Assembly (NCBI GenBank): GCA_963829055.1
Contig: CAWHHI010000004.1
Location: 480,001 to 544,000, forward strand
Length of the DNA stretch: 64,000 nt
Source of the DNA: an uncultured Gemmatimonadaceae bacterium
GTDB taxonomy: Bacteria; Gemmatimonadota; Gemmatimonadetes; Gemmatimonadales; Gemmatimonadaceae
Direction: 5' to 3'
The translations under genes and the position numbers were made by a program. Numbering within the stretch: the first letter of the stretch is position 1; every line of letters starts with the position of its first letter. Of the stretch, positions 1 through 64,000 are shown piece after piece. The notes below the pieces were generated by a model that made no database searches, was not told where the DNA came from, and was given only the letters and a program-made list of their open reading frames with translations.

Positions 1-53
1 CTCTGAGCCGTCTGCGTTGCGTAGTGCCATACTGACCACGATGACCGTCGAGA

Positions 54-81
54 AGGTCCCTCGCTGGCGCTCGGGATGACA
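54..81. repeat. REP/MITE-like palindromic family A (right arm GGTCCCTCGCT..GCTCGGGATGACA)
   Basis: Same arm as the copies at 5249, 11916, 22180, 27592, 31958 and 54153. Confidence 0.75.
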
Positions 82-86
82 GCCAT

Positions 87-2478
87 TCACGTCTGCTTGC
101 GACGTTCCACCAGGCGTTCGAGCTGCTGCTTGCCGGACCGATACTGCCACGGCCACCACTGGTCCGTGTAGCCAAGCTCCGCGGCCGCGTGCAGCGTCCA
201 CGCGGGGTCGCTCAGGTGCGGGCGGGCGAGCGCGACGAGGTCGGCGCGGCCCGCGGCGATGATCGAGTTCACCTGATCCGGCTCGGTGACGTTGCCGACC
301 GCGATCGTCGGGATGCGCGCCTCGTTGCGAATGCGATCGCTGAACGGCGTCTGCCACATGCGGCCGTAGACCGGCTTTGCGTCGGGCGACGTCTGGCCCG
401 TCGAGACGTGAATGATGTCGGCGCCCGCCGCGATGAACGCGCGCGCGATGTGCACGGCGTCCTCGCCGGTGACGCCGCCCTCCACCCAGTCCGTAGCCGA
501 GATGCGAACGGACATCGGTCGCTCCGCCGGCCAGACGGCGCGCATGGCGGCGAACACCTCGAGCGGGAAGCGGATGCGGTTCTCGAGCGAGCCGCCGTAC
601 TCGTCGTTGCGTTGGTTGGCGAGCGGCGTGATGAAGCTCGAGAGGAGGTAGCCGTGGGCGCAGTGCAGCTCGACCATGTCGAAGCCGCAGCCGATCGCCA
701 GCTCGGTCGAGCGCGCGAACTGCGTCGCGCACGCGTGTCCATGTCGGCGCGGGACATGTCGCGCGGCACCTGCATGGTCGGACGATGCGGGAGCGGCGAC
801 GGGCCCATGACTTCCCAGTTGCCTTCGTCGAGCGGGATGTCGGTGCCCTCGAGACCGAGCTTCGTCGAGCCCTTGCGGCCGGAGTGTCCGAGCTGGAGGC
901 AGATCTTCGCGGGCGAGCGCTCGTGCACGAAGTCGACGATGCGCGTCCACCCGCGCACGTGCTCGGGCGCGTACATGCCGGTGCAGCCGAACGTGATGCG
1001 CCCTTCCGGCGACACGCAGGCCATCTCGGTGAACACGAGCCCGGCGCCGCCGAGCGCTCGCGCGCCGAGGTGCACGAGATGGAAGTCGTTAGGCACGCCG
1101 TCGACGGCGCTGTAGACGTCCATCGGAGAAACGACGATCCGGTTGGGGAGCGTCGAGATCGCGTAGACGGTAGGGCGTGAACATTGGCGGCGGAGCCGCG
1201 GGAATCGGGAATGGGGAATCGGGAATCGAGGCTGCACGCTGCGCACGAGTCGCACTCGTATTCAGGTCCCCGATTCCCGATTCCCGCTTCCCGATTCCCG
1301 ACTCGCGAACCACCGCTCTACGCCCTTCGAGATACGTCCTGTCGCGCAAGCGCAGGTTCTCATGGCTCACCCGCTGGCTCCGCGTCAGCAGACTGTACGC
1401 GAACTGCTCCGGCGGCAGGTGGATGTAGCGACGCACGTTCTCGAACCACTCCATCGAGTTGCGGGCCGCGTTCTGCAGTCGCAGGGCTTCGGTGCTGCGC
1501 TCGTCCTGGTACCGCTGAGAGCGCAGGCCGTGCAGCGCGCCGTCGTCGTAGGCTCCGGCGCGGCTCGTTCAGCACACGTGACAGCGCGATCGCGTCCTCC
1601 ATCGCCAGCTTCGTTCCCGAGCCGATCGAGAAGTGCGCCGTGTGCGCCGCGTCGCCGATCAGCACGACGTTGTCGTGGAACCACGACGCGTTGCGCACGA
1701 TCGGGAAGTTGAGCCACTGCGAGCCACGGAGGTGGCGCATGTTCGTGAGCAGGCGGATGGCCGTCGAGCCACGGCGCGAACATGCGCTCGCACGTCGCGA
1801 TCGATCTCGTCGGTGTTCATCCGGTCGAAGCCGGCGCTCGACCACGAGCGCTCGTCGCACTCGACGATGAACGCGGACTGTGTGCTCGTCGAATCGGTAC
1901 GCGTGCGCCTGGAAGACGCCGCACTCGTTCTCCACGAACGCGAACGTGAACGCGTCGAACAGGCGCGTGGTGCCGAGCCAGAATGTACTTCGCGTGGCGA
2001 ACATCGATCTCGGGCCGGAAGTGCTCGGCGAATCGCTTCCGGATGCCGCTGTTCACGCCGTCCGCGGCGACGAGCAGGTCGTACTCGCCGAGGTCCCACG
2101 GCGGCGACGTCGGCGGAGTACTCGGTGCGGAAGCGGACGTCGACGCCGAGCTCGATCGCGCGTCGCGCGAGGATCTGCGAGCAGCGTGCGCCGCGCGATG
2201 CCGCTGAAGCCGTGGCCACCCGACGTGATCGTCACGCCCTGCACGTGCACGTCGATGTCGTCCCAGTGCGCGAAGTGATCCGTGATCGCCTGGTACGTCT
2301 CGGGGTCGGCGTCGCGAAAGTTCTCCATCGTCTGATCGGAGAACACGACGCCCCAGCCGAACGTGTCGTCGGCGGCGTTGCGCTCGATCAGCGTGACGTC
2401 GTGCGCCGCGTTCGCCTTCTTCATGAGAAGGGCGAAGTACAGGCCAGCCGGCCCTCCGCCGATGACGACGACCTTCAC
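87..2478 (-). CDS. abmA: Bifunctional anthraniloyl-CoA/salicylyl-CoA monooxygenase-reductase (FAD hydroxylase + OYE-like FMN oxidoreductase), frameshifted in this read
   Basis: The N-terminus has [26 protein letters not shown] and [23 protein letters not shown]. The middle has [19 protein letters not shown]. The C-terminal OYE domain has [21 protein letters not shown] and [16 protein letters not shown] start at 2478, stop at 87; the pieces lie in several frames. Confidence 0.85.
1199..1300. repeat. Heptamer palindromic element (GGGAATC)n-spacer-(GATTCCC)n inside the abmA interdomain linker
   Basis: CGGGAATCGGGAATGGGGAATCGGGAATCG at 1199-1228 and the inverse CGATTCCCGATTCCCGCTTCCCGATTCCCG at 1271-1300. 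Confidence 0.85.
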
Positions 2479-2714
2479 GCAACCTCGCAGGGGAGGGAGG
2501 GGAGATGGAATGGCGTGCTTCCGGTCGCATTCTAGCCGGGGGAGCCGGCCGGGCAAGGAGGGCACGCGCGCGAGCAGCTCGTCCCGTTCGGCTCGCCCCG
2601 GCGACGGCCGCGCTGTAGTGTGGAGTAGATCACGCTTCGTGTTGGCGTCGGGCGATGTGCACGATCGCGTGCGCTGTGCGTCTTATATGGAGTCGCTGCT
2701 CGCCTCAGGTCTCC

Positions 2715-3383
2715 ATGAATCGCCTGCTCTATCTCGCTGGATTCGCCTACATCGCGTTGTGCGCGACGCTGGTCGTGCGCGCGGTTCGCGATCGCCGAGC
2801 CGCCTCCGGCGCTGTGGTCGCGGTGGCTCACACGCCAACTCCCGCGCCGCCGGCGCCGTCGGACCGGCACGTCAGGCGAGCAGTGGTTCGCGGCGATGAA
2901 GCCGTACTGCAACCCGGTCGAGGTCGACGTGCGGACGCGCTATACACCGCCGCCGGCACGGCAGCGAGGGTGCCGGCTATTCCGCCGCGTGCTTCGCCCT
3001 CGCCGGAAAGATCGAGCGCGCTCGGACGATCATCGACGACATGGCCGCCGGCGACCGCGGCGCCGCGGCGAACGTCCTGTTCAACGTCGCCCATCCCGTG
3101 GCCGACGCCGGCGACGATCGCGCATCCGGACCGATGATGGAGCTCGTGCTCGACTACTGGCCGAACAACTACATGGCGCTCTATCACGCCGGCATGTCGG
3201 AGTACTCGCTCGGGCAGACCGCGCTCGCGGACAAGCACCTGCGCGGATTTCTGTCGATGTACACGCGAAGCGGACGGGTTCACCGGCGCCGCGAAAGCGC
3301 GCTGGCGAAGATCGAGGCTGGCACCGCGCCCGCGCCGGACGTGAAGCCTAACGCGGAGCGGGAACCGCACGGCCCGGCCGTGA
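2715..3383 (+). CDS. Membrane-anchored hypothetical protein with TPR-like helices
   Basis: N-terminal TM segment MNRLLYLAGFAYIALCATLVV, followed by helical repeats (YWPNNYMALYHAGMSEYSLGQ). Probable GTGA overlap with the kinase; frameshifted. Confidence 0.55.
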
Positions 3384-5220
3384 GCGGCAGCTACCTCTCG
3401 GCCGGTTCGCTGTTCGCCGGCCGATTCGAGATCGGCCGCGAGCTGGGCCGCGGCGGCGTGTCGGTCGTGTACGCGGCCCGTGACCGAACGGTCGGGCAGG
3501 ACGTCGCGCTCAAGCTGCTCGTGCCGTCGCCCGCCACTGCCAACCAGACGCGCGAACGCATGCGCCGCGAGGTGCACGCGGTGCGCGGCCTCGTGCACCC
3601 GAACATCGTGGCCGTGTACGACTTCGTCGAGGACGGCGCGTACGGCGCCGTCATCATGGAGCTCGTGGACGGCGAGGATCTCGATCGTCGCGTCCGGCGA
3701 CGGCGGGCCGCTCCCATCCGAGGATGTCGCACGCCTCGGTACCGAGGTCGCCGGCGCGCTTGGCGCCGCGCATCGACGCGGGTGTGCTGCACCGCGACGT
3801 GAAGCCGCAGAACATCCTGCTCGACCGCGACGGTCGCGCGCGGCTCGCGGACTTCGGCTCTGCGCGAATGGACGGCGATGCCACCATCACGCGCACCGGC
3901 GGCATGGTCGGAACGCTGGCGTACATGGCACCGGAGACGGTCGCGGGCCGCCGCGGCGACGCCCGCGCGGATGTCTTCGCGTTAGGCATGACGCTGTTCT
4001 ACGCGGCGGCCGGGCGTCTCCCCGATCGGCCGTCGCCACACCTGCCGCTTCCTCCGTCGGCGTCCGGCTACACGCCGATCGCGCTCGGCACCGACGTGCC
4101 CACGTGGCTGTCACATGTCATCGCTCGGGCGACGTCGCGCGGACCCGGCCGACCGCTATCCCACGCCGACGGCGCTCGCCGACGCGCTCACGAATCGCGA
4201 TGCGCGCGCCGCGGCAGCGCTGGCCACGCTGTCACGAGGCCGGTGCGTGCTCTGCGGTGGCCTCGACGTGCTCGGGGCCGGCGTGTGTCCGGCGTGCGCG
4301 AGCGCGTCGCAGGTGACGGAGACGCTCGTGTTTCTGGAGCGTCCGCGGAGCGCGTTCGAGCGTGACGCAGCTACTCGAAGCCACGGCCACGCTGCTCGGT
4401 AAGGACGTCCAGCCTGAGATGCTGGCGTGGTCGCGACTGGTGAGCGGCCGCTCATGACGCGCACCACGCGCGGCCGAGCGAGAACGTGCTTCGCTTGTTA
4501 GGCGAGCGCGGGCTCCGCGCGCGAACGCTCTCGGATCGCGATGTGTGGCGCGCGCTGCCGCCGGCGTACGTCCTGATGGTGGGCGGCGTCGTCCTGTCGG
4601 GCATCGTCGGGGGCCTGATTGCCGACAATGCGTTGCTTCGCCGCCGCCGGTCCGGTTGCGCGCTGGTGCTGCTGGTGGCGGCGCGTTGTCGATTCGACGG
4701 CCGATCCTGATCGCGGACCGGCGCCCGTCCGCATTCTCGGACCGGACGCGTGCGCGAGTCGTGGAGACGTTCGCCGCCATGCCCGCCGGGCGCGGCGCGT
4801 TCGCTCCTCGCGGACGTCGTCCGGCGAGGCCAGGCGGTGCGTCGCGCGCTTGCGTTAGGCAGGACTGCGTCAGGCACTGGCGAGACGGTCGATGACCTCG
4901 TGGACGCGGCGTGCGCGTCGGCACGCGACCTTGCGGCGCTCGACGCGAGCCTCGCGCAGTTCGACGCGCGAGCGGGACCGCGACGATGGCGACCCGAAGT
5001 GGCTGGACAGCCTCGTCGAGTGCGAGCGGACGCGCGACGGCGTGGTGCAGCGTCTGCTCGATGCCGTGACGGTGCTGGGTCAGCTCGACATGCAGGCGAT
5101 TCGCGGCACCGACGAGTACAACGGCCCGGCTCGGCGAGCTCGTCGCCGAGATTGGTGAGCGAGGTCAAGGCGCGCTCGGCGGCGCGGGAGGAGATGGAGA
5201 TCCTGTTGGACAGGCCTTAG
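3380..5220 (+). CDS. Hanks-type Ser/Thr protein kinase with CxxC..CxxC zinc finger and TM/coiled C-terminal region
   Basis: ELGRGGVSVVY, VALK, HPNIV, LHRDVKPQNILL, LADFG, GTLAYMAPE, DVFALG; then RCVLCGG..VCPAC. Ends in TAG at 5220. Confidence 0.85.
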
Positions 5221-5248
5221 GAGCGGAGGCTTGGGCAAGGAGGCAGCA

Positions 5249-5356
5249 GTGTCATCCCGAGCGGCAGCGAGGGACCTTGCGTGCGAACGCGTAGCCGAAC
5301 TGGCTACGATGTCATCACGCAGGTCCCTCGTCGCTCAGCGCTCCTCGGGATGACAC
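5249..5356. repeat. REP/MITE-like palindromic element family A, complete copy between convergent genes
   Basis: GTGTCATCCCGAGCGGCAGCGAGGGACCT ... AGGTCCCTCG..CTCGGGATGACAC, with an inner CGTAGCC/GGCTACG hairpin. Confidence 0.8.
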
Positions 5357-5362
5357 CCAGCG

Positions 5363-5798
5363 TCAGTCCGTTTTGCGGTTGTACGGCACGATGTTCTCCC
5401 ACTCGGACGCGTCCGAGCGCGCGACGACCGCGATGACCGGCTCCGTGTCGCTCATGTTGAACACTTCGTGCGGGCACGCCCGGCTCGATGAAAATGAAAT
5501 CGCCCGCCTCGTTCTCCACCGATCTTCCGCAGCCCCGGGCCGTACTCGTGGCGCACGCGCCCCTGGAGGATGTAGAGCATCACCTCGAAGTCGACGTGGA
5601 TGTGCGCGTACGCCACGCCGCCAGGCGGAATCGTCGCGACGTTCATGGAGAGCTTCGTCGCCCCGACGTTCTTCGCCGACAGGCCAGCGCGGTAGCGAAT
5701 GCCATTCCAGCCGCGCAGCGCACCACCACCGCGGATGACGGAAATGCCCTCTCCGCCTTCGACGAATTGCTTCAGATCAAGTCCGTCTCGGTAGCCAT
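5363..5798 (-). CDS. Cupin domain protein
   Basis: IPPGGVAYAHIHVDFEVMLYILQG ... GDFIFIEPGVPH, giving the H-x-H..E..H metal motif; frameshifted. Confidence 0.8.
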
Positions 5799-5856
5799 GG
5801 CGTTGGCCCTCCCCACGTTAGGCGTGCCGCTGTCCGGTGCGTCGCTCATACTTCGC

Positions 5857-6637
5857 TCACGGCGCGATCGCGATGACGCGCAGCGGACTTCCGCTTCCGT
5901 TCACGATCTTGAGCGGTGCGGCGATGACCACCGCCCCCGTCGCTGGAAGCTGGTCCAGATTGCACAGGCTCGCCAGACCGAACTTGCCGGCGCCGTGCAT
6001 CGTCGTGTGGTTGGGGAACGGCGGGTCGAATCGTCCGGCCTGACCCGCGTCGGTGCCGATCGTCTCCACGCCGACGCCGAGGACGTCCCGGTCGTGCGCG
6101 AGCAACTTCGACGTGTCCGTGGTGGAAGCCGGGCGCGTGCGGCCCGTCCTCGGCGACGTTCAGGAATTCAGCCGCCGTCTTTCGCTTGCTCCAGCCGGTA
6201 CGCAGCAGCACCCACGCATTCCGTCGGCACGCGGCCATGCTCGCGCTCCCACCGCTCGAGATCCTGTGGCGTGAGCAGATAGTCCGGGTTGGCCTCGACC
6301 TCGCGCGTGACGTCGATGACGCACGCCGGCCCGACGAAGCGGCGCGGCCGGGATCGTGTCGCAGGCGTTGTTAGGCAGGTCCTTGCCCGTCACCCAGTGC
6401 ACCGGCGCGTCGAAGTGCGTGCCGGTGTGCTCGCCCATGTGGATCGTGTTCCAGTACCAGGCAGGCCCTTTGTCGTCGTAACGCGAGATGACGTCGATCG
6501 TCACGCCGGGCGACGGCCGCGAAGATCGGCGGCAGCCCGATCACCGGCGTGTCAGGCCCGAGCGGCTGCGTGAGGTCGATGATGCGGAGTCGGCCGGCAT
6601 CGAGCTCGGCGACGAGTTGCTGCAGGATGGTGGACAT
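5857..6637 (-). CDS. Cyclase-family (KynB-like) amidohydrolase, isatin hydrolase-like subgroup
   Basis: IIDLTQPL, GPAWYWN..GEHTGTHFDAPVHWVTGKD, WVLLRTGWS, FLNVAEDGPHAPG, GVETIGTDAGQ, APLKIVNGSGSPLRV. Its ATG overlaps the upstream TGA (TGATG at 6635-6639). Confidence 0.85.
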
Positions 6638-7230
6638 CAGGTGGCGGGTGACGAGGAACGGGATGCGGCTGCCTTCTTGAGCCAGCGCTGGAACTCGAAT
6701 CGGTTCTCGAGCAGCGCGAGGTCGGTCACGAAGCCGGCCGGGCCCTTGGCCTCGACCTTCGCGACGATCGTCGTCAACTCCTGCGCGGCGAGCGCCGCGT
6801 CGAACGCGGCGACGAACTCGTCGAGCGTACGAACGGTGACGGTGCGCGGAATGCCGGCCGCGGCGGCCATGCCCGCGATGTCGCTGCCGGTGGACGTCGC
6901 CGTCGGAAATCCGCCCACGGACAGCAGGCTCTCGTTGTCGAACACGACGTGCACGAGATTGCGCGGGCGATAGCGCGCGAGCGTCGTTAGGCCGCCGAGG
7001 TTCATGAGGATGGACCCGTCACCGTCGAAGACGACGACCGAGAGCTCCGGCCGCGTGAGCGCGACGCCGAGCCCCATGGACGACGCGAGTCCCATGGCGT
7101 GCTGCAGGTAGAAGAAGTTCGGCCGGTGCCCGATGGCCTGCAGCTCGGCCGCGACCGCGCCCATGATCGTGATGACCACGCGGTCGGTGAGCTGCTCGTA
7201 GACCGATTTCAGCGCGTCGAGTCGGAGCAT
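6637..7230 (-). CDS. ThDP-dependent decarboxylase beta subunit (ComE/phosphonopyruvate decarboxylase-like)
   Basis: Intact ORF with MGLASSMGLGVAL and the ThDP-binding motif DGDGSILMNLG...VFDN. Confidence 0.85.
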   Translation of the reverse strand: MLRLDALKSVYEQLTDRVVITIMGAVAAELQAIGHRPNFFYLQHAMGLASSMGLGVALTRPELSVVVFDGDGSILMNLGGLTTLARYRPRNLVHVVFDNESLLSVGGFPTATSTGSDIAGMAAAAGIPRTVTVRTLDEFVAAFDAALAAQELTTIVAKVEAKGPAGFVTDLALLENRFEFQRWLKKAAASRSSSPAT

Positions 7231-7242
7231 CGATGCGGGTCT

Positions 7243-7340
7243 CGGGGAATCGGGAATCGGGAATGGGGACTCGCGACTCGGTCGCTGGATGGCGTCGATG
7301 TCGGTTCCGCCGATTCCCGATTCCCGATTCCCGATTCCCG
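7243..7340. repeat. Heptamer palindromic element (GGGAATC)n..(GATTCCC)n between the decarboxylase subunits
   Basis: GGGGAATCGGGAATCGGGAATGGGGA ... CGATTCCCGATTCCCGATTCCCGATTCCCG; same family as 1199-1300. Confidence 0.85.
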
Positions 7341-7342
7341 CA

Positions 7343-7924
7343 TCATTCTTCCCACATCAGATCGCGACACAGCAGCAAGGCTACCGGCTTGTTCGACGAG
7401 TACGCGAGCGTCTGCGCTTTGCGGATGCGATGCGCGACGTGACCGGGCGCATCGAGATACGCGAACGGAATGCGCAGCGCCTGCAGCACGTGCTCGGTGA
7501 CGCCACCACCCTCGGTCTGCCACGGGTCGCGCTCGCCGAACTCGCCGCGATGACTGATCAGCATCAGCAGCGGAATGCGGTAGAGCTGCGCGCACGAGAC
7601 GATCCCGTTCACCGACGCGAGAAAGCCGTGGTTCTGCATGAGCATCGCGGACTTCGTCCCGGCGAGGTGCGCGCCCGCCGAGATGCCGACGCCTTCCTCC
7701 TCTTTCGCGAGGCGCACCAGCACCATCTCCGGATCCTCCTCGGCCATCCGGATGAGATGCACGAGCCACGTCTCCGGCAGCGCCGAGACGAGACCGATGC
7801 CGCACTCCTTCAGCGCGTCGTAGATGAGACGGGAGCTGTCGACGGAGACGGGCAAGGTGAGAGCTGCGCTGGTTGCTGGGTGGTCGTGCTTGTTGCTGGG
7901 TGACGCTGGGTGCATGCGTCCCAC
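7343..7924 (-). CDS. ThDP-dependent decarboxylase alpha subunit (ComD-like)
   Basis: YDALKECGI..SALPETWL, KEEEGVGISAGAHLAG, MLMQNHG, IPLLMLISHRGEFGE..WQ. Confidence 0.85.
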   Translation of the reverse strand: MGRMHPASPSNKHDHPATSAALTLPVSVDSSRLIYDALKECGIGLVSALPETWLVHLIRMAEEDPEMVLVRLAKEEEGVGISAGAHLAGTKSAMLMQNHGFLASVNGIVSCAQLYRIPLLMLISHRGEFGERDPWQTEGGGVTEHVLQALRIPFAYLDAPGHVAHRIRKAQTLAYSSNKPVALLLCRDLMWEE

Positions 7925-8100
7925 CGTGTGCGTCTAGCTCATAGCCAATACGCCACCGCGCGTCCAGACCGGCGAGAGAACACGAAGCCGTCGGATACGG
8001 GCCTGATGCCTGACACTCGTACTGAGTGACTGACGCACTGGAACTGGCCATGCCGCCGCCGGATGCCCAGCCCTGTACACGCATCGCAGCACGCAGCAGT

Positions 8101-9479
8101 CTACGGCGCCCCAACCCGATGAAGGACGTCGGTCAGTAGCCACCACACGCCCACGAGCAGCAGTGCGCCGGGGATGACCCACCGAATCCACAAGTACAGC
8201 CAGTTCGGCACCGGTCGCTCGCCGCCCGCCGAGAGCGCCTGAATGGCGTCGCTCCGCTTCATTGCCCAGCCGACCGTCACCGCCGCCACCAGCGCGCCGA
8301 GCGTCTGCATGCCCGAGCCGAATGTCAGGTCCCACGGTACGAAGATCTGGTTGTTGATCATCGGCGGGATCGCGATGAGGAACGCGACGATCGCGACGAG
8401 CCACACGACGGTTCGTCTCGACAGTCGCGTGTTGTCGGTCAGCGCGGCGACGAGCACCTCGAACGCCGCGAGGCCCGACAGGTATCCTGCGCCGAGCAGG
8501 CTGACGAAGAACAGCAGGCCGAACAGCCATCCAGCTGGAATGGCCGCAAACACCTTCGGCAGCGTCGCGAAGATGAGCCCGGGTCCGCTGTTCGGCTCGA
8601 GGCCGAGCGAGAACACCGCGGGGAAGATCGCGAACCCGGCGAGCAGCCCGGAGAACGTGTCGCCGAACGCCGTCCACCACGCGTTCGCCGTGAGGTTGTC
8701 CTTGCTCGGTGAGGTACGAGCCGTACACGACCATGAACGTGCCGCCGAGCGAGAGCGAGAACACGGCGTGGCCGATGGCGGCGATCATCACGCGCGGCGT
8801 GAGGTCGGCCACCTGGAACTTGAGGATGTACCACTCGACGCCCGCCCAGGCGTTAGGCAGCGTCATCGCGCGGGCGATGAGGATGACGAGAATGACGCAC
8901 AGCAGCGGGATGACGATCCGCGCCGCGCGCTCGATCCCCCGGCGCAGCCCGCGCAGCAGGATGAACGCACACGAGAGCGTCACCGCCGCCGTGCAGCCCA
9001 TCTGCAGCACGCAGCGACTTGGCGGAGACTCCCGTGTCGGGCGGCAGCACCGCGGACGCATCGAACCCGACGTGCACGGCGCGAGCGATCTCGCCCAGGG
9101 CGTAGTAGACGACCCAGCCGATCACGTTGATGTAGTAGCCGGTCGCCGCCACGACGATGACGAAGAAGAACCACCCGACCGCCTTTCCCGCGGGCAGCCC
9201 TGCGCGCTCGAACGCACCCACCGTGCCGCGCCGCGTGTACCTGCCTAACGCCGTCTCCGCCATGAGCCCCGGCACACCGATCACCAGCACGACCAGTACG
9301 TAGAACAGGACGAACGCCGCGCCGCCGAAGCGGCCGACCATGTACGGGAATCGCCAGACGTTGCCGAGCCCGAGCGCGAAGCCGATCATCGTGATGATCG
9401 CGCCGAACCGCGACGCGAACGTCTCGCGCGCGCCGCCCGCGTCCGTGAGGCCGGAGATCGTTGTCGTCGTGTCGGTCAT
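8101..9479 (-). CDS. Sodium-dependent transporter, NSS/SNF (LeuT/TnaT) family
   Basis: FALGLGNVWRFPYMVGRFGGAAF, EXALG, FSLSLGG..MVVYGSY, GPGLIFATLP; about 12 hydrophobic segments across frames. Confidence 0.85.
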
Positions 9480-10654
9480 TCGCGGTCCGACGGCGTCGTG
9501 CAGCACCGACGCGAGCGTGTCGAGCGCCTGATCGACGTCGTCGAGCGTCGAATAGAAGTGCGGCGACAAGCCGGATCACGCTCCCGCGCGCGGACGGGAT
9601 GATGCCGCGCGCGCGCATCCGCCGCTCCACCGTCGCGGAATCGGCGCCGACCCAGAACGCCGTCGTCGGCGCCTTGCCCTCCGGCGTTGGGCGTGCCGTG
9701 CAGCACGAGCCCACGCGCCGCACCACCAGTCACCAGTCGCTCCGACAACACGCGCGTCCACTCTGCCACGTCGCGCGGGGCCGACTTCGTGAATGATCTC
9801 GAGCCCCGCGCGCGCGATGTACGCGTTGATGATGGGCGGCGTCCCGCCGTCGAAGCGGCGCGCGCCGGGCGCCCAGTCGAGCGCCGTCGCGTCGAACGCG
9901 AACGGATTCACGCGACCGAACCAGCCGGTCACCGTCGGGCGAAGCTGCTCGGCCAGATCACGCCGCACGTAGAGGAACGCGATGCCCGCGCATGCCATGA
10001 GGTACTTGAGCGTGCCGCCGGCGAGCGCATCGACGCCCAGCGCTTTCACGTCGATCGGTTCGGTGCCGAGCGTCTGGTAGGCGTCGACGAACGTGAGCGC
10101 GCCGCGTGCTCGTGCGATGCGCGCGACGGCGCCGATGTCGTGCTTGAAGCCGTTCACGAAGTACGCGTGACACGCGGAGACGACGCGCGTTCGGTCGTCG
10201 ATCCTCGCTTCGTACTCGCTCGCGTCGATCGTCCCGTCGTTCGACAGCGGCACCCAGTGCACCTCCGCGCCGCGTGACTGCTGCGCGAGCCACACGTGAC
10301 CGACGGTCGGGAACTCAGCGGCGCTCGCGAGCACGCGGTTCGCGCGGTCGGGTCGAACCGCAGCGCGCTGGCCAGCGCACTCACCGCCTGCGACACGGAG
10401 CTCGTCACGGCGACTTCATCGACGTGCGCGTTGATCAGCCGAGCGAACGACTGCCGCGCTCGCTCGACCTCGGCGACCCACGCGTCCCAGTCCATGCCGT
10501 CGCGCCCCCACGAGTCGAGGTACGCGTCGGCCGCCGCTCGCGTCGCGTCAGTCTGCGGCGCCTGCGAGCAGTTGTTCATCGGGATCGCGTGCGCGAGCAA
10601 CGGAATGCGCGAGCGCCAACGGGCGAGGTCGTACGCGGGCGTTGGTGATGTCAC
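9476..10654 (-). CDS. Class V PLP-dependent enzyme, kynureninase-like
   Basis: EFPT, FVDAYQTLG, GGTLKYL (PLP Lys), AFLYVR, P..TGWFG, RRFDGGTP, IRLSPHFYST. Confidence 0.75.
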
Positions 10655-10892
10655 GTCGGAGATGTCACGTCGAGGAATCCGCGTCTGGTGGTGCTCGGAG
10701 TAGTCGCCGCGTTGTGGCGATGCGAGGGCTGGTCGCGAGCCGCGCAACGTTGCAGCACGCGCTGGCGGGAGGGAAGCCCGTTGCAGCCGTTGCCACTTGG
10801 CCGCCTCGGCGACTGACACTAGCTTCGCGGGCCTGAACGGCCCGCTCGTCGATTCGCGACTGGCGGTGCCAGCACCTCGACCCAACTTCCGA

Positions 10893-11800
10893 ATGCACGC
10901 TCGTCCTGCCGTCTTCTCACTTCTGCTCCTGGCACCGCTCACCGCTGGCGCGCAGGCGATCGGAATCGGCCCGGTCGTGTTGCAGCTTCCGGCGAGCACG
11001 CGCGCCATCGGCTTCGGCAACGCGTACGTTGGCGTGCGTGAGCCCGAGGCGGTGTTCTACAACCCGGCGCAGCTCGGCGTCCGGCCGGGCGTCGCGATAT
11101 CGGCGGAGCGATACGGTTCAGCGTCGACGGCGGGCGCGTTCGCGAGCACGTACGTGTTCGGCCCGATCGGCTTCGGAGTCGGCGTGCAGATGCTCGACTT
11201 CGACTCGGGAAGCCCGGGCTATCCGGGCGCGTGCGCCTAACGGGGAGCAGCTGCTCGCACGCCGGCCAGTTCTCCGCGTCGAGCCTGGTCGCGGCGGTCG
11301 CGCCGAGATGGCGTACAAGGGCATTCGCTGGGGCGTCACTGGGAAGGTGGCGCGAGGACCGGGTGGCGGGCGAGCGCGATGGCGTGCTGCTCGCGGACGT
11401 CGGCGCCGCCAAGGAGATCGGACCGGTGACGGCCGGAGTGACGGTGCAGAACCTCGGCACGAACCCGAAGATGGTCGGCACGTCGGCCGAGTTGCCGATG
11501 CGCGGCGACGCTCGGCGTCGCGAGCGGTGGGCTTCCGGTGGGCCCACTCGATCTCGCCCTGAGCACGGCGGTGTCGGTCCGTCGCGGCGGCCGAGTGTCA
11601 CCCGCGGGCGGCGTGGAGCTCGGCTACATGCCGATCGAGGGCGTGACGTTCGCGGGCCGCGTCGGTGGCCGGCTGCCGGAGAAGAACGCGGAGGCGCCGA
11701 TCACGCTCGGCGCGATCTTCACGTTCGATCGCGTGTCGATCGACTACGGGTTCGAGCCGTACCAGGGGCCGGCAGTGGGCATCGGTGGGCGTGAGGATTC
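10893..11800 (+). CDS. PorV/PorQ (FadL-like) outer-membrane beta-barrel protein
   Basis: Signal peptide followed by LPASTRAIGFGNAYVG..AVFYNPAQL, GVTVQNLG, and a C-terminal SIDYGF. The 3' end is uncertain. Confidence 0.65.
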
Positions 11801-11915
11801 GACTTCGGGACGTCGTGCGGATTCACAGCATAGCGAAGGCAACGGATTCGTCGATCTCGGATTGATCGAGATCCCATGTGCCTGGCAGAGGGACCTGGAT
11901 GCTAGATGACGTGAG

Positions 11916-11942
11916 GATTCCTCGCTGCGCTCGGGATGACAA
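11916..11942. repeat. Family A palindromic repeat arm
   Basis: GATTCCTCGCTGCGCTCGGGATGACA, lying between convergent genes. Confidence 0.7.
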
Positions 11943-11980
11943 CGCGCTCGGGTGACAGTTCCGCCTTCCGCCCTGAACGC

Positions 11981-13937
11981 TTACGCCAGATACGCCGGAT
12001 CGATCGCCGAGAATCCGATGTCGTCGACGACCACCTGCCCGACTCGCGTCCGGTCGAACACCAGTCGGATCGACGTCACTCGCGACGCATCGAAGCTGCC
12101 GTGCCACGCGCGAATTCCTTCACCGGCATCACGTACGTCTGCAGCACCAGCTCGTACGGATTCGGAAACGCCGTTTTGTCACGTCCCTTTCGACGATACA
12201 CCGTGATCTCGAGCGGACGGCGCGGCTTGCCGAACTGACTCAGCGCCACGCGCGCCGTCCCGCCCGACGCGTCGACGAGCTCCACCGATCAGATCCATCG
12301 GTGTCGTGTCCGGCGTGGCCTTCTTTTCGTCCGGCTTCTTCTTGTTCGCCGGCGAGCTTCGCAGCGGGCTTGCCCTTCGCGCCTGACGAGTCGGCCTTTT
12401 TCGTCGTGTCCGGCTCCGTCTTGCGCGGCCCCGGCGTGGCCGGTGTCGGCGCCAGCGAGAGCACGACCGACGAGCCCTCGCCGACGTTCCACGCTGAGCG
12501 CAGCGAATCCGAGATCGTCACCGAGTAGCTCGCTGGAGCGCGCGGCTTGGTCGTGTCCTTACCCACCGGCTTGTTGTTCCAGCCTAACCAGACCGCGTTC
12601 GTCCCGAGGTCGCTGTTGCGCGAGCGGATCGGAATCGGCGCTTCCTTCCAGCCCGAGAGGCTGTCGGCGGAGATCGTCACGCCCGGCACCGAGCCGGTGG
12701 TGACGTCGACATCCTCGTCGAACCCGGCGAGCGCGCGGAAGCCGTTCTCCGAGAAGCGCGTGATGTACATCGTCTTCGGCAGCCACTGGCCGATCGTGCG
12801 GTGGTCGCGGAACATCGGGAGGTACTCCTTCTTCCCCTTGAGCGTCGCCTCGAGAAAGCCGCCGATGTACACGCGGCCGAACTGCCGCTGGTCCTCGGGC
12901 GGAGATGAGCGCGTCGAGCGCGAGCCAGCGACCGCTGCGCGGGCCGTTGTCCTTGTTGCCCCACACGGTGTTCCACTGCCCGTGATTCGCGCGGTACACG
13001 TACACCGCCGATTTGAACCACGGCCGGCCGTCCGTGAACTTGATGCGCTGATACTGCCGGAGCCCCGAGAACGCGGAGACGTCGCCGTCGTGCGAGCCGT
13101 GGAACACGAGGTAGTTCACGTTCTCGACCGGCGTCGGCTTGCCGGCCGGCTGATACTGCCCGTCCACCGGCGCGATGGCGACGATCGACTTGATGTCGAA
13201 GTTGTAGTCGAACTTGATCGTCGCGTCGTCGGGATAGTGCGACAGCCGGTTGAACGCCGCCGCGACCGGCGACGGCTTCGCCGCCGCGCGAGTGGCCCAT
13301 GAGCGCGATGTTGCTCATGTCCACCTTGTGGTAGAACGGGCTGCCTAACGAATCGTTCCACGTCCGCCAGCGCTCGAGATGCTCGAGCAGCAGCCAGCCG
13401 CGCCCGTCGTTCTCGCCGCGCAGATTGCCGTTGATGAAGTTCTCGTCGACCGACACGAGAATGAACCCGCGCGACGCCAGGTGCTGGCCGAGGTAGCCGT
13501 AGCCCGGGTCGGAGAAGTCCTTCATGTCGTGGTTGCCGTGCACGATGAGCACGAGCGGAAACGGCCCGTCGCCCTGCGGATACCACACGCGCCCGTTGAT
13601 CGGCAACTTCTTGAAGTCGAAGCCCCAGTACTTCGACCGGCTCTTCGCGATCTCCGGCGGCGCCGACACCATCGGCGATCCGTCGACCGTTTGCGTCTTG
13701 AGCGTCACCGAGTCGCGGAACGCGGCTCGGTGCTTGTCCGTGCCGCTGCCGTAGACGAGCGTGCGGACGGTGAACGTTCCGGGCTAGGCCGGGATTCGGC
13801 GCGCTGATCGTCTGATGCGACAGCACGACGGGCGAGTCGTCCGTCGTCAGCTTCATCGGCTGTTTGATGCACGCGCTGACCATGAACGCGAGCGAGAATC
13901 CGGCAAACGAAACCGCGGCGCGGCGGTTGAGCGGCAT
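11981..13937 (-). CDS. Secreted alpha/beta hydrolase (chlorophyllase/PAF-AH-like), probable lipoprotein
   Basis: Lipobox-like VSAC; GPFPLVLIVHGNH, GYGYLGQHLASRGF, nucleophile elbow GHSRGG, HGSHDGDV, ANHGQWN. TAA at 11981. Confidence 0.75.
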
Positions 13938-14140
13938 GATGAGGAACCCGGTGTCGGGATGAATAGCGAGGAGTCTGGTGAGTCTGTCCGCAATGACGCT
14001 GCGAACGCGTGATTCTATCATAGGACGCGTTCGGCCGCACCGGCAGCCTTCCACCCAACGGCGCGCGCCACAAATATCTTCCACGGCGAAAGTGGTCGTC
14101 GCGCATCTGCGGCGCCGCACACCAATGCTCGGAGGTCCCA

Positions 14141-14725
14141 ATGCGCAGATTCGTCTTCCCCTGTCTCGCCGGCCTGATCGCGGCGAGTGTGCTCACCGCC
14201 GTGTCGGCGACCGCGCAGGCCCCTGCGGTCGCAGCGCCGTCGGCAGCGTCGCCAGCGCCGGAAGTTGGCCAGGCCGCGCCCAACTTCACCGCCCGCGTCG
14301 CCGATGCGTCCGGCATCAAGACGACGCCGATCTCGCTCGCCGACTACAAGGGCAAAGTCGTCGTGCTCGCGTTCTATCCGCTCGATCGCTCGGGCGGCTG
14401 CACGGCCGAGCTCACGAAGTTCCGTGACGAGTACGCCAGCCTCTTCGGTGACGGCGTCGTCGTGCTCGGTATTTCCGTCGACAGCCTCGCGTCACACGCC
14501 AGCTGGGCGAGCGACATGAAATTCCCGTTCGCGCTCGTGTCTGACCCCGACCTCTCGATCGCCGCGCAGTACGGGTCGTTCGTTCCCGGGCGGAAGTACG
14601 CGTCGCGCACGGTGTTCGTCGTCGGCAAGGACGGCACGCTGTTGTACCGCGAGCTCAAGTTCGGTGCGTTGAGCGAGGACGCCTACAAGGCGCTCGCCGC
14701 CGAAGTCGCCAAGGCGAAGGCCTGA
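14141..14725 (+). CDS. Exported peroxiredoxin (Bcp/AhpC-TSA family)
   Basis: Intact ORF: signal peptide plus Ala/Pro linker, FYPLDRSGGCTAE (PxxxSxxC), GISVDS, SRTVFVVGKDG. Confidence 0.85.
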   Translation: MRRFVFPCLAGLIAASVLTAVSATAQAPAVAAPSAASPAPEVGQAAPNFTARVADASGIKTTPISLADYKGKVVVLAFYPLDRSGGCTAELTKFRDEYASLFGDGVVVLGISVDSLASHASWASDMKFPFALVSDPDLSIAAQYGSFVPGRKYASRTVFVVGKDGTLLYRELKFGALSEDAYKALAAEVAKAKA

Positions 14726-14768
14726 GCGAGCGCGGGCAAGGCACCGATAGCGATCGCGGCCGCGAGCT

Positions 14769-14782
14769 GTTAGGCGCCTAAC
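14769..14782. repeat. Back-to-back inverted pair of the iterated heptamer (GTTAGGCGCCTAAC)
   Basis: Perfect 14-bp palindrome about 45 bp downstream of the peroxiredoxin stop. Confidence 0.8.
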
Positions 14783-14866
14783 GCCACGCGGAGGGCCCGG
14801 GTCCACCACCATCCACACGAACCGCTTCGACCCGACACCCAGAACCCAGCGTGTGAACTGATTCGA

Positions 14867-15020
14867 CGGAAACAACGGACATGGCCTGATCCCATCGCGA
14901 CCCGGATACATCACGGAGCCTGGGCCGGTTGAGAAAAGAGGGAACGGCCCTCCGGGACGCATTAGTCGCAGGCAACAACTCTCTCGGCATCAGGCCGATC
15001 GGCACGATCCGGTGTTTCCG
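14867..15020. ncRNA. Candidate rod-like structured RNA (6S-like?) in an intergenic gap
   Basis: Nested pairings: CGGAAACA/TGTTTCCG, GGCCTGAT/ATCAGGCC, GCGAC/GTCGC, GGGCCG/CGGCCC, with a purine-rich terminal loop. No credible ORF covers it. Confidence 0.3.
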
Positions 15021-15075
15021 GCCGTTTCCGTACGCACACTCGGTTCTGGATGCGTGTCGAAGCAGTTCTGGTTTA

Positions 15076-16321
15076 TCAGAAGTGCGCGTTGATGAGCGGG
15101 AGCCAGCGCGTCGCGCGCGGGTTGTTGTCCGCACGGTTCAACAACCCGAGCTGCACGCCATGCAGCCGGCGTGCGTCGTTGAAGATCCCGATCGACAGGC
15201 CGTGCTGCTCCCGCACGGAGTTGTACGCCGCCACGGACGCACCGCGCAGCCGAATCGTTCGCAGCTGCAGCGCCGACAGCGAGATGCCGGACACGCTCGG
15301 GCTCCGAACGCGATAGAGCCCCATGAGGAGACCCGCGGCAGACGATCGCGCGAGGAGCGTCCCGGCCGTGAGCGTCACCCACCGTACATCGCCGTCCGCG
15401 ACCATAGCGAGCCCCGCGACGGTGACGCCATGGACGTCGGCGCCTGACGTCAGAGCGCCACCGGTGATGGTCAGCCCCTGCACGCCGCCGGACGACACGA
15501 CCCCCAGGCCACCAACCGTGACGCCACTGATGCCCGTTTCGCCCAGGACGGCAAGCCCGCCGAACTGAACGCCGCGCATCCGACCCGACGAGAACGTCGC
15601 GAGGCCGCTCGACGCCGACGCCAGTCATGTCACCGCGCGCCGCGACGCCGAGGCCGGCCGCGGTGAAGCCGGTCGTCGGCCCTTCGCTCACGACCGCGAG
15701 ACCACCCACCGTGAAGCCAGTGAGCCGCGTCTGAATCACGGCCGCGAGACCGCCGACCGTCACGCCGCGCGCCCCGTTCGAGGCGGTCACCGACGCGCCC
15801 GCGATGGTGATGCCGGTGAGCGCGCCACGCGACAGGACCGCGAGCCCCGCGACGTTGATCCCCGTGACGTTGCTGTCAGCAGTCACGGCGAAGCCGCTCG
15901 CCGTCACGCCAGCGATGCTCCCATGCGACATGACCGCGAACCCGCCAACGCCGAGTCCCGTTAGGCTCCGATCCGCGCGGACGGCCCCCACGCCCACCGC
16001 AATCCCGTTGAGCCGCGCCGCGCCCGGCGCGATGAGCCCGAGCGCGAGACCGTTGATCTCGGCTTTCGGGTTCTGGCCCGGAGCCCACAGCGTCACGTTG
16101 ATGCCGTTGATCCGAACGACGTTCGCGTCCCGAAAGTTCAGTCGGATTCCTGTCAGGCGCGGCGAGTTGCCGATGCTCAGCCCGACGTGATTGATCGCGA
16201 GGTCCAGGCTCGGCCCCGTTGTAGAATCGGGACGGGCAGGTGCCTGTGCTGCAACGAGACGCGGTGAGCCGAGCGCGGCGATAGCGACCAGACCTGCAGT
16301 GAAACGAAGGGCGTGGCTCAA
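15076..16321 (-). CDS. LA_2272-like glycine-rich repeat surface/outer-membrane protein
   Basis: Signal peptide, many ~17-aa repeats of the type G.TVGGLAVV...G, and C-terminal LHGVQLGLLN..LPLINAHF ending in Phe. Confidence 0.65.
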
Positions 16322-16349
16322 TCGATACCGTCTGCTCCCAGGCGCACCA

Positions 16350-19076
16350 TTACTCCCTGCGCAATGCGACCAGCGGATCGAGTCGGCTTGCGCGACGAGC
16401 CGGAAGATAACACGCGATGGTGGCCACGGCTCCGAGCACGAGCGGGACAGCCGCGAACGTGACCGGGTCCGATGGCGTCACGCCGAACAGCTGACTTGGC
16501 GAGGAGTCGCATGGCGCCCGATGCCGCGATGAGCCCGATCACGAGCGCGATCGCCGTGAGTCTGAAGTCCCTGCCCCACGATGAGCCGCAGCACCTCGCC
16601 GCCTCGCGCACCAAGCGCCATGCGGACGCCCACTTCGTGCGTCCGCTGCGTCACCGCGAACGACATGACGCCGAAGATGCCCACGCCGGCCAGCAACACG
16701 GCGACGCGTCGCGAACGCCCCGACGAGCCCGAGCAACACGCGCTTCGAGCCGAGTGCGTCATCCACGAGCGACTCCATCGTCGCGGACCTTCCACACAGG
16801 CTGATCGCGATCCACACGCCAGATGGCCTCGCGCACGGCGGGCGCGAGCGCCATCGCGTCGCGATTCGCGCGGACGACGACGCTCGTGAAGATCTGCGGT
16901 GCCTGCATGTACGGGATGTACGCCTGCGGGCGCGGTTCGTCCGATGGCCCGAAGTGCTTCGCATCGCGAGCGACACCGACGACGGTGAGCCACTGCTCGC
17001 GAGTCGACGAACCGGATGCGCTGCCCGAGTGCCGACGCGTTCGGCCACTCGCGCCGCGCGAACGTCTCGTTGATGACCACGACCGGCGGCGCGTCGGCGC
17101 CATCGTGCTCGTTCACGTCGCGCCCGCTCACCAGCGGGAGGCGCAGCGTCCTGAAGTAGCCGGGGCTCACGGTGTTGAGCTGAAGCGTCGGCGCGCGCCC
17201 CTTCTCGGGTGCCGGCGCGCCGGCCACGGCGTACGCTCTGGCGTCGGAGTTGCCGCTCAGCGGAACGGCTCGCACGAGTGCCGCGTTCCTGACGCCCGGC
17301 ACTGACCGGATCTCCGTCGATGGCGCGCGTGAAGAAGTCGGAGATCTGTCGCGGCTCCGTGTACTTCGTGGCGGGCAGTCGGAACTCCATCGTGAACAGG
17401 TTCGACGTGTCGAAGCCGAGGTCGACCTGTTGGAGCTTCACGAGCGTGCGGGCCAGCAGACCGGCGCCGACGAGCAGCACGACCGACAGCGCGATCTGCG
17501 CGACGACGAACACGCCGCGGATCTCGACCCGGCCAACGCGCGCCGCGAGACCTCCGGTGCGCGTCGCCAGTGCGTCGTTGAGATTCGTGCGCGACGCGTG
17601 AAGCGCCGGCGCCAGGCCGAACACGACTCCCGTGCCAGATCGACGACGAGCGCCGCAAACGCCATCACGCGCGCGTCGACGCTGATCGGGCTGAAGAACG
17701 TGAGGTCGATCGGAATGATCTTGACCAGCACGGCGACACCGCCGTACGCGACGACCACACCGAGCAACGCCGCCAATGGCCGACAGGATGACGCTCTCGG
17801 TGAGCAGCTGTCGCGCGAGGCGCTGCCGGCCGGCGCCTAACGCAGCGCGGACCGACATCTCACGTCGTCGCGCGACCGCGTGCGACAGCTGCAGGTTCGC
17901 GACGTTCGCGCAGGCGATGAGCAGCAGCAGCGCGACCGCGCCCATCACGATATAGAGCGGCGCGCGCACGTCGCCGACGAGCAGCGTGTGCAGCGACTCC
18001 GACGTGCGCGCCGCTCCCGCCGTTCTCCGCCGGGTACCGCTCCGCCAGCCGCGCTCGCGATCGCGCGCATCTCCGACTCGGCGCCCGCGACAGCTGACGT
18101 CGGGGCGCAGTCGGCCGACCACGATCATGCTGTGGTCCTTTCGCGTCAGCCCGGCGGTGTTCGGGTAGTACGTGATCGGCACCCACACATCGGTGCCGCC
18201 GAAGAATGTGAACGTCGACGGGATGATGCCGATGACCGTGAACGGCTGTCCGTTGAGCACGATCGCGCGGCCGACGATTCCCGGGTCGGCGCCGAACCGC
18301 CGTCGCCATACACCTTCGCTGATGACGGCGACGGGCCGTGCTGTCCCGATCTCGGTCTCGTCAGGCGAGAACACTCGTCCCGCGAGCGGCTCGGCGCCGA
18401 GGAGCGGGAAGAGGCTCGCCGAGACGAAGTTGCCGCTCAATCGCTCGGGCGTGTCGCGGCCCGTGAGATTCAGGCTCTGAAAGCGCACGCACCGCGAGCG
18501 ACTGGAACGATCGCGATTGCTCGCGCCAGTCGAGGAAATCGGGGTAGGCGGGCGGCTCTCGTAGCGACGCGCCGCGCGTCATGTTCACGACGACGATCTG
18601 TTCGGGCGCGGGATAGCGAAGCGGCCGGAAGAGCATGCGCGTCGATGACGCCGAAGATGGCGGCCGTGGCGCCGATGCCTAACGCCAGCGTGATCGCCGA
18701 GACGAGCGTGAAGCCGGGACGCCGACGAAGCGTGCGCACGGCGTACCGCACGTCGTGGATGAGCGTGACCATGATCTCCTCGGGCGGGTAGGCGTCGGGC
18801 AGCGGGTAGGACGAAACGCTCGAGGCGGCCGGTGCGGCGTCGTGGCGCGGCCGGCGAGCGATCGCGCGTTCGCGCACGGCTCCGGCGAGTCCGTCCGCGA
18901 GCACGTGACATCCAGAGATGCGCCGCACCCCACGGCGATCGCATAACGCGATTCGGCGGCGCGCGCTCGCACGAACGCGCGCATTTCGTCGGCGAATTCG
19001 GCACGAAACGACTCGGGTAGAGCCGCAGCACGACCTCGAATGCCCACTCGATCAGGCGGGCTGCGCGGAGACGCAT
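16350..19076 (-). CDS. ADOP-family duplicated MacB/FtsX ABC permease
   Basis: [77 protein letters not shown]. Confidence 0.88.
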
Positions 19077-19445
19077 CAGGCGAGCTCCGGCCGGCGAAGC
19101 ACGTTCTTCGCTCGGGCGAGCGCGACGACTCGCGCGAGACGCTCGGTCTCGGACTCGAGGACGCGTCGGCCAAGCGTCGTCAGCCGGTAGAATCGACGTC
19201 GTTCGTCGTCGGCCGCCTCGGCCGCGCGGCGCGAGATGATTCTTCGATCAGCCCGCTCGCCACCATTCGCCCGATGGAACCGTAGAGCGTGCCGGGCCCC
19301 ATCCGAACCGTGCCGTCGGTGAGGGCCTCGATCGCCTGCGCGATGGCGTAGCCGTGCTGGTCGCCGTCGGCGAGCGCCAGCAGGATGTGGAGCACGGCTG
19401 GCGTCAGCGGAAGAAAGTCGGCGGGGCGGGGGTCTTTGGAGGCAT
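19076..19445 (-). CDS. PadR-family transcriptional regulator (acidobacterial type)
   Basis: LHILLALADGDQHGYAI, MGPGTLYGSIGRM..GLI, RRRFYRLT. TGATG coupling to the permease. Confidence 0.88.
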
Positions 19446-19460
19446 GACGATGGTAGCGTG

Positions 19461-19490
19461 TGTCCGTGCCGGATATATCCGTTACGGACA
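19461..19490. promoter_or_regulatory. Palindromic operator candidate upstream of padR
   Basis: TGTCCGT-gc-CGGATATATCCG-tt-ACGGACA, about 15 bp upstream of the ATG. Confidence 0.6.
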
Positions 19491-19741
19491 TAGTACGCCC
19501 GGAGTTTCTCCGTTGCCAGTGGCCCGTTTTCGGTGCAGCAGTCGGTGGGTTCGCGTTGCGCTTGTCCCTCACGGTACGCGTCGTGTCCCCACGAGACGCT
19601 GAGACAAGCACCGGCGTCTCTCGCGCGGCGTTTGTACGGGGGCTACTATAAGATCGTCTGCCATGCGTGAACCGCGTGTTGGGTGCACACGACGGTGTGT
19701 GCGTCCAGGCGTCCACGTCTCGACGCGCTGAGGAGGCCAAC

Positions 19742-20897
19742 GTGTTTACCAGGCGTTTCTCTGCCGCTCTGATCTTCGCCGCTTCACTCGCGGCGCTGCC
19801 GCACCACGCCTCGGCTCAGGATCGACTCCTGCCGGCGTGGTGTCCATCAGCGTCGCACGATTCCCTCGGTCGATCGATCTCCGGCGCCGAGCTCACGGTG
19901 GACGGCACAACGGTTCGCGGCGTGACCGATGAGCGCGGCGAGGTCCGCTTCAACGCCGTGCGTGGCGGACCCGCGACGGTGCACATCCGCCGTCTCGGGT
20001 TCCGGCCGACGACCCTGGATATCATCGTCGATCAGCGCGTGCCCGCCACGTGCATCGTGACGCTGACGTCGATTCCGCAGCGCGCTCGCGACAATCGTCG
20101 TGAAGGGCGGCACGAACTACACCGGCCGTATGGCGGGCTTCTATCAGCGACGGGATCTGGGCATTGGCCACTTCGTCTCGCGCGAGCGGCTCGAGCACGA
20201 CAATCCGTCGCAGCTCACCGACATCTTCCGCCGACTGCCGGGCGTGCAGATCACGTCCACGCGCTTCATCCGGAACGCGATCCGCTTCCGCGGGAATGGC
20301 GGCAGTCTGCTGGCCGCTCGTGTGGCTCGATGGCGCTCCGCTTCCGACGGCGGAGTTCGATCTCGACTTCCTCTCGCCTCAGTCGATCGAGGGCATCGAG
20401 GTCTACAGCGGCATCTCGCAGATCCCCCCGCAGTTCATGGGCGCTCGTGGTTTGGGCTCGTGTGGTGTGATCGTCGTGTGGTCGCGTGAGGGCGAGCGGC
20501 GGCAGAAGAAGTCGCAAGAAAGCCGTCACCGCCACGGAGCTCGCTGACATGGTCGCGTCGCTCAAGGTGTACACGCCGGACCAGGTCGACGTCCCGGCGC
20601 GAGGCGACAGCCTGTCGCGACCACAGCCGCTCTATCCCGAGACGCTGTTGTTCACCGGCGTGCCGGGCCAGGTGCTCGCCGAGTTCGTGGTGGACACGCT
20701 CGGCCACGTCGAGCTCGACACGTTCGGCGTCATCTCCTCGACGAACCCGAAGTTCACGCAGGCGGTGCAGCGCGCACTGCCCGACTGGGCGTACGCGCCG
20801 GCGATGCTTGGACGGCAAGCGCGTGCGGCAGCTCGTGCAGCAGCCGTTCACGTTCGTGGTCGACTCCGCGGTGCTGCGACGGGCGAACCGGCAGTAG
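19742..20897 (+). CDS. Secreted protein: carboxypeptidase-regulatory-like + TonB-dependent-receptor plug-like + TonB C-terminal domains
   Basis: DSLGRSISGA..TDERG..IRRLGFRP; GFYQRR..G.GHF, VWLDG..IEGIEVY..CGVIVVWS; PLYPE..GQVLAEFVVDTLG..VQQPF. Confidence 0.65.
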
Positions 20898-20905
20898 CAG
20901 CCGCG

Positions 20906-21471
20906 TTAGGTGGTGGTCGGGCGCTCGGTGTGCGCCCGACCGCGACGCGACGTCGCGAAGCAATTCCGTGATCGTCGCCGAGATGGTGATCGTCGTGCTC
21001 GGCCACGAACAGCACGTGGTCGATCACGCGCATTGGCTGCTCGAGCCGAGGGTGCAGTGACGTGCGCACGACGAGGGCATTCGTCGTAGCGTTCGAGTCG
21101 CTCGCACGATCGCCTCGCGCTCGCGCCGGAACGCAGCCGAGCAGGTCGACGAGGCGTGCGACGCGTTGTGATTCGCGTCGTGCGTGCGCCGGTTCTCGAG
21201 GTCGGCTGCGCGCCAACCGTTCGGCACCGTGCTCGAAGTCATCGAGCCGCGCTGCCCACAGCGACTCGAGGTCGAGCAGATGGCCCGACGTTCTCCTGAA
21301 TCGACCACTCGCCGTCGACGCGCGTGGTCAGCACGGCTCGGCGTCGAGGTCACGAACGCGCTCCTCGAGTCGCGCCGGCGTACCGCGCAGGCGCTCGACA
21401 ATGTTCGGGAACGCCCACGGCTCGAGGTCGAACGCGAAGCGGCGCGAGAACCAGCGGGTGCGTTCGACCAT
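20906..21471 (-). CDS. DinB-family protein
   Basis: RLRGTPARLEE, WSIQENVGHLLDLE, AADLENRRT, LHPRL, FVAEHDDHHL. The 3' end is approximate. Confidence 0.75.
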
Positions 21472-21502
21472 GACGTTACCCGATGCCGAGGCGGAGTGCC
21501 CG

Positions 21503-22055
21503 CTACCAGCCCATGCGCTCGCGCAGCCGGGTCACGTGCGCGATGTGGTGCGGCCCATGCCACGCGTACAGCGCGAGCATCTGATCGAGGCGTCTGACGG
21601 CCCGTCTCCGGGTGAACGAGTGGCCGCTCGAAGTCGGACGGCATTCATCGCGCGCAGGATCGCGACCCATCGCTCGTGAACGGCGTCGAGCAGCGCCAGC
21701 GATGTCGCGATCGGAACGACCTTGCACGTCGACAAGCACCGCCCAGCGGCCTTCGTCGTACGGCTTGATCGTCGGCTCGTTCTCCGTCAGCGCGAGCTTG
21801 AAGCGGATGTACGCGTTCAGGTGACTGTCGGGCACGTGGTGCACGACCTGCCTTACGGTCCAGCCGCCTGGCCGATACTCGCGTGTCGATCTGCTCGTCG
21901 GTGAGCCCGCGGACGGCCTCGCGAAGGCGCGCCGGCGTGGCGGCAATGACGTCGATCGCTCGCGTGCGGGCGTCGGCATCGAGCGAGGCGGGGCGCTGAA
22001 ATCGGCCGGTGGGGAAACTGAGGTCTGCCGAGGAGTCCTGGACTGAAGCAGTCAT
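21503..22055 (-). CDS. bstA: YfiT/BstA-family thiol S-transferase (DinB superfamily)
   Basis: YRPGGWTVRQVVHHVPDSHLNAYIRFKLALTE..PTIKPYDE, YAWHGPHHIAHV. Confidence 0.85.
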
Positions 22056-22179
22056 CGTCGAGACGCTCCTGAGATGCGGAGAAGGGGAGGCTCGGAAGAT
22101 GAACGCATGGATCGTTCGTATCCAGTGCGTACGCTATGCGCGGCGCGCATGCCGGGTGTGCACATCAGCCGGAGCGAGT

Positions 22180-22228
22180 TGTCATCCCGATCGGCGTCGG
22201 TGTCATCCCGAGCGACCGCGAGGGATCT
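22180..22228. repeat. Family A repeat, duplicated left arm
   Basis: TGTCATCCCGA...TGTCATCCCGAGCGACCGCGAGGGATCT. Confidence 0.7.
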
Positions 22229-22280
22229 CCTGTGAGGACCGTGTAGCCAGTCTCGCGTCAGTTACGGTTGGGCGCGCAAT

Positions 22281-22542
22281 TCCAACAGCGACGCAGAATA
22301 CGCAGGCGGCCGCTCGGCGGCCGCAACGCAAAAGGACGCAGAAAACGTCAACACCTCTGCGGGCAGGCTCCCTCTCGCCGGGCCGTGAAGAAACGGGGGA
22401 ACGTCCTCGGGCGGACCGGTGCGTCCCGAGGCGGTTCCCCTTCTCCAAGGCTTGGCGCACCGCCGGCGTCCCGAGCGGCCGTTTTCTGCGGCCTTCTGCG
22501 TTGCGCGCGAAGCGCGCCTGCGTATTCTGCGTCGCTGTTGGA
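22281..22542. mobile_element. MITE-like long inverted-repeat element
   Basis: Perfect 28-bp IR TCCAACAGCGACGCAGAATACGCAGGCG (22281-22308 / 22515-22542), plus an inner 26-bp IR with 2 mismatches (22322-22347 / 22480-22505). Non-coding. Confidence 0.6.
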
Positions 22543-22589
22543 CCGCGAGATCCAGCTGTATTGCACGAAGCGCGATGGAGAGATCCTGA

Positions 22590-23282
22590 TCAGCTGAAGA
22601 ACTCCACGAGCGACGCGGCAATGCGGTCGATCGACGCTTTCTCGAACGCGTGCGGCGTTCGCGGGTGCACCTCGAGCTCGCCATTCGCGAGCTGGCGAAC
22701 CGCTGCGATGCACTCGTCGAGCGTCACCGTCGCATCGCGGTCGCCGACACCGATACGCACCGGCTGCGTGACCGAAGCGAGAAGCTCGGGAGTGATGAGT
22801 GGACGCGTCCCGAGCTCGCGCAATAGCTCCACCGTGTGCGCGAGCAGCGTTTCCCAGCCAGCCGCCGTGTGACGCGCCTCCAGCGCGGCCGCGAACTTCG
22901 GGACCTTCGCGCGGATCGTCGCCGCATCGAGCATTGCCGTTTCCCGCGCGGCGACCTCGGGCGTCCACGCGAGCTTCGTCGCGAGCGTCGCTACACGCGC
23001 GATACGATCGGGCGCGGTCGCGGCCAGGAAGAGCGCGACGTAGCCGCCCATGCTGTAGCCGAAGAAGTCCGCGCGGGAGATGCCGCGCCGGTCCATCTCG
23101 TCCACGACTGTCGCAGCGAACGATTCGATCCGGAGCGGGCGACCGCGCAGTGGCGTCGTCCCATGTCCCTCGAGCTCGAGCACCGTGACGCGTCGCGCTC
23201 CGCTCAGTCGGGCGGCGAGCGGGGCGAGCTGCGTGGCGTCACCGAGCGCGCCATGCAACAGGATCAGGTCCGTGTCTGCCAT
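22590..23282 (-). CDS. Alpha/beta fold hydrolase
   Basis: Intact ORF with LLHGALG, GHG, GYSMGG, GDRD and the catalytic H in TPH. Confidence 0.85.
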   Translation of the reverse strand: MADTDLILLHGALGDATQLAPLAARLSGARRVTVLELEGHGTTPLRGRPLRIESFAATVVDEMDRRGISRADFFGYSMGGYVALFLAATAPDRIARVATLATKLAWTPEVAARETAMLDAATIRAKVPKFAAALEARHTAAGWETLLAHTVELLRELGTRPLITPELLASVTQPVRIGVGDRDATVTLDECIAAVRQLANGELEVHPRTPHAFEKASIDRIAASLVEFFS

Positions 23283-23412
23283 GACGGCGTGTCGAATGTG
23301 GAGTGCGGGTGCCTAACGACGATCGGCCGACGGCTGCGGCCGTGCCGGTTCGTGGCAGCGTGTCTGTTCGCCTGCTGGTGTGCGCGCCGGCGTCCGTGGC
23401 GCGCAACGTCGG

Positions 23413-24021
23413 TCAGCGGCCGACGGACCCGCGCCGGCTCGCCGACGCGGACTGGCGCGGCATCGCCGTGTTCTTGTAGCGCGACGGTAGCACCGCGATG
23501 TGGAAATGCGGTGGGCGCCGCTCCTCGGTCGCCTCGATGACGCCACGATTCTCCGCCGTGAGCAGCGTGCGACGGAGCCACGTCAGGCAGCGCCCCGATG
23601 GCTTGCGCAGATCGATCGCGATCCCAGCCGGATGCACCGTCAACGACGAGCTGTTCACAAGCTTCCGCGACATGGGCCGCGTCGCGCTCGTGACGACCAT
23701 CGGCTCGCGGCACGCGCGCTTGTAGTCAGCCGCGAGCTGGATCACGAACGACCGCGTTTCCGGCCGAACGTATGGCGTCCGCACGTTTGCCACGGTGTAG
23801 TTCGCGTTGCCGTTGAGCCGTACCAGCTCTCCGCGGACGACCGCCCGCTTGAGCTGCGTATTCGTCTCGTAGAAGTCGAGCCCACCGCGGACCGCGCGTC
23901 GATACATGAGACTCACGCTGGCGTGAGACCCACGGAGCGATTGGGCGGATAGCGGCGCGACCGCGGTGACGAGCGACGCGGAAGCGAGCGCGATGATGGC
24001 GAGGCGAGACGAAGACTTCAC
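23413..24021 (-). CDS. DUF5715-like secreted Zn peptidase (M15/LAS-type)
   Basis: Signal peptide, VTSATR, HPAGIAIDL (HxxxxxxD), PHFHI. The true stop may be at 23313 after a frameshift. Confidence 0.65.
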   Translation of the reverse strand: MKSSSRLAIIALASASLVTAVAPLSAQSLRGSHASVSLMYRRAVRGGLDFYETNTQLKRAVVRGELVRLNGNANYTVANVRTPYVRPETRSFVIQLAADYKRACREPMVVTSATRPMSRKLVNSSSLTVHPAGIAIDLRKPSGRCLTWLRRTLLTAENRGVIEATEERRPPHFHIAVLPSRYKNTAMPRQSASASRRGSVGR

Positions 24022-24156
24022 GGCAGAGACGACGGTGAAACGTGGAGAACGTGAAGAAACGCAGCAAGGGGAATGAACCGGGGCCGCGCGAGCGATGCTT
24101 GCGGCCCCTGTGAAAGGACGACGAAGCGCGCCTTGGCGTCAGCGCGCCAGGAGCGA

Positions 24157-24622
24157 TCAGCGGTGAGCGTAGACTTTCGTCTTGCCCGCCTTGTCGAACG
24201 CAGACGACGTCGTATTTCTCGGCCGTGCCGCCCTCCATTCCTGGTGACCCCTGCACCATTCCGGGCACCGCGAGCCCGATGACGTCCTTGGGCGCCTGGG
24301 TGACGAGCTTGTCGACGAGGTCCGCCGGCACGTGGCCCTCGATGATGTAGCCGCCCGTCACGATGGCCGTGTGACATGACGCGAGCGCATCGGGTACGGC
24401 GTACTTCTTCTTGATCGGCGCGACGTCGTCGAGGTCGTGAACCGTGACGGTGTAGCCGCTCTTCTGCATGTGGTCCACCCACTTTTTGCAGCACCCGCAC
24501 GAAGGGCGTCTTGTAGACGGTGGCTTTTTCGCTGGCACGAGCGCGAACAGCCGCGTCGCGCTCGTCGTGCCGAGTGCGAGTCCACCAGCGGTGATACGAA
24601 GCCAATCGCGGCGGGAGATCAT
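24157..24622 (-). CDS. DUF411 (CopG-like) metal-binding protein, Tat signal
   Basis: SRRDWL, CGCCKKWVDHM, SCHTA, IEGHVPA, GLAVPGM..GSPGME. Confidence 0.85.
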
Positions 24623-24725
24623 CGGTCCTCCGAAGATGTATTAGAATGCCTGAACCGGCAACGCGTACGCGTCGGCCGGGTTGCGGTTCAGGGACATGCA
24701 CAATAAACGGGGTGGCCCCGCGGAG

Positions 24726-25423
24726 CTACCCGGCTGGTACCGATCTCGTTGCCGTCAAAGGTCCGCGACGAGCTGCGGCGAGTGACTCGCGTCGGTCGAG
24801 CTCGGCCGAGGTGACGATTCTGGAGAAAGTACACATGGCCGGCGAACAGTGAACCGACGGCGATCGCGCGCCACTCCGAATTCCGGGATGTACTGCGACG
24901 CGCACTGACGAAACCGGACGCACCGCCTCGCTCCGTTCCCGTGGCAGAGGACCGGCTCGAACAGGAACTCGTCACCGCCCCGTCGAAACAGAATCCACGC
25001 GTGCCGACTGTTCTCGGACTGCCGGCGGCACTCGGCGCCCGATCACGAGATCGGCGTCGATTCCGATCTCGATCAGCTTGCGCCACGCCCATAGCGCGAA
25101 GTCCTCGCAGTCGCCGCGCCGCAACTGCTCGAACGTGTGTGGGTGCTGCCAGTAGTCCGACTCGCGGAAGAGGCTCGCGTCGCTCTCGTAGCTGACAGTC
25201 TGCCAGCCATGCGAGGATGTCGTCGAACGTCGACACCGCGCACTCGGTCTGGCCCTCGAAGACCCAATCGAAGCCGTGCCGTGCGCCGTCACCGAACGCC
25301 GCCAGCGGCGCCTCGTATGGGAGGCGCATCCACGGATCACGCACAGGGAAGAGACGCAGCCGCAGCTGGTGCAGCAACGCGGCGGAACGGCGCGAACAGC
25401 GCGGCCGCGCCCCGCAGACTCAC
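24726..25423 (-). CDS. Transglutaminase-like cysteine peptidase (BTLCP)
   Basis: YESD..DYWQHP..GDCEDFALWAW..HAW. GTGA overlap with the upstream gene; both ends approximate. Confidence 0.65.
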
Positions 25424-25683
25424 CTCGCGCCGGCGCCAGCCGCGATGGACTCGGACCGGCGCAACTGTTCGCGGAGATCCCACACGGTGGAGTCGCGCGA
25501 GTCCTTCGGCGCGAACGTGTACCGCTTCTGTTCGCCGCTGTCGCTGACGAACAAGCGGTAGTGAACGGTGGTCCCGGTCGCGGCGGTCTCGGTGAGGTCC
25601 TTGTGCTTCCATCGCTCGCCGGACTCGGTGTGGAACGCAACCCACCCCTCGGCCAGCGGCTCGAGCTTGTCTCGCTTGTTCAT
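25420..25683 (-). CDS. Hypothetical protein, 87 aa
   Basis: GGAGG RBS, natural amino-acid composition (MNKRDKLEPLAEGWVAF..), coupled to the next gene. Confidence 0.6.
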   Translation of the reverse strand: MNKRDKLEPLAEGWVAFHTESGERWKHKDLTETAATGTTVHYRLFVSDSGEQKRYTFAPKDSRDSTVWDLREQLRRSESIAAGAGAR

Positions 25684-25805
25684 GTCGGTGCCTCCAAGCG
25701 TGACGGACGTGACAGCAGCGTCGCCGTCGTCTGAGGATAACGACGGCTCCGGCGCGTGTCGAGCGCGGCGGCTCGGGCTCGGGACCTACGGCTGCGCGGG
25801 TCGCC

Positions 25806-26693
25806 TCACAGTGCGAGCGCACTCGGTACGGGCGGATCTACCGAGTGGTCGTAGAAGCCGCGCCCAGCTTTGCGGCCCAGATGCCCCGCGCGCACGAGCC
25901 GACGGAGCAGCGGCGGCGGGGCGAACCGTTGTTCGCGGTATTCGTCGAACATCACCTCGGCGACGCGCTCCACCGTATCCAGGCCGACGAAGTCGAGCAG
26001 CGTGAACGGGCCCATCGGGTGGCCCGCGCCCAGTTGCATACCAGCGTCGATGTCCGTGATCGTCCCGACGCCGTTCTCGAGCGCCCGGATGGCGTCGAGC
26101 ATGTAGGGTATGAGCAGTCGGTTGACGACGAAGCCGGAACTGTCGCGCGCAACGACCGGCTGTTTCCCTAGTTGGCCGCACGAGCGTCATTGCGCGATCG
26201 AACGTCGCGTCGCTCGTCGTGATGTGTGCGAACGACTTCGACGAGCCGCATGAGCGGCACGGGATTGAAGAAGTGCAGCCCGACGAGACGATCCGGCCGG
26301 CCGCTCGCGGTCGCCATCGCCGCGATCGTCAGGCTGGACGTGTTCGACGCGAAGATCGTGTCGGCGGCGCAGTGTGCGTGCAGCTCGCGCCACAGCGCAT
26401 TCTTGACGTCGAGGTCTTCGACGACCGCCTCGATGACGACGTCGCAGGCGGCCAGGTCATCGAGGCGGGTCGTCGTCGTTAGGCGCGACAGGGCGGCGTC
26501 GCGAGCGTCTGCGGTGAGCTTGCCCTTCTCGATGCTCTTGTCCAGCGACCGTGTGATGTTCGCACGGCGCGCGTGCAGCAATGGCTCGGTCAGCTCACGA
26601 AGCGTGGTCGTCGAGGCCGGCCTGCGCTGCCACCTGCGCGATGCCGCTCCCCATGAGCCCCCCGCCGACCACGCCGACCCTGGCGATCGACAT
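25806..26693 (-). CDS. hbd: 3-hydroxybutyryl-CoA dehydrogenase
   Basis: GVVGGGLMGSGIAQV, VIEAVVE, ASNTSSL, GLHFFNPVPLM, GFVVNRLL, GHPMGPF.LLDFVGLD, LGRKAGRGFY. Confidence 0.88.
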
Positions 26694-26725
26694 GCGCTCG
26701 GCGTTCGGACCGATCGCCGGTGTCG

Positions 26726-27567
26726 TCACCGATTGATGACCGACGACAGCACGTCGAACAGCGACTTGTTGCGAGGAGGCTCGCCGTGCTCCAGGCGATC
26801 GAGCGCCTGTTCGAGCGCGAGCTGCGCACGCTCCACGTTCGAGCGATACGACTTCGCGACGGCGGCGAATCCCGCGCCACCTATCGCGGCCCAGACGCCG
26901 CCGATCACCAGGGCGATCGGCATCGACGATCCAGGCATCATCGCCGCCACGGTGACGAGCCCGCCGCCGCCGACCAGGCCTGCACTCGCGATCGCGCCGC
27001 CGCCGATCACACTGCGGTGTCGCGTCTCGCCGAACGATGCGTCGAGGCGGACGAGCACGCGCGCGTCGTCGACGGGGACCACCGTCGCGCCAACCTCATC
27101 CGCGCGCGCGAGCGCGTAGCTTCGGCCTCCGACGCCGAATCCGCGCTTGATGCTGCCGACGAATGTCGCGACTCGCCTCCCAGGTGACACGCTCGGTGAA
27201 CCGACGGCGGACGCGAAGCGACTCATCGCTCTGCATGTAGCGGTCGATACGAGCGAGCACGTCAGCCTGCGAACCGGTGATCACGCGCTGCGCCCACGCC
27301 GACGTCGGGCCGAATACGCCGGATGACACGCCCTGCGGGCTCGGTCACGGCGACACGCGTCGCTTCCTCGGCGATGGCCTGCCTAACGTGTTCCGGCGAG
27401 AGCCCGACTTCCTTGCCCAGCTCGACGAGCTGGTCCTCGGTCATCGATTCTGTGGCGTCGCCGACTCCCGCCTGCAACTCGCTGGCGCGCGCGAGCACAC
27501 GCTCGAGCGCGGCGCGGTCGAGCGAGCGGCCCGGAGGAGGAGTTGGTTTGTCAGGCAAGTCAGTCAT
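26726..27567 (-). CDS. Hypothetical membrane protein
   Basis: LERVLARASELQ..LGKEVGLSPEHVRQA N-terminal domain, two TM helices near the C-terminus; frameshifted. Confidence 0.6.
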
Positions 27568-27591
27568 AGAGCCATCGTCTCAAACGGCGAT

Positions 27592-27699
27592 TGTCATCCC
27601 GAGGAGCGCCAGCGACGAGGGATCTTCCGTGAGATCATCGTACCCGGACTAGCCACGCGAATTGTACAGAAGATCCCTCGCTGTCGCTCGGGATGACAA
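27592..27699. repeat. Family A palindromic element, complete copy
   Basis: TGTCATCCCGAGGAGCG..CGAGGGATCTT ... AAGATCCCTCGCTGTCGCTCGGGATGACAA. Confidence 0.8.
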
Positions 27700-27718
27700 C
27701 ACGACGAGTCCCTGCATT

Positions 27719-28845
27719 TCAGATTCCACCCATCACGACCTCGATCTGACGCTGGATGCCATCACGTATCGCATCCGGCAGGGGGAATGCCGCGGCGAGC
27801 GCCGCCATCGCGTCGCCGCTCGTGAACGGCACGCGCGCCGATCGCAGGTAGTAGCGCGCGTAGCCATCAGCGAGCTCCGGTGCCGCGCGCTGGAGCATGA
27901 GTCGCGCCACCGCGAACCAGCGCGTTGCTCGCGTAGCGGTCTACCGTGCCGTTTCGCTTGTCCGCGGGACTCGTGTTGTCGTCGATCGCGATCGTCGTCA
28001 CCGAGCTCACGATCTCGTGCACGAACGTGTACAGCGCCTCGCGCGCGTTCGCGGGCGTGTCAGGAAAGTTCACCGTCACGAGACGCGTGCGCTGCCCCAC
28101 GTCGAGCGTCCGCCCTTCGCCGTCGAGCGGTAGCGAGAGCAGGATCGAGCCGCGGTCCGCTCCGGAATTGTTCAGGAACCGCGCGAAGCGCTGGCGGTAC
28201 GTCGTGCGCCACAGCGAGTCGACCACAGCTCGCGCGGCCGAGCGGCGGAGTCTGCTCCTGCGCGCCAGTAGCTCGAGAAGAACTTGACGCGCTCGTCCTC
28301 CACCGCCTGAACGAACAGCCGCAACCACTCGCGATCGGCCGGCGTCGGAAAGTAGCCCGAGAACAGTTGAATGATCTGCTGCGAGTGCAGGTCGCCGGCG
28401 TTGCGGTCGTCGCCGTTGTTCCGCAGGAACAGCTCCGCGCTCTGCCGCGTCTCTTCCCAGGTCCCGAAGTACAGCGGGACGAACTGCGCCGACACGAGAT
28501 TCGGGAACGCGACGAAGCGCGCCGACGAGCTTTCGCGGTTCGACGTCGATCATCGACAGGACGTTCGCGCGCTTACGCGCCGCGACCACGGAATCGCGAT
28601 ACCCGCGGCGGAAGAACGGGACGCGCGTCGAATCGCCCTGGAGCATCGCGAACGCGTGCAGCCAGAGGTCGACGTGCTCGCGCGTGTCGACGATCCATGG
28701 CCCGGCGGCCGGCTGCTGCGCCGGAGCCGGCGCTGGCGGCGGCGCCGGTGTTGCGCCGCCGCCAACAGTGCATGCAGCCCGCGACGGCGACCAGCGCCGC
28801 GGCCAGGCACACAGTGACGCCGGCGATGCGAAGTCGCGGGCGCAC
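27719..28845 (-). CDS. Hypothetical lipoprotein
   Basis: Lipobox-like VAGC, HVDLWLHAFA, ILLSLPLDGEGRT, YTFVHE; multi-frame. Confidence 0.55.
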
Positions 28846-28852
28846 GCTTACC

Positions 28853-29637
28853 TCAACCCGCTGCCCGGCCGCATGTCGTGCAGAACTTCCAGCCGACATC
28901 GAGCTCGGTGCCACACGCCGGGCAGTTCAGGCACCGTGAGGTTCTGACCGCAGTGCGGGCAGATAGGTGATGTTCCGTCCCTCGGGCAGCTCGCCACCGC
29001 AGTAGCGGCAGTCGCCCGACGCGACGATCGAACGCTGTCCGGTGGCGGACGAGCGTCGGTTGCGGGGCGGTGATCGGCGGCGGCGCAGCCGAGCGAGGGG
29101 CAGCGACGCCGGCGCCAGCCATCGCGCGCTCCGGAACGCCTAACGTTGGTCGATCCGCCATCGTAGCCTGCGGCGACCCGACCTGCGGTGCTCGGCCGCC
29201 TGCGGTGCGCCCGTCTGCGGTGGAGCAGCAGCGGCGGGAGCGGGTGCCGAGCTCGGAATCGCGGCGGTGCCTCCGCTGCCGGGACGCCGCAATACGGGCG
29301 AATCGACCGGTCGCGCACCCTCAGGAGCGAGCGACACCATCGTCGTCGCGTACGCCCGGAACTTCGTGAGGTCGGGGTTCGGCGCTTCGATCTCCGAGCG
29401 GAGGTCAGCCTGCATCTGAGGGTCGCCGATCAGATAGCCGCGCTCACCGGACAGGAGACGCAGCAGCGCGTGCTCGTAGTCCTGGTTCGTGTCGAGCTCC
29501 AGCTCGCGCCGGTTATGCCGGTACGGGATGAGCGTCGTGTAGAGCTCGGCAATCTCGAACGGGCGGCCCATCAGATCGGGAAAGCCCGTGCGAATGTTCT
29601 GCACGAGCCGTCGGTACATGCGGTCGAGTTCGTCCAT
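28853..29637 (-). CDS. Double zinc-ribbon domain protein
   Basis: Globular N-terminal domain (MDELDRMYRRLV..LIPYRHNRREL), Pro/Ala linker, then CRYC, CPHCG, CPACG, FCTTCG. Confidence 0.75.
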
Positions 29638-29814
29638 GCGAGGAAAAGAGGGGATCGTGTTGGCGAAAGGCAAGATCGCCGGAGCCGACGCGACGCACCG
29701 ACCTCACTCGTACAAACGAAGACGGGACGCCGTTCCATCTTCTGGAAGCGGCGTCCCGTGTCGAGCGCAGTCGAGCCGGCGGGCCAGGAGCCGGCGCTGC
29801 GTACTCCGCGAGCG

Positions 29815-29999
29815 TCAGCGACGCTCGGCGGACTCCATCTGCTTGTCGATGTCCGTCGCGGTACTTGCCGCGATTGCTGCCACCGCACGCGATCCACGAC
29901 GCGCTCGACGACATTCTCGTCGTTCTTCTTCGCGTCGTCGAAGCCGTAGAAGTAGCCGATGGAAATTCCGACTACGAGCACGAAAATGAACTTCAACAT
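29815..29999 (-). CDS. Small membrane-anchored hypothetical protein
   Basis: MLKFIFVLVVGISIGYFYGFDDAK..; about 60 aa after repairing indels. Confidence 0.55.
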
Positions 30000-30028
30000 G
30001 GTTGGCGGGATCCCGAGAGGGTCTAGCT

Positions 30029-30689
30029 CTAGAGACGCCCTGTCGAGACCGCCGGTAACGGCGCCGCCGGCTTGAACGACTCGATGCTGCGGAAACGCCA
30101 TCCACCGACATGCGCATTGCGCCACGCTCGCGTTGTGATGCGAGCCACTGATCGAACTGCGAGGGAACGAGTCCGTCGGAGTGACGTCTGCTTCGCCGCG
30201 GCCGACGTCGCGAGGTGGTTCGCGTACTCGTTCTGCGGGTGCCCGTGGTGTCCGCGCACCCACCGCCACTGCACCGCGTGTCCGTTCACGGCATCGACCG
30301 CCGCGTGCCACAGCTCGAGGTTCTCGATCGGGCCGCTCTTCCGCGTCCACCCGCGTTTCGCCCAGTCGCGTACCCACGACTGTCATGCCGTCCACGAGAT
30401 AGCGCGAATCGCTCGTGAACACGACGCTGAACCGCTTGCCCTTTCGAGACAGCATACGAAACGTCTCGATCACCGAGCGCAGCGCCATGCGGTTGTTCGT
30501 CGTCGCGGGCTCCGACACCCACACGTCTCGGCGCACGATCTCCGTGGACTCCGGCCGCATGTACTCGACGAGCGCGCCGGCGCCTCCTGGGTTGTCTCCT
30601 TCGCGACCGTTGCCGAGGCAGGACTCGTCGGCGTAAACGGCGACGAGCGAGCGAGCAGCGGTCTCACCCGATGCTGATGCGCCGCTCAC
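30029..30689 (-). CDS. rnhA: Ribonuclease HI (atypical active site)
   Basis: VYADESCLGN..NPGGAG, TTNNRMAL, TSDSRYL, W..RGW, IENLELW, WRWVRGHHGHPQNEYANHLA. Confidence 0.85.
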
Positions 30690-30902
30690 TTCACGACCTC
30701 GATCGATTGCAGCTCATCGATGAAGAACAGCATGACGTTCCCGCCGGGATGCCGCGCCTGGATCGCCTCGCGGCCTCGCTCGACCAGGAGACGCGTCGGG
30801 CACGATGACGTACTCCGTGCCGCGTCGCATCACCGCGATGCGGCGCTTGTCGATGATCGCGCGCTCGAGCTGATCGTACTGGTCATGTGTCAACTGCGCC
30901 AT
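30686..30902 (-). CDS. Small hypothetical protein (~71 aa), WYL/Sm-like pattern
   Basis: Repairing one indel gives MAQLTHDQYDQLERAIIDKRRIAVMRRGTEYVIVPTRLLVERGREAIQARHPGGNVMLFFIDELQSIEVVK. GTGA overlap with rnhA. Confidence 0.6.
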
Positions 30903-31882
30903 CGCCGCGTGATCTCCATCTCGAATCCGGTTTGCAGGTGAGGCCGCGCTCGTCGATCTCGACGGGGACGGTGTTGGGCGCGAGCTCCGTTACCGCAGCG
31001 GTCACGCGCGTCGACGTTGTCTTCGCCCGCGATGACAAGCACGCATCCGCCGCCCGACGCGCCGAGCGCCTTGCCGCCGCGTGCGCCGGCCGCGCGCGCT
31101 CTCTCGAGGATCGCAGTCGATGAGCGGCGTGGGAATCGACGGATGCAGTGAGCGCTGATATTGCCAGTGCTCCCCGACGAGCGCGCCGAGGTCGTCGAGA
31201 TCACCTTCGCGCATATCTCGTCGGCCATCGCGCTGGCGAGCGCTTTCATTCGGCCGAGCGCATGCAGCACATGCGCGATCGCGCGCACGATATGCGCCGA
31301 CCACGGCGGTGATCGTGTCGCCCGAGATACGCGACTGTCCGGTGTACACGACAATGCATCGTCGCTCGAGCGATGACTTGACTGCTGGCGAGAGCGACAG
31401 TCGCCGCACGCGCGTGTCGTCGCCGAACGTGAGCGCCAGCGCCCCGCCGTACGCGGCCGCGTAGTGGTCCTGTCTCCCACCGGGGACCGGAGATCCTCGA
31501 CTTCGATCGCGCGGCTCTGTTCCGCGAGCGCGGCACGATCGAGCGGCACACCCCGCCACGCGGCGAGAGCCCCATTCACGGCGACACCGGCGGCCGACGA
31601 CCCGCCCAGCCCTGCGCCGAGCGGAAAGTCGCTCGTGACAGCGACGGTGATCCCCTCGATGCCAGCGCGCCGCACGGCGGCCTCGGCGAGTGCGGTGTCG
31701 GTGGCGCGTCGTGTGTCGATGGACGCCTCGTTGTTCTCAGCCGCGCACACGCGAACGGTCGCGTAGCGGGCGATCGCGATGTTGCAGACGAACCCGCCTT
31801 CCTCCTCGCTGTACGGCGGGACGTCGGTCCAGCCGCCGCCGAAGTCGAGTCGAGTGGGTGCGCGCGCGATGAGGGCGTTCAT
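30890..31882 (-). CDS. GHMP-family sugar kinase (heptose-7-phosphate kinase HddA-like)
   Basis: ARAPTRLDFGGGWTDVPPY, PLGAGLGGSSA, GGRQDHYAAAYGG, GGKALGASGGGC. Confidence 0.8.
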   Translation of the reverse strand: MNALIARAPTRLDFGGGWTDVPPYSEEEGGFVCNIAIARYATVRVCAAENNEASIDTRRATDTALAEAAVRRAGIEGITVAVTSDFPLGAGLGGSSAAGVAVNGALAAWRGVPLDRAALAEQSRAIEVEDLRSPVGDRTTTRPRTAGRWRSRSATTRACGDCRSRQQSSHRSSDDALSCTPDSRVSRATRSPPWSAHIVRAIAHVLHALGRMKALASAMADEICAKVISTTSARSSGSTGNISAHCIRRFPRRSSTAILERARAAGARGGKALGASGGGCVLVIAGEDNVDARDRCGNGARAQHRPRRDRRARPHLQTGFEMEITRRWRS

Positions 31883-31957
31883 GACGAGGCGATCTGCGCT
31901 GAGTTCGACTGGCGGGTGAGGGCAGAAACCTAACCGTCCGTCGGAATGAAGCGAGGA

Positions 31958-32160
31958 GTCATTCCGAGCCGGTGTCATTCCGAGCGGAGCCGCGAAGCCA
32001 TGTCATTCCGAGCGGAGCGCGAAGCGCGAAGTCGAGGAATCGCGATCGTGTCGATAGAGGGCCCTCTACCCGGAGAGTCTCGATTCCTCGACTCACTTCG
32101 TTCGCTCGGAATGACAACCCTCCTCGACTGCGCGCCGTCGGCGCTCCGCTCGGAATGACC
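31958..32160. repeat. Family A variant cluster (GTCATTCCGAGC arms, 3 forward + 2 reverse)
   Basis: TGTCATTCCGAGCGGAGC..GTCGAGGAATCG ... CGATTCCTCGAC..GCTCGGAATGACA; BIME-like mosaic. Confidence 0.75.
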
Positions 32161-32161
32161 T

Positions 32162-33455
32162 CTAATCGTCGGCCGGCGACCGGCCGCGACGCGTGTAGCG
32201 GTCGAAGTACTCGGCGGTGGATTCCAGATCGGCGGCGGTCACGAACTCGGTGCCTAACGCCGAGCAGCCGTCGAGCGCCAGGTCGCACAGGAGCGGCGCC
32301 TTGTGGGCCAGCACCGGATCCGACATTCCGTCGCGACCGCCGCGCGTGAGCAGATGCGGGATCGGGAGCGCCGAGGAGATCCGCCGCCGCGTCGAGCGAC
32401 GGGCGATGGTACACGAGCCCCGCCACGAGCACGAGCGGCACCGCGTACCACTCCGGCGCCATCACGTCCGCGGACCGCACCTCGAAGTACCCGCGCGGCC
32501 GCACCTCGGGAAACAGCGTCGAGAGATGCGTGCACCAGTCGCTCAGCCGTCGCCGCTCCGCGATCGAGCCAGTAGCCGAACGGCGCCGCGGCTCCGTCGA
32601 CGTCCGGCAGCAGAAACGCCGGCGCGCCGAGCGCGAAATCGAGATACTCGGAAACCGGATCGCTCCCGCTGGTGCCGAGCATCCCTGTCCGGCGCGGGTC
32701 GAGCGTCGCCCAGATGTGGCGACGATAACTCTTATGCCCCGTGTCCTGATCGGCGTACCGCGGAGAGCTCGCGAACATCGCCACCATGAACGGCGCGAGC
32801 GCGTTGAGCACGCGTCCACGTGAGCTCGGGCGCGTCGCCACCGTCGACACACACCTGGAACGACGCGGTCTGCCGCATCATCCGAGCACCGGACGGCCCG
32901 ATCCGATCGAAGTGCCGGAGCATGCGGCGGTACCGGTCCGCGTCCAGCTGTGGCGCGACATCTTCGACCCTCGTCCGCGGATCGACCCCACACGACAGCA
33001 GCTCCACCCCACTCGACGCGGCCGCCGCCTGTATCGCGCGAACCGTCGTGCGAAGCCCGACTCACCAGCGCGCTCAGCGATACGTTAGGCGCCGAGCTGA
33101 TCTCGATCTGACCGCCGGGCTCGAACGTGATGCGCCCGCCGTCCGGCAACTCGACTTCCGGTACGTTTGCCTTCGCCGACCGACGTTCTCGCCAACCCGC
33201 CGCGGCGCCTGCGCGGCGCAGAATCGCCAGCGTCGACGTACCGGGCGCATCGAGCGGCAACGGGCGTCCGGTCGCCGATTCGATCGGTATGATCTCCACC
33301 TCCGCGCCAATGCGCGGTCGCGAGTCGGCTGACGCGGCCGCGGGAAAGACGCGCCGACGGAGATCGTCAGCGAGCGCTTCACGGTCGAGCACGACGGGCG
33401 CCGCCGACCGCGCTTCGCCGCGCGATGCCCGTTCGTACCGCGGTGCCGCCGTCAC
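32162..33455 (-). CDS. egtA: Glutamate--cysteine ligase (GCS2/EgtA type)
   Basis: IGAEVE, ITFEPGGQIEISS, MMRQTASFQVCVD, HLSTLFPEVRPRGYFEVRSAD; lies directly after egtD. Confidence 0.8.
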
Positions 33456-33462
33456 GATACCC

Positions 33463-34446
33463 TCACGCGTTCGCGCCCGCCTCGTCGTCGAGCGATGCGA
33501 CGACCAACGCGTAGCTCGACGCTGCGTCGGTGATCCAGCGATCGATGCGCATGCCGGCAGCACCGAGCAGCTCCGCGAGCGACGCGCGATCGTACTTGCA
33601 GCTGATCTCCGTGCGAATGGACTCGCCTCCGGCGAATGCCACCGATCCCACGCCCGGAATGTGAACGGTCTGATCGTCCGTCGAGACGAGGTGCATCTCG
33701 ATGCGATGCAGGCTGCGGTCGTAGAACGCGCGGTGCTCGAACGCCGCGAGATCGAAGTCCGCGCCGAGGTCGCGATTCAGCACTCGCAGGACGTTCAGAT
33801 TGAACTCCGCCGTCACGCCCTGGCTGTCGTTGTACGCGCCTCGATGATCGCGGGGTCCTTTCGCAGGTCGGCGCCGAGGAGAAAGCTGTCGGCCGGCCGC
33901 ATGGCGATCGCGACGTGTCGAAGCAGCGTCCGCGCACCGGTCGGATCGAAGTTGCCGATCGTGCTGCCGAGGAACGCGATGAGCGCCGGCTGCGGGAGCG
34001 CCGGATCGAGGTCGAGCGGGTCCGCGATGTCGCCGACGAGCGGCTCGATGCCTAACGACGGATACTCCGCGCGAAGCTTGTTGGCCGACTCCTCCAGAAA
34101 CTCCGCGCTCACGTCGATCGGCACGTACACGTCGCCGTGTCCCGCGTACACCATCGCGTCGAGCAGCAGCCGCGTCTTGTCTGCGCTACCCGCCCCGAGC
34201 TCGACGAGCGCGCGCTGGACGAAGCGCGGTCATGAGCGTCGTGCTCCAGCAGTCGAGCAGCGCGCGCTCGGTTCGCGTGAGATAGTACTCGGGCAGGCGC
34301 GTGATCTCGTCGAACAGCTCGGAGCCGCGCCGGTCGTAGAAGTACTTCGGCGGCAGCTCCTTCTGCGGGCGCGAGAGTCCGCGCGCGACGTCGCGCAGCA
34401 ACTCCGTGTGGAGCGACGCGTCGGACCGACCGGCAATGCTAGTCAT
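33463..34446 (-). CDS. egtD: L-histidine N-alpha-trimethyltransferase
   Basis: [66 protein letters not shown]. Confidence 0.92.
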
Positions 34447-35772
34447 CGGATGCGCACCGGAAGCCGCTGAAGATCTGGCGGCGAATAGGGTAGTCCCAGT
34501 TGCGGAACGTGTTGCGGATGGCGCCGGGGCGCGTGGCGAACGAGCCGCCGCGGAGCACCTTGTAGTCGCTGCCGAAGAACGACCTCCGAGTACTCCGGAT
34601 ACGGGAACGTCTCGTAGCCGGGATAGCGGCGGAAATCGCTCGACGTCCATTCCCAGACGTCGCCGATCATCCCGTAGCAGCCCGATGGGTGACACGTTGC
34701 AGCGGATACGCGCCAACCGGCGCGGTCTCGAACGCCAGCTGGTCGAGGTTCGCGTGCGCGGGCGTCCACGGGGTCGTTGCCCCACGGGAACAGGCGCTGC
34801 TTCCCGGTCGCCGGATCGAACGACGCCGCCGCTTCCCACTCGAATTCGTTAGGCAGCCGCTTGCCCGCCCACCGCGCGTACGCCTCGGCCTCGTGATACG
34901 TGACGTGACACACGGGGCGTCGCGGATCCACTGGGCCCGCTGCGATCGAACGTGCGGGAGTGCCACGCCGAGCCTTCGCGCGTCCAGTACTTCGGCGCGT
35001 TGGCGGCGTCGGCTTCCTTCCATGCCCAGCCCGCGTCGGTCCACAGCTCGCGCCGCTGATAGCCGCCGTCCTCCATGAAGTCGAGATAGCGGCCGTTCGT
35101 GACCGGAGTGACGTCGATGCTGAACGGCCTGAGCTCGACCACGTGCCGCGGTCGCTCGTTGTCGTACGCGACGCGCCGGTCGTCGGTCCCGATCGGAACG
35201 ACGCCGCCGGGGAAGCGCATCATCGCGCCGACGTCGATCGAGAACGACGGCTCGGGAACGTCGCGACCACGCGGCGCACGATACGGCGCGCCGCGCTTGA
35301 GCTGCAGCGTCTGCAGGATCGTCTCGTTATGCTGGTACTCGTGTTGCGCGACCATTGCGTACACGTATCCGTCGCGCAGGAGCGGATCGCCCGCCTCGAG
35401 ATCGAGCGTCTCGAATTTCGCGAGCACACGCTCCCGCACCTCGGCCATGATCTCGAGCACTTCATCACGACCCGGCAGGTCGAGCGCACCGCGCACGCGT
35501 CGCGGATGCTCGAACGGGTTGTAGATGCCCGGCATCTCGCCGAACTCCACGGTGCCGTGCACGTTCCGCGTCAGCCACAGCTCCTCGAAGTGCGCGATGT
35601 GGCCGAGGTCCCAGACGATCGGGCTCATTAATGGGTCGTGCTGTTCGCGAAGCTCGTCGTCGGACAGCGGCTCGATGAGCCGCACCGTTCGCTCACGCGC
35701 CTCGCGAAGCAACTCGGTGATCCGCACGGCTTCGCGATCGACACCCGGACGCGTCTCTGTGGATTCGGCCAT
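34443..35772 (-). CDS. egtB: Ergothioneine sulfoxide synthase (DinB_2 + FGE-sulfatase), type I-like
   Basis: [76 protein letters not shown] overlap with egtD. Confidence 0.9.
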
Positions 35773-36016
35773 TCGTCTCATTCCTCTCGTCGAAGTGCGG
35801 CGTAGGACTACGGCTGAGTGATGCGCGGGACGTGCCCACCGGCGCAGACCGGCGACCTGCGGAGCACAAATGCACGTTCCCGGAATCCAGTTCCGCGGTT
35901 CGTACAGGAACCGGGAACCTTGACGCGGTTGCTGCGATTCCTGCCCGCGCGAGCCACGGGCACTTCGATCAAACCGCTGACTCGGTTGGAGAGTACGCCA
36001 TGTCCACGTCCGCTTC

Positions 36017-36885
36017 GTGAATTCCAGTTGGCTGCGCGTGGGCGACATTGCCCCGGCTGCCCTCGTCGATGCCCGATTGCAACTGCATCACGCCGCGCAG
36101 ATCGCCGTGTCCGCTGCCATTTCGTATGTCGCGGCGCGATCGGACGATAGCCACACGGCGCTGACGTGGCTGCCGGCCGCTCCGGGCGCTTGCCACCGAG
36201 TCGATTACGGTCGAGCGCGACAGTTCCGGATTGCGGTGCGGCTCGAGGACCTCACTCTCCACGTGTTGGGCGAGAGACGCGCCGAACGTACAGTCGTTCA
36301 GCTTGCCGCGGCGGACGATCGACCGAAGCCTACTCGTGGTTGAGCGAGGCTGTCGTGGCTCAGTCGGCCTGGATCCAGCGCGCTTGAATCCACGCAAGCA
36401 CTACACCATACCGGCTCATGCCGTTGCCGACGGCGCACCGTTCTCGCTCGCGAATCGGTAACGAGTTGTCGGAGCTCGCACGGTACTGGTCGAATGCTGC
36501 CGGCGCTGCTCGACGATACGCTGCGGTCGACGCCTGGTGCGTCGCCGGTGCGGACCTGGCCGCACCACTTCGACATCGCGACGCTCATCGAGCTTCCGGA
36601 CGCTGGAACCGGCGGCGCGACCGCACGTCGGACGATCGGGATTGGCCAATCGCCGGGTGACGACTCCTACGCCGAGCCGTACTGGTACGTCGGTCCGTAT
36701 CCCGTATCCCGTCGACGCGCGAATTTCCGCCGGTCGCCGGCGGCGGTCACTGGCATACCGAGGGTTGGTTGGGTGCCGTGCTACCGGCGAGCGACTTCGT
36801 CGCCGCGACCGATCAGCGCGCGCAGGTCGTCTGCGTTCATTGACTCGGCGGTTGCCGCGTGTCGGACGCTCCTGGGCGCGTATGA
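36017..36885 (+). CDS. Hypothetical protein (DUF5996-like)
   Basis: RLQLHHAAQ, DDSH, VRTWPHHFDIA, GDDSYAEPYWYV; frameshifted. Confidence 0.55.
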
Positions 36886-36970
36886 GCCAGTTCGGCGCCT
36901 GCGGTCGCGCCAGTACGATGCCCGTGACATCTCTGGGCGTGCACTCAACCCTCTCTCGTCCGGAGCATCC

Positions 36971-38136
36971 ATGCCCGTTTCTCGTCGGGATTTTCTGTCT
37001 GCCGGTGCCACCGCCGCCGCCGGAGTTGCGCTTGGCACTCCGTTACTGGCCGAGACTGCGCTCGCAGTGCGAGCGTCGAGTCGAGTCGAGCCGGGTGTTC
37101 GCGCGTCCGGTCGTGATCGCGTCCGCCAACGGCATCCGCGGCGTCAAGAAGGCGTACGACATGATCGTCGCTGGCGCCGACACGCTCGACGCGATCATCG
37201 CCGGCGTGAACATCCAGGAGCTCGACCCCGAGGACATGTCCGTCGGGCTCGGCGGCCTGCCTAACGAGGATGGCGTCGTGCAGCTCGACGCGAGCTGCAT
37301 GCACGGTCCCACGAAGCGGGCCGGCGCGGTCGGCGCGCTCGAGGACATCGCGACACCATCACTCGTCGCGAAGGCGGTGATGGACTACACCGACCACATC
37401 ATTCTGGTCGGTCAGGACGCGAAGCGGTTCGCGCTCAAGATGGGGTTCAAGGAGCAGGACCTTCTGACCGAGAAGAGTCGCGCCGGAGTGGATCAAGTGG
37501 AAGACGCGGTTGAATAGCGGGCGACTCGTGGCTCGAGCCTTCCGAGACATCGCAGCGATCCGCGCCCGCGGCTCCGGCGCCGGCAACGTCACCACGCAAT
37601 CCGTCGGGTGACGGGTCGGGGAAGGAGCTCAAGTACGACGAGTACGGCATCGCGCACACGTGGGGCACGATCAACATGAACGCCGTCGATGCGAACGGAG
37701 ACATGAGCTCCGTGACGACGACGAGCGGCATCTCGTGGAAGGTGCCCGGGCCGCGTCGGCGATTCGCCGATCATCGGCGCGGGCCAGTACTGTGACAACA
37801 CCGTCGGCGCGGCTGGGTCGACCGGACGCGGCGAATCGAACATCAAGGTGTGCGGCGCCTTTCTCGCCGTCGAATTCATGCGCCAGGGCATGACGCCGGA
37901 GCAGTCGATCATCAAGGTGATGGAGCGCGTGCTGGCGATGACGGAGAAGCGTCTGCTCGACGATCGCGGGCGCCCGTACTTCGACCTGCAGTTCTACGCG
38001 CTCGCGAAGGACGGCCGCATTGCGGCGGCGACGGCGTACGAGGGATCGAAGTTCGCGGTCTGCGATAGCGCAGGGCGCGCGTCTGGTGGACTGCGCGTAT
38101 CTGTTCAAGGCGTCGGAAAAGCCGAAACGCGCGTAG
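36971..38136 (+). CDS. N4-(beta-N-acetylglucosaminyl)-L-asparaginase family (Ntn hydrolase), Tat-exported
   Basis: SRRDFL signal, SVGLGGLPNEDGVVQLDASCM, WGTIN (Thr nucleophile), TTTSG, GRVGDSPIIGAG, TGRGE. Confidence 0.85.
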
Positions 38137-38275
38137 CGGAAGGCGGAGGGCGGCCGCCGGAAGGCGGAACACCCGTGAAACGCGGAACGGTTGCATCGGG
38201 TACTAGTTCGCCTATGCGCAACGAACGCCTAGTCGAAGGGCCGCCGTCCGCCATTCCGCCTTCCGCCTTCCGTCC
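38136..38275. repeat. Heptamer palindromic element (GGCGGAA)n..(TTCCGCC)n overlapping the M23 gene start
   Basis: GCGGAAGGCGGAGGGCGG..GGAAGGCGGAA ... CCGCCATTCCGCCTTCCGCCTTCCG. Confidence 0.6.
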
Positions 38276-39614
38276 TGCTCCTCCTGTTGGCTTTCCTCGG
38301 GGCCGCTGCAACGACGGCATCCCGATTTTCGAGCGGGCGCGGCCCCATAGCGCTCACGAGCGATACGCCGACGGGCTCGAGCGAGCTGGGCTCGCCAACT
38401 CGGCGCTCGCTCGCGACTGGCTCGCGGCTGCGACGTCTTCCATCCGTCAGGCAGTTCCAGTCAGCGCTGCCGTTCCGCGAGGTCGGCTATTTCGCCGCGT
38501 CGGAAGCGCGCGCCGTCGCCTACGCCATCAGGCTCCGCGATGGACAGCGACTCGTTGCGACCGCGCGAGACGATCTGCCGGTGCGCCGTTGACGGTCTTT
38601 CTCGATCTGTTCCAGCAGACCGCCGACACCGCAAATCCGCTCGACCTCGTCGCGAGCCTCGACAGCGCCACCGTACTGCAGCGGCGCGACTGACGCACGA
38701 AGCGCGGCGAGACGGTGTGTACGTGTTGCGCGTACAGCCCGAGCTGCTCCGTAGCGGTGCGTACACGCTCACGCTCACCACGGAGCCGTCGCTGGCGTTC
38801 CCGGTTTCCGGAAAGAGCAACAAAGCGGTCCAGAGCTTCTTCGGCGCGGAGCGTGACGCGGGAGCGCGGCTCCACAAGGGCATCGACATCTTCGCGCCGC
38901 GCGGGACGCCCGTGCTCGCGGCCACGCGCGGCGTCGTACGCTCGATCTCGCCTAACAACCTCGGCGGCAATGTCGTGTGGCTCTCCGACTCCGATCGCGG
39001 GCAGACGCTCTACTACGCGCATCTCGACCGCCACAACGTAGTCGAAGGTCAGCGCGTGAGACGTCGGCGACACGTTAGGCTTCGTCGGTAACACGGGCAA
39101 CGCGCGCACGACGCCGCCTCACCTGCACTTCGGCGTCTACCGGCGCGGGCAGGGGGCCGTCGATCCGTATCCGTTCGTGTACCGGTCCAGCGCGGTTGTT
39201 GCGCCAGTCACCGCCGACACCGCGGAGCTCGGGACGCTCGCGCGCGCACGAGCGCGACAGCCCCGATGCTTGCCGTCACCCGAAGCCAGCGCGCCGACCC
39301 TAACGACGATCGCCGGCGGCAACGCCACTGCAGGTCGACGCTGCGGCCGGCAGCTGGTTCCGCGTTCGCCTGCCCGACGGGACCGCGGGCTACGTGGCGT
39401 CGCGTCTGGTCGAATCGACTCGCAACGCCGTCCGGCGGACAGACGGTCGCGTCAGGCACACCGCTCCGCGATCGGCCAGCGGCGAACGCGGCGATCATCG
39501 CGACCGCATCGGGTGGATCGCTGCCGGTCGATCGGCGAGTTCGCCGACTACTCGCTCGTGGAGACCGCCGGACGGGCTGAACGGCCTGGGTTGCCGTCAG
39601 GCCGGCTGAAATGA
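38214..39614 (+). CDS. M23 family peptidase with C-terminal SH3b-like domains
   Basis: LAFPV, HKGIDIFAPRGTPVLA (HxxxD), YYAHL, VGNTGNA..PHLHF, VDPYP. Both ends approximate. Confidence 0.8.
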
Positions 39615-41865
39615 CGGCGCGCCGGGAAGCGCGTTAGGCGCGCCGCCGCTCGACGGCGCGGTCGGGATCGGCATCTCGCCGGTTGCCCTCTCGAGCTTGA
39701 AGCCGCCGACGAGCCCCGACATGTGTGCGGCGGCCGCGGCCAGCGTCGCGGCGGCGGCGGCGATCTGCTCGGTGCTCGCGCTCTGTTCCTCGCTCGACGC
39801 CGCGACTTCCTCCATCGCCGACGCGTACGACTCCGTGGCCTTCGCCACCTCGTCGAGCCGCGCGGTCACGTCGGCGACGAGCTCGCGCGACGTCGTCGCC
39901 GCCTGCTCGATGGACGCCGTCCACGCTTCCGATCCGCGCACGGCGTCCTCGACCTGCGCGAACGAGTGCATGCCGAGCTGCGTGGTCTCGAGCACGCCGA
40001 TCACGGTTTCCATGGTGCGCGCGCTCAGCGCGCGAGACTCCTGCACCTTTGGCGAGCACGCCGCGCACGAGCGTCTCGGTGCGCTGCGCCGCCTCGGCCG
40101 AGTTGGCCGCGAGTCGTCGGACTTCGCTCGCGACGACGGCGAAGCCCTGCCCGTGCTCGCCCGCTCGCGCCGCCTCCATCGCGGCGTTGAGCGCGAGCAG
40201 CTTCGACTGCTTGGCCATCTTCTGCACGAGCGTCACGAACGCGCCGAATTCCTCGGATGCTTCGGCGAGCGCCTTCACGGCGTCGGCACTCGCGCGCGCG
40301 TCGCTCGCGAGGTGCTCGCAGCGCGATCGCGCTCGCGTCGAACCGCGTGCGGTTCTCCTTCGCGAGCGCGGCTGAGCGCGGCGTTGCGCTCGACGCCATC
40401 GTGCGCGCCGCTCGCGAGCTGATCGGCGATGCTCTGCAGACGCGACGCGTCGGACGCCATGCGCTGAATCGCGTCCGCCATCTCGGTCGACTGTCGGCTC
40501 AGGTCACCCGACGTCACCGCCATCTCCTCGGCGGCCGCAGCCATGTTCTCGCTGCCGCTCGTGATCTCGGCGGCGCGTGCCGTCGTCTCGCGGGCAGCGT
40601 CGCGCAGTGTCGACACGACGCGCCGGAGATCGTCGACCATCGCGGCGGTCGCGCGGCTCAACCGCCCGACTTCGTCGTTGGCGCTCGACGGGATCACTGG
40701 CGTCGAGAGATCGCCGGCGGCGACCGCTTCGGCGACGCTCGCCAGCTCGGTGACCGGCGCGCTGATGCGGCGATCGAGGAAGCGGCTCATCACCACAGCG
40801 TCGCGACGAGGAACGCGAGCACGGCGATCAGCGCGACCGCGATCATGGCCGTGCCTGTCGCGCAACGGCGCGAGCACGCTCGCTTCATCGATCTGAAGCG
40901 ACGACGCGCCACGATCCGTCGTTCGCGGCGGCGACCATCGCGCGTAGCGACGTGTTCGGCCGCGGTGAAGTCGCACGATCGTATCGCCGGCGGCGTCCGG
41001 GGAGGCTCTCCGCCCCGGGAAGCGCCCTTCATTCGCTCGCCGTTCCGCGACGGAGCTGGCGATCACGTCGGCCGCGACCGTCGATGACGTCGAGGCGGAC
41101 GTCTCGCTGCTCGTCGCCCGTCGCGAGCGCGGCGTCGAGCGTCGGGATGCCGAACGCGATCTTGATGACACCTTCCGGCGCGGTCGCGCTCGCCTTCGTG
41201 GATCGCCGCGGCCATCGACACGACCGTCTGTCGGGCGGACTCGTCGATACTCGGCTTCGGCCGTCGTCAGCCCTTTGCGAACCGCATCGCGCCACCATCG
41301 CCTCGTCGCTCTGGACGAAGTCGGACGTCATCTCCGTCGTCACGGCGTTGAAGCCGTTCGACGTCGGTGACGAACATCTCGGCGATGCCGAGCGGGGCGA
41401 GCTGCCGCTGAAGGAACCGGTCGGCGGTCTCGCTGACGGCAAGACTCCGCGTCGCGGCCATGTCGCGTTCGAGGCCTCGATCGGGCGCCCGACGAGTCCC
41501 ATCTGCGCGGCGCGCTGCGGCGCCGGCGCGTGCCGCGTCGACGACGGTCGGCGAAGCGCCAATGAGCTCGACCTGCCGCGCACGCTCGAGCAGCGCCTGC
41601 TCGGTCACGAGCTCGCCGCGGCGCGCGACGTCGCGGAGCCGGGTGTCGGCGCGGTCGGAGAGGAAATTCGCCGCGGTCCGCATGGCGACCAGCACGCGCG
41701 ACGCCGAGGATGCCGACCGCGACGATCGCGGCACCAACGACCATGCCGCGCTGAAGCGATTTGGAATGCGTGGCCGGCGTCGGCGCGCGCGACCGCGCCC
41801 GTCGGGGATCGAGACCGGCGTGCGCGAGGGACTGCGTGCGTCGAAGTGATCGAGGAGAGCGTCAT
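39597..41865 (-). CDS. Methyl-accepting chemotaxis protein (sensor-TM-HAMP-MA)
   Basis: TSDFVQSDE sensor region, HAMP ([14 protein letters not shown]), [31 protein letters not shown]. Confidence 0.88.
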
Positions 41866-41987
41866 GGCGGCCAGGGTCATGTCCGGCTTGTTCAGCCTCC
41901 GACCAGTCGCTAAATTCCTACAGGTCAAACCCTTCCGAAGTCGGGCGCGCTCGAGACACCGATGGCGCTGCGCCCGCGAGCCCAGAC

Positions 41988-44532
41988 ATGACTGCACCCA
42001 ATCCGCACGAGCCCACTCCTGTGAGCGCTCCCGTCGACTACGATCCGAGCACCGTCGAAGCCAAATGGCAGCGCCGGTGGCGCGAGCGTGGCACGAATCA
42101 CACCGATCTCGCCGAGCGGGGAGCGGCCGTTCTACGCGCTCATGATGTTCCCGTACCCGTCGGCGGAGGGGCTGCACGTCGGCAACCTCTTCGCGTTCAC
42201 GGGCAACGACATCTATGGACGATTCCAGCGGCTTCAGGGGCACACGGTGTTCGAGCCGCTGGGCTACGACGCGTTCGGCATCCACTCGGAGAACTACGCG
42301 CTCAAGGATCGGCGAGCATCCGATGCGCCTCATCCCGAGGAACATCGCGAACTTCCGCCGGCAGCTGGAGCGCGGCGGCCTGATGGTCGACTGGCGCTAC
42401 TCGGTGGACACCACCGATCCGCGCTACTACCGCTGGACGCAGTGGGTCTTCCTCAAGCTCTACGAGAAGGGGCTGGCCTACAAGAAGAAGGCGGCCGTCA
42501 ATTGGTGTCCCGAACGACAAGACCGTGCTCGCGAACGAGCAGGTCATCAACGGCGCGTGCGAGCGTTGCGGCGCGATGGTCGAGCAGCGGTTCCTGGAGC
42601 AGTGGTTCTTCCGCATCAGCGAGTACTGCGGAGCGGCTGCTGAACAACCTGGACCACATCGACTGGTCGGAGACGCACGAAGACGGCGCAGCGGAATTGG
42701 ATTGGCCGGAGCGATGGGGCCGAGATCGAGTTCGACGTCTGGGAACCGGGAACAGGGAACTCGGGAACCGAAGCGTCGCCGAGGCAGTCGCCGAGTTCCC
42801 GAGTTCCCGAGTTCCCGGTTCCCAGTCCCGATCACGGTCTTCACCACCCGACCCGACACGATCTTCGGTGCGACCTACCTGGTCCTCGCGCCGGAGCATC
42901 CGCTCGTCGCGCAGCCTAACGACTCGACGAGCAGCGCGCCGAGGTCGAGGCGTATCGCGAGCGCACCAAGCGGCAGGACCTCGTGTCGCGAAAGGTGACC
43001 AAGGAGAAGACCGGCGTCTTCACTGGCAGCCACGCGACCAACCCGGCCACCGGCGCGCCCATTCCGATCTGGATCGCCGACTACGTGCTCATGGAGTACG
43101 GCACCGGCGCGATCATGGCCGTGCCCGGACACGACGAGCGCGACTTCGAGTTCGCGAACGTCTTCTCGCTGCCCATCGTCAGGGTCGTGGCTGGTGAGGA
43201 GCGAGAGCGAGCACACGCCACTGGCCGAGGCGTTCACCGAGAACACGTGGCGGTCGGATCGTGAACTCCGGCCAGTTCGACGGCATGCCGGTGCCCGAGG
43301 CGAAGCGCGCGATCACCGACTGGCTGGCGTCGCGCGGTGCCGGCCGCGCCGTCGTGAACTACCGGCTGCACGACTGGTGCATCTCGCGGCAGCGCTACTG
43401 GGGTCCGCCGATCCCGATCATCTACTGCGATAAATGCGGTCCGCAGCCGGTGCCGGAGAAGGACCTGCCGGTCATGCTGCCCGACATCGAGGACTTCCGG
43501 CCCGACGATTCCGGCGTGTCGCCGCTCGCGCGTCACGAGGACTGGTACGTCGTGCCGTGCCCGAAGTGCGGCGGCAAGGCGCGTCGCGAGACGGACGTGT
43601 CCGACACGTTCCTCGACAGCGCGTGGTACTTCCTGCGCTATCCCGAGCGCCGATCGCGACGACGTGCCGTTCGATCCGAGCCTGACGAGCAAGTGGCTGC
43701 CGGTGAACTCGTACATTGGCGGCAACGAGCACGCCGTGCTGCACCTCATGTACGCGCGGTTCATCACGATGGTGCTGCACGACATGGGCATCCTGCACTT
43801 CGAGGAGCCGTTCACGCGCTTCCGCGCGCACGGCCACATCATTCGCGAACGGCGCGAAGATGTCGAAGACGAAGGGCAACATCGTCAACCCCGACCAGTA
43901 CTACGAGCAGTGGGGCGCGGACACGTTCCGCACCTACCTCATGTTCCTCGGACCGTACGAGGAAGGTGGAGACTTCCGCGATCAGTCCATCTCCGGCGTT
44001 AGGCGCTTCCTCGACCGGCTGTGGGCGTCGGCGGCGGAGGCGACGACGGAGGGCGCCGCCCGACCCCGAGGTGCTGCGCAAGCTGCACCAGACGATCGCG
44101 AAGGTCGAGCGACGACGTCTCGCGGCTCGCCTACAACACCGCCATCGCGGCGATGATGACGTACATCAACACGCTGCGGCAGGGTGAGCGCACACCGCAT
44201 CGCGACGAGGTCGAGCCGCTCATTCAGCTCGTGGCACCGTTCGCGCCTCACCTGGCGGAGGAGCTGTGGGAGCAGTTCGGCCACAAGGAGAGCGTGTTCG
44301 ACGCCGGCTGGCCCACGTTCGACGCGGACGCTCGCGCGCGAGCAGATCATCGATCTCGCCGTGCAGGTCAACGGCAAGATGCGCGGAACGATTCGCGTGC
44401 GGCCCGACGTCGACGCAGGAGGAAGCGCTCGAGGCGGCGCATGGCGCGATTCCGGCGATCGCGCGGTTCGTCACCGGCCCGCCGAAGAAAATCATCTTCG
44501 TGCCTGGTCGCCTGCTGAACATCGTCGTGTGA
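41988..44532 (+). CDS. leuS: Leucine--tRNA ligase
   Basis: [72 protein letters not shown]. Confidence 0.95.
42740..42830. repeat. Palindromic (GGGAAC..)/(..GTTCCC) element inserted in leuS
   Basis: GGGAACCGGGAACAGGGAACTCGGGAAC ... GAGTTCCCGAGTTCCCGAGTTCCCGGTTCCC, lying between the codons for GAEIEF and [10 protein letters not shown]. Confidence 0.8.
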
Positions 44533-46150
44533 GGCTGGCCAGCGGCGAGCCGGACGCAGTCCGACGTTGGCGCATCGCCGCATGGCTCTTGTGCGTCGTG
44601 GGCGCGGCGGCACGCATTGCCGCGTACGCGCAGAACCGATCGCTCTGGTACGACGAAGCCGCGCTCGCGCTCAACATCGCGCGGCGCGGCTTCGTTGATC
44701 TGGTAGCACCCCTCGATTTTCTGCAAACCGCGCCGCCCCTGTTTCTCTGGGCAGAGCGGGCCATGGTGCTCCTGTTCGGTGTCAACGAGTGGGCGCTTCG
44801 CGTCGTGCCACTCGTCTGCGGCATCCTGACGGCGCCGATGATGTGGCGCGTGGCGCGCCGCCTTCTGTCCGCACCGGTGGCAGTGCTTGCCGTCGCTCTG
44901 GTCGCGCTCTCACCGACGCTCGTGCGACTACGCAGCCGAGGTCAAACCATACGCGAGCGACGCGCTCGTCACGCTGCTGATTCTCGACCAGACCATCGCG
45001 GCGGCTCAGGGCCGGTCGGGTGTCGCTGAGTGGCGCAGACTCGCGCTGGTCGGGCTCGCGGCGATCGTCTCGTCCACGCCATCGGTGTTCGTGCTCGCCG
45101 GCGTCATTGCGTTCATGGTCTCGAGCGCATTGCTGGCGAAGGACCCGGTCTGGGGTCGGCGCGCCATTGCGCTTGCGGTGTTGTGGGGCGGGACGTTCGG
45201 TGTGCTCCTCGCCACCGTGTTCCGACCGCTGCTGGGCGAGGACACGCCGATCGGGAAGTACATGCACTGGTACTGGGCGGCCAACTTTCTCACGCCGGAT
45301 CCACCAGGACTCGCGGCGAAGTTTTCCGCGCTGCTCTGGGCGGCGTTGACCAACACGTTCCTGGGCGACGCGGCGTTTCGAGGCGCGACGACCGTGCTGG
45401 TCGGCGCCGTTCTCGTCGGAGTCGTCGTGCTCCTCGCCGTGCGGAAGACGCCACAGGCCTTGTTGCTGACGGTACCGATCGTATCACTGGCGGTGGCATC
45501 GACGGTGCGGCGCTATCCGATCGCCGAGCGGCTCATTCTGTTCGCCGCCCCGCTGTCTGCGCTGATCATCGCGGCATCACAACTCGCGTTTTCGCACCGC
45601 CGCGTGGTGCGCGTTCGCGGTTGGCTCACTGGAACGCTCACCGCTGTCGTCGTCGTGCTCGCGGCGTGGGGAGCTGTCATGCGGCTCGAGTCTGACGTCG
45701 GGCGACAGGAGAGCCGCGCCCTCGCACGTGAGGCGGACCGGACTCACGCGACCGGTGTTCCCGTCTGGATCTCTGGTGGTGGGGAAGCCGCCTGGAGATT
45801 CTACACGAATCGGGTGAGCTCACCCGAGTTGACGTCGAAGTTCGGCGGACGCGCGCTCGCGGCGGACATGCTCCTCGGGGAGTGGTACAATGCCGGGCCC
45901 GAACGAATTCTTACCGTCCGCGACGACACGGTCTCAGCCGCGAGGCCGTCGACGTGGAGTCGGACCGAAGCGATCCGTGTCCGCAGCCTGTCGCGACCTT
46001 GCGCGCTGCTCTTTCTCACGCAGACGCAGCCGGACGAAGCAGTGTCGCTGCTGAGCAGCGTCAGGCAGATCGGTGGACGAGTGCGCGGAATCACGCCGCG
46101 CTCCCGGCGCGGAAGTCTATCACGTGTGCTTTGCGCAAGCAGATTCGTAG
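44529..46150 (+). CDS. GT-C (family 39, ArnT/PMT-like) membrane glycosyltransferase
   Basis: RSLWYDEAAL, QTAPPLF, EWALR, YAAEVKPY, many TM helices. GTGA overlap with leuS. Confidence 0.75.
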
Positions 46151-46155
46151 ACTGC

Positions 46156-47608
46156 CTAACGACTCTCGGTGAGCTTCCGCACCGCGCGCTGCCGCAGTCC
46201 CTCATCCGGATCATCCGTCAGCGATTGCGCGCAGCTTGTCCCGTGCCGTTCGATCACCACGCTCGGCGAGCACACTCACGAGCCGTTCGCGCACGCCTCG
46301 ATCCGGGATCGCGTCGTACAGCGCTACCAGCTCCGGGGTTGGTGCACCCGCTTCGGCGAGCGAGCGAACTGCGCGATCGCGAAGCGACGAGCTCTCTGTC
46401 GAGTCGCGAGCGATTCCGGCGAGCCACCTCATCGCGTCGGTTCCACCCGCCTCGGCGACCGAGCGCAGAACACGCTCACGCAACGCGTCGTCGTTCAGCG
46501 AGCCATACGCGGATCGCAGGTAGGTGATGTCGCCCTGCTCGGCCAGCGACCTGATCGCGCGCTCCCGAACGTCGACGGGCTCAGTGCTCTTGCCGACGAG
46601 GTCGCGGAGCCACCGCCGGCTCTCCGCATCACCGATATCCGCCATCGCTCGGATCACGCGCTCCTTGAGCGACGGTTCCTCGAGCTTGTCATACAACTCG
46701 CGCAGCGCGCGACTGTTGCTGTCCTCGCCGAGCTCGCGTACGGCCCGCTCGCGAATGGACGTTCGCTCGGCCCGGTCGAGCGCGATGCCGCGAATCCAGT
46801 CCATGTCGTCCTTCGTTCCGCTCTCCGCCACCACGCGCACGATGCGCTCGCGTAGCGCCGGTTCGTCGAGACGCCGGTAGAGTGTTCTCAGATAGGCCGG
46901 ACCGTCGGGCTCTTCGCCGATGACCCGTACGGCACGCTCGCGGACATCGGCCTGATCGTCGCGGTCCTCTACGATCGTGCGAGCCACGCGCGCCGCGGCG
47001 CGGTCGCCCTCGCGTACGCCGACACGCCCTGCCCACTTGAGCGCGCCCTCTCGCACCGACGAGCGGAGCGCCTTGTTCTGGGCCATAGCCGCCAGGGTGC
47101 CCGCGATCCGGACGCTGTCAGCGAGGCTCGCCGCGAGAATGGCATTGCTGGCCGAGTGGTCGTCGCCGCGCCCCGCGAGGTCGAGCAGGTAGCGGGACAC
47201 GTCCGCAACCGGTACTGTGCCCAGCTCGGTTCCGGCCCGTTCCGTCGCGGAGCTCGGCGGGCCGACGAACGGCTGTACGTCCACCACGCGGTGATCGCGC
47301 ACGACGAGCAACAGACGAACAGGTCCACGTGCGCAACGCGAGGCGATGTCCGTGTTCGCTCCCGACACCGACATACCGCCCGCGAACCACACATCGTAGC
47401 CGGGCCCGCCCGACGTGCCGTCGGCAATGAACGTTCGCCCATCACCGCATATCCCGTCGCGCGACGCGTAGCTCATCTTCACCAGCCCGTCCGGGGCGCT
47501 CGTAATGCGACGGCCGAGGTCTCCACCCTGATGCCGGCGGGACACCGGAGGTGCGAGGAACACCGCGGCGAGGGTCGCGGCAGGGATGACCAAGCCAGTG
47601 CGAATCAT
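46156..47608 (-). CDS. Exported HEAT-repeat protein
   Basis: Signal peptide, N-terminal domain with two Cys, repeated xxRERAxRxLxE units. Confidence 0.8.
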
Positions 47609-47805
47609 GATGACCTCGGAAGAAACGAACGGGATGCGCGAGACCTGGGTGACGCTCACGGGGACGTACGGCGTGGCTCCCGACTCCCGTGCGACAACGC
47701 GAGCCGTGGAACCGTTGGCAACGACGTGACGGAGCACACCGCGGCGCAGTCAATCAGCACTTCCTGGCAACGCCGGGAGCCGTCCCCGTTCGCGACCCTG
47801 CCGGC

Positions 47806-49975
47806 ATGAGTGAACTTCCAGCTCTGATCCAAGCCCTTCGCTCGGCGGTCACTTCGTCGATCGCCCAGGTGGCCCAGCCGGATACCGCGGCGACCCCTTG
47901 GGCCGTTCACATCGCGTCCGTCGCGGTGATCGTAGCGGTCGTCACCTATCTGTGGACCGTTCGGCTGCGGCGGGTGGTCCGTGAGCGGACGGCCGAGCTC
48001 GAGTCGAAGCACGAAGAGATGGAGCGTGAATCGGCAGACCGACGACACGCGCTCGAGGCGCTTCAGGTCGCGGACAAGCGGCTGCACATGGCCATGGAGG
48101 CTGCGGAGCTCCGGACATGGCACTGGGATGTGGCGTTGGACCGATTCGAGGTGATGGGCGAACGGACATCCGAGCTCGGTCCTCCACTCCCCGACCCGGG
48201 CGTCGGTCTCGAGCGATTTCTGAAGTCGCTCCACCCAGAGGATGTTGGCGCGGTGCGCGCGGCGATCCGCCGGACGATGGAGACCGGCGACCTGCTCGGC
48301 ACTGACTTTCGCGTGCTCTTGCCTGACGGGACGATCCGCTGGAAGGTCGGCCGAGGATGCGTGGTACGCGACGCGAAGAACGGAATCACGTCGCTCGTCG
48401 GGGTCGTGCTCGATGTGACCGATCGGGTCCGTCGTGACGAAGAGCTCCGCCTCAGCGAGGAGCGTTACCGCGAGCTGTTCGAGAACGCGAACGACATCAT
48501 CTACACGCACGACCTTGCCGGCACCTTCACGGGGATCAACAAGGCGGCCGAGCGCGTGCTCGGTTACTCCCAGGATGACGTGCCGCGCATCACCGTACAG
48601 GACGTCGTCGTTCCCGAGCAACTCGAGCTCGCGCAAGGCATGGTCGCCAGGAAGGTTGCTGGCGACGTGTCGCGGACCGAGTACGAGCTGGATGTGCTCG
48701 CGAGGAGCGGCCGGCGTGTGACGCTCGAGGTCAACACGCGCCTCGTGAAGCGCGACGGGGTGATCGTCGCCGTTCAGGGCATCGCGCGCGATGTCACCGA
48801 GCGAAAGCGACTCGAGTGGCAGCTCGGGCAGTCGCAGAAAATGGAGGCGGTCGGCCAGCTCGCCGGCGGGATCGCGCACGACTTCAACAACCTGCTCACC
48901 GCGATCCTCGGCAACGCGCAGCTCGCGCAGTTCGACAAGGCGCTCAGTCGAGATCTTCAGGAGTGTCTGTCGGAGATCGCCAGCGCATCGCAGCGCGCAG
49001 CCGCGCTGACGCGGCAGCTGCTGGTGTTCAGCCGACAGGAGCAGATCGATCGTCGTCCGGTGAGCTTGCCGGCCACGCTCGGCGACTTCATGAAGATGCT
49101 GCGTCGCATCATCGGCGAACACATCGACGTTAGGCTCACGGTCGCGCCTGACGTGCCCGCGGTACTCGCGGATCCGGCGCAGATCGAGCAGGTGGCGCTC
49201 AACCTCGCCGTCAACGCGCGGGACGCGATGCCGGCCGGCGGGCGACTCGATGATCGAGATCGATCAGGTCGTCCTGGCCGAGCCGCACGGACCGGCGGCG
49301 TCGGCGGTGCCAGCCGGTCGATACGCCCGCGTGCGATTCACGGACACCGGCCGCGGCATCCAGTCCGATGTGCGGCAACGGATCTTCGAGCCGTTCTTCA
49401 CCACGAAGCCGGTGGGCGAGGGGACGGGCCTCGGACTGGCGGTGGTGTACGGAATCGTTAGGCAGCACGATGGCTTCATCGAGGTCGCCAGTGCGCCGGG
49501 CGAAGGCACGCGATTCACCGTGTATCTTCCGGCCGTGAACGCGGCGATCCCGGCGGCGCCCGATGTCCAGCACGTGGGAGTCTCGGGAGGACGCGAAACG
49601 ATCCTGATCGCCGAGGACGAGCTCGCGCTGCGACGCCTCACGGAGCGTCTACTCACGGGGCTTGGCTACACGGTGCTCTCGGCCGAGAATGGCGAGGAAG
49701 CCATCGAGTTGTTCGCGAGTCGGCGCGACGAGATCGACCTGCTGCTCCTCGACATTGTCATGCCGAGGAAGGGTGGCCGCGCCGTGTATGAGGCCGTGCG
49801 CGCCGCCGGGAGCGATGTGCCGGTCGTGTTCATGACCGGCTACAGCGCGGAGGTGGCGCCGCACGCGCTCGGCTCGGAGACCGGGTGCAGGGTGTTCTAC
49901 AAACCGTACGATCTCGACGCGCTCGCGGCAGTGATTCGCGAGGTGATCGAAGGTGCTGGGGCCAGCCGCGTCTAG
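47806..49975 (+). CDS. PAS-PAS hybrid sensor histidine kinase/receiver (CckA-like)
   Basis: [50 protein letters not shown], receiver IAEDE..LLDIVMP..MTGY..KP. Confidence 0.92.
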
Positions 49976-51097
49976 AAGAAGTTCCCGACCCAGCCGCCCA
50001 CGAAGTACCCGACCACGGCGACGCCGAGGCCGACGACGAACATGTCGAGCCCGGAACGGAACAGCCCTCGTCCGGTGAACACCGAGCGCGCGCCGCCGAC
50101 CATGAAGTGCGATGCCATCGACAGCACGAAGGACAACACGATCGCCGGCGTCCCCGAAAGCAGGAAGAACGGAAACACGGGGATCACCGCGCCAAACGCT
50201 GTCGCGAGCCCCGTGACCCACGCTTCCCGCAGCGGCGACATGTGTGGATCCGAGATGCCCAGCTCCTCCTGTACCTGCTCGTCCAACATGCGCTGCGGGT
50301 CCGCCATCACCTGAGTGGCGAGCGCCATCGCCGACTCCGCTTCCATGCCCTTCGACTTCGTAGATCAGCGCGAGCTCATCGCGCTCCACCTCGGGCATGA
50401 GCGCGATCTCGTCTCTCTCCATGGCGATCTCGTGCGCATACACCTCCTGCTCACTCTTCGCGGCGAGGTATCCGCTCGAGCCCATGGATAGCGCGTCGGC
50501 AATGAGCCCAGCGACTCCCGCGACGACGACCGCCTGGTGCTGCGACGCTACCGTCGCGCCGATGACACCGGCCACCAGCCCGAAGTTCGCTGTCAGGCCG
50601 TCGTTGAATCCGTACACGACGTTCCGCAGAAATCCGCCGGACGACGTGCGGTGCCACGGCTCCGCGCTCTTCCCGCTGATTCCCGCGAGCTCGCTCGCGT
50701 GCTCGGCCGACTCGCGCGCGAGCAGCAGAGCCTCGCCCCCGCCGGGCGCGCCACTCGGCGTCTGCCGATGCAGGTCGAGGTAGCCCTTCACCTCGCGCCC
50801 TTCTTCGCGCAACAGATGCGGGAGGAGAAAGCCCGGGCCGAAGCGACGTCCGAGCCACGCCAGGAGGCGCGCACGCGCGGTCGGGCGGAACGGCGGTGGA
50901 GCGTGGCCGAGGTCCTTCAGGAGCCCCGCCCAGATCTCGACGTGGCGATCCTCGACCGCGGCGAGGCGCGTGTAGACATCCCGCTTCTTCAAATCCGGCT
51001 CGACGCCCGCCAGCGCGCGGTACAGAAATGCGGCGTCGGCCTCGTCCTGCCAGTGATGCTCGAACGTGTGAACGTCCGGCGTCGTAGCTGTCGTCAT
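49972..51097 (-). CDS. VIT1/CCC1 iron/manganese transporter with N-terminal rubrerythrin-like domain
   Basis: DEADAAFLY..EDRH (ExxH), ESAEH, LRNVVYGFNDGL, ADALSMGSSGYLA. Confidence 0.85.
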
Positions 51098-51248
51098 GGC
51101 TGAAAATATGACCGGCTCCCGGCACGTCGGGGAGCCGCGTACCGCCGCGTTCATGCGGCCCCGAGCGCGGAAATAAAATCCGGCGGAAACCGTCGGCCTG
51201 CCGCCGCGTGTCAGACCGCATAGAAGGCACACTACTTCACGAGGTTCT

Positions 51249-52866
51249 ATGCGACGGTCACTCTACTTCGCCGGTGCGCTTGCGCTGTCAGCCGGCGTGC
51301 TCCAGGGACAGGCGTCCGCCGGATCGCGCTCGCGCAGCGACGACGGCTCGGTTCGCGTGTACTCGTACGACAACGGTCGTTATGACGACCGCGACCGCGC
51401 CGCCATCGGCATCTCGACGAGCTCCGGCGGCATGCGCGACACACTCGGCTTGCTCGTACAGAGCGTCACGGCCGGCGGGCCGGCGGACAAGGCAGGCATC
51501 GAGGAAGGCAACCGCATCGTCTCCATCAAGGGCGTGAGCCTCAAGCTCTCGCGCCGCCGATGCGGGCGAGGGCGACATGGATGGCATTGCGCAACGACGC
51601 CTCATCCGCGAGCTCGAGAAGATCAAGGCCGGTGATGAAGTCGAGCTGCGCGTCTGGGCCGGCGGGCAGACGAAGACCGTCAAGGTCAAGACGGTCGCCG
51701 TCGAGGATCTGCCGAGCCGCACGCGCTCGGTGCGCCGCGAGCTCGATGAGCGCCCAGCGATCGGCATGAGTCTGAGCGCGACGGGCAGTCGCCGCGACAC
51801 GCTCGGCATGCTCGTCGTCCGTGTCACAACGGACGGCCCGGCGGAAAAAGCCGGCATCGTCGAAGGCGATCGCGTGTCCGCGATCAACGGCGTGAGTCTA
51901 CGCGTCGCGTCGGAAGACGCCGGCGATGGCTACATGAGCAGCGCGCGGATGAATCGCTATCGTCGGGAGCTCGGCAAGGTCACGCTCGGCGAAGATGTGG
52001 AGTTGCGCGTGCTATCCGGCGGTCAGACGAAGACGATCCGGGTGAAGCCGGTGCGCGCCGCCGATCTGCCGCGCGATCGCGGTGGCGTCATGATCATCGG
52101 TGACGGCGGCGTCGGCTTCGGCGACGTGTTGCCCGGGCTTCCGTCGATCTCGATTCCTTCGGTCGCACCGCTGCCAGGGGGCCGCAATCGCATCATCGAG
52201 ATGGACGGCAACCTGTACGATGGGATCCGGATGCGTGTCGATCCGCGTGCTCGCATCGAGATCGAGAACCAGGCGGAAAACGCGGCGCAGCATGCGCGTG
52301 ATATGACGCGCGAGCTGATGCAGCGGCTGGAGCGCCTCAATGTGGATGTGGATCGCCGCGCGTATGACGACGACGCCGCGCCGACAACTGCGCCGGCGCC
52401 GAAGCCTGCACCGGCACGCGCAGGATCTCGTATCGCGTCCGCCGAGGGGCAGGGTGGCGGTTACGGCTACGGGTACGCGACTCCGAGCGTCGCAGCCGCG
52501 CCTGAAGCGCGTGTCGTCGGATCGTCCGGCGACGCCGTGTGGGCGGTTCCGGCTGTGAACACCGGCAGCAGCGTTGCTGTGTGGGATGGTGAGGATCCGA
52601 CGTTCTCGCTGAACGGCCTTCGTCTCGCGCGTGTGAACAACGATCTCGCGGAGAACCTTGGCCAAGGGAGCGAGCGTGGGTTCCTCATTCTCGATGCGAA
52701 CGAGCGGTGGACCGGCCTTCGCGCCGGTGACGTGCTCCTGTCGGTCGATGGGCACGCCGTGCGCGATGGGAATGCCGCGCGCATCTCGATCAATAGTGCT
52801 GATGAACACACCGCTCAGGTGATTCGCGACGGACAGAAGCGCACCGTCTCGATCGACGTGCAGTAG
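51249..52866 (+). CDS. Secreted multi-PDZ-domain protein
   Basis: Signal peptide; two near-duplicate PDZ domains (RDTLG..V..GPA.KAGI.EG.R); third PDZ GLRAGDVLLSVDG. Confidence 0.8.
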
Positions 52867-52899
52867 AACAACGGCGTCAGTCACGTTGCGCATGAAACG

Positions 52900-52933
52900 A
52901 GCGGGGCGAGCCAGTCGGCTCGCCCCGCTTTGT
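52900..52933 (+). terminator. Intrinsic terminator
   Basis: 13-bp stem AGCGGGGCGAGCC/GGCTCGCCCCGCT followed by TTGT. Confidence 0.65.
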
Positions 52934-53074
52934 ATCGCGTGGCGTGGGTCGCCTCGACTCCGTACGCGCTACGTCACCGTACGTATGGGGTCTCGCTCCA
53001 TCGAGTCGCACCTTACTGCCGTGATCGCACACCACCACCGGCGTGCGGCCTGGGATCTTCTCGGCGAGGACTCG

Positions 53075-54149
53075 ATGCGGTATAGCGCCAGTGGCACGTT
53101 CATCACGTTGCTCGTTGCATTGATGGCGACGCGCGTTTCCGTCCTGGCAGCACAGGCGACGTCGATCCGTGTTCTGCCGGTCATCGGGTCGGCGCCGGAA
53201 ACCGGGTTCGTCGGCGGCGCGACCGCGCTCCGTGTCTCGAGCTCCGCGACCGATACGAGCACGCGCCCTTCGACGGATCAGTTCTATGCCGCGTATACCG
53301 CGAAGCAGCAGTTCCGCGCCTTCGTGTCCACTGACCGTTGGTCCGCCGGAAATCGCTGGGGCATGAACTCACAGCTCGAGTATCAGCGCTTTCCGCAGCC
53401 GTTCTACGGCATCGGCATCGACGCGCCGGAGAGCGCGGAGGAGTGGTACGAGGCGCGCTCGGTCATCGCGAACGTCATGGGACGACGCAAGCTGGCGCGC
53501 GCGCTGTACGCGCAGCTCGGGTATCGGTTCTCGACCACCACGCATTCGCGATGCGGACGAAGGAGGCATGATCGATAGCGGCGAACTGCTCGGCGCCAGC
53601 GGCGGAGTCGTGTCGCAACTGGTCGGCGGCGGAGCCTGGGATTCTCGCGACAACATCTTCGCACCGACCAAGGGTTCGTTTGCGCAGGCCACGGTCGCAT
53701 ACAGCGATCCGGCGCTCGGTGCCGACTACCGCTTCGCGCGCTACACCGCTGACGCGCGTCGCTACCGCCGCATCGGCCGCGGTGTGCTCGCGGGGCAGGC
53801 GTACCTCGAGGCAACGTCGGGAGACGCGCCGTTCGATCAGCTGTCGCTCCTGGGTAGCGGGATGATCATGCGCGGCTACGTGCGCGGTCGATACCGCGAT
53901 CAGGATCTGGCGGCCGCTCAACTGGAGTTTCGCATGCCGGTCGTGGGGCGATTCGGGGCCGCGGCGTTTGCCGGCGCGGGAACGGTCGCGCCGAACCTAT
54001 CCTCGCTCACGTCGACCACCGTGTTGCCATCGTACGGCGCCGGCGTGCGGTGGCTGCTTCTGCCGAAGCAAGGCACGACGGTTCGTGTGGACTACGGCAT
54101 GGGGAAGAACGCCTCGGGCCTCTACATCGCGTTCAACGAGGCATTCTGA
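53075..54149 (+). CDS. Omp85/BamA-TamA family beta-barrel protein without POTRA domains
   Basis: LPVIGSAPETG, WDSRDN..PTKG, MRGY..GRYRD, YGAGVRW, VRVDYG, terminal NEAF. Confidence 0.8.
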
Positions 54150-54152
54150 TCG

Positions 54153-54279
54153 TTGTCGTCCCGAGCGCCAGCGAGGGATCTTCTCGCCGAAGTACTCGTA
54201 GCCAGTCATCGGCCACGATCACCTTCGAGAAGATCCCTCGCTGCCGCTCGGGATGACAATGCTGGCGCTCGGGATGACA
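54153..54279. repeat. Family A palindromic element with duplicated right arm
   Basis: TGTCGTCCCGAGCGCCAGCGAGGGATCTTCTCG..CGAGAAGATCCCTCGCTGCCGCTCGGGATGACA..GCTCGGGATGACA. Confidence 0.8.
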
Positions 54280-54364
54280 GACCATCGTTAGGCACGCCGC
54301 AGGTCTTTCGCCGCACGGCGAATAACGCGACTTTCTCAGCTCCTCGACCGCTGAGATCTCCTGC

Positions 54365-55409
54365 ATGCTCGGGTTTCGTCGCGCCGCATTCGTCGTTGCC
54401 AGCGTGGTGTTGGTCCACACCGCGCACGGCCAGGGAAGCGAGCGCCTCTTCTACTACGTCGATCGCGAGGACAGCTACCGGTCACTCGTTGCGCACATCG
54501 ATCAGATCACCGTGCTCGGCCCGCAGGTCTACACGGTCGACAGCCTCGGACTCGTGTACGGATCGCTCGATCGCCGAGTGATCGAGCTGGCCAAGGCGCG
54601 CGGGGTGAAGGTCATGCCGCTCGTCGTGAACGAGGGGTTCAATCAGCCGGCGCTCCGTCGGCTTCTCGCCGACACCGCCGCCCGCTCACGATCGATCGCC
54701 TCGCTCGTCGAGCTGTGCCGACGAAACGGCTACTGGGGCATCCAGTTCGACGTCGAGAACGTCAACATCCAGGACCGCGACCGCTTCACGGCGTGGTTCA
54801 CGGACGCCGCTCGGGCGCTGCACGCGGGTGGCTTCACGGTCAGCGCCGCGATCGTGCACCAGACCGACGACCTGGCCGGCCCTACCGGCTATCATCGCTT
54901 TCTCGCCGACAGCTGGCGCACCTTCGATATCGCGGCGTTAGGCAGGGCGGCGGACTTCCTAGTCGGTGATGAGCTACGACCAGCACACGCGCCGCACGCC
55001 TCCCGGGCCAGTGGCCGGGATCCCGTGGATGCGCTCGATCGCCGATTACTTCCTGCGCTACGTCCCGGCGGACAAGCTGTCGCTCGGCATTCCGCTCTAC
55101 GGCGACTACTGGTCCGCGCGCTCGGACCCGACGCCGGAGCGCGCGCGCACCAGCGCGAATTCCGTGAGTTGGTTCTGGGGTTCCGGTCTCGCCGAGCGCA
55201 ACGGCGCGACGATCAAGTGGGACGACGTCCAGCAGGTGCCGTACGCATCGATCGAAGTCGGCGGCACGTTCGAGTGGCTCTTTCTCGAGAACGCGCGCAG
55301 CTTCGGCGCGAAGGTCGCGCTCATGAAGGAGAAGAAGCTGCGCGGCTTTTCGGCCTGGGTGCTCGGGCCCGAAGATCCCGCGATATGGGGAGTACTCGGA
55401 AAACGATGA
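54365..55409 (+). CDS. Glycoside hydrolase family 18 (YaaH/SleL-like)
   Basis: Signal peptide, GYWGIQFDVE, MSYDQH..PGPVA, LGIPLYG, LRGFSAWVLG.ED. Confidence 0.85.
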
Positions 55410-55446
55410 CCGCGCGGCTGGTGGCTGATGGCCGATAGCTGCGAAG

Positions 55447-57464
55447 CTAGAATTCGATTTGCGTTCCCAGCTCGACGACCCGATTCGGCGGAATGTCCGA
55501 AGAACTCCGTCGCGCCGCGCGCGTTCTGCGACATGAGCACGAACAGCTTCTTCCGCCAGCGCGCCATGCTGGCGATCTCCGGGTCCTTCGAGCGGCGCGG
55601 CAGGTTCGGGATGCAGACGCTCGCGGCCCGAGGTAGTACGACACGTCCGTCTTCTTCACGTTGATGCCGTGCCGGCCGGCAGCACTGCAGGATCGACGGC
55701 ACGTTCGGCGTCTCCATGAAGCCGTACGACGCCTGCACGCGGAAGAATCCTTGGCCGAGCGGTTCGATCTGGATCCGCTCATGCCGGCGACACCTCGGGC
55801 ACCTCAGCGGTGACTGATCGACAGCAGCATCACCTGGTCGTGCAGCACCTTGTTGTGCTTCAGGTGGTGCAGCAGAACGACCGGCGCGCCGTCCGGCCTC
55901 CGAGGTCATGAAGACCGCCGTGCCCTTCACGCGCACCGGCTTCCGCCGTTCGACGTCGGCGAGGAACATGTCGATCGGCACCGTACCGCGCTGCAGGATC
56001 GCGCGCAGGATCGCTCGGCCACGCTTCCACGTCGTCATGAGCGTGAAGACCGAACACCGCGACCGCGAGCGGTACCCATCCACCCGTGCGGGATCTTGAG
56101 CCAGGTTCGCGAGGAAGAACGCGAGGTCGATCGACAGGAAGAACACGAGGAACGAGCCCGCCTTGAGCTGCGACCAGCCCCACTGGTGCGCGGACGACCA
56201 TGTAGAACAGGATGCTCGTGATCGCCATCGTGCCGCTCACCGCGACGCCGTACGCCGCGCCGAACGCCGTCGCCGACCTGAAGCCGAGGACGAGCAGCAG
56301 CGTGCCGACCGCGAGCGCCTTGTTCACCTCCGGGATGTAGATCTGCCCGGCTTCCTGCTTCGACGTGTGGATGATCCGCATGCGCGGACTGTAGCCGAGC
56401 TGGATCGCCTGCTGCGTGAGCGAGAACGCGCCCGAGATGAGCGCCTGCGACGCGACGACCGCCGCCGACGTCGCGATGACGAGCAGCGGATACACGAACC
56501 AGCTCGGCGCGAGCAGATAGAACGGGTTCGCGATCGCGCTCGGCGTGCGCAGCAGCAGCGCGCCCTGCCCGAAGTAGTTGAGCAGGAGCGCCGGGAGCAC
56601 GAACCAGTACCACACGATGCGGATCGGCTTCGGTCCGAAGTGGCCCATGTCGGCGTAGAGCGCCTCGCCGCCGGTGACGACGAGGACCACGGCGCCGAGC
56701 GCGACGAACGACAGCCGCGGGTGGGCGAGGAAGAACTCGCACCGCGTGCCACGGGTTGAGCGCGAGTGAGAATGTCTGGATTCGCACGCATGATGCCGCG
56801 CACGCCGAGCGCGGCGATGCGTCGCGAACCAGACGAGCATGATCCAGCCGAACAGGCCACCGACGCGCGCCGTGCCGTGACGCTGAAACGCGAAGAGCAG
56901 GGCGACGATGATGAACGCGATCGGAATGACGAAGCGGGTCGAGCGCCGGTGACGCGACCTCGAGACCTTCGACGGCGCCGAGCACGGAGATGGCCGGCGT
57001 GATCACGCCGTCGCCGTAGAGGAATGCGCCGCCGAAAAGTCCGAGCGCGATCAGCAGCCCTCGGCGGCGCGCTTCTCCCGTCGCGGTGCTGCCGCTGAAG
57101 AATGAGCGCGAGCAGCGCGAGCACTCCGCCTTCGCCGCGGTTGTCGGCGCGGAGGATGAACGCGACGTACTTCACGCTCACGATCAGGACGAGCACCCAC
57201 GACGATCAGCGAGAGCAGGCCGTAGACGTTCTCGACGTTCGGCGCCAACCCGTACGCGCGGCTTGAACGCCTCCTTGATCGCATAGAGCGGGCTCGTACC
57301 GATGTCGCCGTAGACGACGCCGAGCGCCGTCAGGGAGAGAACGAGGAGTCGCTTGCCCTGCGGGTTGGCTTCGGCGTGCTGTCGTTGCGGCCCTTCGGCG
57401 CCCTCGGGGACTGCGCCGATGGTTGGCGGTCGCCCGCTGGAAGCGGGGCCGGAGTGGCGGTCAT
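55447..57464 (-). CDS. kup: KUP/HAK/KT potassium transporter
   Basis: [78 protein letters not shown]. Confidence 0.93.
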
Positions 57465-57540
57465 ACAGTAAGGACAGGCACGGACTCGGCCCGTGAGAAT
57501 CAGGGACGCAGTATCGTCGACGTCCGACGCTACTGCAACG

Positions 57541-57573
57541 AAAACGGGTCGCGGAGCGAACTCCGCGACCCGT
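57541..57573 (-). terminator. Intrinsic terminator after padR
   Basis: 13-bp stem ACGGGTCGCGGAG/CTCCGCGACCCGT with an A-run that gives a U-tail on the minus strand. Confidence 0.65.
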
Positions 57574-57628
57574 CGGAAATCTAGCCGTCGTGAGACGCGC
57601 GTAAAGCGACGTAGGCCGTCAGGACGTC

Positions 57629-58276
57629 TCAGGGTGTCTTCGGCTGGCCTCGATCCGCGCTGGCGCGCACGATCTCGTCGATTTCCTTGGCGGCGCGGTC
57701 GAGTGACTCGCGGATCTTGGCGACCGCTTCCTTGTCGCGGAAAATCCGCGGCGCGCCGCGGTACGTCGCCTGGGCGACGTCCTTGATCGCGCGGTTCACG
57801 TCCATCATGCCGTCGCTGAGGAACGTCGCCCGAGCTCCGACATCCGCTCGAAGATGTCGTCGACGGCCGACTTGTTCTGAGCGAGGTAGGCGCGACCTTC
57901 GTCGGTGATCGAGTAGATCTTCTTGCCGCCTTCCTCGACGTTGACGCGGGCGTAGCCCATGTCCTCGAGCAGCGTCAGCGTCGGGTAGACGGTCCCCGCG
58001 CTCGGCGAGTACATGCCGCCGAAGCGCTCCTCGAGAGCCTTGATGATCTCGTACCCGTGCCGTGGCTTCTCCTCGAGCAGCTGGAGGATGACGTACTTGA
58101 GGTCGCCCTGCTCGAACATGCGACCACCACGGAATGGCCCGCCACGCCCGCGGCGTCCGCCGCCGAACCATCCCAATCGGGGTCGAAGCTCCAGCCGCGG
58201 CTGCCACCCCGGATCCGGGGCTACAGCCCATCCAGATGCTCCGTTCCACATACCGAGACTCCGGTGTACGATACAT
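57629..58276 (-). CDS. PadR-family regulator, YqjI-like with Gly/Arg-rich N-terminus
   Basis: GRMFEQGDLKYVILQLLEEKPRHGYEIIK..YSPSAGTVYPTL..KKIYSITDEG. Confidence 0.88.
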   Translation of the reverse strand: MYRTPESRYVERSIWMGCSPGSGVAAAAGASTPIGMVRRRTPRAWRAIPWWSHVRAGRPQVRHPPAARGEATARVRDHQGSRGALRRHVLAERGDRLPDADAARGHGLRPRQRRGRRQEDLLDHRRRSRLPRSEQVGRRRHLRADVGARATFLSDGMMDVNRAIKDVAQATYRGAPRIFRDKEAVAKIRESLDRAAKEIDEIVRASADRGQPKTP

Positions 58277-58305
58277 CGAAGATATATCGTCAGTGACGAT
58301 ATATC
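58270..58305. promoter_or_regulatory. Palindromic operator candidate upstream of the YqjI-like padR
   Basis: GATATATCGTCA-G-TGACGATATATC, a perfect 12-bp IR (58281-58305), plus CGATACATCG over the start codon. Confidence 0.7.
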
Positions 58306-58732
58306 GCAAGAGTATCGCTTCGTCGGCAGACTGCATCTCGTTCGGGACGGCCATACGGTAAGGATCGGCTCGTGCAAGCTGCGTCTGCACCGTGCGACGA
58401 GTCGATCCGTCGATCCTCAGCATCCGTTCACCCGTTCGTCTGAGCGGCCTGAGCCCGTCACGTTCGGGTCGCCTCGCTTGGGCGCGTCAACGTTAGGCAA
58501 CGGCCGGTCGTGCCCGCGTAAGGCGTGCTCGCCGCTTCCGGCAATGTTGCGATACCAACTAGCAAGTCGATAGCAACGGGCTGATCCATTCGCGCCGAGA
58601 TCTATCGCATCGAGCTTCGCTGTACCTGGCTCGGCCATTCGTGACGGGCACAACGTTTGCCAAACACGTACCCACCTCGGCGGGAACGGGGCATAGCGAA
58701 GCGCGATGCACTACGCATCATCAGGAGGCAGC

Positions 58733-58934
58733 ATGTCGGACGATCTCCGCTCGAAAGGCGTAAAGAACGAGGTCACGGGCGCGGCGAAGGAAGCGGAAGG
58801 CAAGATCCGCGACGCAGCCGCCGACATCACCGGCGACGACAGCGAGAACCTCAAGGCCAAGAGCGAAGACAATGGAAGGCAAGATCCAGAAGAACTTCGG
58901 CAAGGCTCAGCAGGACGCGGACGACTCCGTCTAA
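58733..58934 (+). CDS. CsbD-family stress protein
   Basis: AGGAGG RBS; KGVKNEVTGAAKEAEGKIRDAAADITGDD..EGKIQKNFGKAQ; one indel. Confidence 0.8.
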
Positions 58935-58961
58935 CGGCGGAAAAGCAGTACGAGGGAAGCG

Positions 58962-59016
58962 AAACGAGAAGCCCCCGACGCTCACGTGAGCGTCCCGGGG
59001 GCTTCTCGTTTTCTTT
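58962..59016. terminator. Bidirectional terminator
   Basis: AAACGAGAAGCCCCCG..CGGGGGCTTCTCGTTT long stem between convergent genes. Confidence 0.75.
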
Positions 59017-59038
59017 CCGATTCGATCCGAGTCCCGAG

Positions 59039-60264
59039 CTACTCGTACCGCAGCGCCTGGATCGGGTCGAGCATCGCCGCGCGTCGCGCCGGCCACACGC
59101 CGAACACCACGCCGACTGCCGCCGAGAACATGAACGCCATGATCACGGCCGACGACGAGATCTGCGTGTTCCACTGGAAGCTGCGGCTCAGCATGTAGGC
59201 CGTACCGGAGCCGACGGCGATCCCGACGATCCCGCCGAGGATGCAGAGCACGATCGCTTCGATCAGGAACTGCGACGAGGATATTCGTCCGCGTGGCGCC
59301 GAGTGCCTTCCGGACGCCGATCTCGCGCGTCCGCTCGGTGACCGACACGAGCATGATGTTCATGATCCCGATGCCGCCGACGACGAGGCTCACCGTCGCG
59401 ATGCCCGCGAGCAGCAGACCGAACACGGCCGTCGTCTCGCCTAACGTGTTCAGGAAGTCGGACTGATTTCGGATGTTGAAGTCGTCTTCCTTTCCCGGCC
59501 GCAGGCGGTGCTCACGACGCAGCACCTTCTGAATCTCCGCCATCGCCAGCGGAATGTCGGTCTTCGCTGCTCGCGAGCACGTTGATCGAGCGAAGCCGGT
59601 CGGTGCCCATCGCGCGGAAGCGCGCGGTGTTGAGAGGAATGAGCACCTGCTCGTCGGGATTCCCGAAGCCCGACGCCCTGACCCTTGCTCTTGAGCACGC
59701 CGATCACGTCGAACTGAATGCCGCGGATGCGCACCGTTCGCCGACGAGCGCGATCGGGTTGTCGAATCCGAGCAGCTGCGCCACCGCCGGCCCGACGACC
59801 GCGACTCGGGCGCGCGCGGCGTCGTGACGCCGGGGTGAACATCTGCCCGGCCGTCGAGCTCGTACTTCCGAACCTCGAGGTAGTTCGGCGTCGTGCCGAT
59901 GATGGACGTGTTCGCGTTCCGATTGTTGTACTGAATCTGCAGCTGACGCTGCATCTCGGGCTGCACAGCGAGTGATGTGCTCGGCGTGCTCCTCGATTGC
60001 CTTCGCATCGTCCATCGTCATCTTCTGCTGATCGCCGCTCCGAATGCCACCCATGCCGAACGCCTGCCCCGGCATGACCGTCAGCAGCGTCGTCCCTAAC
60101 GCGGAGATGCGGTCCTTCACGGCCTTCTGCGCGCCGTTGCCGAGCGCGATCACGGCGATGACCGCGGCGACGCCGATCACGATGCCGAGCATCGTGAGGA
60201 GCGAGCGCAGCTTGTTCGCCCTGAGCGCGCCGAGCGCGACGCTGATGATCTCGCCGATGAGCAT
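59039..60264 (-). CDS. MacB/FtsX-family ABC permease
   Basis: NKLRSLLTMLGIVIGVAAV, SLVVGGIGIMNIMLVSVTERTREIGVRKALGA, PARRAA.LDPIQALRYE. Confidence 0.9.
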
Positions 60265-60274
60265 CGGTGTCTCG

Positions 60275-62157
60275 TTAGGGTCTGGCCTGACCGCCGCCGC
60301 CGGCGGCGCCGCCACGGCACCACCGCCGGCGCCGCCCGGCGCCGCGGCACCACCGCGTGGCGGCGTGAGGCCCGGCATACCACCCATGCCGCGGATGCGG
60401 TTGTTCTGCTCGTCGCGCTTCGCCTGCATCGCGGCGGCAGCGAGCAACGCGACCTGCTCGCCTTCCTTGATTCCGCTCACGACTTCGGTGTAGTCGAAGT
60501 TGCCGACGCCCAGCCGCACGATGCGCGGCTTGTACGTCGCCGTTCTCGGCGACGAAGACGAGGCTCGGACGCGGGCGCCGCGCCGGAAACTCGCCGGCCT
60601 GCACGGGAGTGGATACGCCGCCGCCGCGCTCCGGCACGAAGCCGCGATCGCCCTGGCTGCCCTGGCCCGCGCTGACCACGTCCAGCGACCTGTCGGCCGC
60701 CGCGGCCCGCTGAGTCGCCACCCGCACGCTGGCGGTCACGCATGCGACATGCGCCGGCGACGCGCGCATCGACGCCGGCGGATTCATAGATCTTCTGCGA
60801 CTCGGTGCGCATCTGCCTGGAAGTCGAGCTCTCCGCTCTGCACGCGGCCGCGGAGTCCGACGAGCTTCTGCTCCGCGTCCGGATGCTTCGCGAACGCGGC
60901 CTTCACGGCGTCGCAGTCCTTGTCGGTCACTTCGGGCATCTGGCCGCGTCCACCGCGACCCTGCTGGTCGCCCTGGTTCCCCTGGTCGCTCGCCAGCATC
61001 ACTTCGCCGCGTGACACGTTCGGCGTGGTCGCCCCGGTCGGCGCGGCGCCGCCGTTGCCGCCACCCTGACGTCCACCCATACCGCCGTTCATTCCGCCAC
61101 CGCCCATCGACGCCATCTGCGTGCGGATCTGCGCCTGTACCGAGTCCGGGTTGAGGCCGAGTGCCGCCGCCGCGGTCGCAGCTTCACGGACGTTGCGGAT
61201 CGCGTCGTTAGGTACCGCGACGCACGTTGTCGCGGCGGTCGATCAGGATGGACACCTCGCCGTTCATTCCCGGCTTGAGCAGTCCCTCGACGTTCGAGAT
61301 CGTGATGAGCACCGGGAACATCGTGACGCTTTGCTGCACGACCGCCTGGGGCTCGATCTTCTCCACCGTGCCGCGAAATGGCCGGTCGGGATAGGCATCG
61401 ACGGTGACCGTCGCGGCCATGTTCGGCTGGATCGTGCCGATGTCCGCCTCGGTCACGAGCGCACGCACTCGAACCTTGTTGAGGTCGGCCATCTTGATCA
61501 GCGTCGTGCCGCCGCCGAGACGAGCTCGTGCCCGACGTGATCACCTGGCCGAGGGAGACCGTCTTCTCGATGACCGTACCGGAGATCGGCGCGCGGACCG
61601 TCGCGTCCTCGAGGCGCTGCTGCGAAAGATCCAGGTTCGTGCGTGCGCGAACGAGCGCCGCCTGCGCGTTCGCGTAGTCGAGCACGGACGCTCTCCTGTT
61701 CCTGCGCGGTGATGATGCGTGCCTTGAAGAGATCGTCGGAGCGCTTCTTCTGCGACTCGGACACCTGCAGCTTCGCCTCTGCCGCGCGCACGTCGGCCAT
61801 CGACTGATCGTACTGGTTCTTCACGTCGCGCGTGTCGAGCTGAACGATGAGATCGCCCGGCTTGACCAGCGTCCCCGTCTCGACCGGCATCTGCGTGATC
61901 TGTCCCGACGCCTTGGACTTCACCTCGACGACGTTGATCGGCTCGACGGCGCCGGTGGCCGATGCATCGACGACGATGTCCCGTCGGTCGATGGCGGCGG
62001 TCGGGATCGGGACGGTCGACGCCTTCTTGCTCGTGCAGGCAACGACCGTCACGGCCGCAGCCGCGAGGCCGACGACGAGGGAGTGCGTGAAGCGTTTCAA
62101 CGGAGTAAGCCTCGGGGAGAGGACATGTGAGTCGTTAGGGTGCGGTCGAGGAGACAC
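60275..62157 (-). CDS. Efflux periplasmic adaptor subunit (MacA-like) with a Gly-rich insertion
   Basis: ASATGAVEP..VEVKSKASG, VRAPISGTVI, MADL..VTEADIG, LKPGMNG, YTEVVSGIKEGE. Confidence 0.85.
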
Positions 62158-62179
62158 GAGGTGGCGCTGATGCGCCTGC

Positions 62180-63478
62180 TCACATGTCCTTGCCGGTCAG
62201 CGTTTCGATCTGTGCCTTCGCCACGCGCGCATCGAAGCGCGCCTGGATCAGCGCGGAGCGCGCCTGGTTGAGCGTGACCTGCGAGCTGAGGACGTCGAGG
62301 AACGTGGACGCGCCGAGCTCATAACGACGCTGCTGGACCCGCAGGTCTTCGTCCGCCGCGGCGACCGACGCGAGCTGGATCTCCACCCGTTGCTGGGCGG
62401 TGCGGAACGCGCTGAGGTACTGCGTGAGCTGCTGCTGCGCGGCGAGCCGCGTGTCGCGGAGCAGTGCCTGCGCGTTGTTCTCCGTCACTCGAGACCTGAC
62501 GATCTGCTCCTCGCGCGCGCCCTGATTGAAGAATGGGAAATTGACATTCAGGCTCACGCCTTGGGAGTACGCAAACGGGTCGCTCCAGCCGAGGTATGGG
62601 TTGTAACCACTGCCGCCGCGATTAAACCGCAATGCGACGGTCGGCAGGTACGACGTCAACGATACACGTGCGTTCGCCCGTGCCGCGGAGTACACCTGTT
62701 CGGCCGTTTGCACCGCCGGTCCGCGAAGCGCGGCCGCTGCGATCTGCTCGCTGTCGGCGGCGAGCTCCATCGCCTCCGTCGTATCGCCCGCGGTGGCAGT
62801 GACGAGGAACGGCGTTGCGACGAGCCTGGTGAGCGAGGCGTTCGCGACGTTCAGGTTATTGCGAGCCTGCAAGAGCGCGAGCTGGCCGTTGCCGACCTGA
62901 ATGATGGCGCGCAACGAGTCGGACTTGGTCGCCGCGCCGGCGGCCACTTTGGCGCTCGCGGTCTTGAGCTGCTCCGTCGCCTGGTCGAGTTGGGCCTTTG
63001 CCGCCGACTCCGCTTCGCGCGCGGCGAGCACCGCGTAGTACTGCTGCTTCACGTTCAGCGACACGTTGTACTGCTGCAGCGTCTCGTTTGCCTCCGAAGC
63101 GTTGACGTTCGCCTTCGCGCTCTGAAGCCGAAACAGGCGGTTGCCGCCGTCGAACAGGTCGACGTTCATCGTCAGGCCCGTGGTGTACGATGTCTTGCCG
63201 TTGATCGAAATAAACTCGTTCCTCTCGCTCAATCGGTTGCCGCTCTGCTTGCTGGCGCCCGAGCTGAGCGACACCGTCGGAAGGTATGACAAGTACGCCG
63301 AGCGCACCGAGGCGGCGTTGGACCGCGTGGTACCCGCAGCCTGCACGGTCGTCGGCGAGTTTCGCTGCGCGAGCTGTACGGCTTCGCTGAGGCTAATAGG
63401 GTGTGCTACCGAATCGGCGCCCGCTTGAGCAGCGAGCGCCGTGGGGAACAGCAGAATCGTTAGGCCGAAACGTTTCAC
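62180..63478 (-). CDS. TolC-family outer-membrane efflux protein
   Basis: Intact ORF: ISLSEAVQLA, YLPTVSL, DLFDGG, YELGASTFLDVL. Confidence 0.9.
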   Translation of the reverse strand: MKRFGLTILLFPTALAAQAGADSVAHPISLSEAVQLAQRNSPTTVQAAGTTRSNAASVRSAYLSYLPTVSLSSGASKQSGNRLSERNEFISINGKTSYTTGLTMNVDLFDGGNRLFRLQSAKANVNASEANETLQQYNVSLNVKQQYYAVLAAREAESAAKAQLDQATEQLKTASAKVAAGAATKSDSLRAIIQVGNGQLALLQARNNLNVANASLTRLVATPFLVTATAGDTTEAMELAADSEQIAAAALRGPAVQTAEQVYSAARANARVSLTSYLPTVALRFNRGGSGYNPYLGWSDPFAYSQGVSLNVNFPFFNQGAREEQIVRSRVTENNAQALLRDTRLAAQQQLTQYLSAFRTAQQRVEIQLASVAAADEDLRVQQRRYELGASTFLDVLSSQVTLNQARSALIQARFDARVAKAQIETLTGKDM

Positions 63479-63847
63479 TTTGGGGTCTCCCGCTTCTCAC
63501 CCGGTTTCGGCTCTCGGAGGATCTGCTCGAAGCGGTCGAGCTGCTTCGGTGTCAGCAGGCCGCGGATCTGAGTGCGGCCACGCGATCGGATCGAGTCCAT
63601 CTGAGGCTTGATCGGCTTGAAAAGCGAATCGAACTGCCGGTGGCGATCGTCGAGTATCGAGTCCCACGCCGCGCGTTGCATGGCGTTGAGCTCGAGGCGG
63701 TCATAGAGGAGCGCCCTGGAGGCGCGGGGGTCACTGCTGTAGGTCGCGTCGCGCATCCAGACGCGATCGGCCGTGAAGCCGAGTGCGCCGCCGACGAGCA
63801 CGGCACCGAGCAGAAACTCGATGGCGACATTCTTCGAACTGCTGCAT
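63475..63847 (-). CDS. Spy/CpxP-like periplasmic protein
   Basis: N-terminal TM segment, LELNAMQ, IRGLLTPKQ (LTxxQ motif). Confidence 0.65.
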
Positions 63848-63859
63848 TGCGTACCCTCG

Positions 63860-64000
63860 TCAGTAGCCCATGAGCGAGCGAAGCGTCGCGTCGCGCGTGC
63901 TGTGGCTCGGACCGCGAGCGATCGTCGGGCCCGCGACCGGAATCACTGACGCCGATTCCATCACGGCTTCGTACGCGAGCCGCTCCTGGGCTTCACGTTC
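63860..64000 (-). CDS. C-terminus of a hypothetical protein (possibly an anti-sigma factor), truncated by the window edge
   Basis: Open frame ..RLAYEAVMES..TRDATLRSLMGY*; the identity is inferred from its position only. Confidence 0.35.
   Translation of the reverse strand, partial: EREAQERLAYEAVMESASVIPVAGPTIARGPSHSTRDATLRSLMGY

Follow-up and report, generated by a model that had tools for sequence, protein, structure and literature searches.

A genome-wide eight-base DNA word of a Gemmatimonadaceae genus that resembles the self-recognition tags of DNA uptake

The analysed DNA (the window, 64,000 nucleotides from the genome of a Gemmatimonadaceae soil bacterium, GC content 65-69%) is interspersed with the short word GTTAGGC, which reads GCCTAAC on the opposite strand. 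An earlier note on this DNA had counted 40 exact copies, 22 on the plus and 18 on the minus strand, and each of them was found at its coordinate, whereas dinucleotide-preserving shuffles averaged 2.10 copies (sd 1.38, maximum 6), and none of 100 shuffles reached 40. In agreement with that count, 35 of the 40 copies have the 8-mer form CGTTAGGC (shuffle mean 1.08). The seven further copies said to differ at the last base (GTTAGGD) are also present, against 3.5 expected, which alone is not significant. Most copies had been described as genic, and 34 of the 40 indeed lie in coding sequence.

Copies were located by exact match, reading frames were taken from a frame-tolerant coding segmentation, and conservation was assessed by alignment to five genomes of the genus (individual genomes carry G numbers). 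The reading CCT AAC (P-N) is used by plus-strand copies lying in minus-strand genes at 1087..1094 (antisense to the gene; exact in 5/5 genus genomes aligned), 5816..5823 (exact in G001, G002, and G005), 8851..8858 (SNF symporter; exact in 4/5), 33083..33090, and 34847..34854. The same reading is used by minus-strand copies in plus-strand genes at 3346..3353 (protein kinase region; absent from the five genus genomes aligned), 11235..11242 (exact in 5/5), and 37259..37266 (asparaginase family, within G-G-L-P-N-E-D), as well as at 23311..23318 (minus), where the plus-strand frame was assigned by the segmentation. Two 7-mer copies read CCT AAC AAC (P-N-N), namely 6370..6376 on the plus strand in a minus-strand gene and 38950..38956 on the minus strand in a plus-strand gene.

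Where copy and gene share a strand, the readings are TTA GGC and GTT AGG. GCG TTA GGC (A-L-G) is found on the plus strand at 3980..3987 (exact in 4/5 genus genomes, the fifth having CGTTAGGT), 4853..4860 (only in this genome as compared with the five aligned), and 54936..54943, and on the minus strand at 9243..9250 (exact in G001, G002, and G005), 17835..17842 (exact in G001 and G002, ACCTAACG in G004), 18677..18684 (exact in G001, G002, and G004), and 32252..32259. TCG TTA GGC (S-L-G) occurs on the minus strand at 13343..13350 (exact in G001, G002, and G005) and in the methyltransferase (Methyltransf_33) gene at 34050..34057, and ACG TTA GGC (T-L-G) at 39073..39080 (plus) and 59439..59446 (minus). 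The 7-mer copies in this frame are TGTTAGGC at 4497..4503 (plus, TTG TTA GGC, L-L-G) and the copy at 12582..12588 (minus, TGG TTA GGC, W-L-G). The frame GTT AGG (V-R) is used at 27381..27388 (minus strand, minus-strand gene), at 49128..49135 (histidine kinase) and 49456..49463 (both plus, in plus-strand genes), and in leuS at 43997..44004 (plus).

The reading CTA ACG is represented by plus-strand copies in minus-strand genes at 6985..6992 (TPP enzyme, GGC CTA ACG, G-L-T; exact in 4/5 genus genomes), 15959..15966 (AGC CTA ACG, S-L-T; exact in 5/5), 26477..26484 (3-hydroxyacyl-CoA dehydrogenase, CGC CTA ACG, R-L-T), and 63458..63465 (outer-membrane efflux, GGC CTA ACG, G-L-T), and by the minus-strand copy at 46154..46161 in a plus-strand gene (TGC CTA ACG, C-L-T). 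A second leuS copy at 42914..42921 (minus) reads CGC CTA ACG (R-L-T) in G001 and G014, and the assembly has two extra adjoining bases there. The codon examples given in the earlier note hold throughout: GCG TTA GGC within V-F-A-L-G-M-T at 3981, GGC CTA ACG within L-G-G-L-T-T-L at 6986, GTT AGG within S-G-V-R-R-F-L of leuS at 43998, and CCT AAC within the asparaginase-family motif at 37259. Non-coding copies lie at 29138..29145 (minus), 39632..39639, 54286..54293, and 58491..58498 (all plus) and in a near-palindrome after the plus-strand AhpC/TSA gene, in which the 7-mer at 14769..14775 (plus) and the 8-mer at 14776..14783 (minus) form the left and right halves, TGTTAGGC directly followed by GCCTAACG.

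Genome-wide (7.78 Mb, 66.7% GC), CGTTAGGC occurs 5,004 times, which is a 19-38x excess over the Markov expectation of 131 (order-1) or 257 (order-3) and makes it the top-ranked 8-mer under both models. Flanking positions hold no more than 0.13 bit each, and the word is accordingly discrete rather than a piece of a longer repeat. One-off variants at the end positions are enriched (TGTTAGGC 10x, CGTTAGGT 13x) and variants at positions 2 and 7 are depleted to 0.2-0.4 of expectation; the strict core is GTTAGG, and each end tolerates C or T.

The enrichment survives a codon-preserving null and is independent of codon and peptide usage: coding segments contain 4,013 copies, as opposed to 112-139 and 211-287 under synonymous-codon permutations, a 14-36x excess. 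Within the genome, 49% of all TTA, 20% of all CTA, and 13% of all CCT codons lie inside CGTTAGGC, and the share of TTA in particular indicates that the force acting on the word overrides codon usage. The word likewise encodes 23% of [SPTA]-L-G, 21% of [SRCG]-L-T, 59% of x-P-N-[VADEG], and 11% of x-V-R-[LPHQR] peptides. The dipeptide Pro-Asn reaches 1.44x its expectation; word pressure has thus shifted the peptide content. Frames in which the word would read a stop (TAG or TAA) are avoided, holding only 23 of 4,105 coding copies, and non-coding DNA, which makes up 12.6% of the genome, contains 18% of the copies at an about 1.4x higher density. The codon override and the Pro-Asn shift strongly support the earlier inference of a sequence-specific system that shapes this genome.

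The word is balanced between the strands and free of strong replichore polarity. There are 2,547 copies on the plus and 2,457 on the minus strand, a 50:50 distribution was not rejected over 142 windows of 50 kb (chi-square p 0.29), the correlation with GC skew is weak (Spearman rho 0.18), and in four other rich genomes the strands are mixed over about 100 kb each. Copies also avoid one another. Compared with draws from peptide-compatible sites, only 0.66% of the gaps are ≤100 bp (null 5.9%, lowest of 200 simulations 4.85%) and 2.95% are ≤200 bp (null 10.95%). This avoidance reaches about 300 bp irrespective of orientation, and the short-gap deficit is equal for same-strand and opposite-strand pairs. 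Inverted pairs of uptake words serve as terminators in Neisseria; CGTTAGGC shows no excess of inverted pairs.

The word is conserved at orthologous sites of sister species. At 77-81% DNA identity, 10 of 13 aligned sites are identical in G001, 11 of 13 in G002, and 9 of 11 in G005, whereas only 20-22% of all 8-mers are kept identical in those alignments. Copies originated by substitution, in frame, rather than by insertion, with up to three substitutions per site between relatives. Synonymous changes toward the word, one of the proposed checks, are seen at 43997..44004 in leuS, where the genus has GGC GTT AGG CGC (G-V-R-R) and identical residues are specified by GGC/GGG GTG CGC CGC in G014 and G008. 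Within the family, the distribution is patchy: about 46 of 151 genomes are rich, and one genus combines rich members (G062 and G152, 974 and 941 copies per Mb) with a poor one (G115, 13 per Mb). Many related genera are without the word altogether, which the earlier note had missed. A replacement word was sought in 100-kb samples of five poor relatives, and none was found there.

We conclude that this Gemmatimonadaceae genus has in CGTTAGGC a real DNA word, spread genome-wide and actively maintained. It is reminiscent of the tags by which a few bacteria recognize their own DNA during uptake, and the proposed likeness to DUS and USS holds for density, strand symmetry, coding use in several frames, even spacing, and conservation. 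It differs from the DUS dialects in that the same word recurs patchily and the five sampled poor relatives have no substitute. Our tentative preference, and the most likely of the readings considered, is a DUS/USS-like tag that is read as double-stranded DNA by a putative protein. Such a sequence-specific protein would recognize the duplex word in either orientation, and the role would be in DNA uptake or self-recognition. Fragments bearing the word would be preferentially taken up and recombined, and point changes toward the word would therefore spread, a molecular drive that would continue until the density attains about one copy per 1-1.5 kb; a nearby second copy would contribute little. 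Enrichment, spacing, conservation, and origin by substitution are observations, whereas the reading protein, the preferential uptake, and the resulting drive are inferred.

The genome encodes ComEC, DprA, a secretin, and five prepilin-type proteins, together with a weak ComEA-type HHH_3 match (35 bits, in an 81-aa open frame); the ComEA model TIGR00426 has no match in the genome (completeness 86%). In a sister species, two pilin-like genes adjoin pilM, pilO, and a pilQ-type secretin gene, followed by aroC, aroK, and topA. The suggested search for a ComP-like pilin gave no ComP_DUS-type receptor in 7/7 genus genomes or in G014. As word-poor relatives equally carry HHH_3 (31/31), secretin (30/31), and prepilin domains (31/31), the competence-related genes explain nothing about richness, and a pilus-cluster protein of 380 aa is present in 115 of 151 family genomes, both rich and poor. 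The literature searched agrees with the statement that no such word has been described for this lineage: no report of an uptake sequence in a Gemmatimonad was found, and among the matches listed, none concerned competence in the phylum by its title or the start of its abstract.

That no uptake receptor was found in the seven genus genomes or G014 also counts for a binding site of some other double-strand DNA system, unrelated to uptake, which we consider a less likely reading. A nucleoid or chromosome-organising protein, a self-DNA marker for defence or degradation, or a recombination or repair signal without polarity could be involved, and the word would be kept up by selection for a fairly regular distribution along the chromosome. 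The orientation-blind and more than randomly even spacing, the strong orthologous conservation, the protein-site-like strict core with tolerant ends, and the higher non-coding density all fit. On the other hand, no candidate protein was identified, and related genera without the word, as well as a genus mixing rich and poor members, would be odd for an essential chromosomal function. To our knowledge, the sites described for nucleoid proteins, segregation, and FtsK guidance are either polar or much less numerous and differ in this from CGTTAGGC. A further link, which the earlier note had missed, is that CGTTAGGC matches the R' core, extended by one base, of the integron attC sites of this order, an identity that the uptake model does not predict. 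The reader of the copies could accordingly be the integron integrase or a tyrosine recombinase of the related Xer type, for which they would be attG-like cassette landing sites, decoys titrating the enzyme, or a by-product of its action; we regard this as rather unlikely. In cassette arrays of word-poor relatives, attC sites of about 105 nt have GCCTAAC at the start and (C/T)CGTTAGGC at the end. Of 16 attC 3' ends found within the initial 12 kb of G021:C95, 14 carry the word exactly, and in G021:C80 an integrase gene fragment adjoins an attC run. An integron integrase is encoded in the present genome at C20:208041-208958 (265.7 bits, at the family cut-off), flanked on both sides by same-strand runs of CGTTAGGC. 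As the same word arose in several lineages, a reader already common to the whole order is suggested. A preprint, which reports that integrases use double-stranded genomic attG sites with the core GWT as targets for cassette insertion, also speaks for an integron reader. Against it, integrase presence and word richness do not go together: integrases over the cut-off occur in the poor G007, G008, G009, G011, G012, G016, G115, and others, while none was found in the rich G002, G004, and G010, and that of the rich G014 is broken into three frames. The attC core consensus is GTTRRRY, but its other purine variants are not enriched (0.2-0.7 of expectation). The copies also lack attC structure, with unconserved flanks and 118 R''-to-R' pairs versus 80 in the control arrangement, they arose by in-frame substitution without insertion scars, and thousands of good integrase sites within genes should be deleterious.

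Biased mutation or repair could also create the word without any reader, for example through a methyltransferase with very-short-patch repair, a mechanism considered for cyanobacterial HIP1 and demonstrated, to a mild extent, for CCWGG in E. coli. The fast between-species change in distribution would be expected if a single enzyme pair were gained or lost, core one-off variants are below expectation, and the assembly-specific indels near copies (18/157 within 25 nt versus 4.3% expected) could hint at base modification, although this is confounded. Nevertheless, we hold such a bias to be improbable: Vsr (PF03852) was not found in 8/8 rich genomes (G000, G001, G002, G005, G091, G062, G152, and G014) and was found in the poor G012, patch repair drives one position whereas CGTTAGGC is fixed at all eight and as many as three substitutions are seen at a site, and a purely mutational process does not predict mutual repulsion of copies. 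A Chi- or KOPS-like signal, confined to one strand relative to replication, would fit an over-represented 8-mer and the slight skew dependence (420 versus 363 copies in positive-skew windows), but negative-skew windows hold 640 versus 659 copies, the chi-square test is not significant, and the mixed strands of the four other rich genomes and the opposite-strand spacing deficit, as strong as the same-strand one, leave it highly improbable; the strand and spacing tests contradict it. Least probable, to a negligible degree, is an artefact of the indel-rich assembly. The assembly is indeed poor, with 7,582 same-strand frame switches, fragmented genes in the window, and single-base disagreements with independent metagenome contigs (four studies) at 10860, 11230, 11352, and 11503. 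The artefact is nonetheless contradicted by the presence of CGTTAGGC at orthologous positions of G001, G002, G003, G004, and G005 and partly of G014, by the respect for reading frames, and by the conservation of the encoded residues in relatives. In the comparison with the metagenome contigs, none of the 40 differences listed, out of 594, lies inside a copy. Assembly errors rather destroy copies, as near 1547, where CG-TAGGC stands in this assembly and the intact word in G002 and G005.

All 40 copies of the 7-mer GTTAGGC/GCCTAAC that the earlier note had counted by hand in the window were confirmed at their individual positions, 22 on the plus and 18 on the minus strand, compared with a mean of 2.1 and a maximum of 6 in dinucleotide-preserving shuffles. 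The further statements that 35 of the 40 are the 8-mer CGTTAGGC (below, the word; 1.1 expected in the window) and that seven additional copies are changed at the last base only were equally correct. Across the assembly of this genome (G000; 7.78 Mb in 20 contigs, 66.7% GC, estimated completeness 86%; the window corresponds to C4:480001-544000), the word occurs 5,004 times, whereas order-1 and order-3 Markov models predict 131 and 257 copies, respectively. With observed-to-expected ratios of 38 and 19, it ranks first among all 8-mers under both models, and 7,103 of the 7,392 TTAGG pentamers in the genome belong to a GTTAGG. No position among the 12 bases on either side holds more than 0.13 bit, and the word is therefore discrete and not a piece of a longer repeat; the three-base GC periodicity of the flanks stays in phase through it. 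Among its one-off variants, those with changes at the two ends, TGTTAGGC and CGTTAGGT, are enriched 10 and 13 times, and all variants at positions 2 and 7 are found at only 0.2-0.4 of expectation.

The quality of the assembly is poor. Single-base indels are numerous, most genes of the window are split between frames, and a frame-tolerant segmentation into coding and non-coding stretches revealed 7,582 same-strand frame switches, 139 of them inside the window, so that gene prediction on this record will yield badly fragmented genes. Contigs from four runs of four independent metagenome studies, which span all 30 bins of window positions 3300-13299, differ from the window in single bases at 10860, 11230, 11352, and 11503. 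Of these positions, 11230, 11352, and 11503 are each at most 10 bases away from frame switches of the segmentation (11220, 11352, and 11499), and the segmentation boundary closest to 10860 is a strand change at 10818. Further sites at which independent contigs concur against the window are 5780, 7342, and 8038. No substitution inside a word copy was seen among the 40 listed of 594 in the comparison of these contigs with positions 3300-13299, which lends weak support to the word being real in this stretch.

That the word could be an artefact, as the earlier note had considered, was ruled out by intact copies at orthologous sites in other assemblies of the genus. Over the initial 20 kb of the window, G001 has the identical word at 10-11 of 13 aligned sites, G002 at 11 of 13, G005 at 9 of 11, G003 at 6 of 11, and G004 at 4 of 12, although the DNA identity in this region is 77-81% and only 16-22% of all 8-mers are identical. 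Near position 1547, G000 has CG-TAGGC where G002 and G005 carry the intact word, which indicates that assembly errors remove copies rather than create them. The word is thus real, despite the poor assembly. G000-specific indels were found within 25 nt of copies in 18 of 157 cases (4.3% expected; window positions 1-20000 and 41000-45000), and 3.5% of the frame switches lie within 10 nt of the word, compared with 2.3%. Such an excess could be caused by a base modification that upsets long-read base calling, but we dropped both results as signs of modification, as the frame switches are confounded by where the segmentation places them and the indels by G000-specific copies in poorly aligned stretches.

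Most copies (82%) are in coding regions, and the remaining 18% are in stretches called non-coding, which make up 12.6% of the genome. Reading frames that would introduce a stop codon (TAG/TAA) account for only 23 of 4,105 coding copies, and all four permitted frames are in use: xCG TTA GGC (1,609), xxG CCT AAC Gxx (1,185), xGC CTA ACG (787), and xxC GTT AGG Cxx (501). The enrichment persisted when codons were permuted synonymously with unchanged proteins, a null model that the earlier note had proposed: 4,013 coding copies are observed, versus 112-139 with a genome-wide codon pool and 211-287 with permutation within segments. As many as 49% of all TTA codons of the genome are in the word, and the word encodes 23% of the [SPTA]-L-G, 21% of the [SRCG]-L-T, 59% of the x-P-N-[VADEG], and 11% of the x-V-R-[LPHQR] peptides. 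The Pro-Asn dipeptide is present at 1.44 times its expectation, so that the protein sequence has been shifted as well.

Synonymous changes toward the word among orthologues, which the earlier note had proposed to look for, were found in leuS. At a G-V-R-R motif, the genus has GGC GTT AGG CGC, whereas the relatives G014 and G008 have GGC or GGG followed by GTG CGC CGC, so that three synonymous changes lead to rare codons at this site. At some other sites, amino-acid changes accompany the word. As orthologues differ by substitutions, copies originate by point substitution and not by insertion. Many ORF ends coincide with copies, and we therefore considered whether the word disrupts genes, either as an inserted 8-bp unit or through an in-frame stop codon. 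This was rejected, since the GC-rich third-codon phase is unbroken across the word, only the mentioned 23 copies are in a stop frame, and the orthologues show only substitutions; the fragmentation of genes is due to the general single-base indels.

The balanced strand use seen in the window also holds for the genome. Its two strands carry 2,547 and 2,457 copies, a 50:50 distribution was not rejected over 142 windows of 50 kb (chi-square p 0.29), strand use is only weakly correlated with GC skew (rho 0.18), and copies in sense and antisense orientation are about equally frequent (2,110 versus 1,972). In the genomes G061, G114, G151, and G165 of other genera, the first matches listed were all on the plus strand, but strong polarity there was rejected by fuller samples of ~100 kb each, which were mixed (23/17, 36/38, 27/23, and 18/30, respectively).

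Copies avoid close neighbors. In comparison to an equal number of sites drawn from all peptide-compatible positions, gaps of at most 100 bp make up 0.66% instead of 5.9%, gaps of at most 200 bp 2.95% instead of 10.95%, and gaps of at most 500 bp 16.9% instead of 24.4%. This deficit is equally strong whether or not the two copies share a strand and levels off past ~300-500 bp, and no excess of inverted pairs was detected genome-wide. Taken together, the spacing, the strand use, and the position weights of the variants point to a reader that would bind duplex DNA in either orientation and require a strict GTTAGG core; by the same geometry, a second copy close by would add little for this reader. 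A head-to-head pair, TGTTAGGC followed directly by GCCTAACG, forms a near-palindrome of 16 nt at window positions 14768-14783, between an AhpC/TSA gene on the plus strand and an ORF on the minus strand (15079-15624). Such pairs are very few in the genome.

With respect to the distribution among relatives, all seven genomes of the genus are rich in the word (2,501-5,112 copies). Among 151 sampled family genomes, which represent 68 genera, the density ranges from <1 to ~1,300 per Mb, with ~46 genomes from 24 genera having at least 100 and ~95 having at most 20 copies per Mb, a split that was tallied by hand with rounded genome sizes. Three poor or intermediate rows of this tally are unpublished genomes (G013, G048, and G094; G013 is also in the tree described below), and no claim depends on them. 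One genus is mixed, as G062 and G152 contain 974 and 941 copies per Mb, respectively, versus 13 in G115. G115 gave no sign of having lost the word recently and of retaining decayed remnants, as its matches with at most one mismatch show no excess (2,227 versus 4,914 for a control word); the poor genomes G008 and G012 behaved alike. In rich genomes, one-off variants are about three times as abundant as in poor ones. In 100-kb samples of five poor relatives, no hyper-abundant 7- to 9-mer was found as a substitute, and the word itself occurred approximately at Markov expectation in such samples. In one sample of a poor relative (G029:C1:300001-400000, loci L089-L093), GCTGGTGG, which is spelled like E. 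coli Chi, was among the top over-represented 8-mers (56 versus 8.2 expected), although codon effects may contribute to this number.

LeuS of a sister species has 70-74% identity to proteins whose records carry the titles Gemmatimonadaceae, Gemmatimonas sp., and Roseisolibacter sp., which assigns the genus to the Gemmatimonadaceae. A quick LeuS tree places the genus in one clade with a support of 100, joins the rich G010 with the poor G008 (97), and pairs the rich G014 weakly with the poor G012 (81). It is used for these three points only, as G024, G015, G011, and G029 are on aberrantly long branches that are probably caused by wrong-frame ORFs, and G000, G004, G006, and G025 are omitted from it. 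Together with the patchy distribution, the tree indicates that the identical spelling was gained or lost repeatedly. Among named Gemmatimonadaceae records, no cultured rich strain was found; 10- to 22-kb loci from them were almost all poor.

Two blocks at contig starts of G000 are free of the word, C6:5441-55037 (~50 kb) and C11:7377-46790 (39-40 kb). They encode aroC, the trp operon, ftsK, glnA, edd, and folD, second copies of which are found elsewhere with 47-59% amino-acid identity. This housekeeping content and the second copies in the same genome led us to reject horizontally acquired islands, and the blocks probably stem from an unrelated organism, through chimeric joining or contamination of the contig ends. 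We therefore did not count them as evidence of untagged foreign DNA.

The spelling of the word has a counterpart in integrons. In poor relatives, what few copies exist are grouped on a single strand in steps of ~600 bp. Integron attC sites consist of R'' (RYYYAAC) and R' (GTTRRRY), which bound an imperfect inverted repeat R''-L''...L'-R' of ~55-140 nt that folds into a hairpin. Contig C95 of the relative G021 (L015, positions 1-12000) is a cassette array with attC sites of ~105 nt that have GCCTAAC at their start and (C/T)CGTTAGGC at their end, and the word is thus, letter for letter, the R' core with the preceding C of the attC sites of this order. The same contig contains an exact 196-nt duplication (1-196 and 7919-8114). 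Classical cassette arrays with highly conserved ~105-nt attC sites are also present on G021:C80, where the word run abuts an integrase gene fragment, on G019:C3, and on G029:C1.

G000 has a single integron integrase (C20:208041-208958, minus strand), and within C20:197000-218500 it is accompanied by runs of the word, the left one on the minus and the right one on the plus strand; cassette arrays may exist on either side. Several attC-like contexts, GCCTAACGCC-CAG/AAG-TTGA, were seen in these runs. This region (C20:~197-218 kb) is the only place near an integrase in G000 with a co-oriented run, and strands are mixed elsewhere. Outside of it, only a handful of attC-like hairpins was detected, and among 5,630 copies of the 7-mer on both strands there are 118 candidate R''-to-R' pairs versus 80 in a control arrangement. 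Hence, despite the identical R' end, the copies differ from attC sites: more than 95% are solitary within ordinary genes, lack the R''-L''-L'-R' hairpin, and have unconserved flanks, and they are of mixed strand instead of being arranged in co-oriented arrays. The integrase does not track richness either. Of 31 relatives, 18 have it above the cut-off, and many of these are poor. In the mixed genus, rich and poor species (G062/G152 and G115) both carry it, and it was not found in the rich genomes G002, G004, and G010 and is broken in the rich G014. According to a preprint (10.1101/2022.09.11.507474), short double-stranded sites in the genome can be acted on by integrases, and another publication (PMC8618304) only names the Gemmatimonad phylum among integron carriers. 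The integron link does not explain richness.

The search for genes that separate rich from poor genomes covered further candidate readers and drivers. Vsr (PF03852) was not found in any of the eight rich genomes searched, which are 83-97% complete. ComP_DUS (PF16732) had no match up to an E-value of 0.01 in the seven genus genomes and G014, a search that addresses homologues only. G000 does contain uptake genes, namely ComEC, DprA, a secretin, prepilins, and a ComEA-type HHH_3 domain, the latter as a weak match of 35 bits and with no match of G000 to the ComEA model TIGR00426. The same competence genes are equally frequent in poor relatives across the order. In a sister species, pilin-like genes are located beside pilM, pilO, and a pilQ-type secretin, with aroC, aroK, and topA coming next, and a 380-aa protein of this pilus cluster occurs in 115 of the 151 genomes, rich and poor alike. 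By presence or absence, none of the integrase, Vsr, ComP_DUS, HHH_3/ComEA, secretin, prepilin domain, or the 380-aa protein separates rich from poor, and all were rejected as reader or driver on this basis.

The word phenomenon is real, strong, and actively maintained, and several known systems can be compared with it. DUS, which the minor pilin ComP reads, are the uptake words of Neisseriaceae, and USS are those of Pasteurellaceae. Like these, the word is short and non-palindromic, occurs about once per 1-1.5 kb equally on both strands, is used in several frames against codon preference, is spaced over-evenly, is kept in related species, and has enriched one-off variants. It differs in that the same word is patchy among and even within genera, with neither dialects nor a substitute in poor relatives, that a ComP_DUS homologue was not found in the rich genomes searched, that inverted pairs show no excess, and that its spelling is the attC core. 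Membership in the ComP/DUS system is therefore not supported. HIP1 of cyanobacteria (GCGATCGC) is likewise a hyper-abundant octamer within genes, conserved beyond neutral expectation and with a function that has been unexplained for decades, but HIP1 is palindromic and the word is not. Chi and KOPS are also over-represented 8-mers and are read by DNA-processing machines; for the word, no replichore polarity was found, its spacing is orientation-blind, its enrichment is far greater, and the density of Chi is far below that of the word. By analogy, the word behaves most like a tag of the DUS/USS type, a reading that we put forward tentatively, as one that may well not hold. The patchy reuse of one spelling that equals the attC core is explained by no known system.

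A more speculative and rather improbable idea is that the spelling of such a tag was borrowed from the attC core, with transformation being coupled to cassette capture and the reader gene being mobile or easily lost. If so, rich Gemmatimonadaceae would preferentially import DNA bearing cassette ends, the integrase could capture the imported single strands once these have folded, and the thousands of housekeeping copies would be a by-product of the uptake bias acting on DNA of the own species. A mobile or easily lost reader would also let the same word appear and disappear among genera.

To our knowledge, sequence-tagged DNA uptake is restricted to two proteobacterial families. In the literature searched, we found nothing on Gemmatimonad uptake sequences and no description of the word as a genome-wide signal; the listed ones among the papers that contain the 8-mer seem, judged by title and opening of the abstract, to deal with other topics. 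A tag in G000 would be a third, very strong case in an abundant and little-studied soil phylum, with a force that recodes between one fifth and one half of the peptides compatible with it. As the trait toggles between close relatives (~950 versus 13 per Mb within one genus), it offers a comparative route to the reader gene, which, as far as we know, never existed for USS. The identity with the attC core hints that genome-wide signatures may be linked with the cassette system that spreads resistance genes. Irrespective of its function, the word is a sharp lineage signature, by which the two probably foreign stretches within contigs (~40 and 50 kb) came to light.

As a side aspect, the leuS frame of the window contains a palindrome of ~90 nt (42739-42830), in which GGGAAC repeats are followed by GTTCCC repeats. 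This stretch has dozens of matches on both strands in G001 and G005, including one in the intact leuS of G001 (838 aa). By analogy with the palindromic elements of Rickettsia, which are in-frame intragenic mobile palindromes, it may be an element of this kind.
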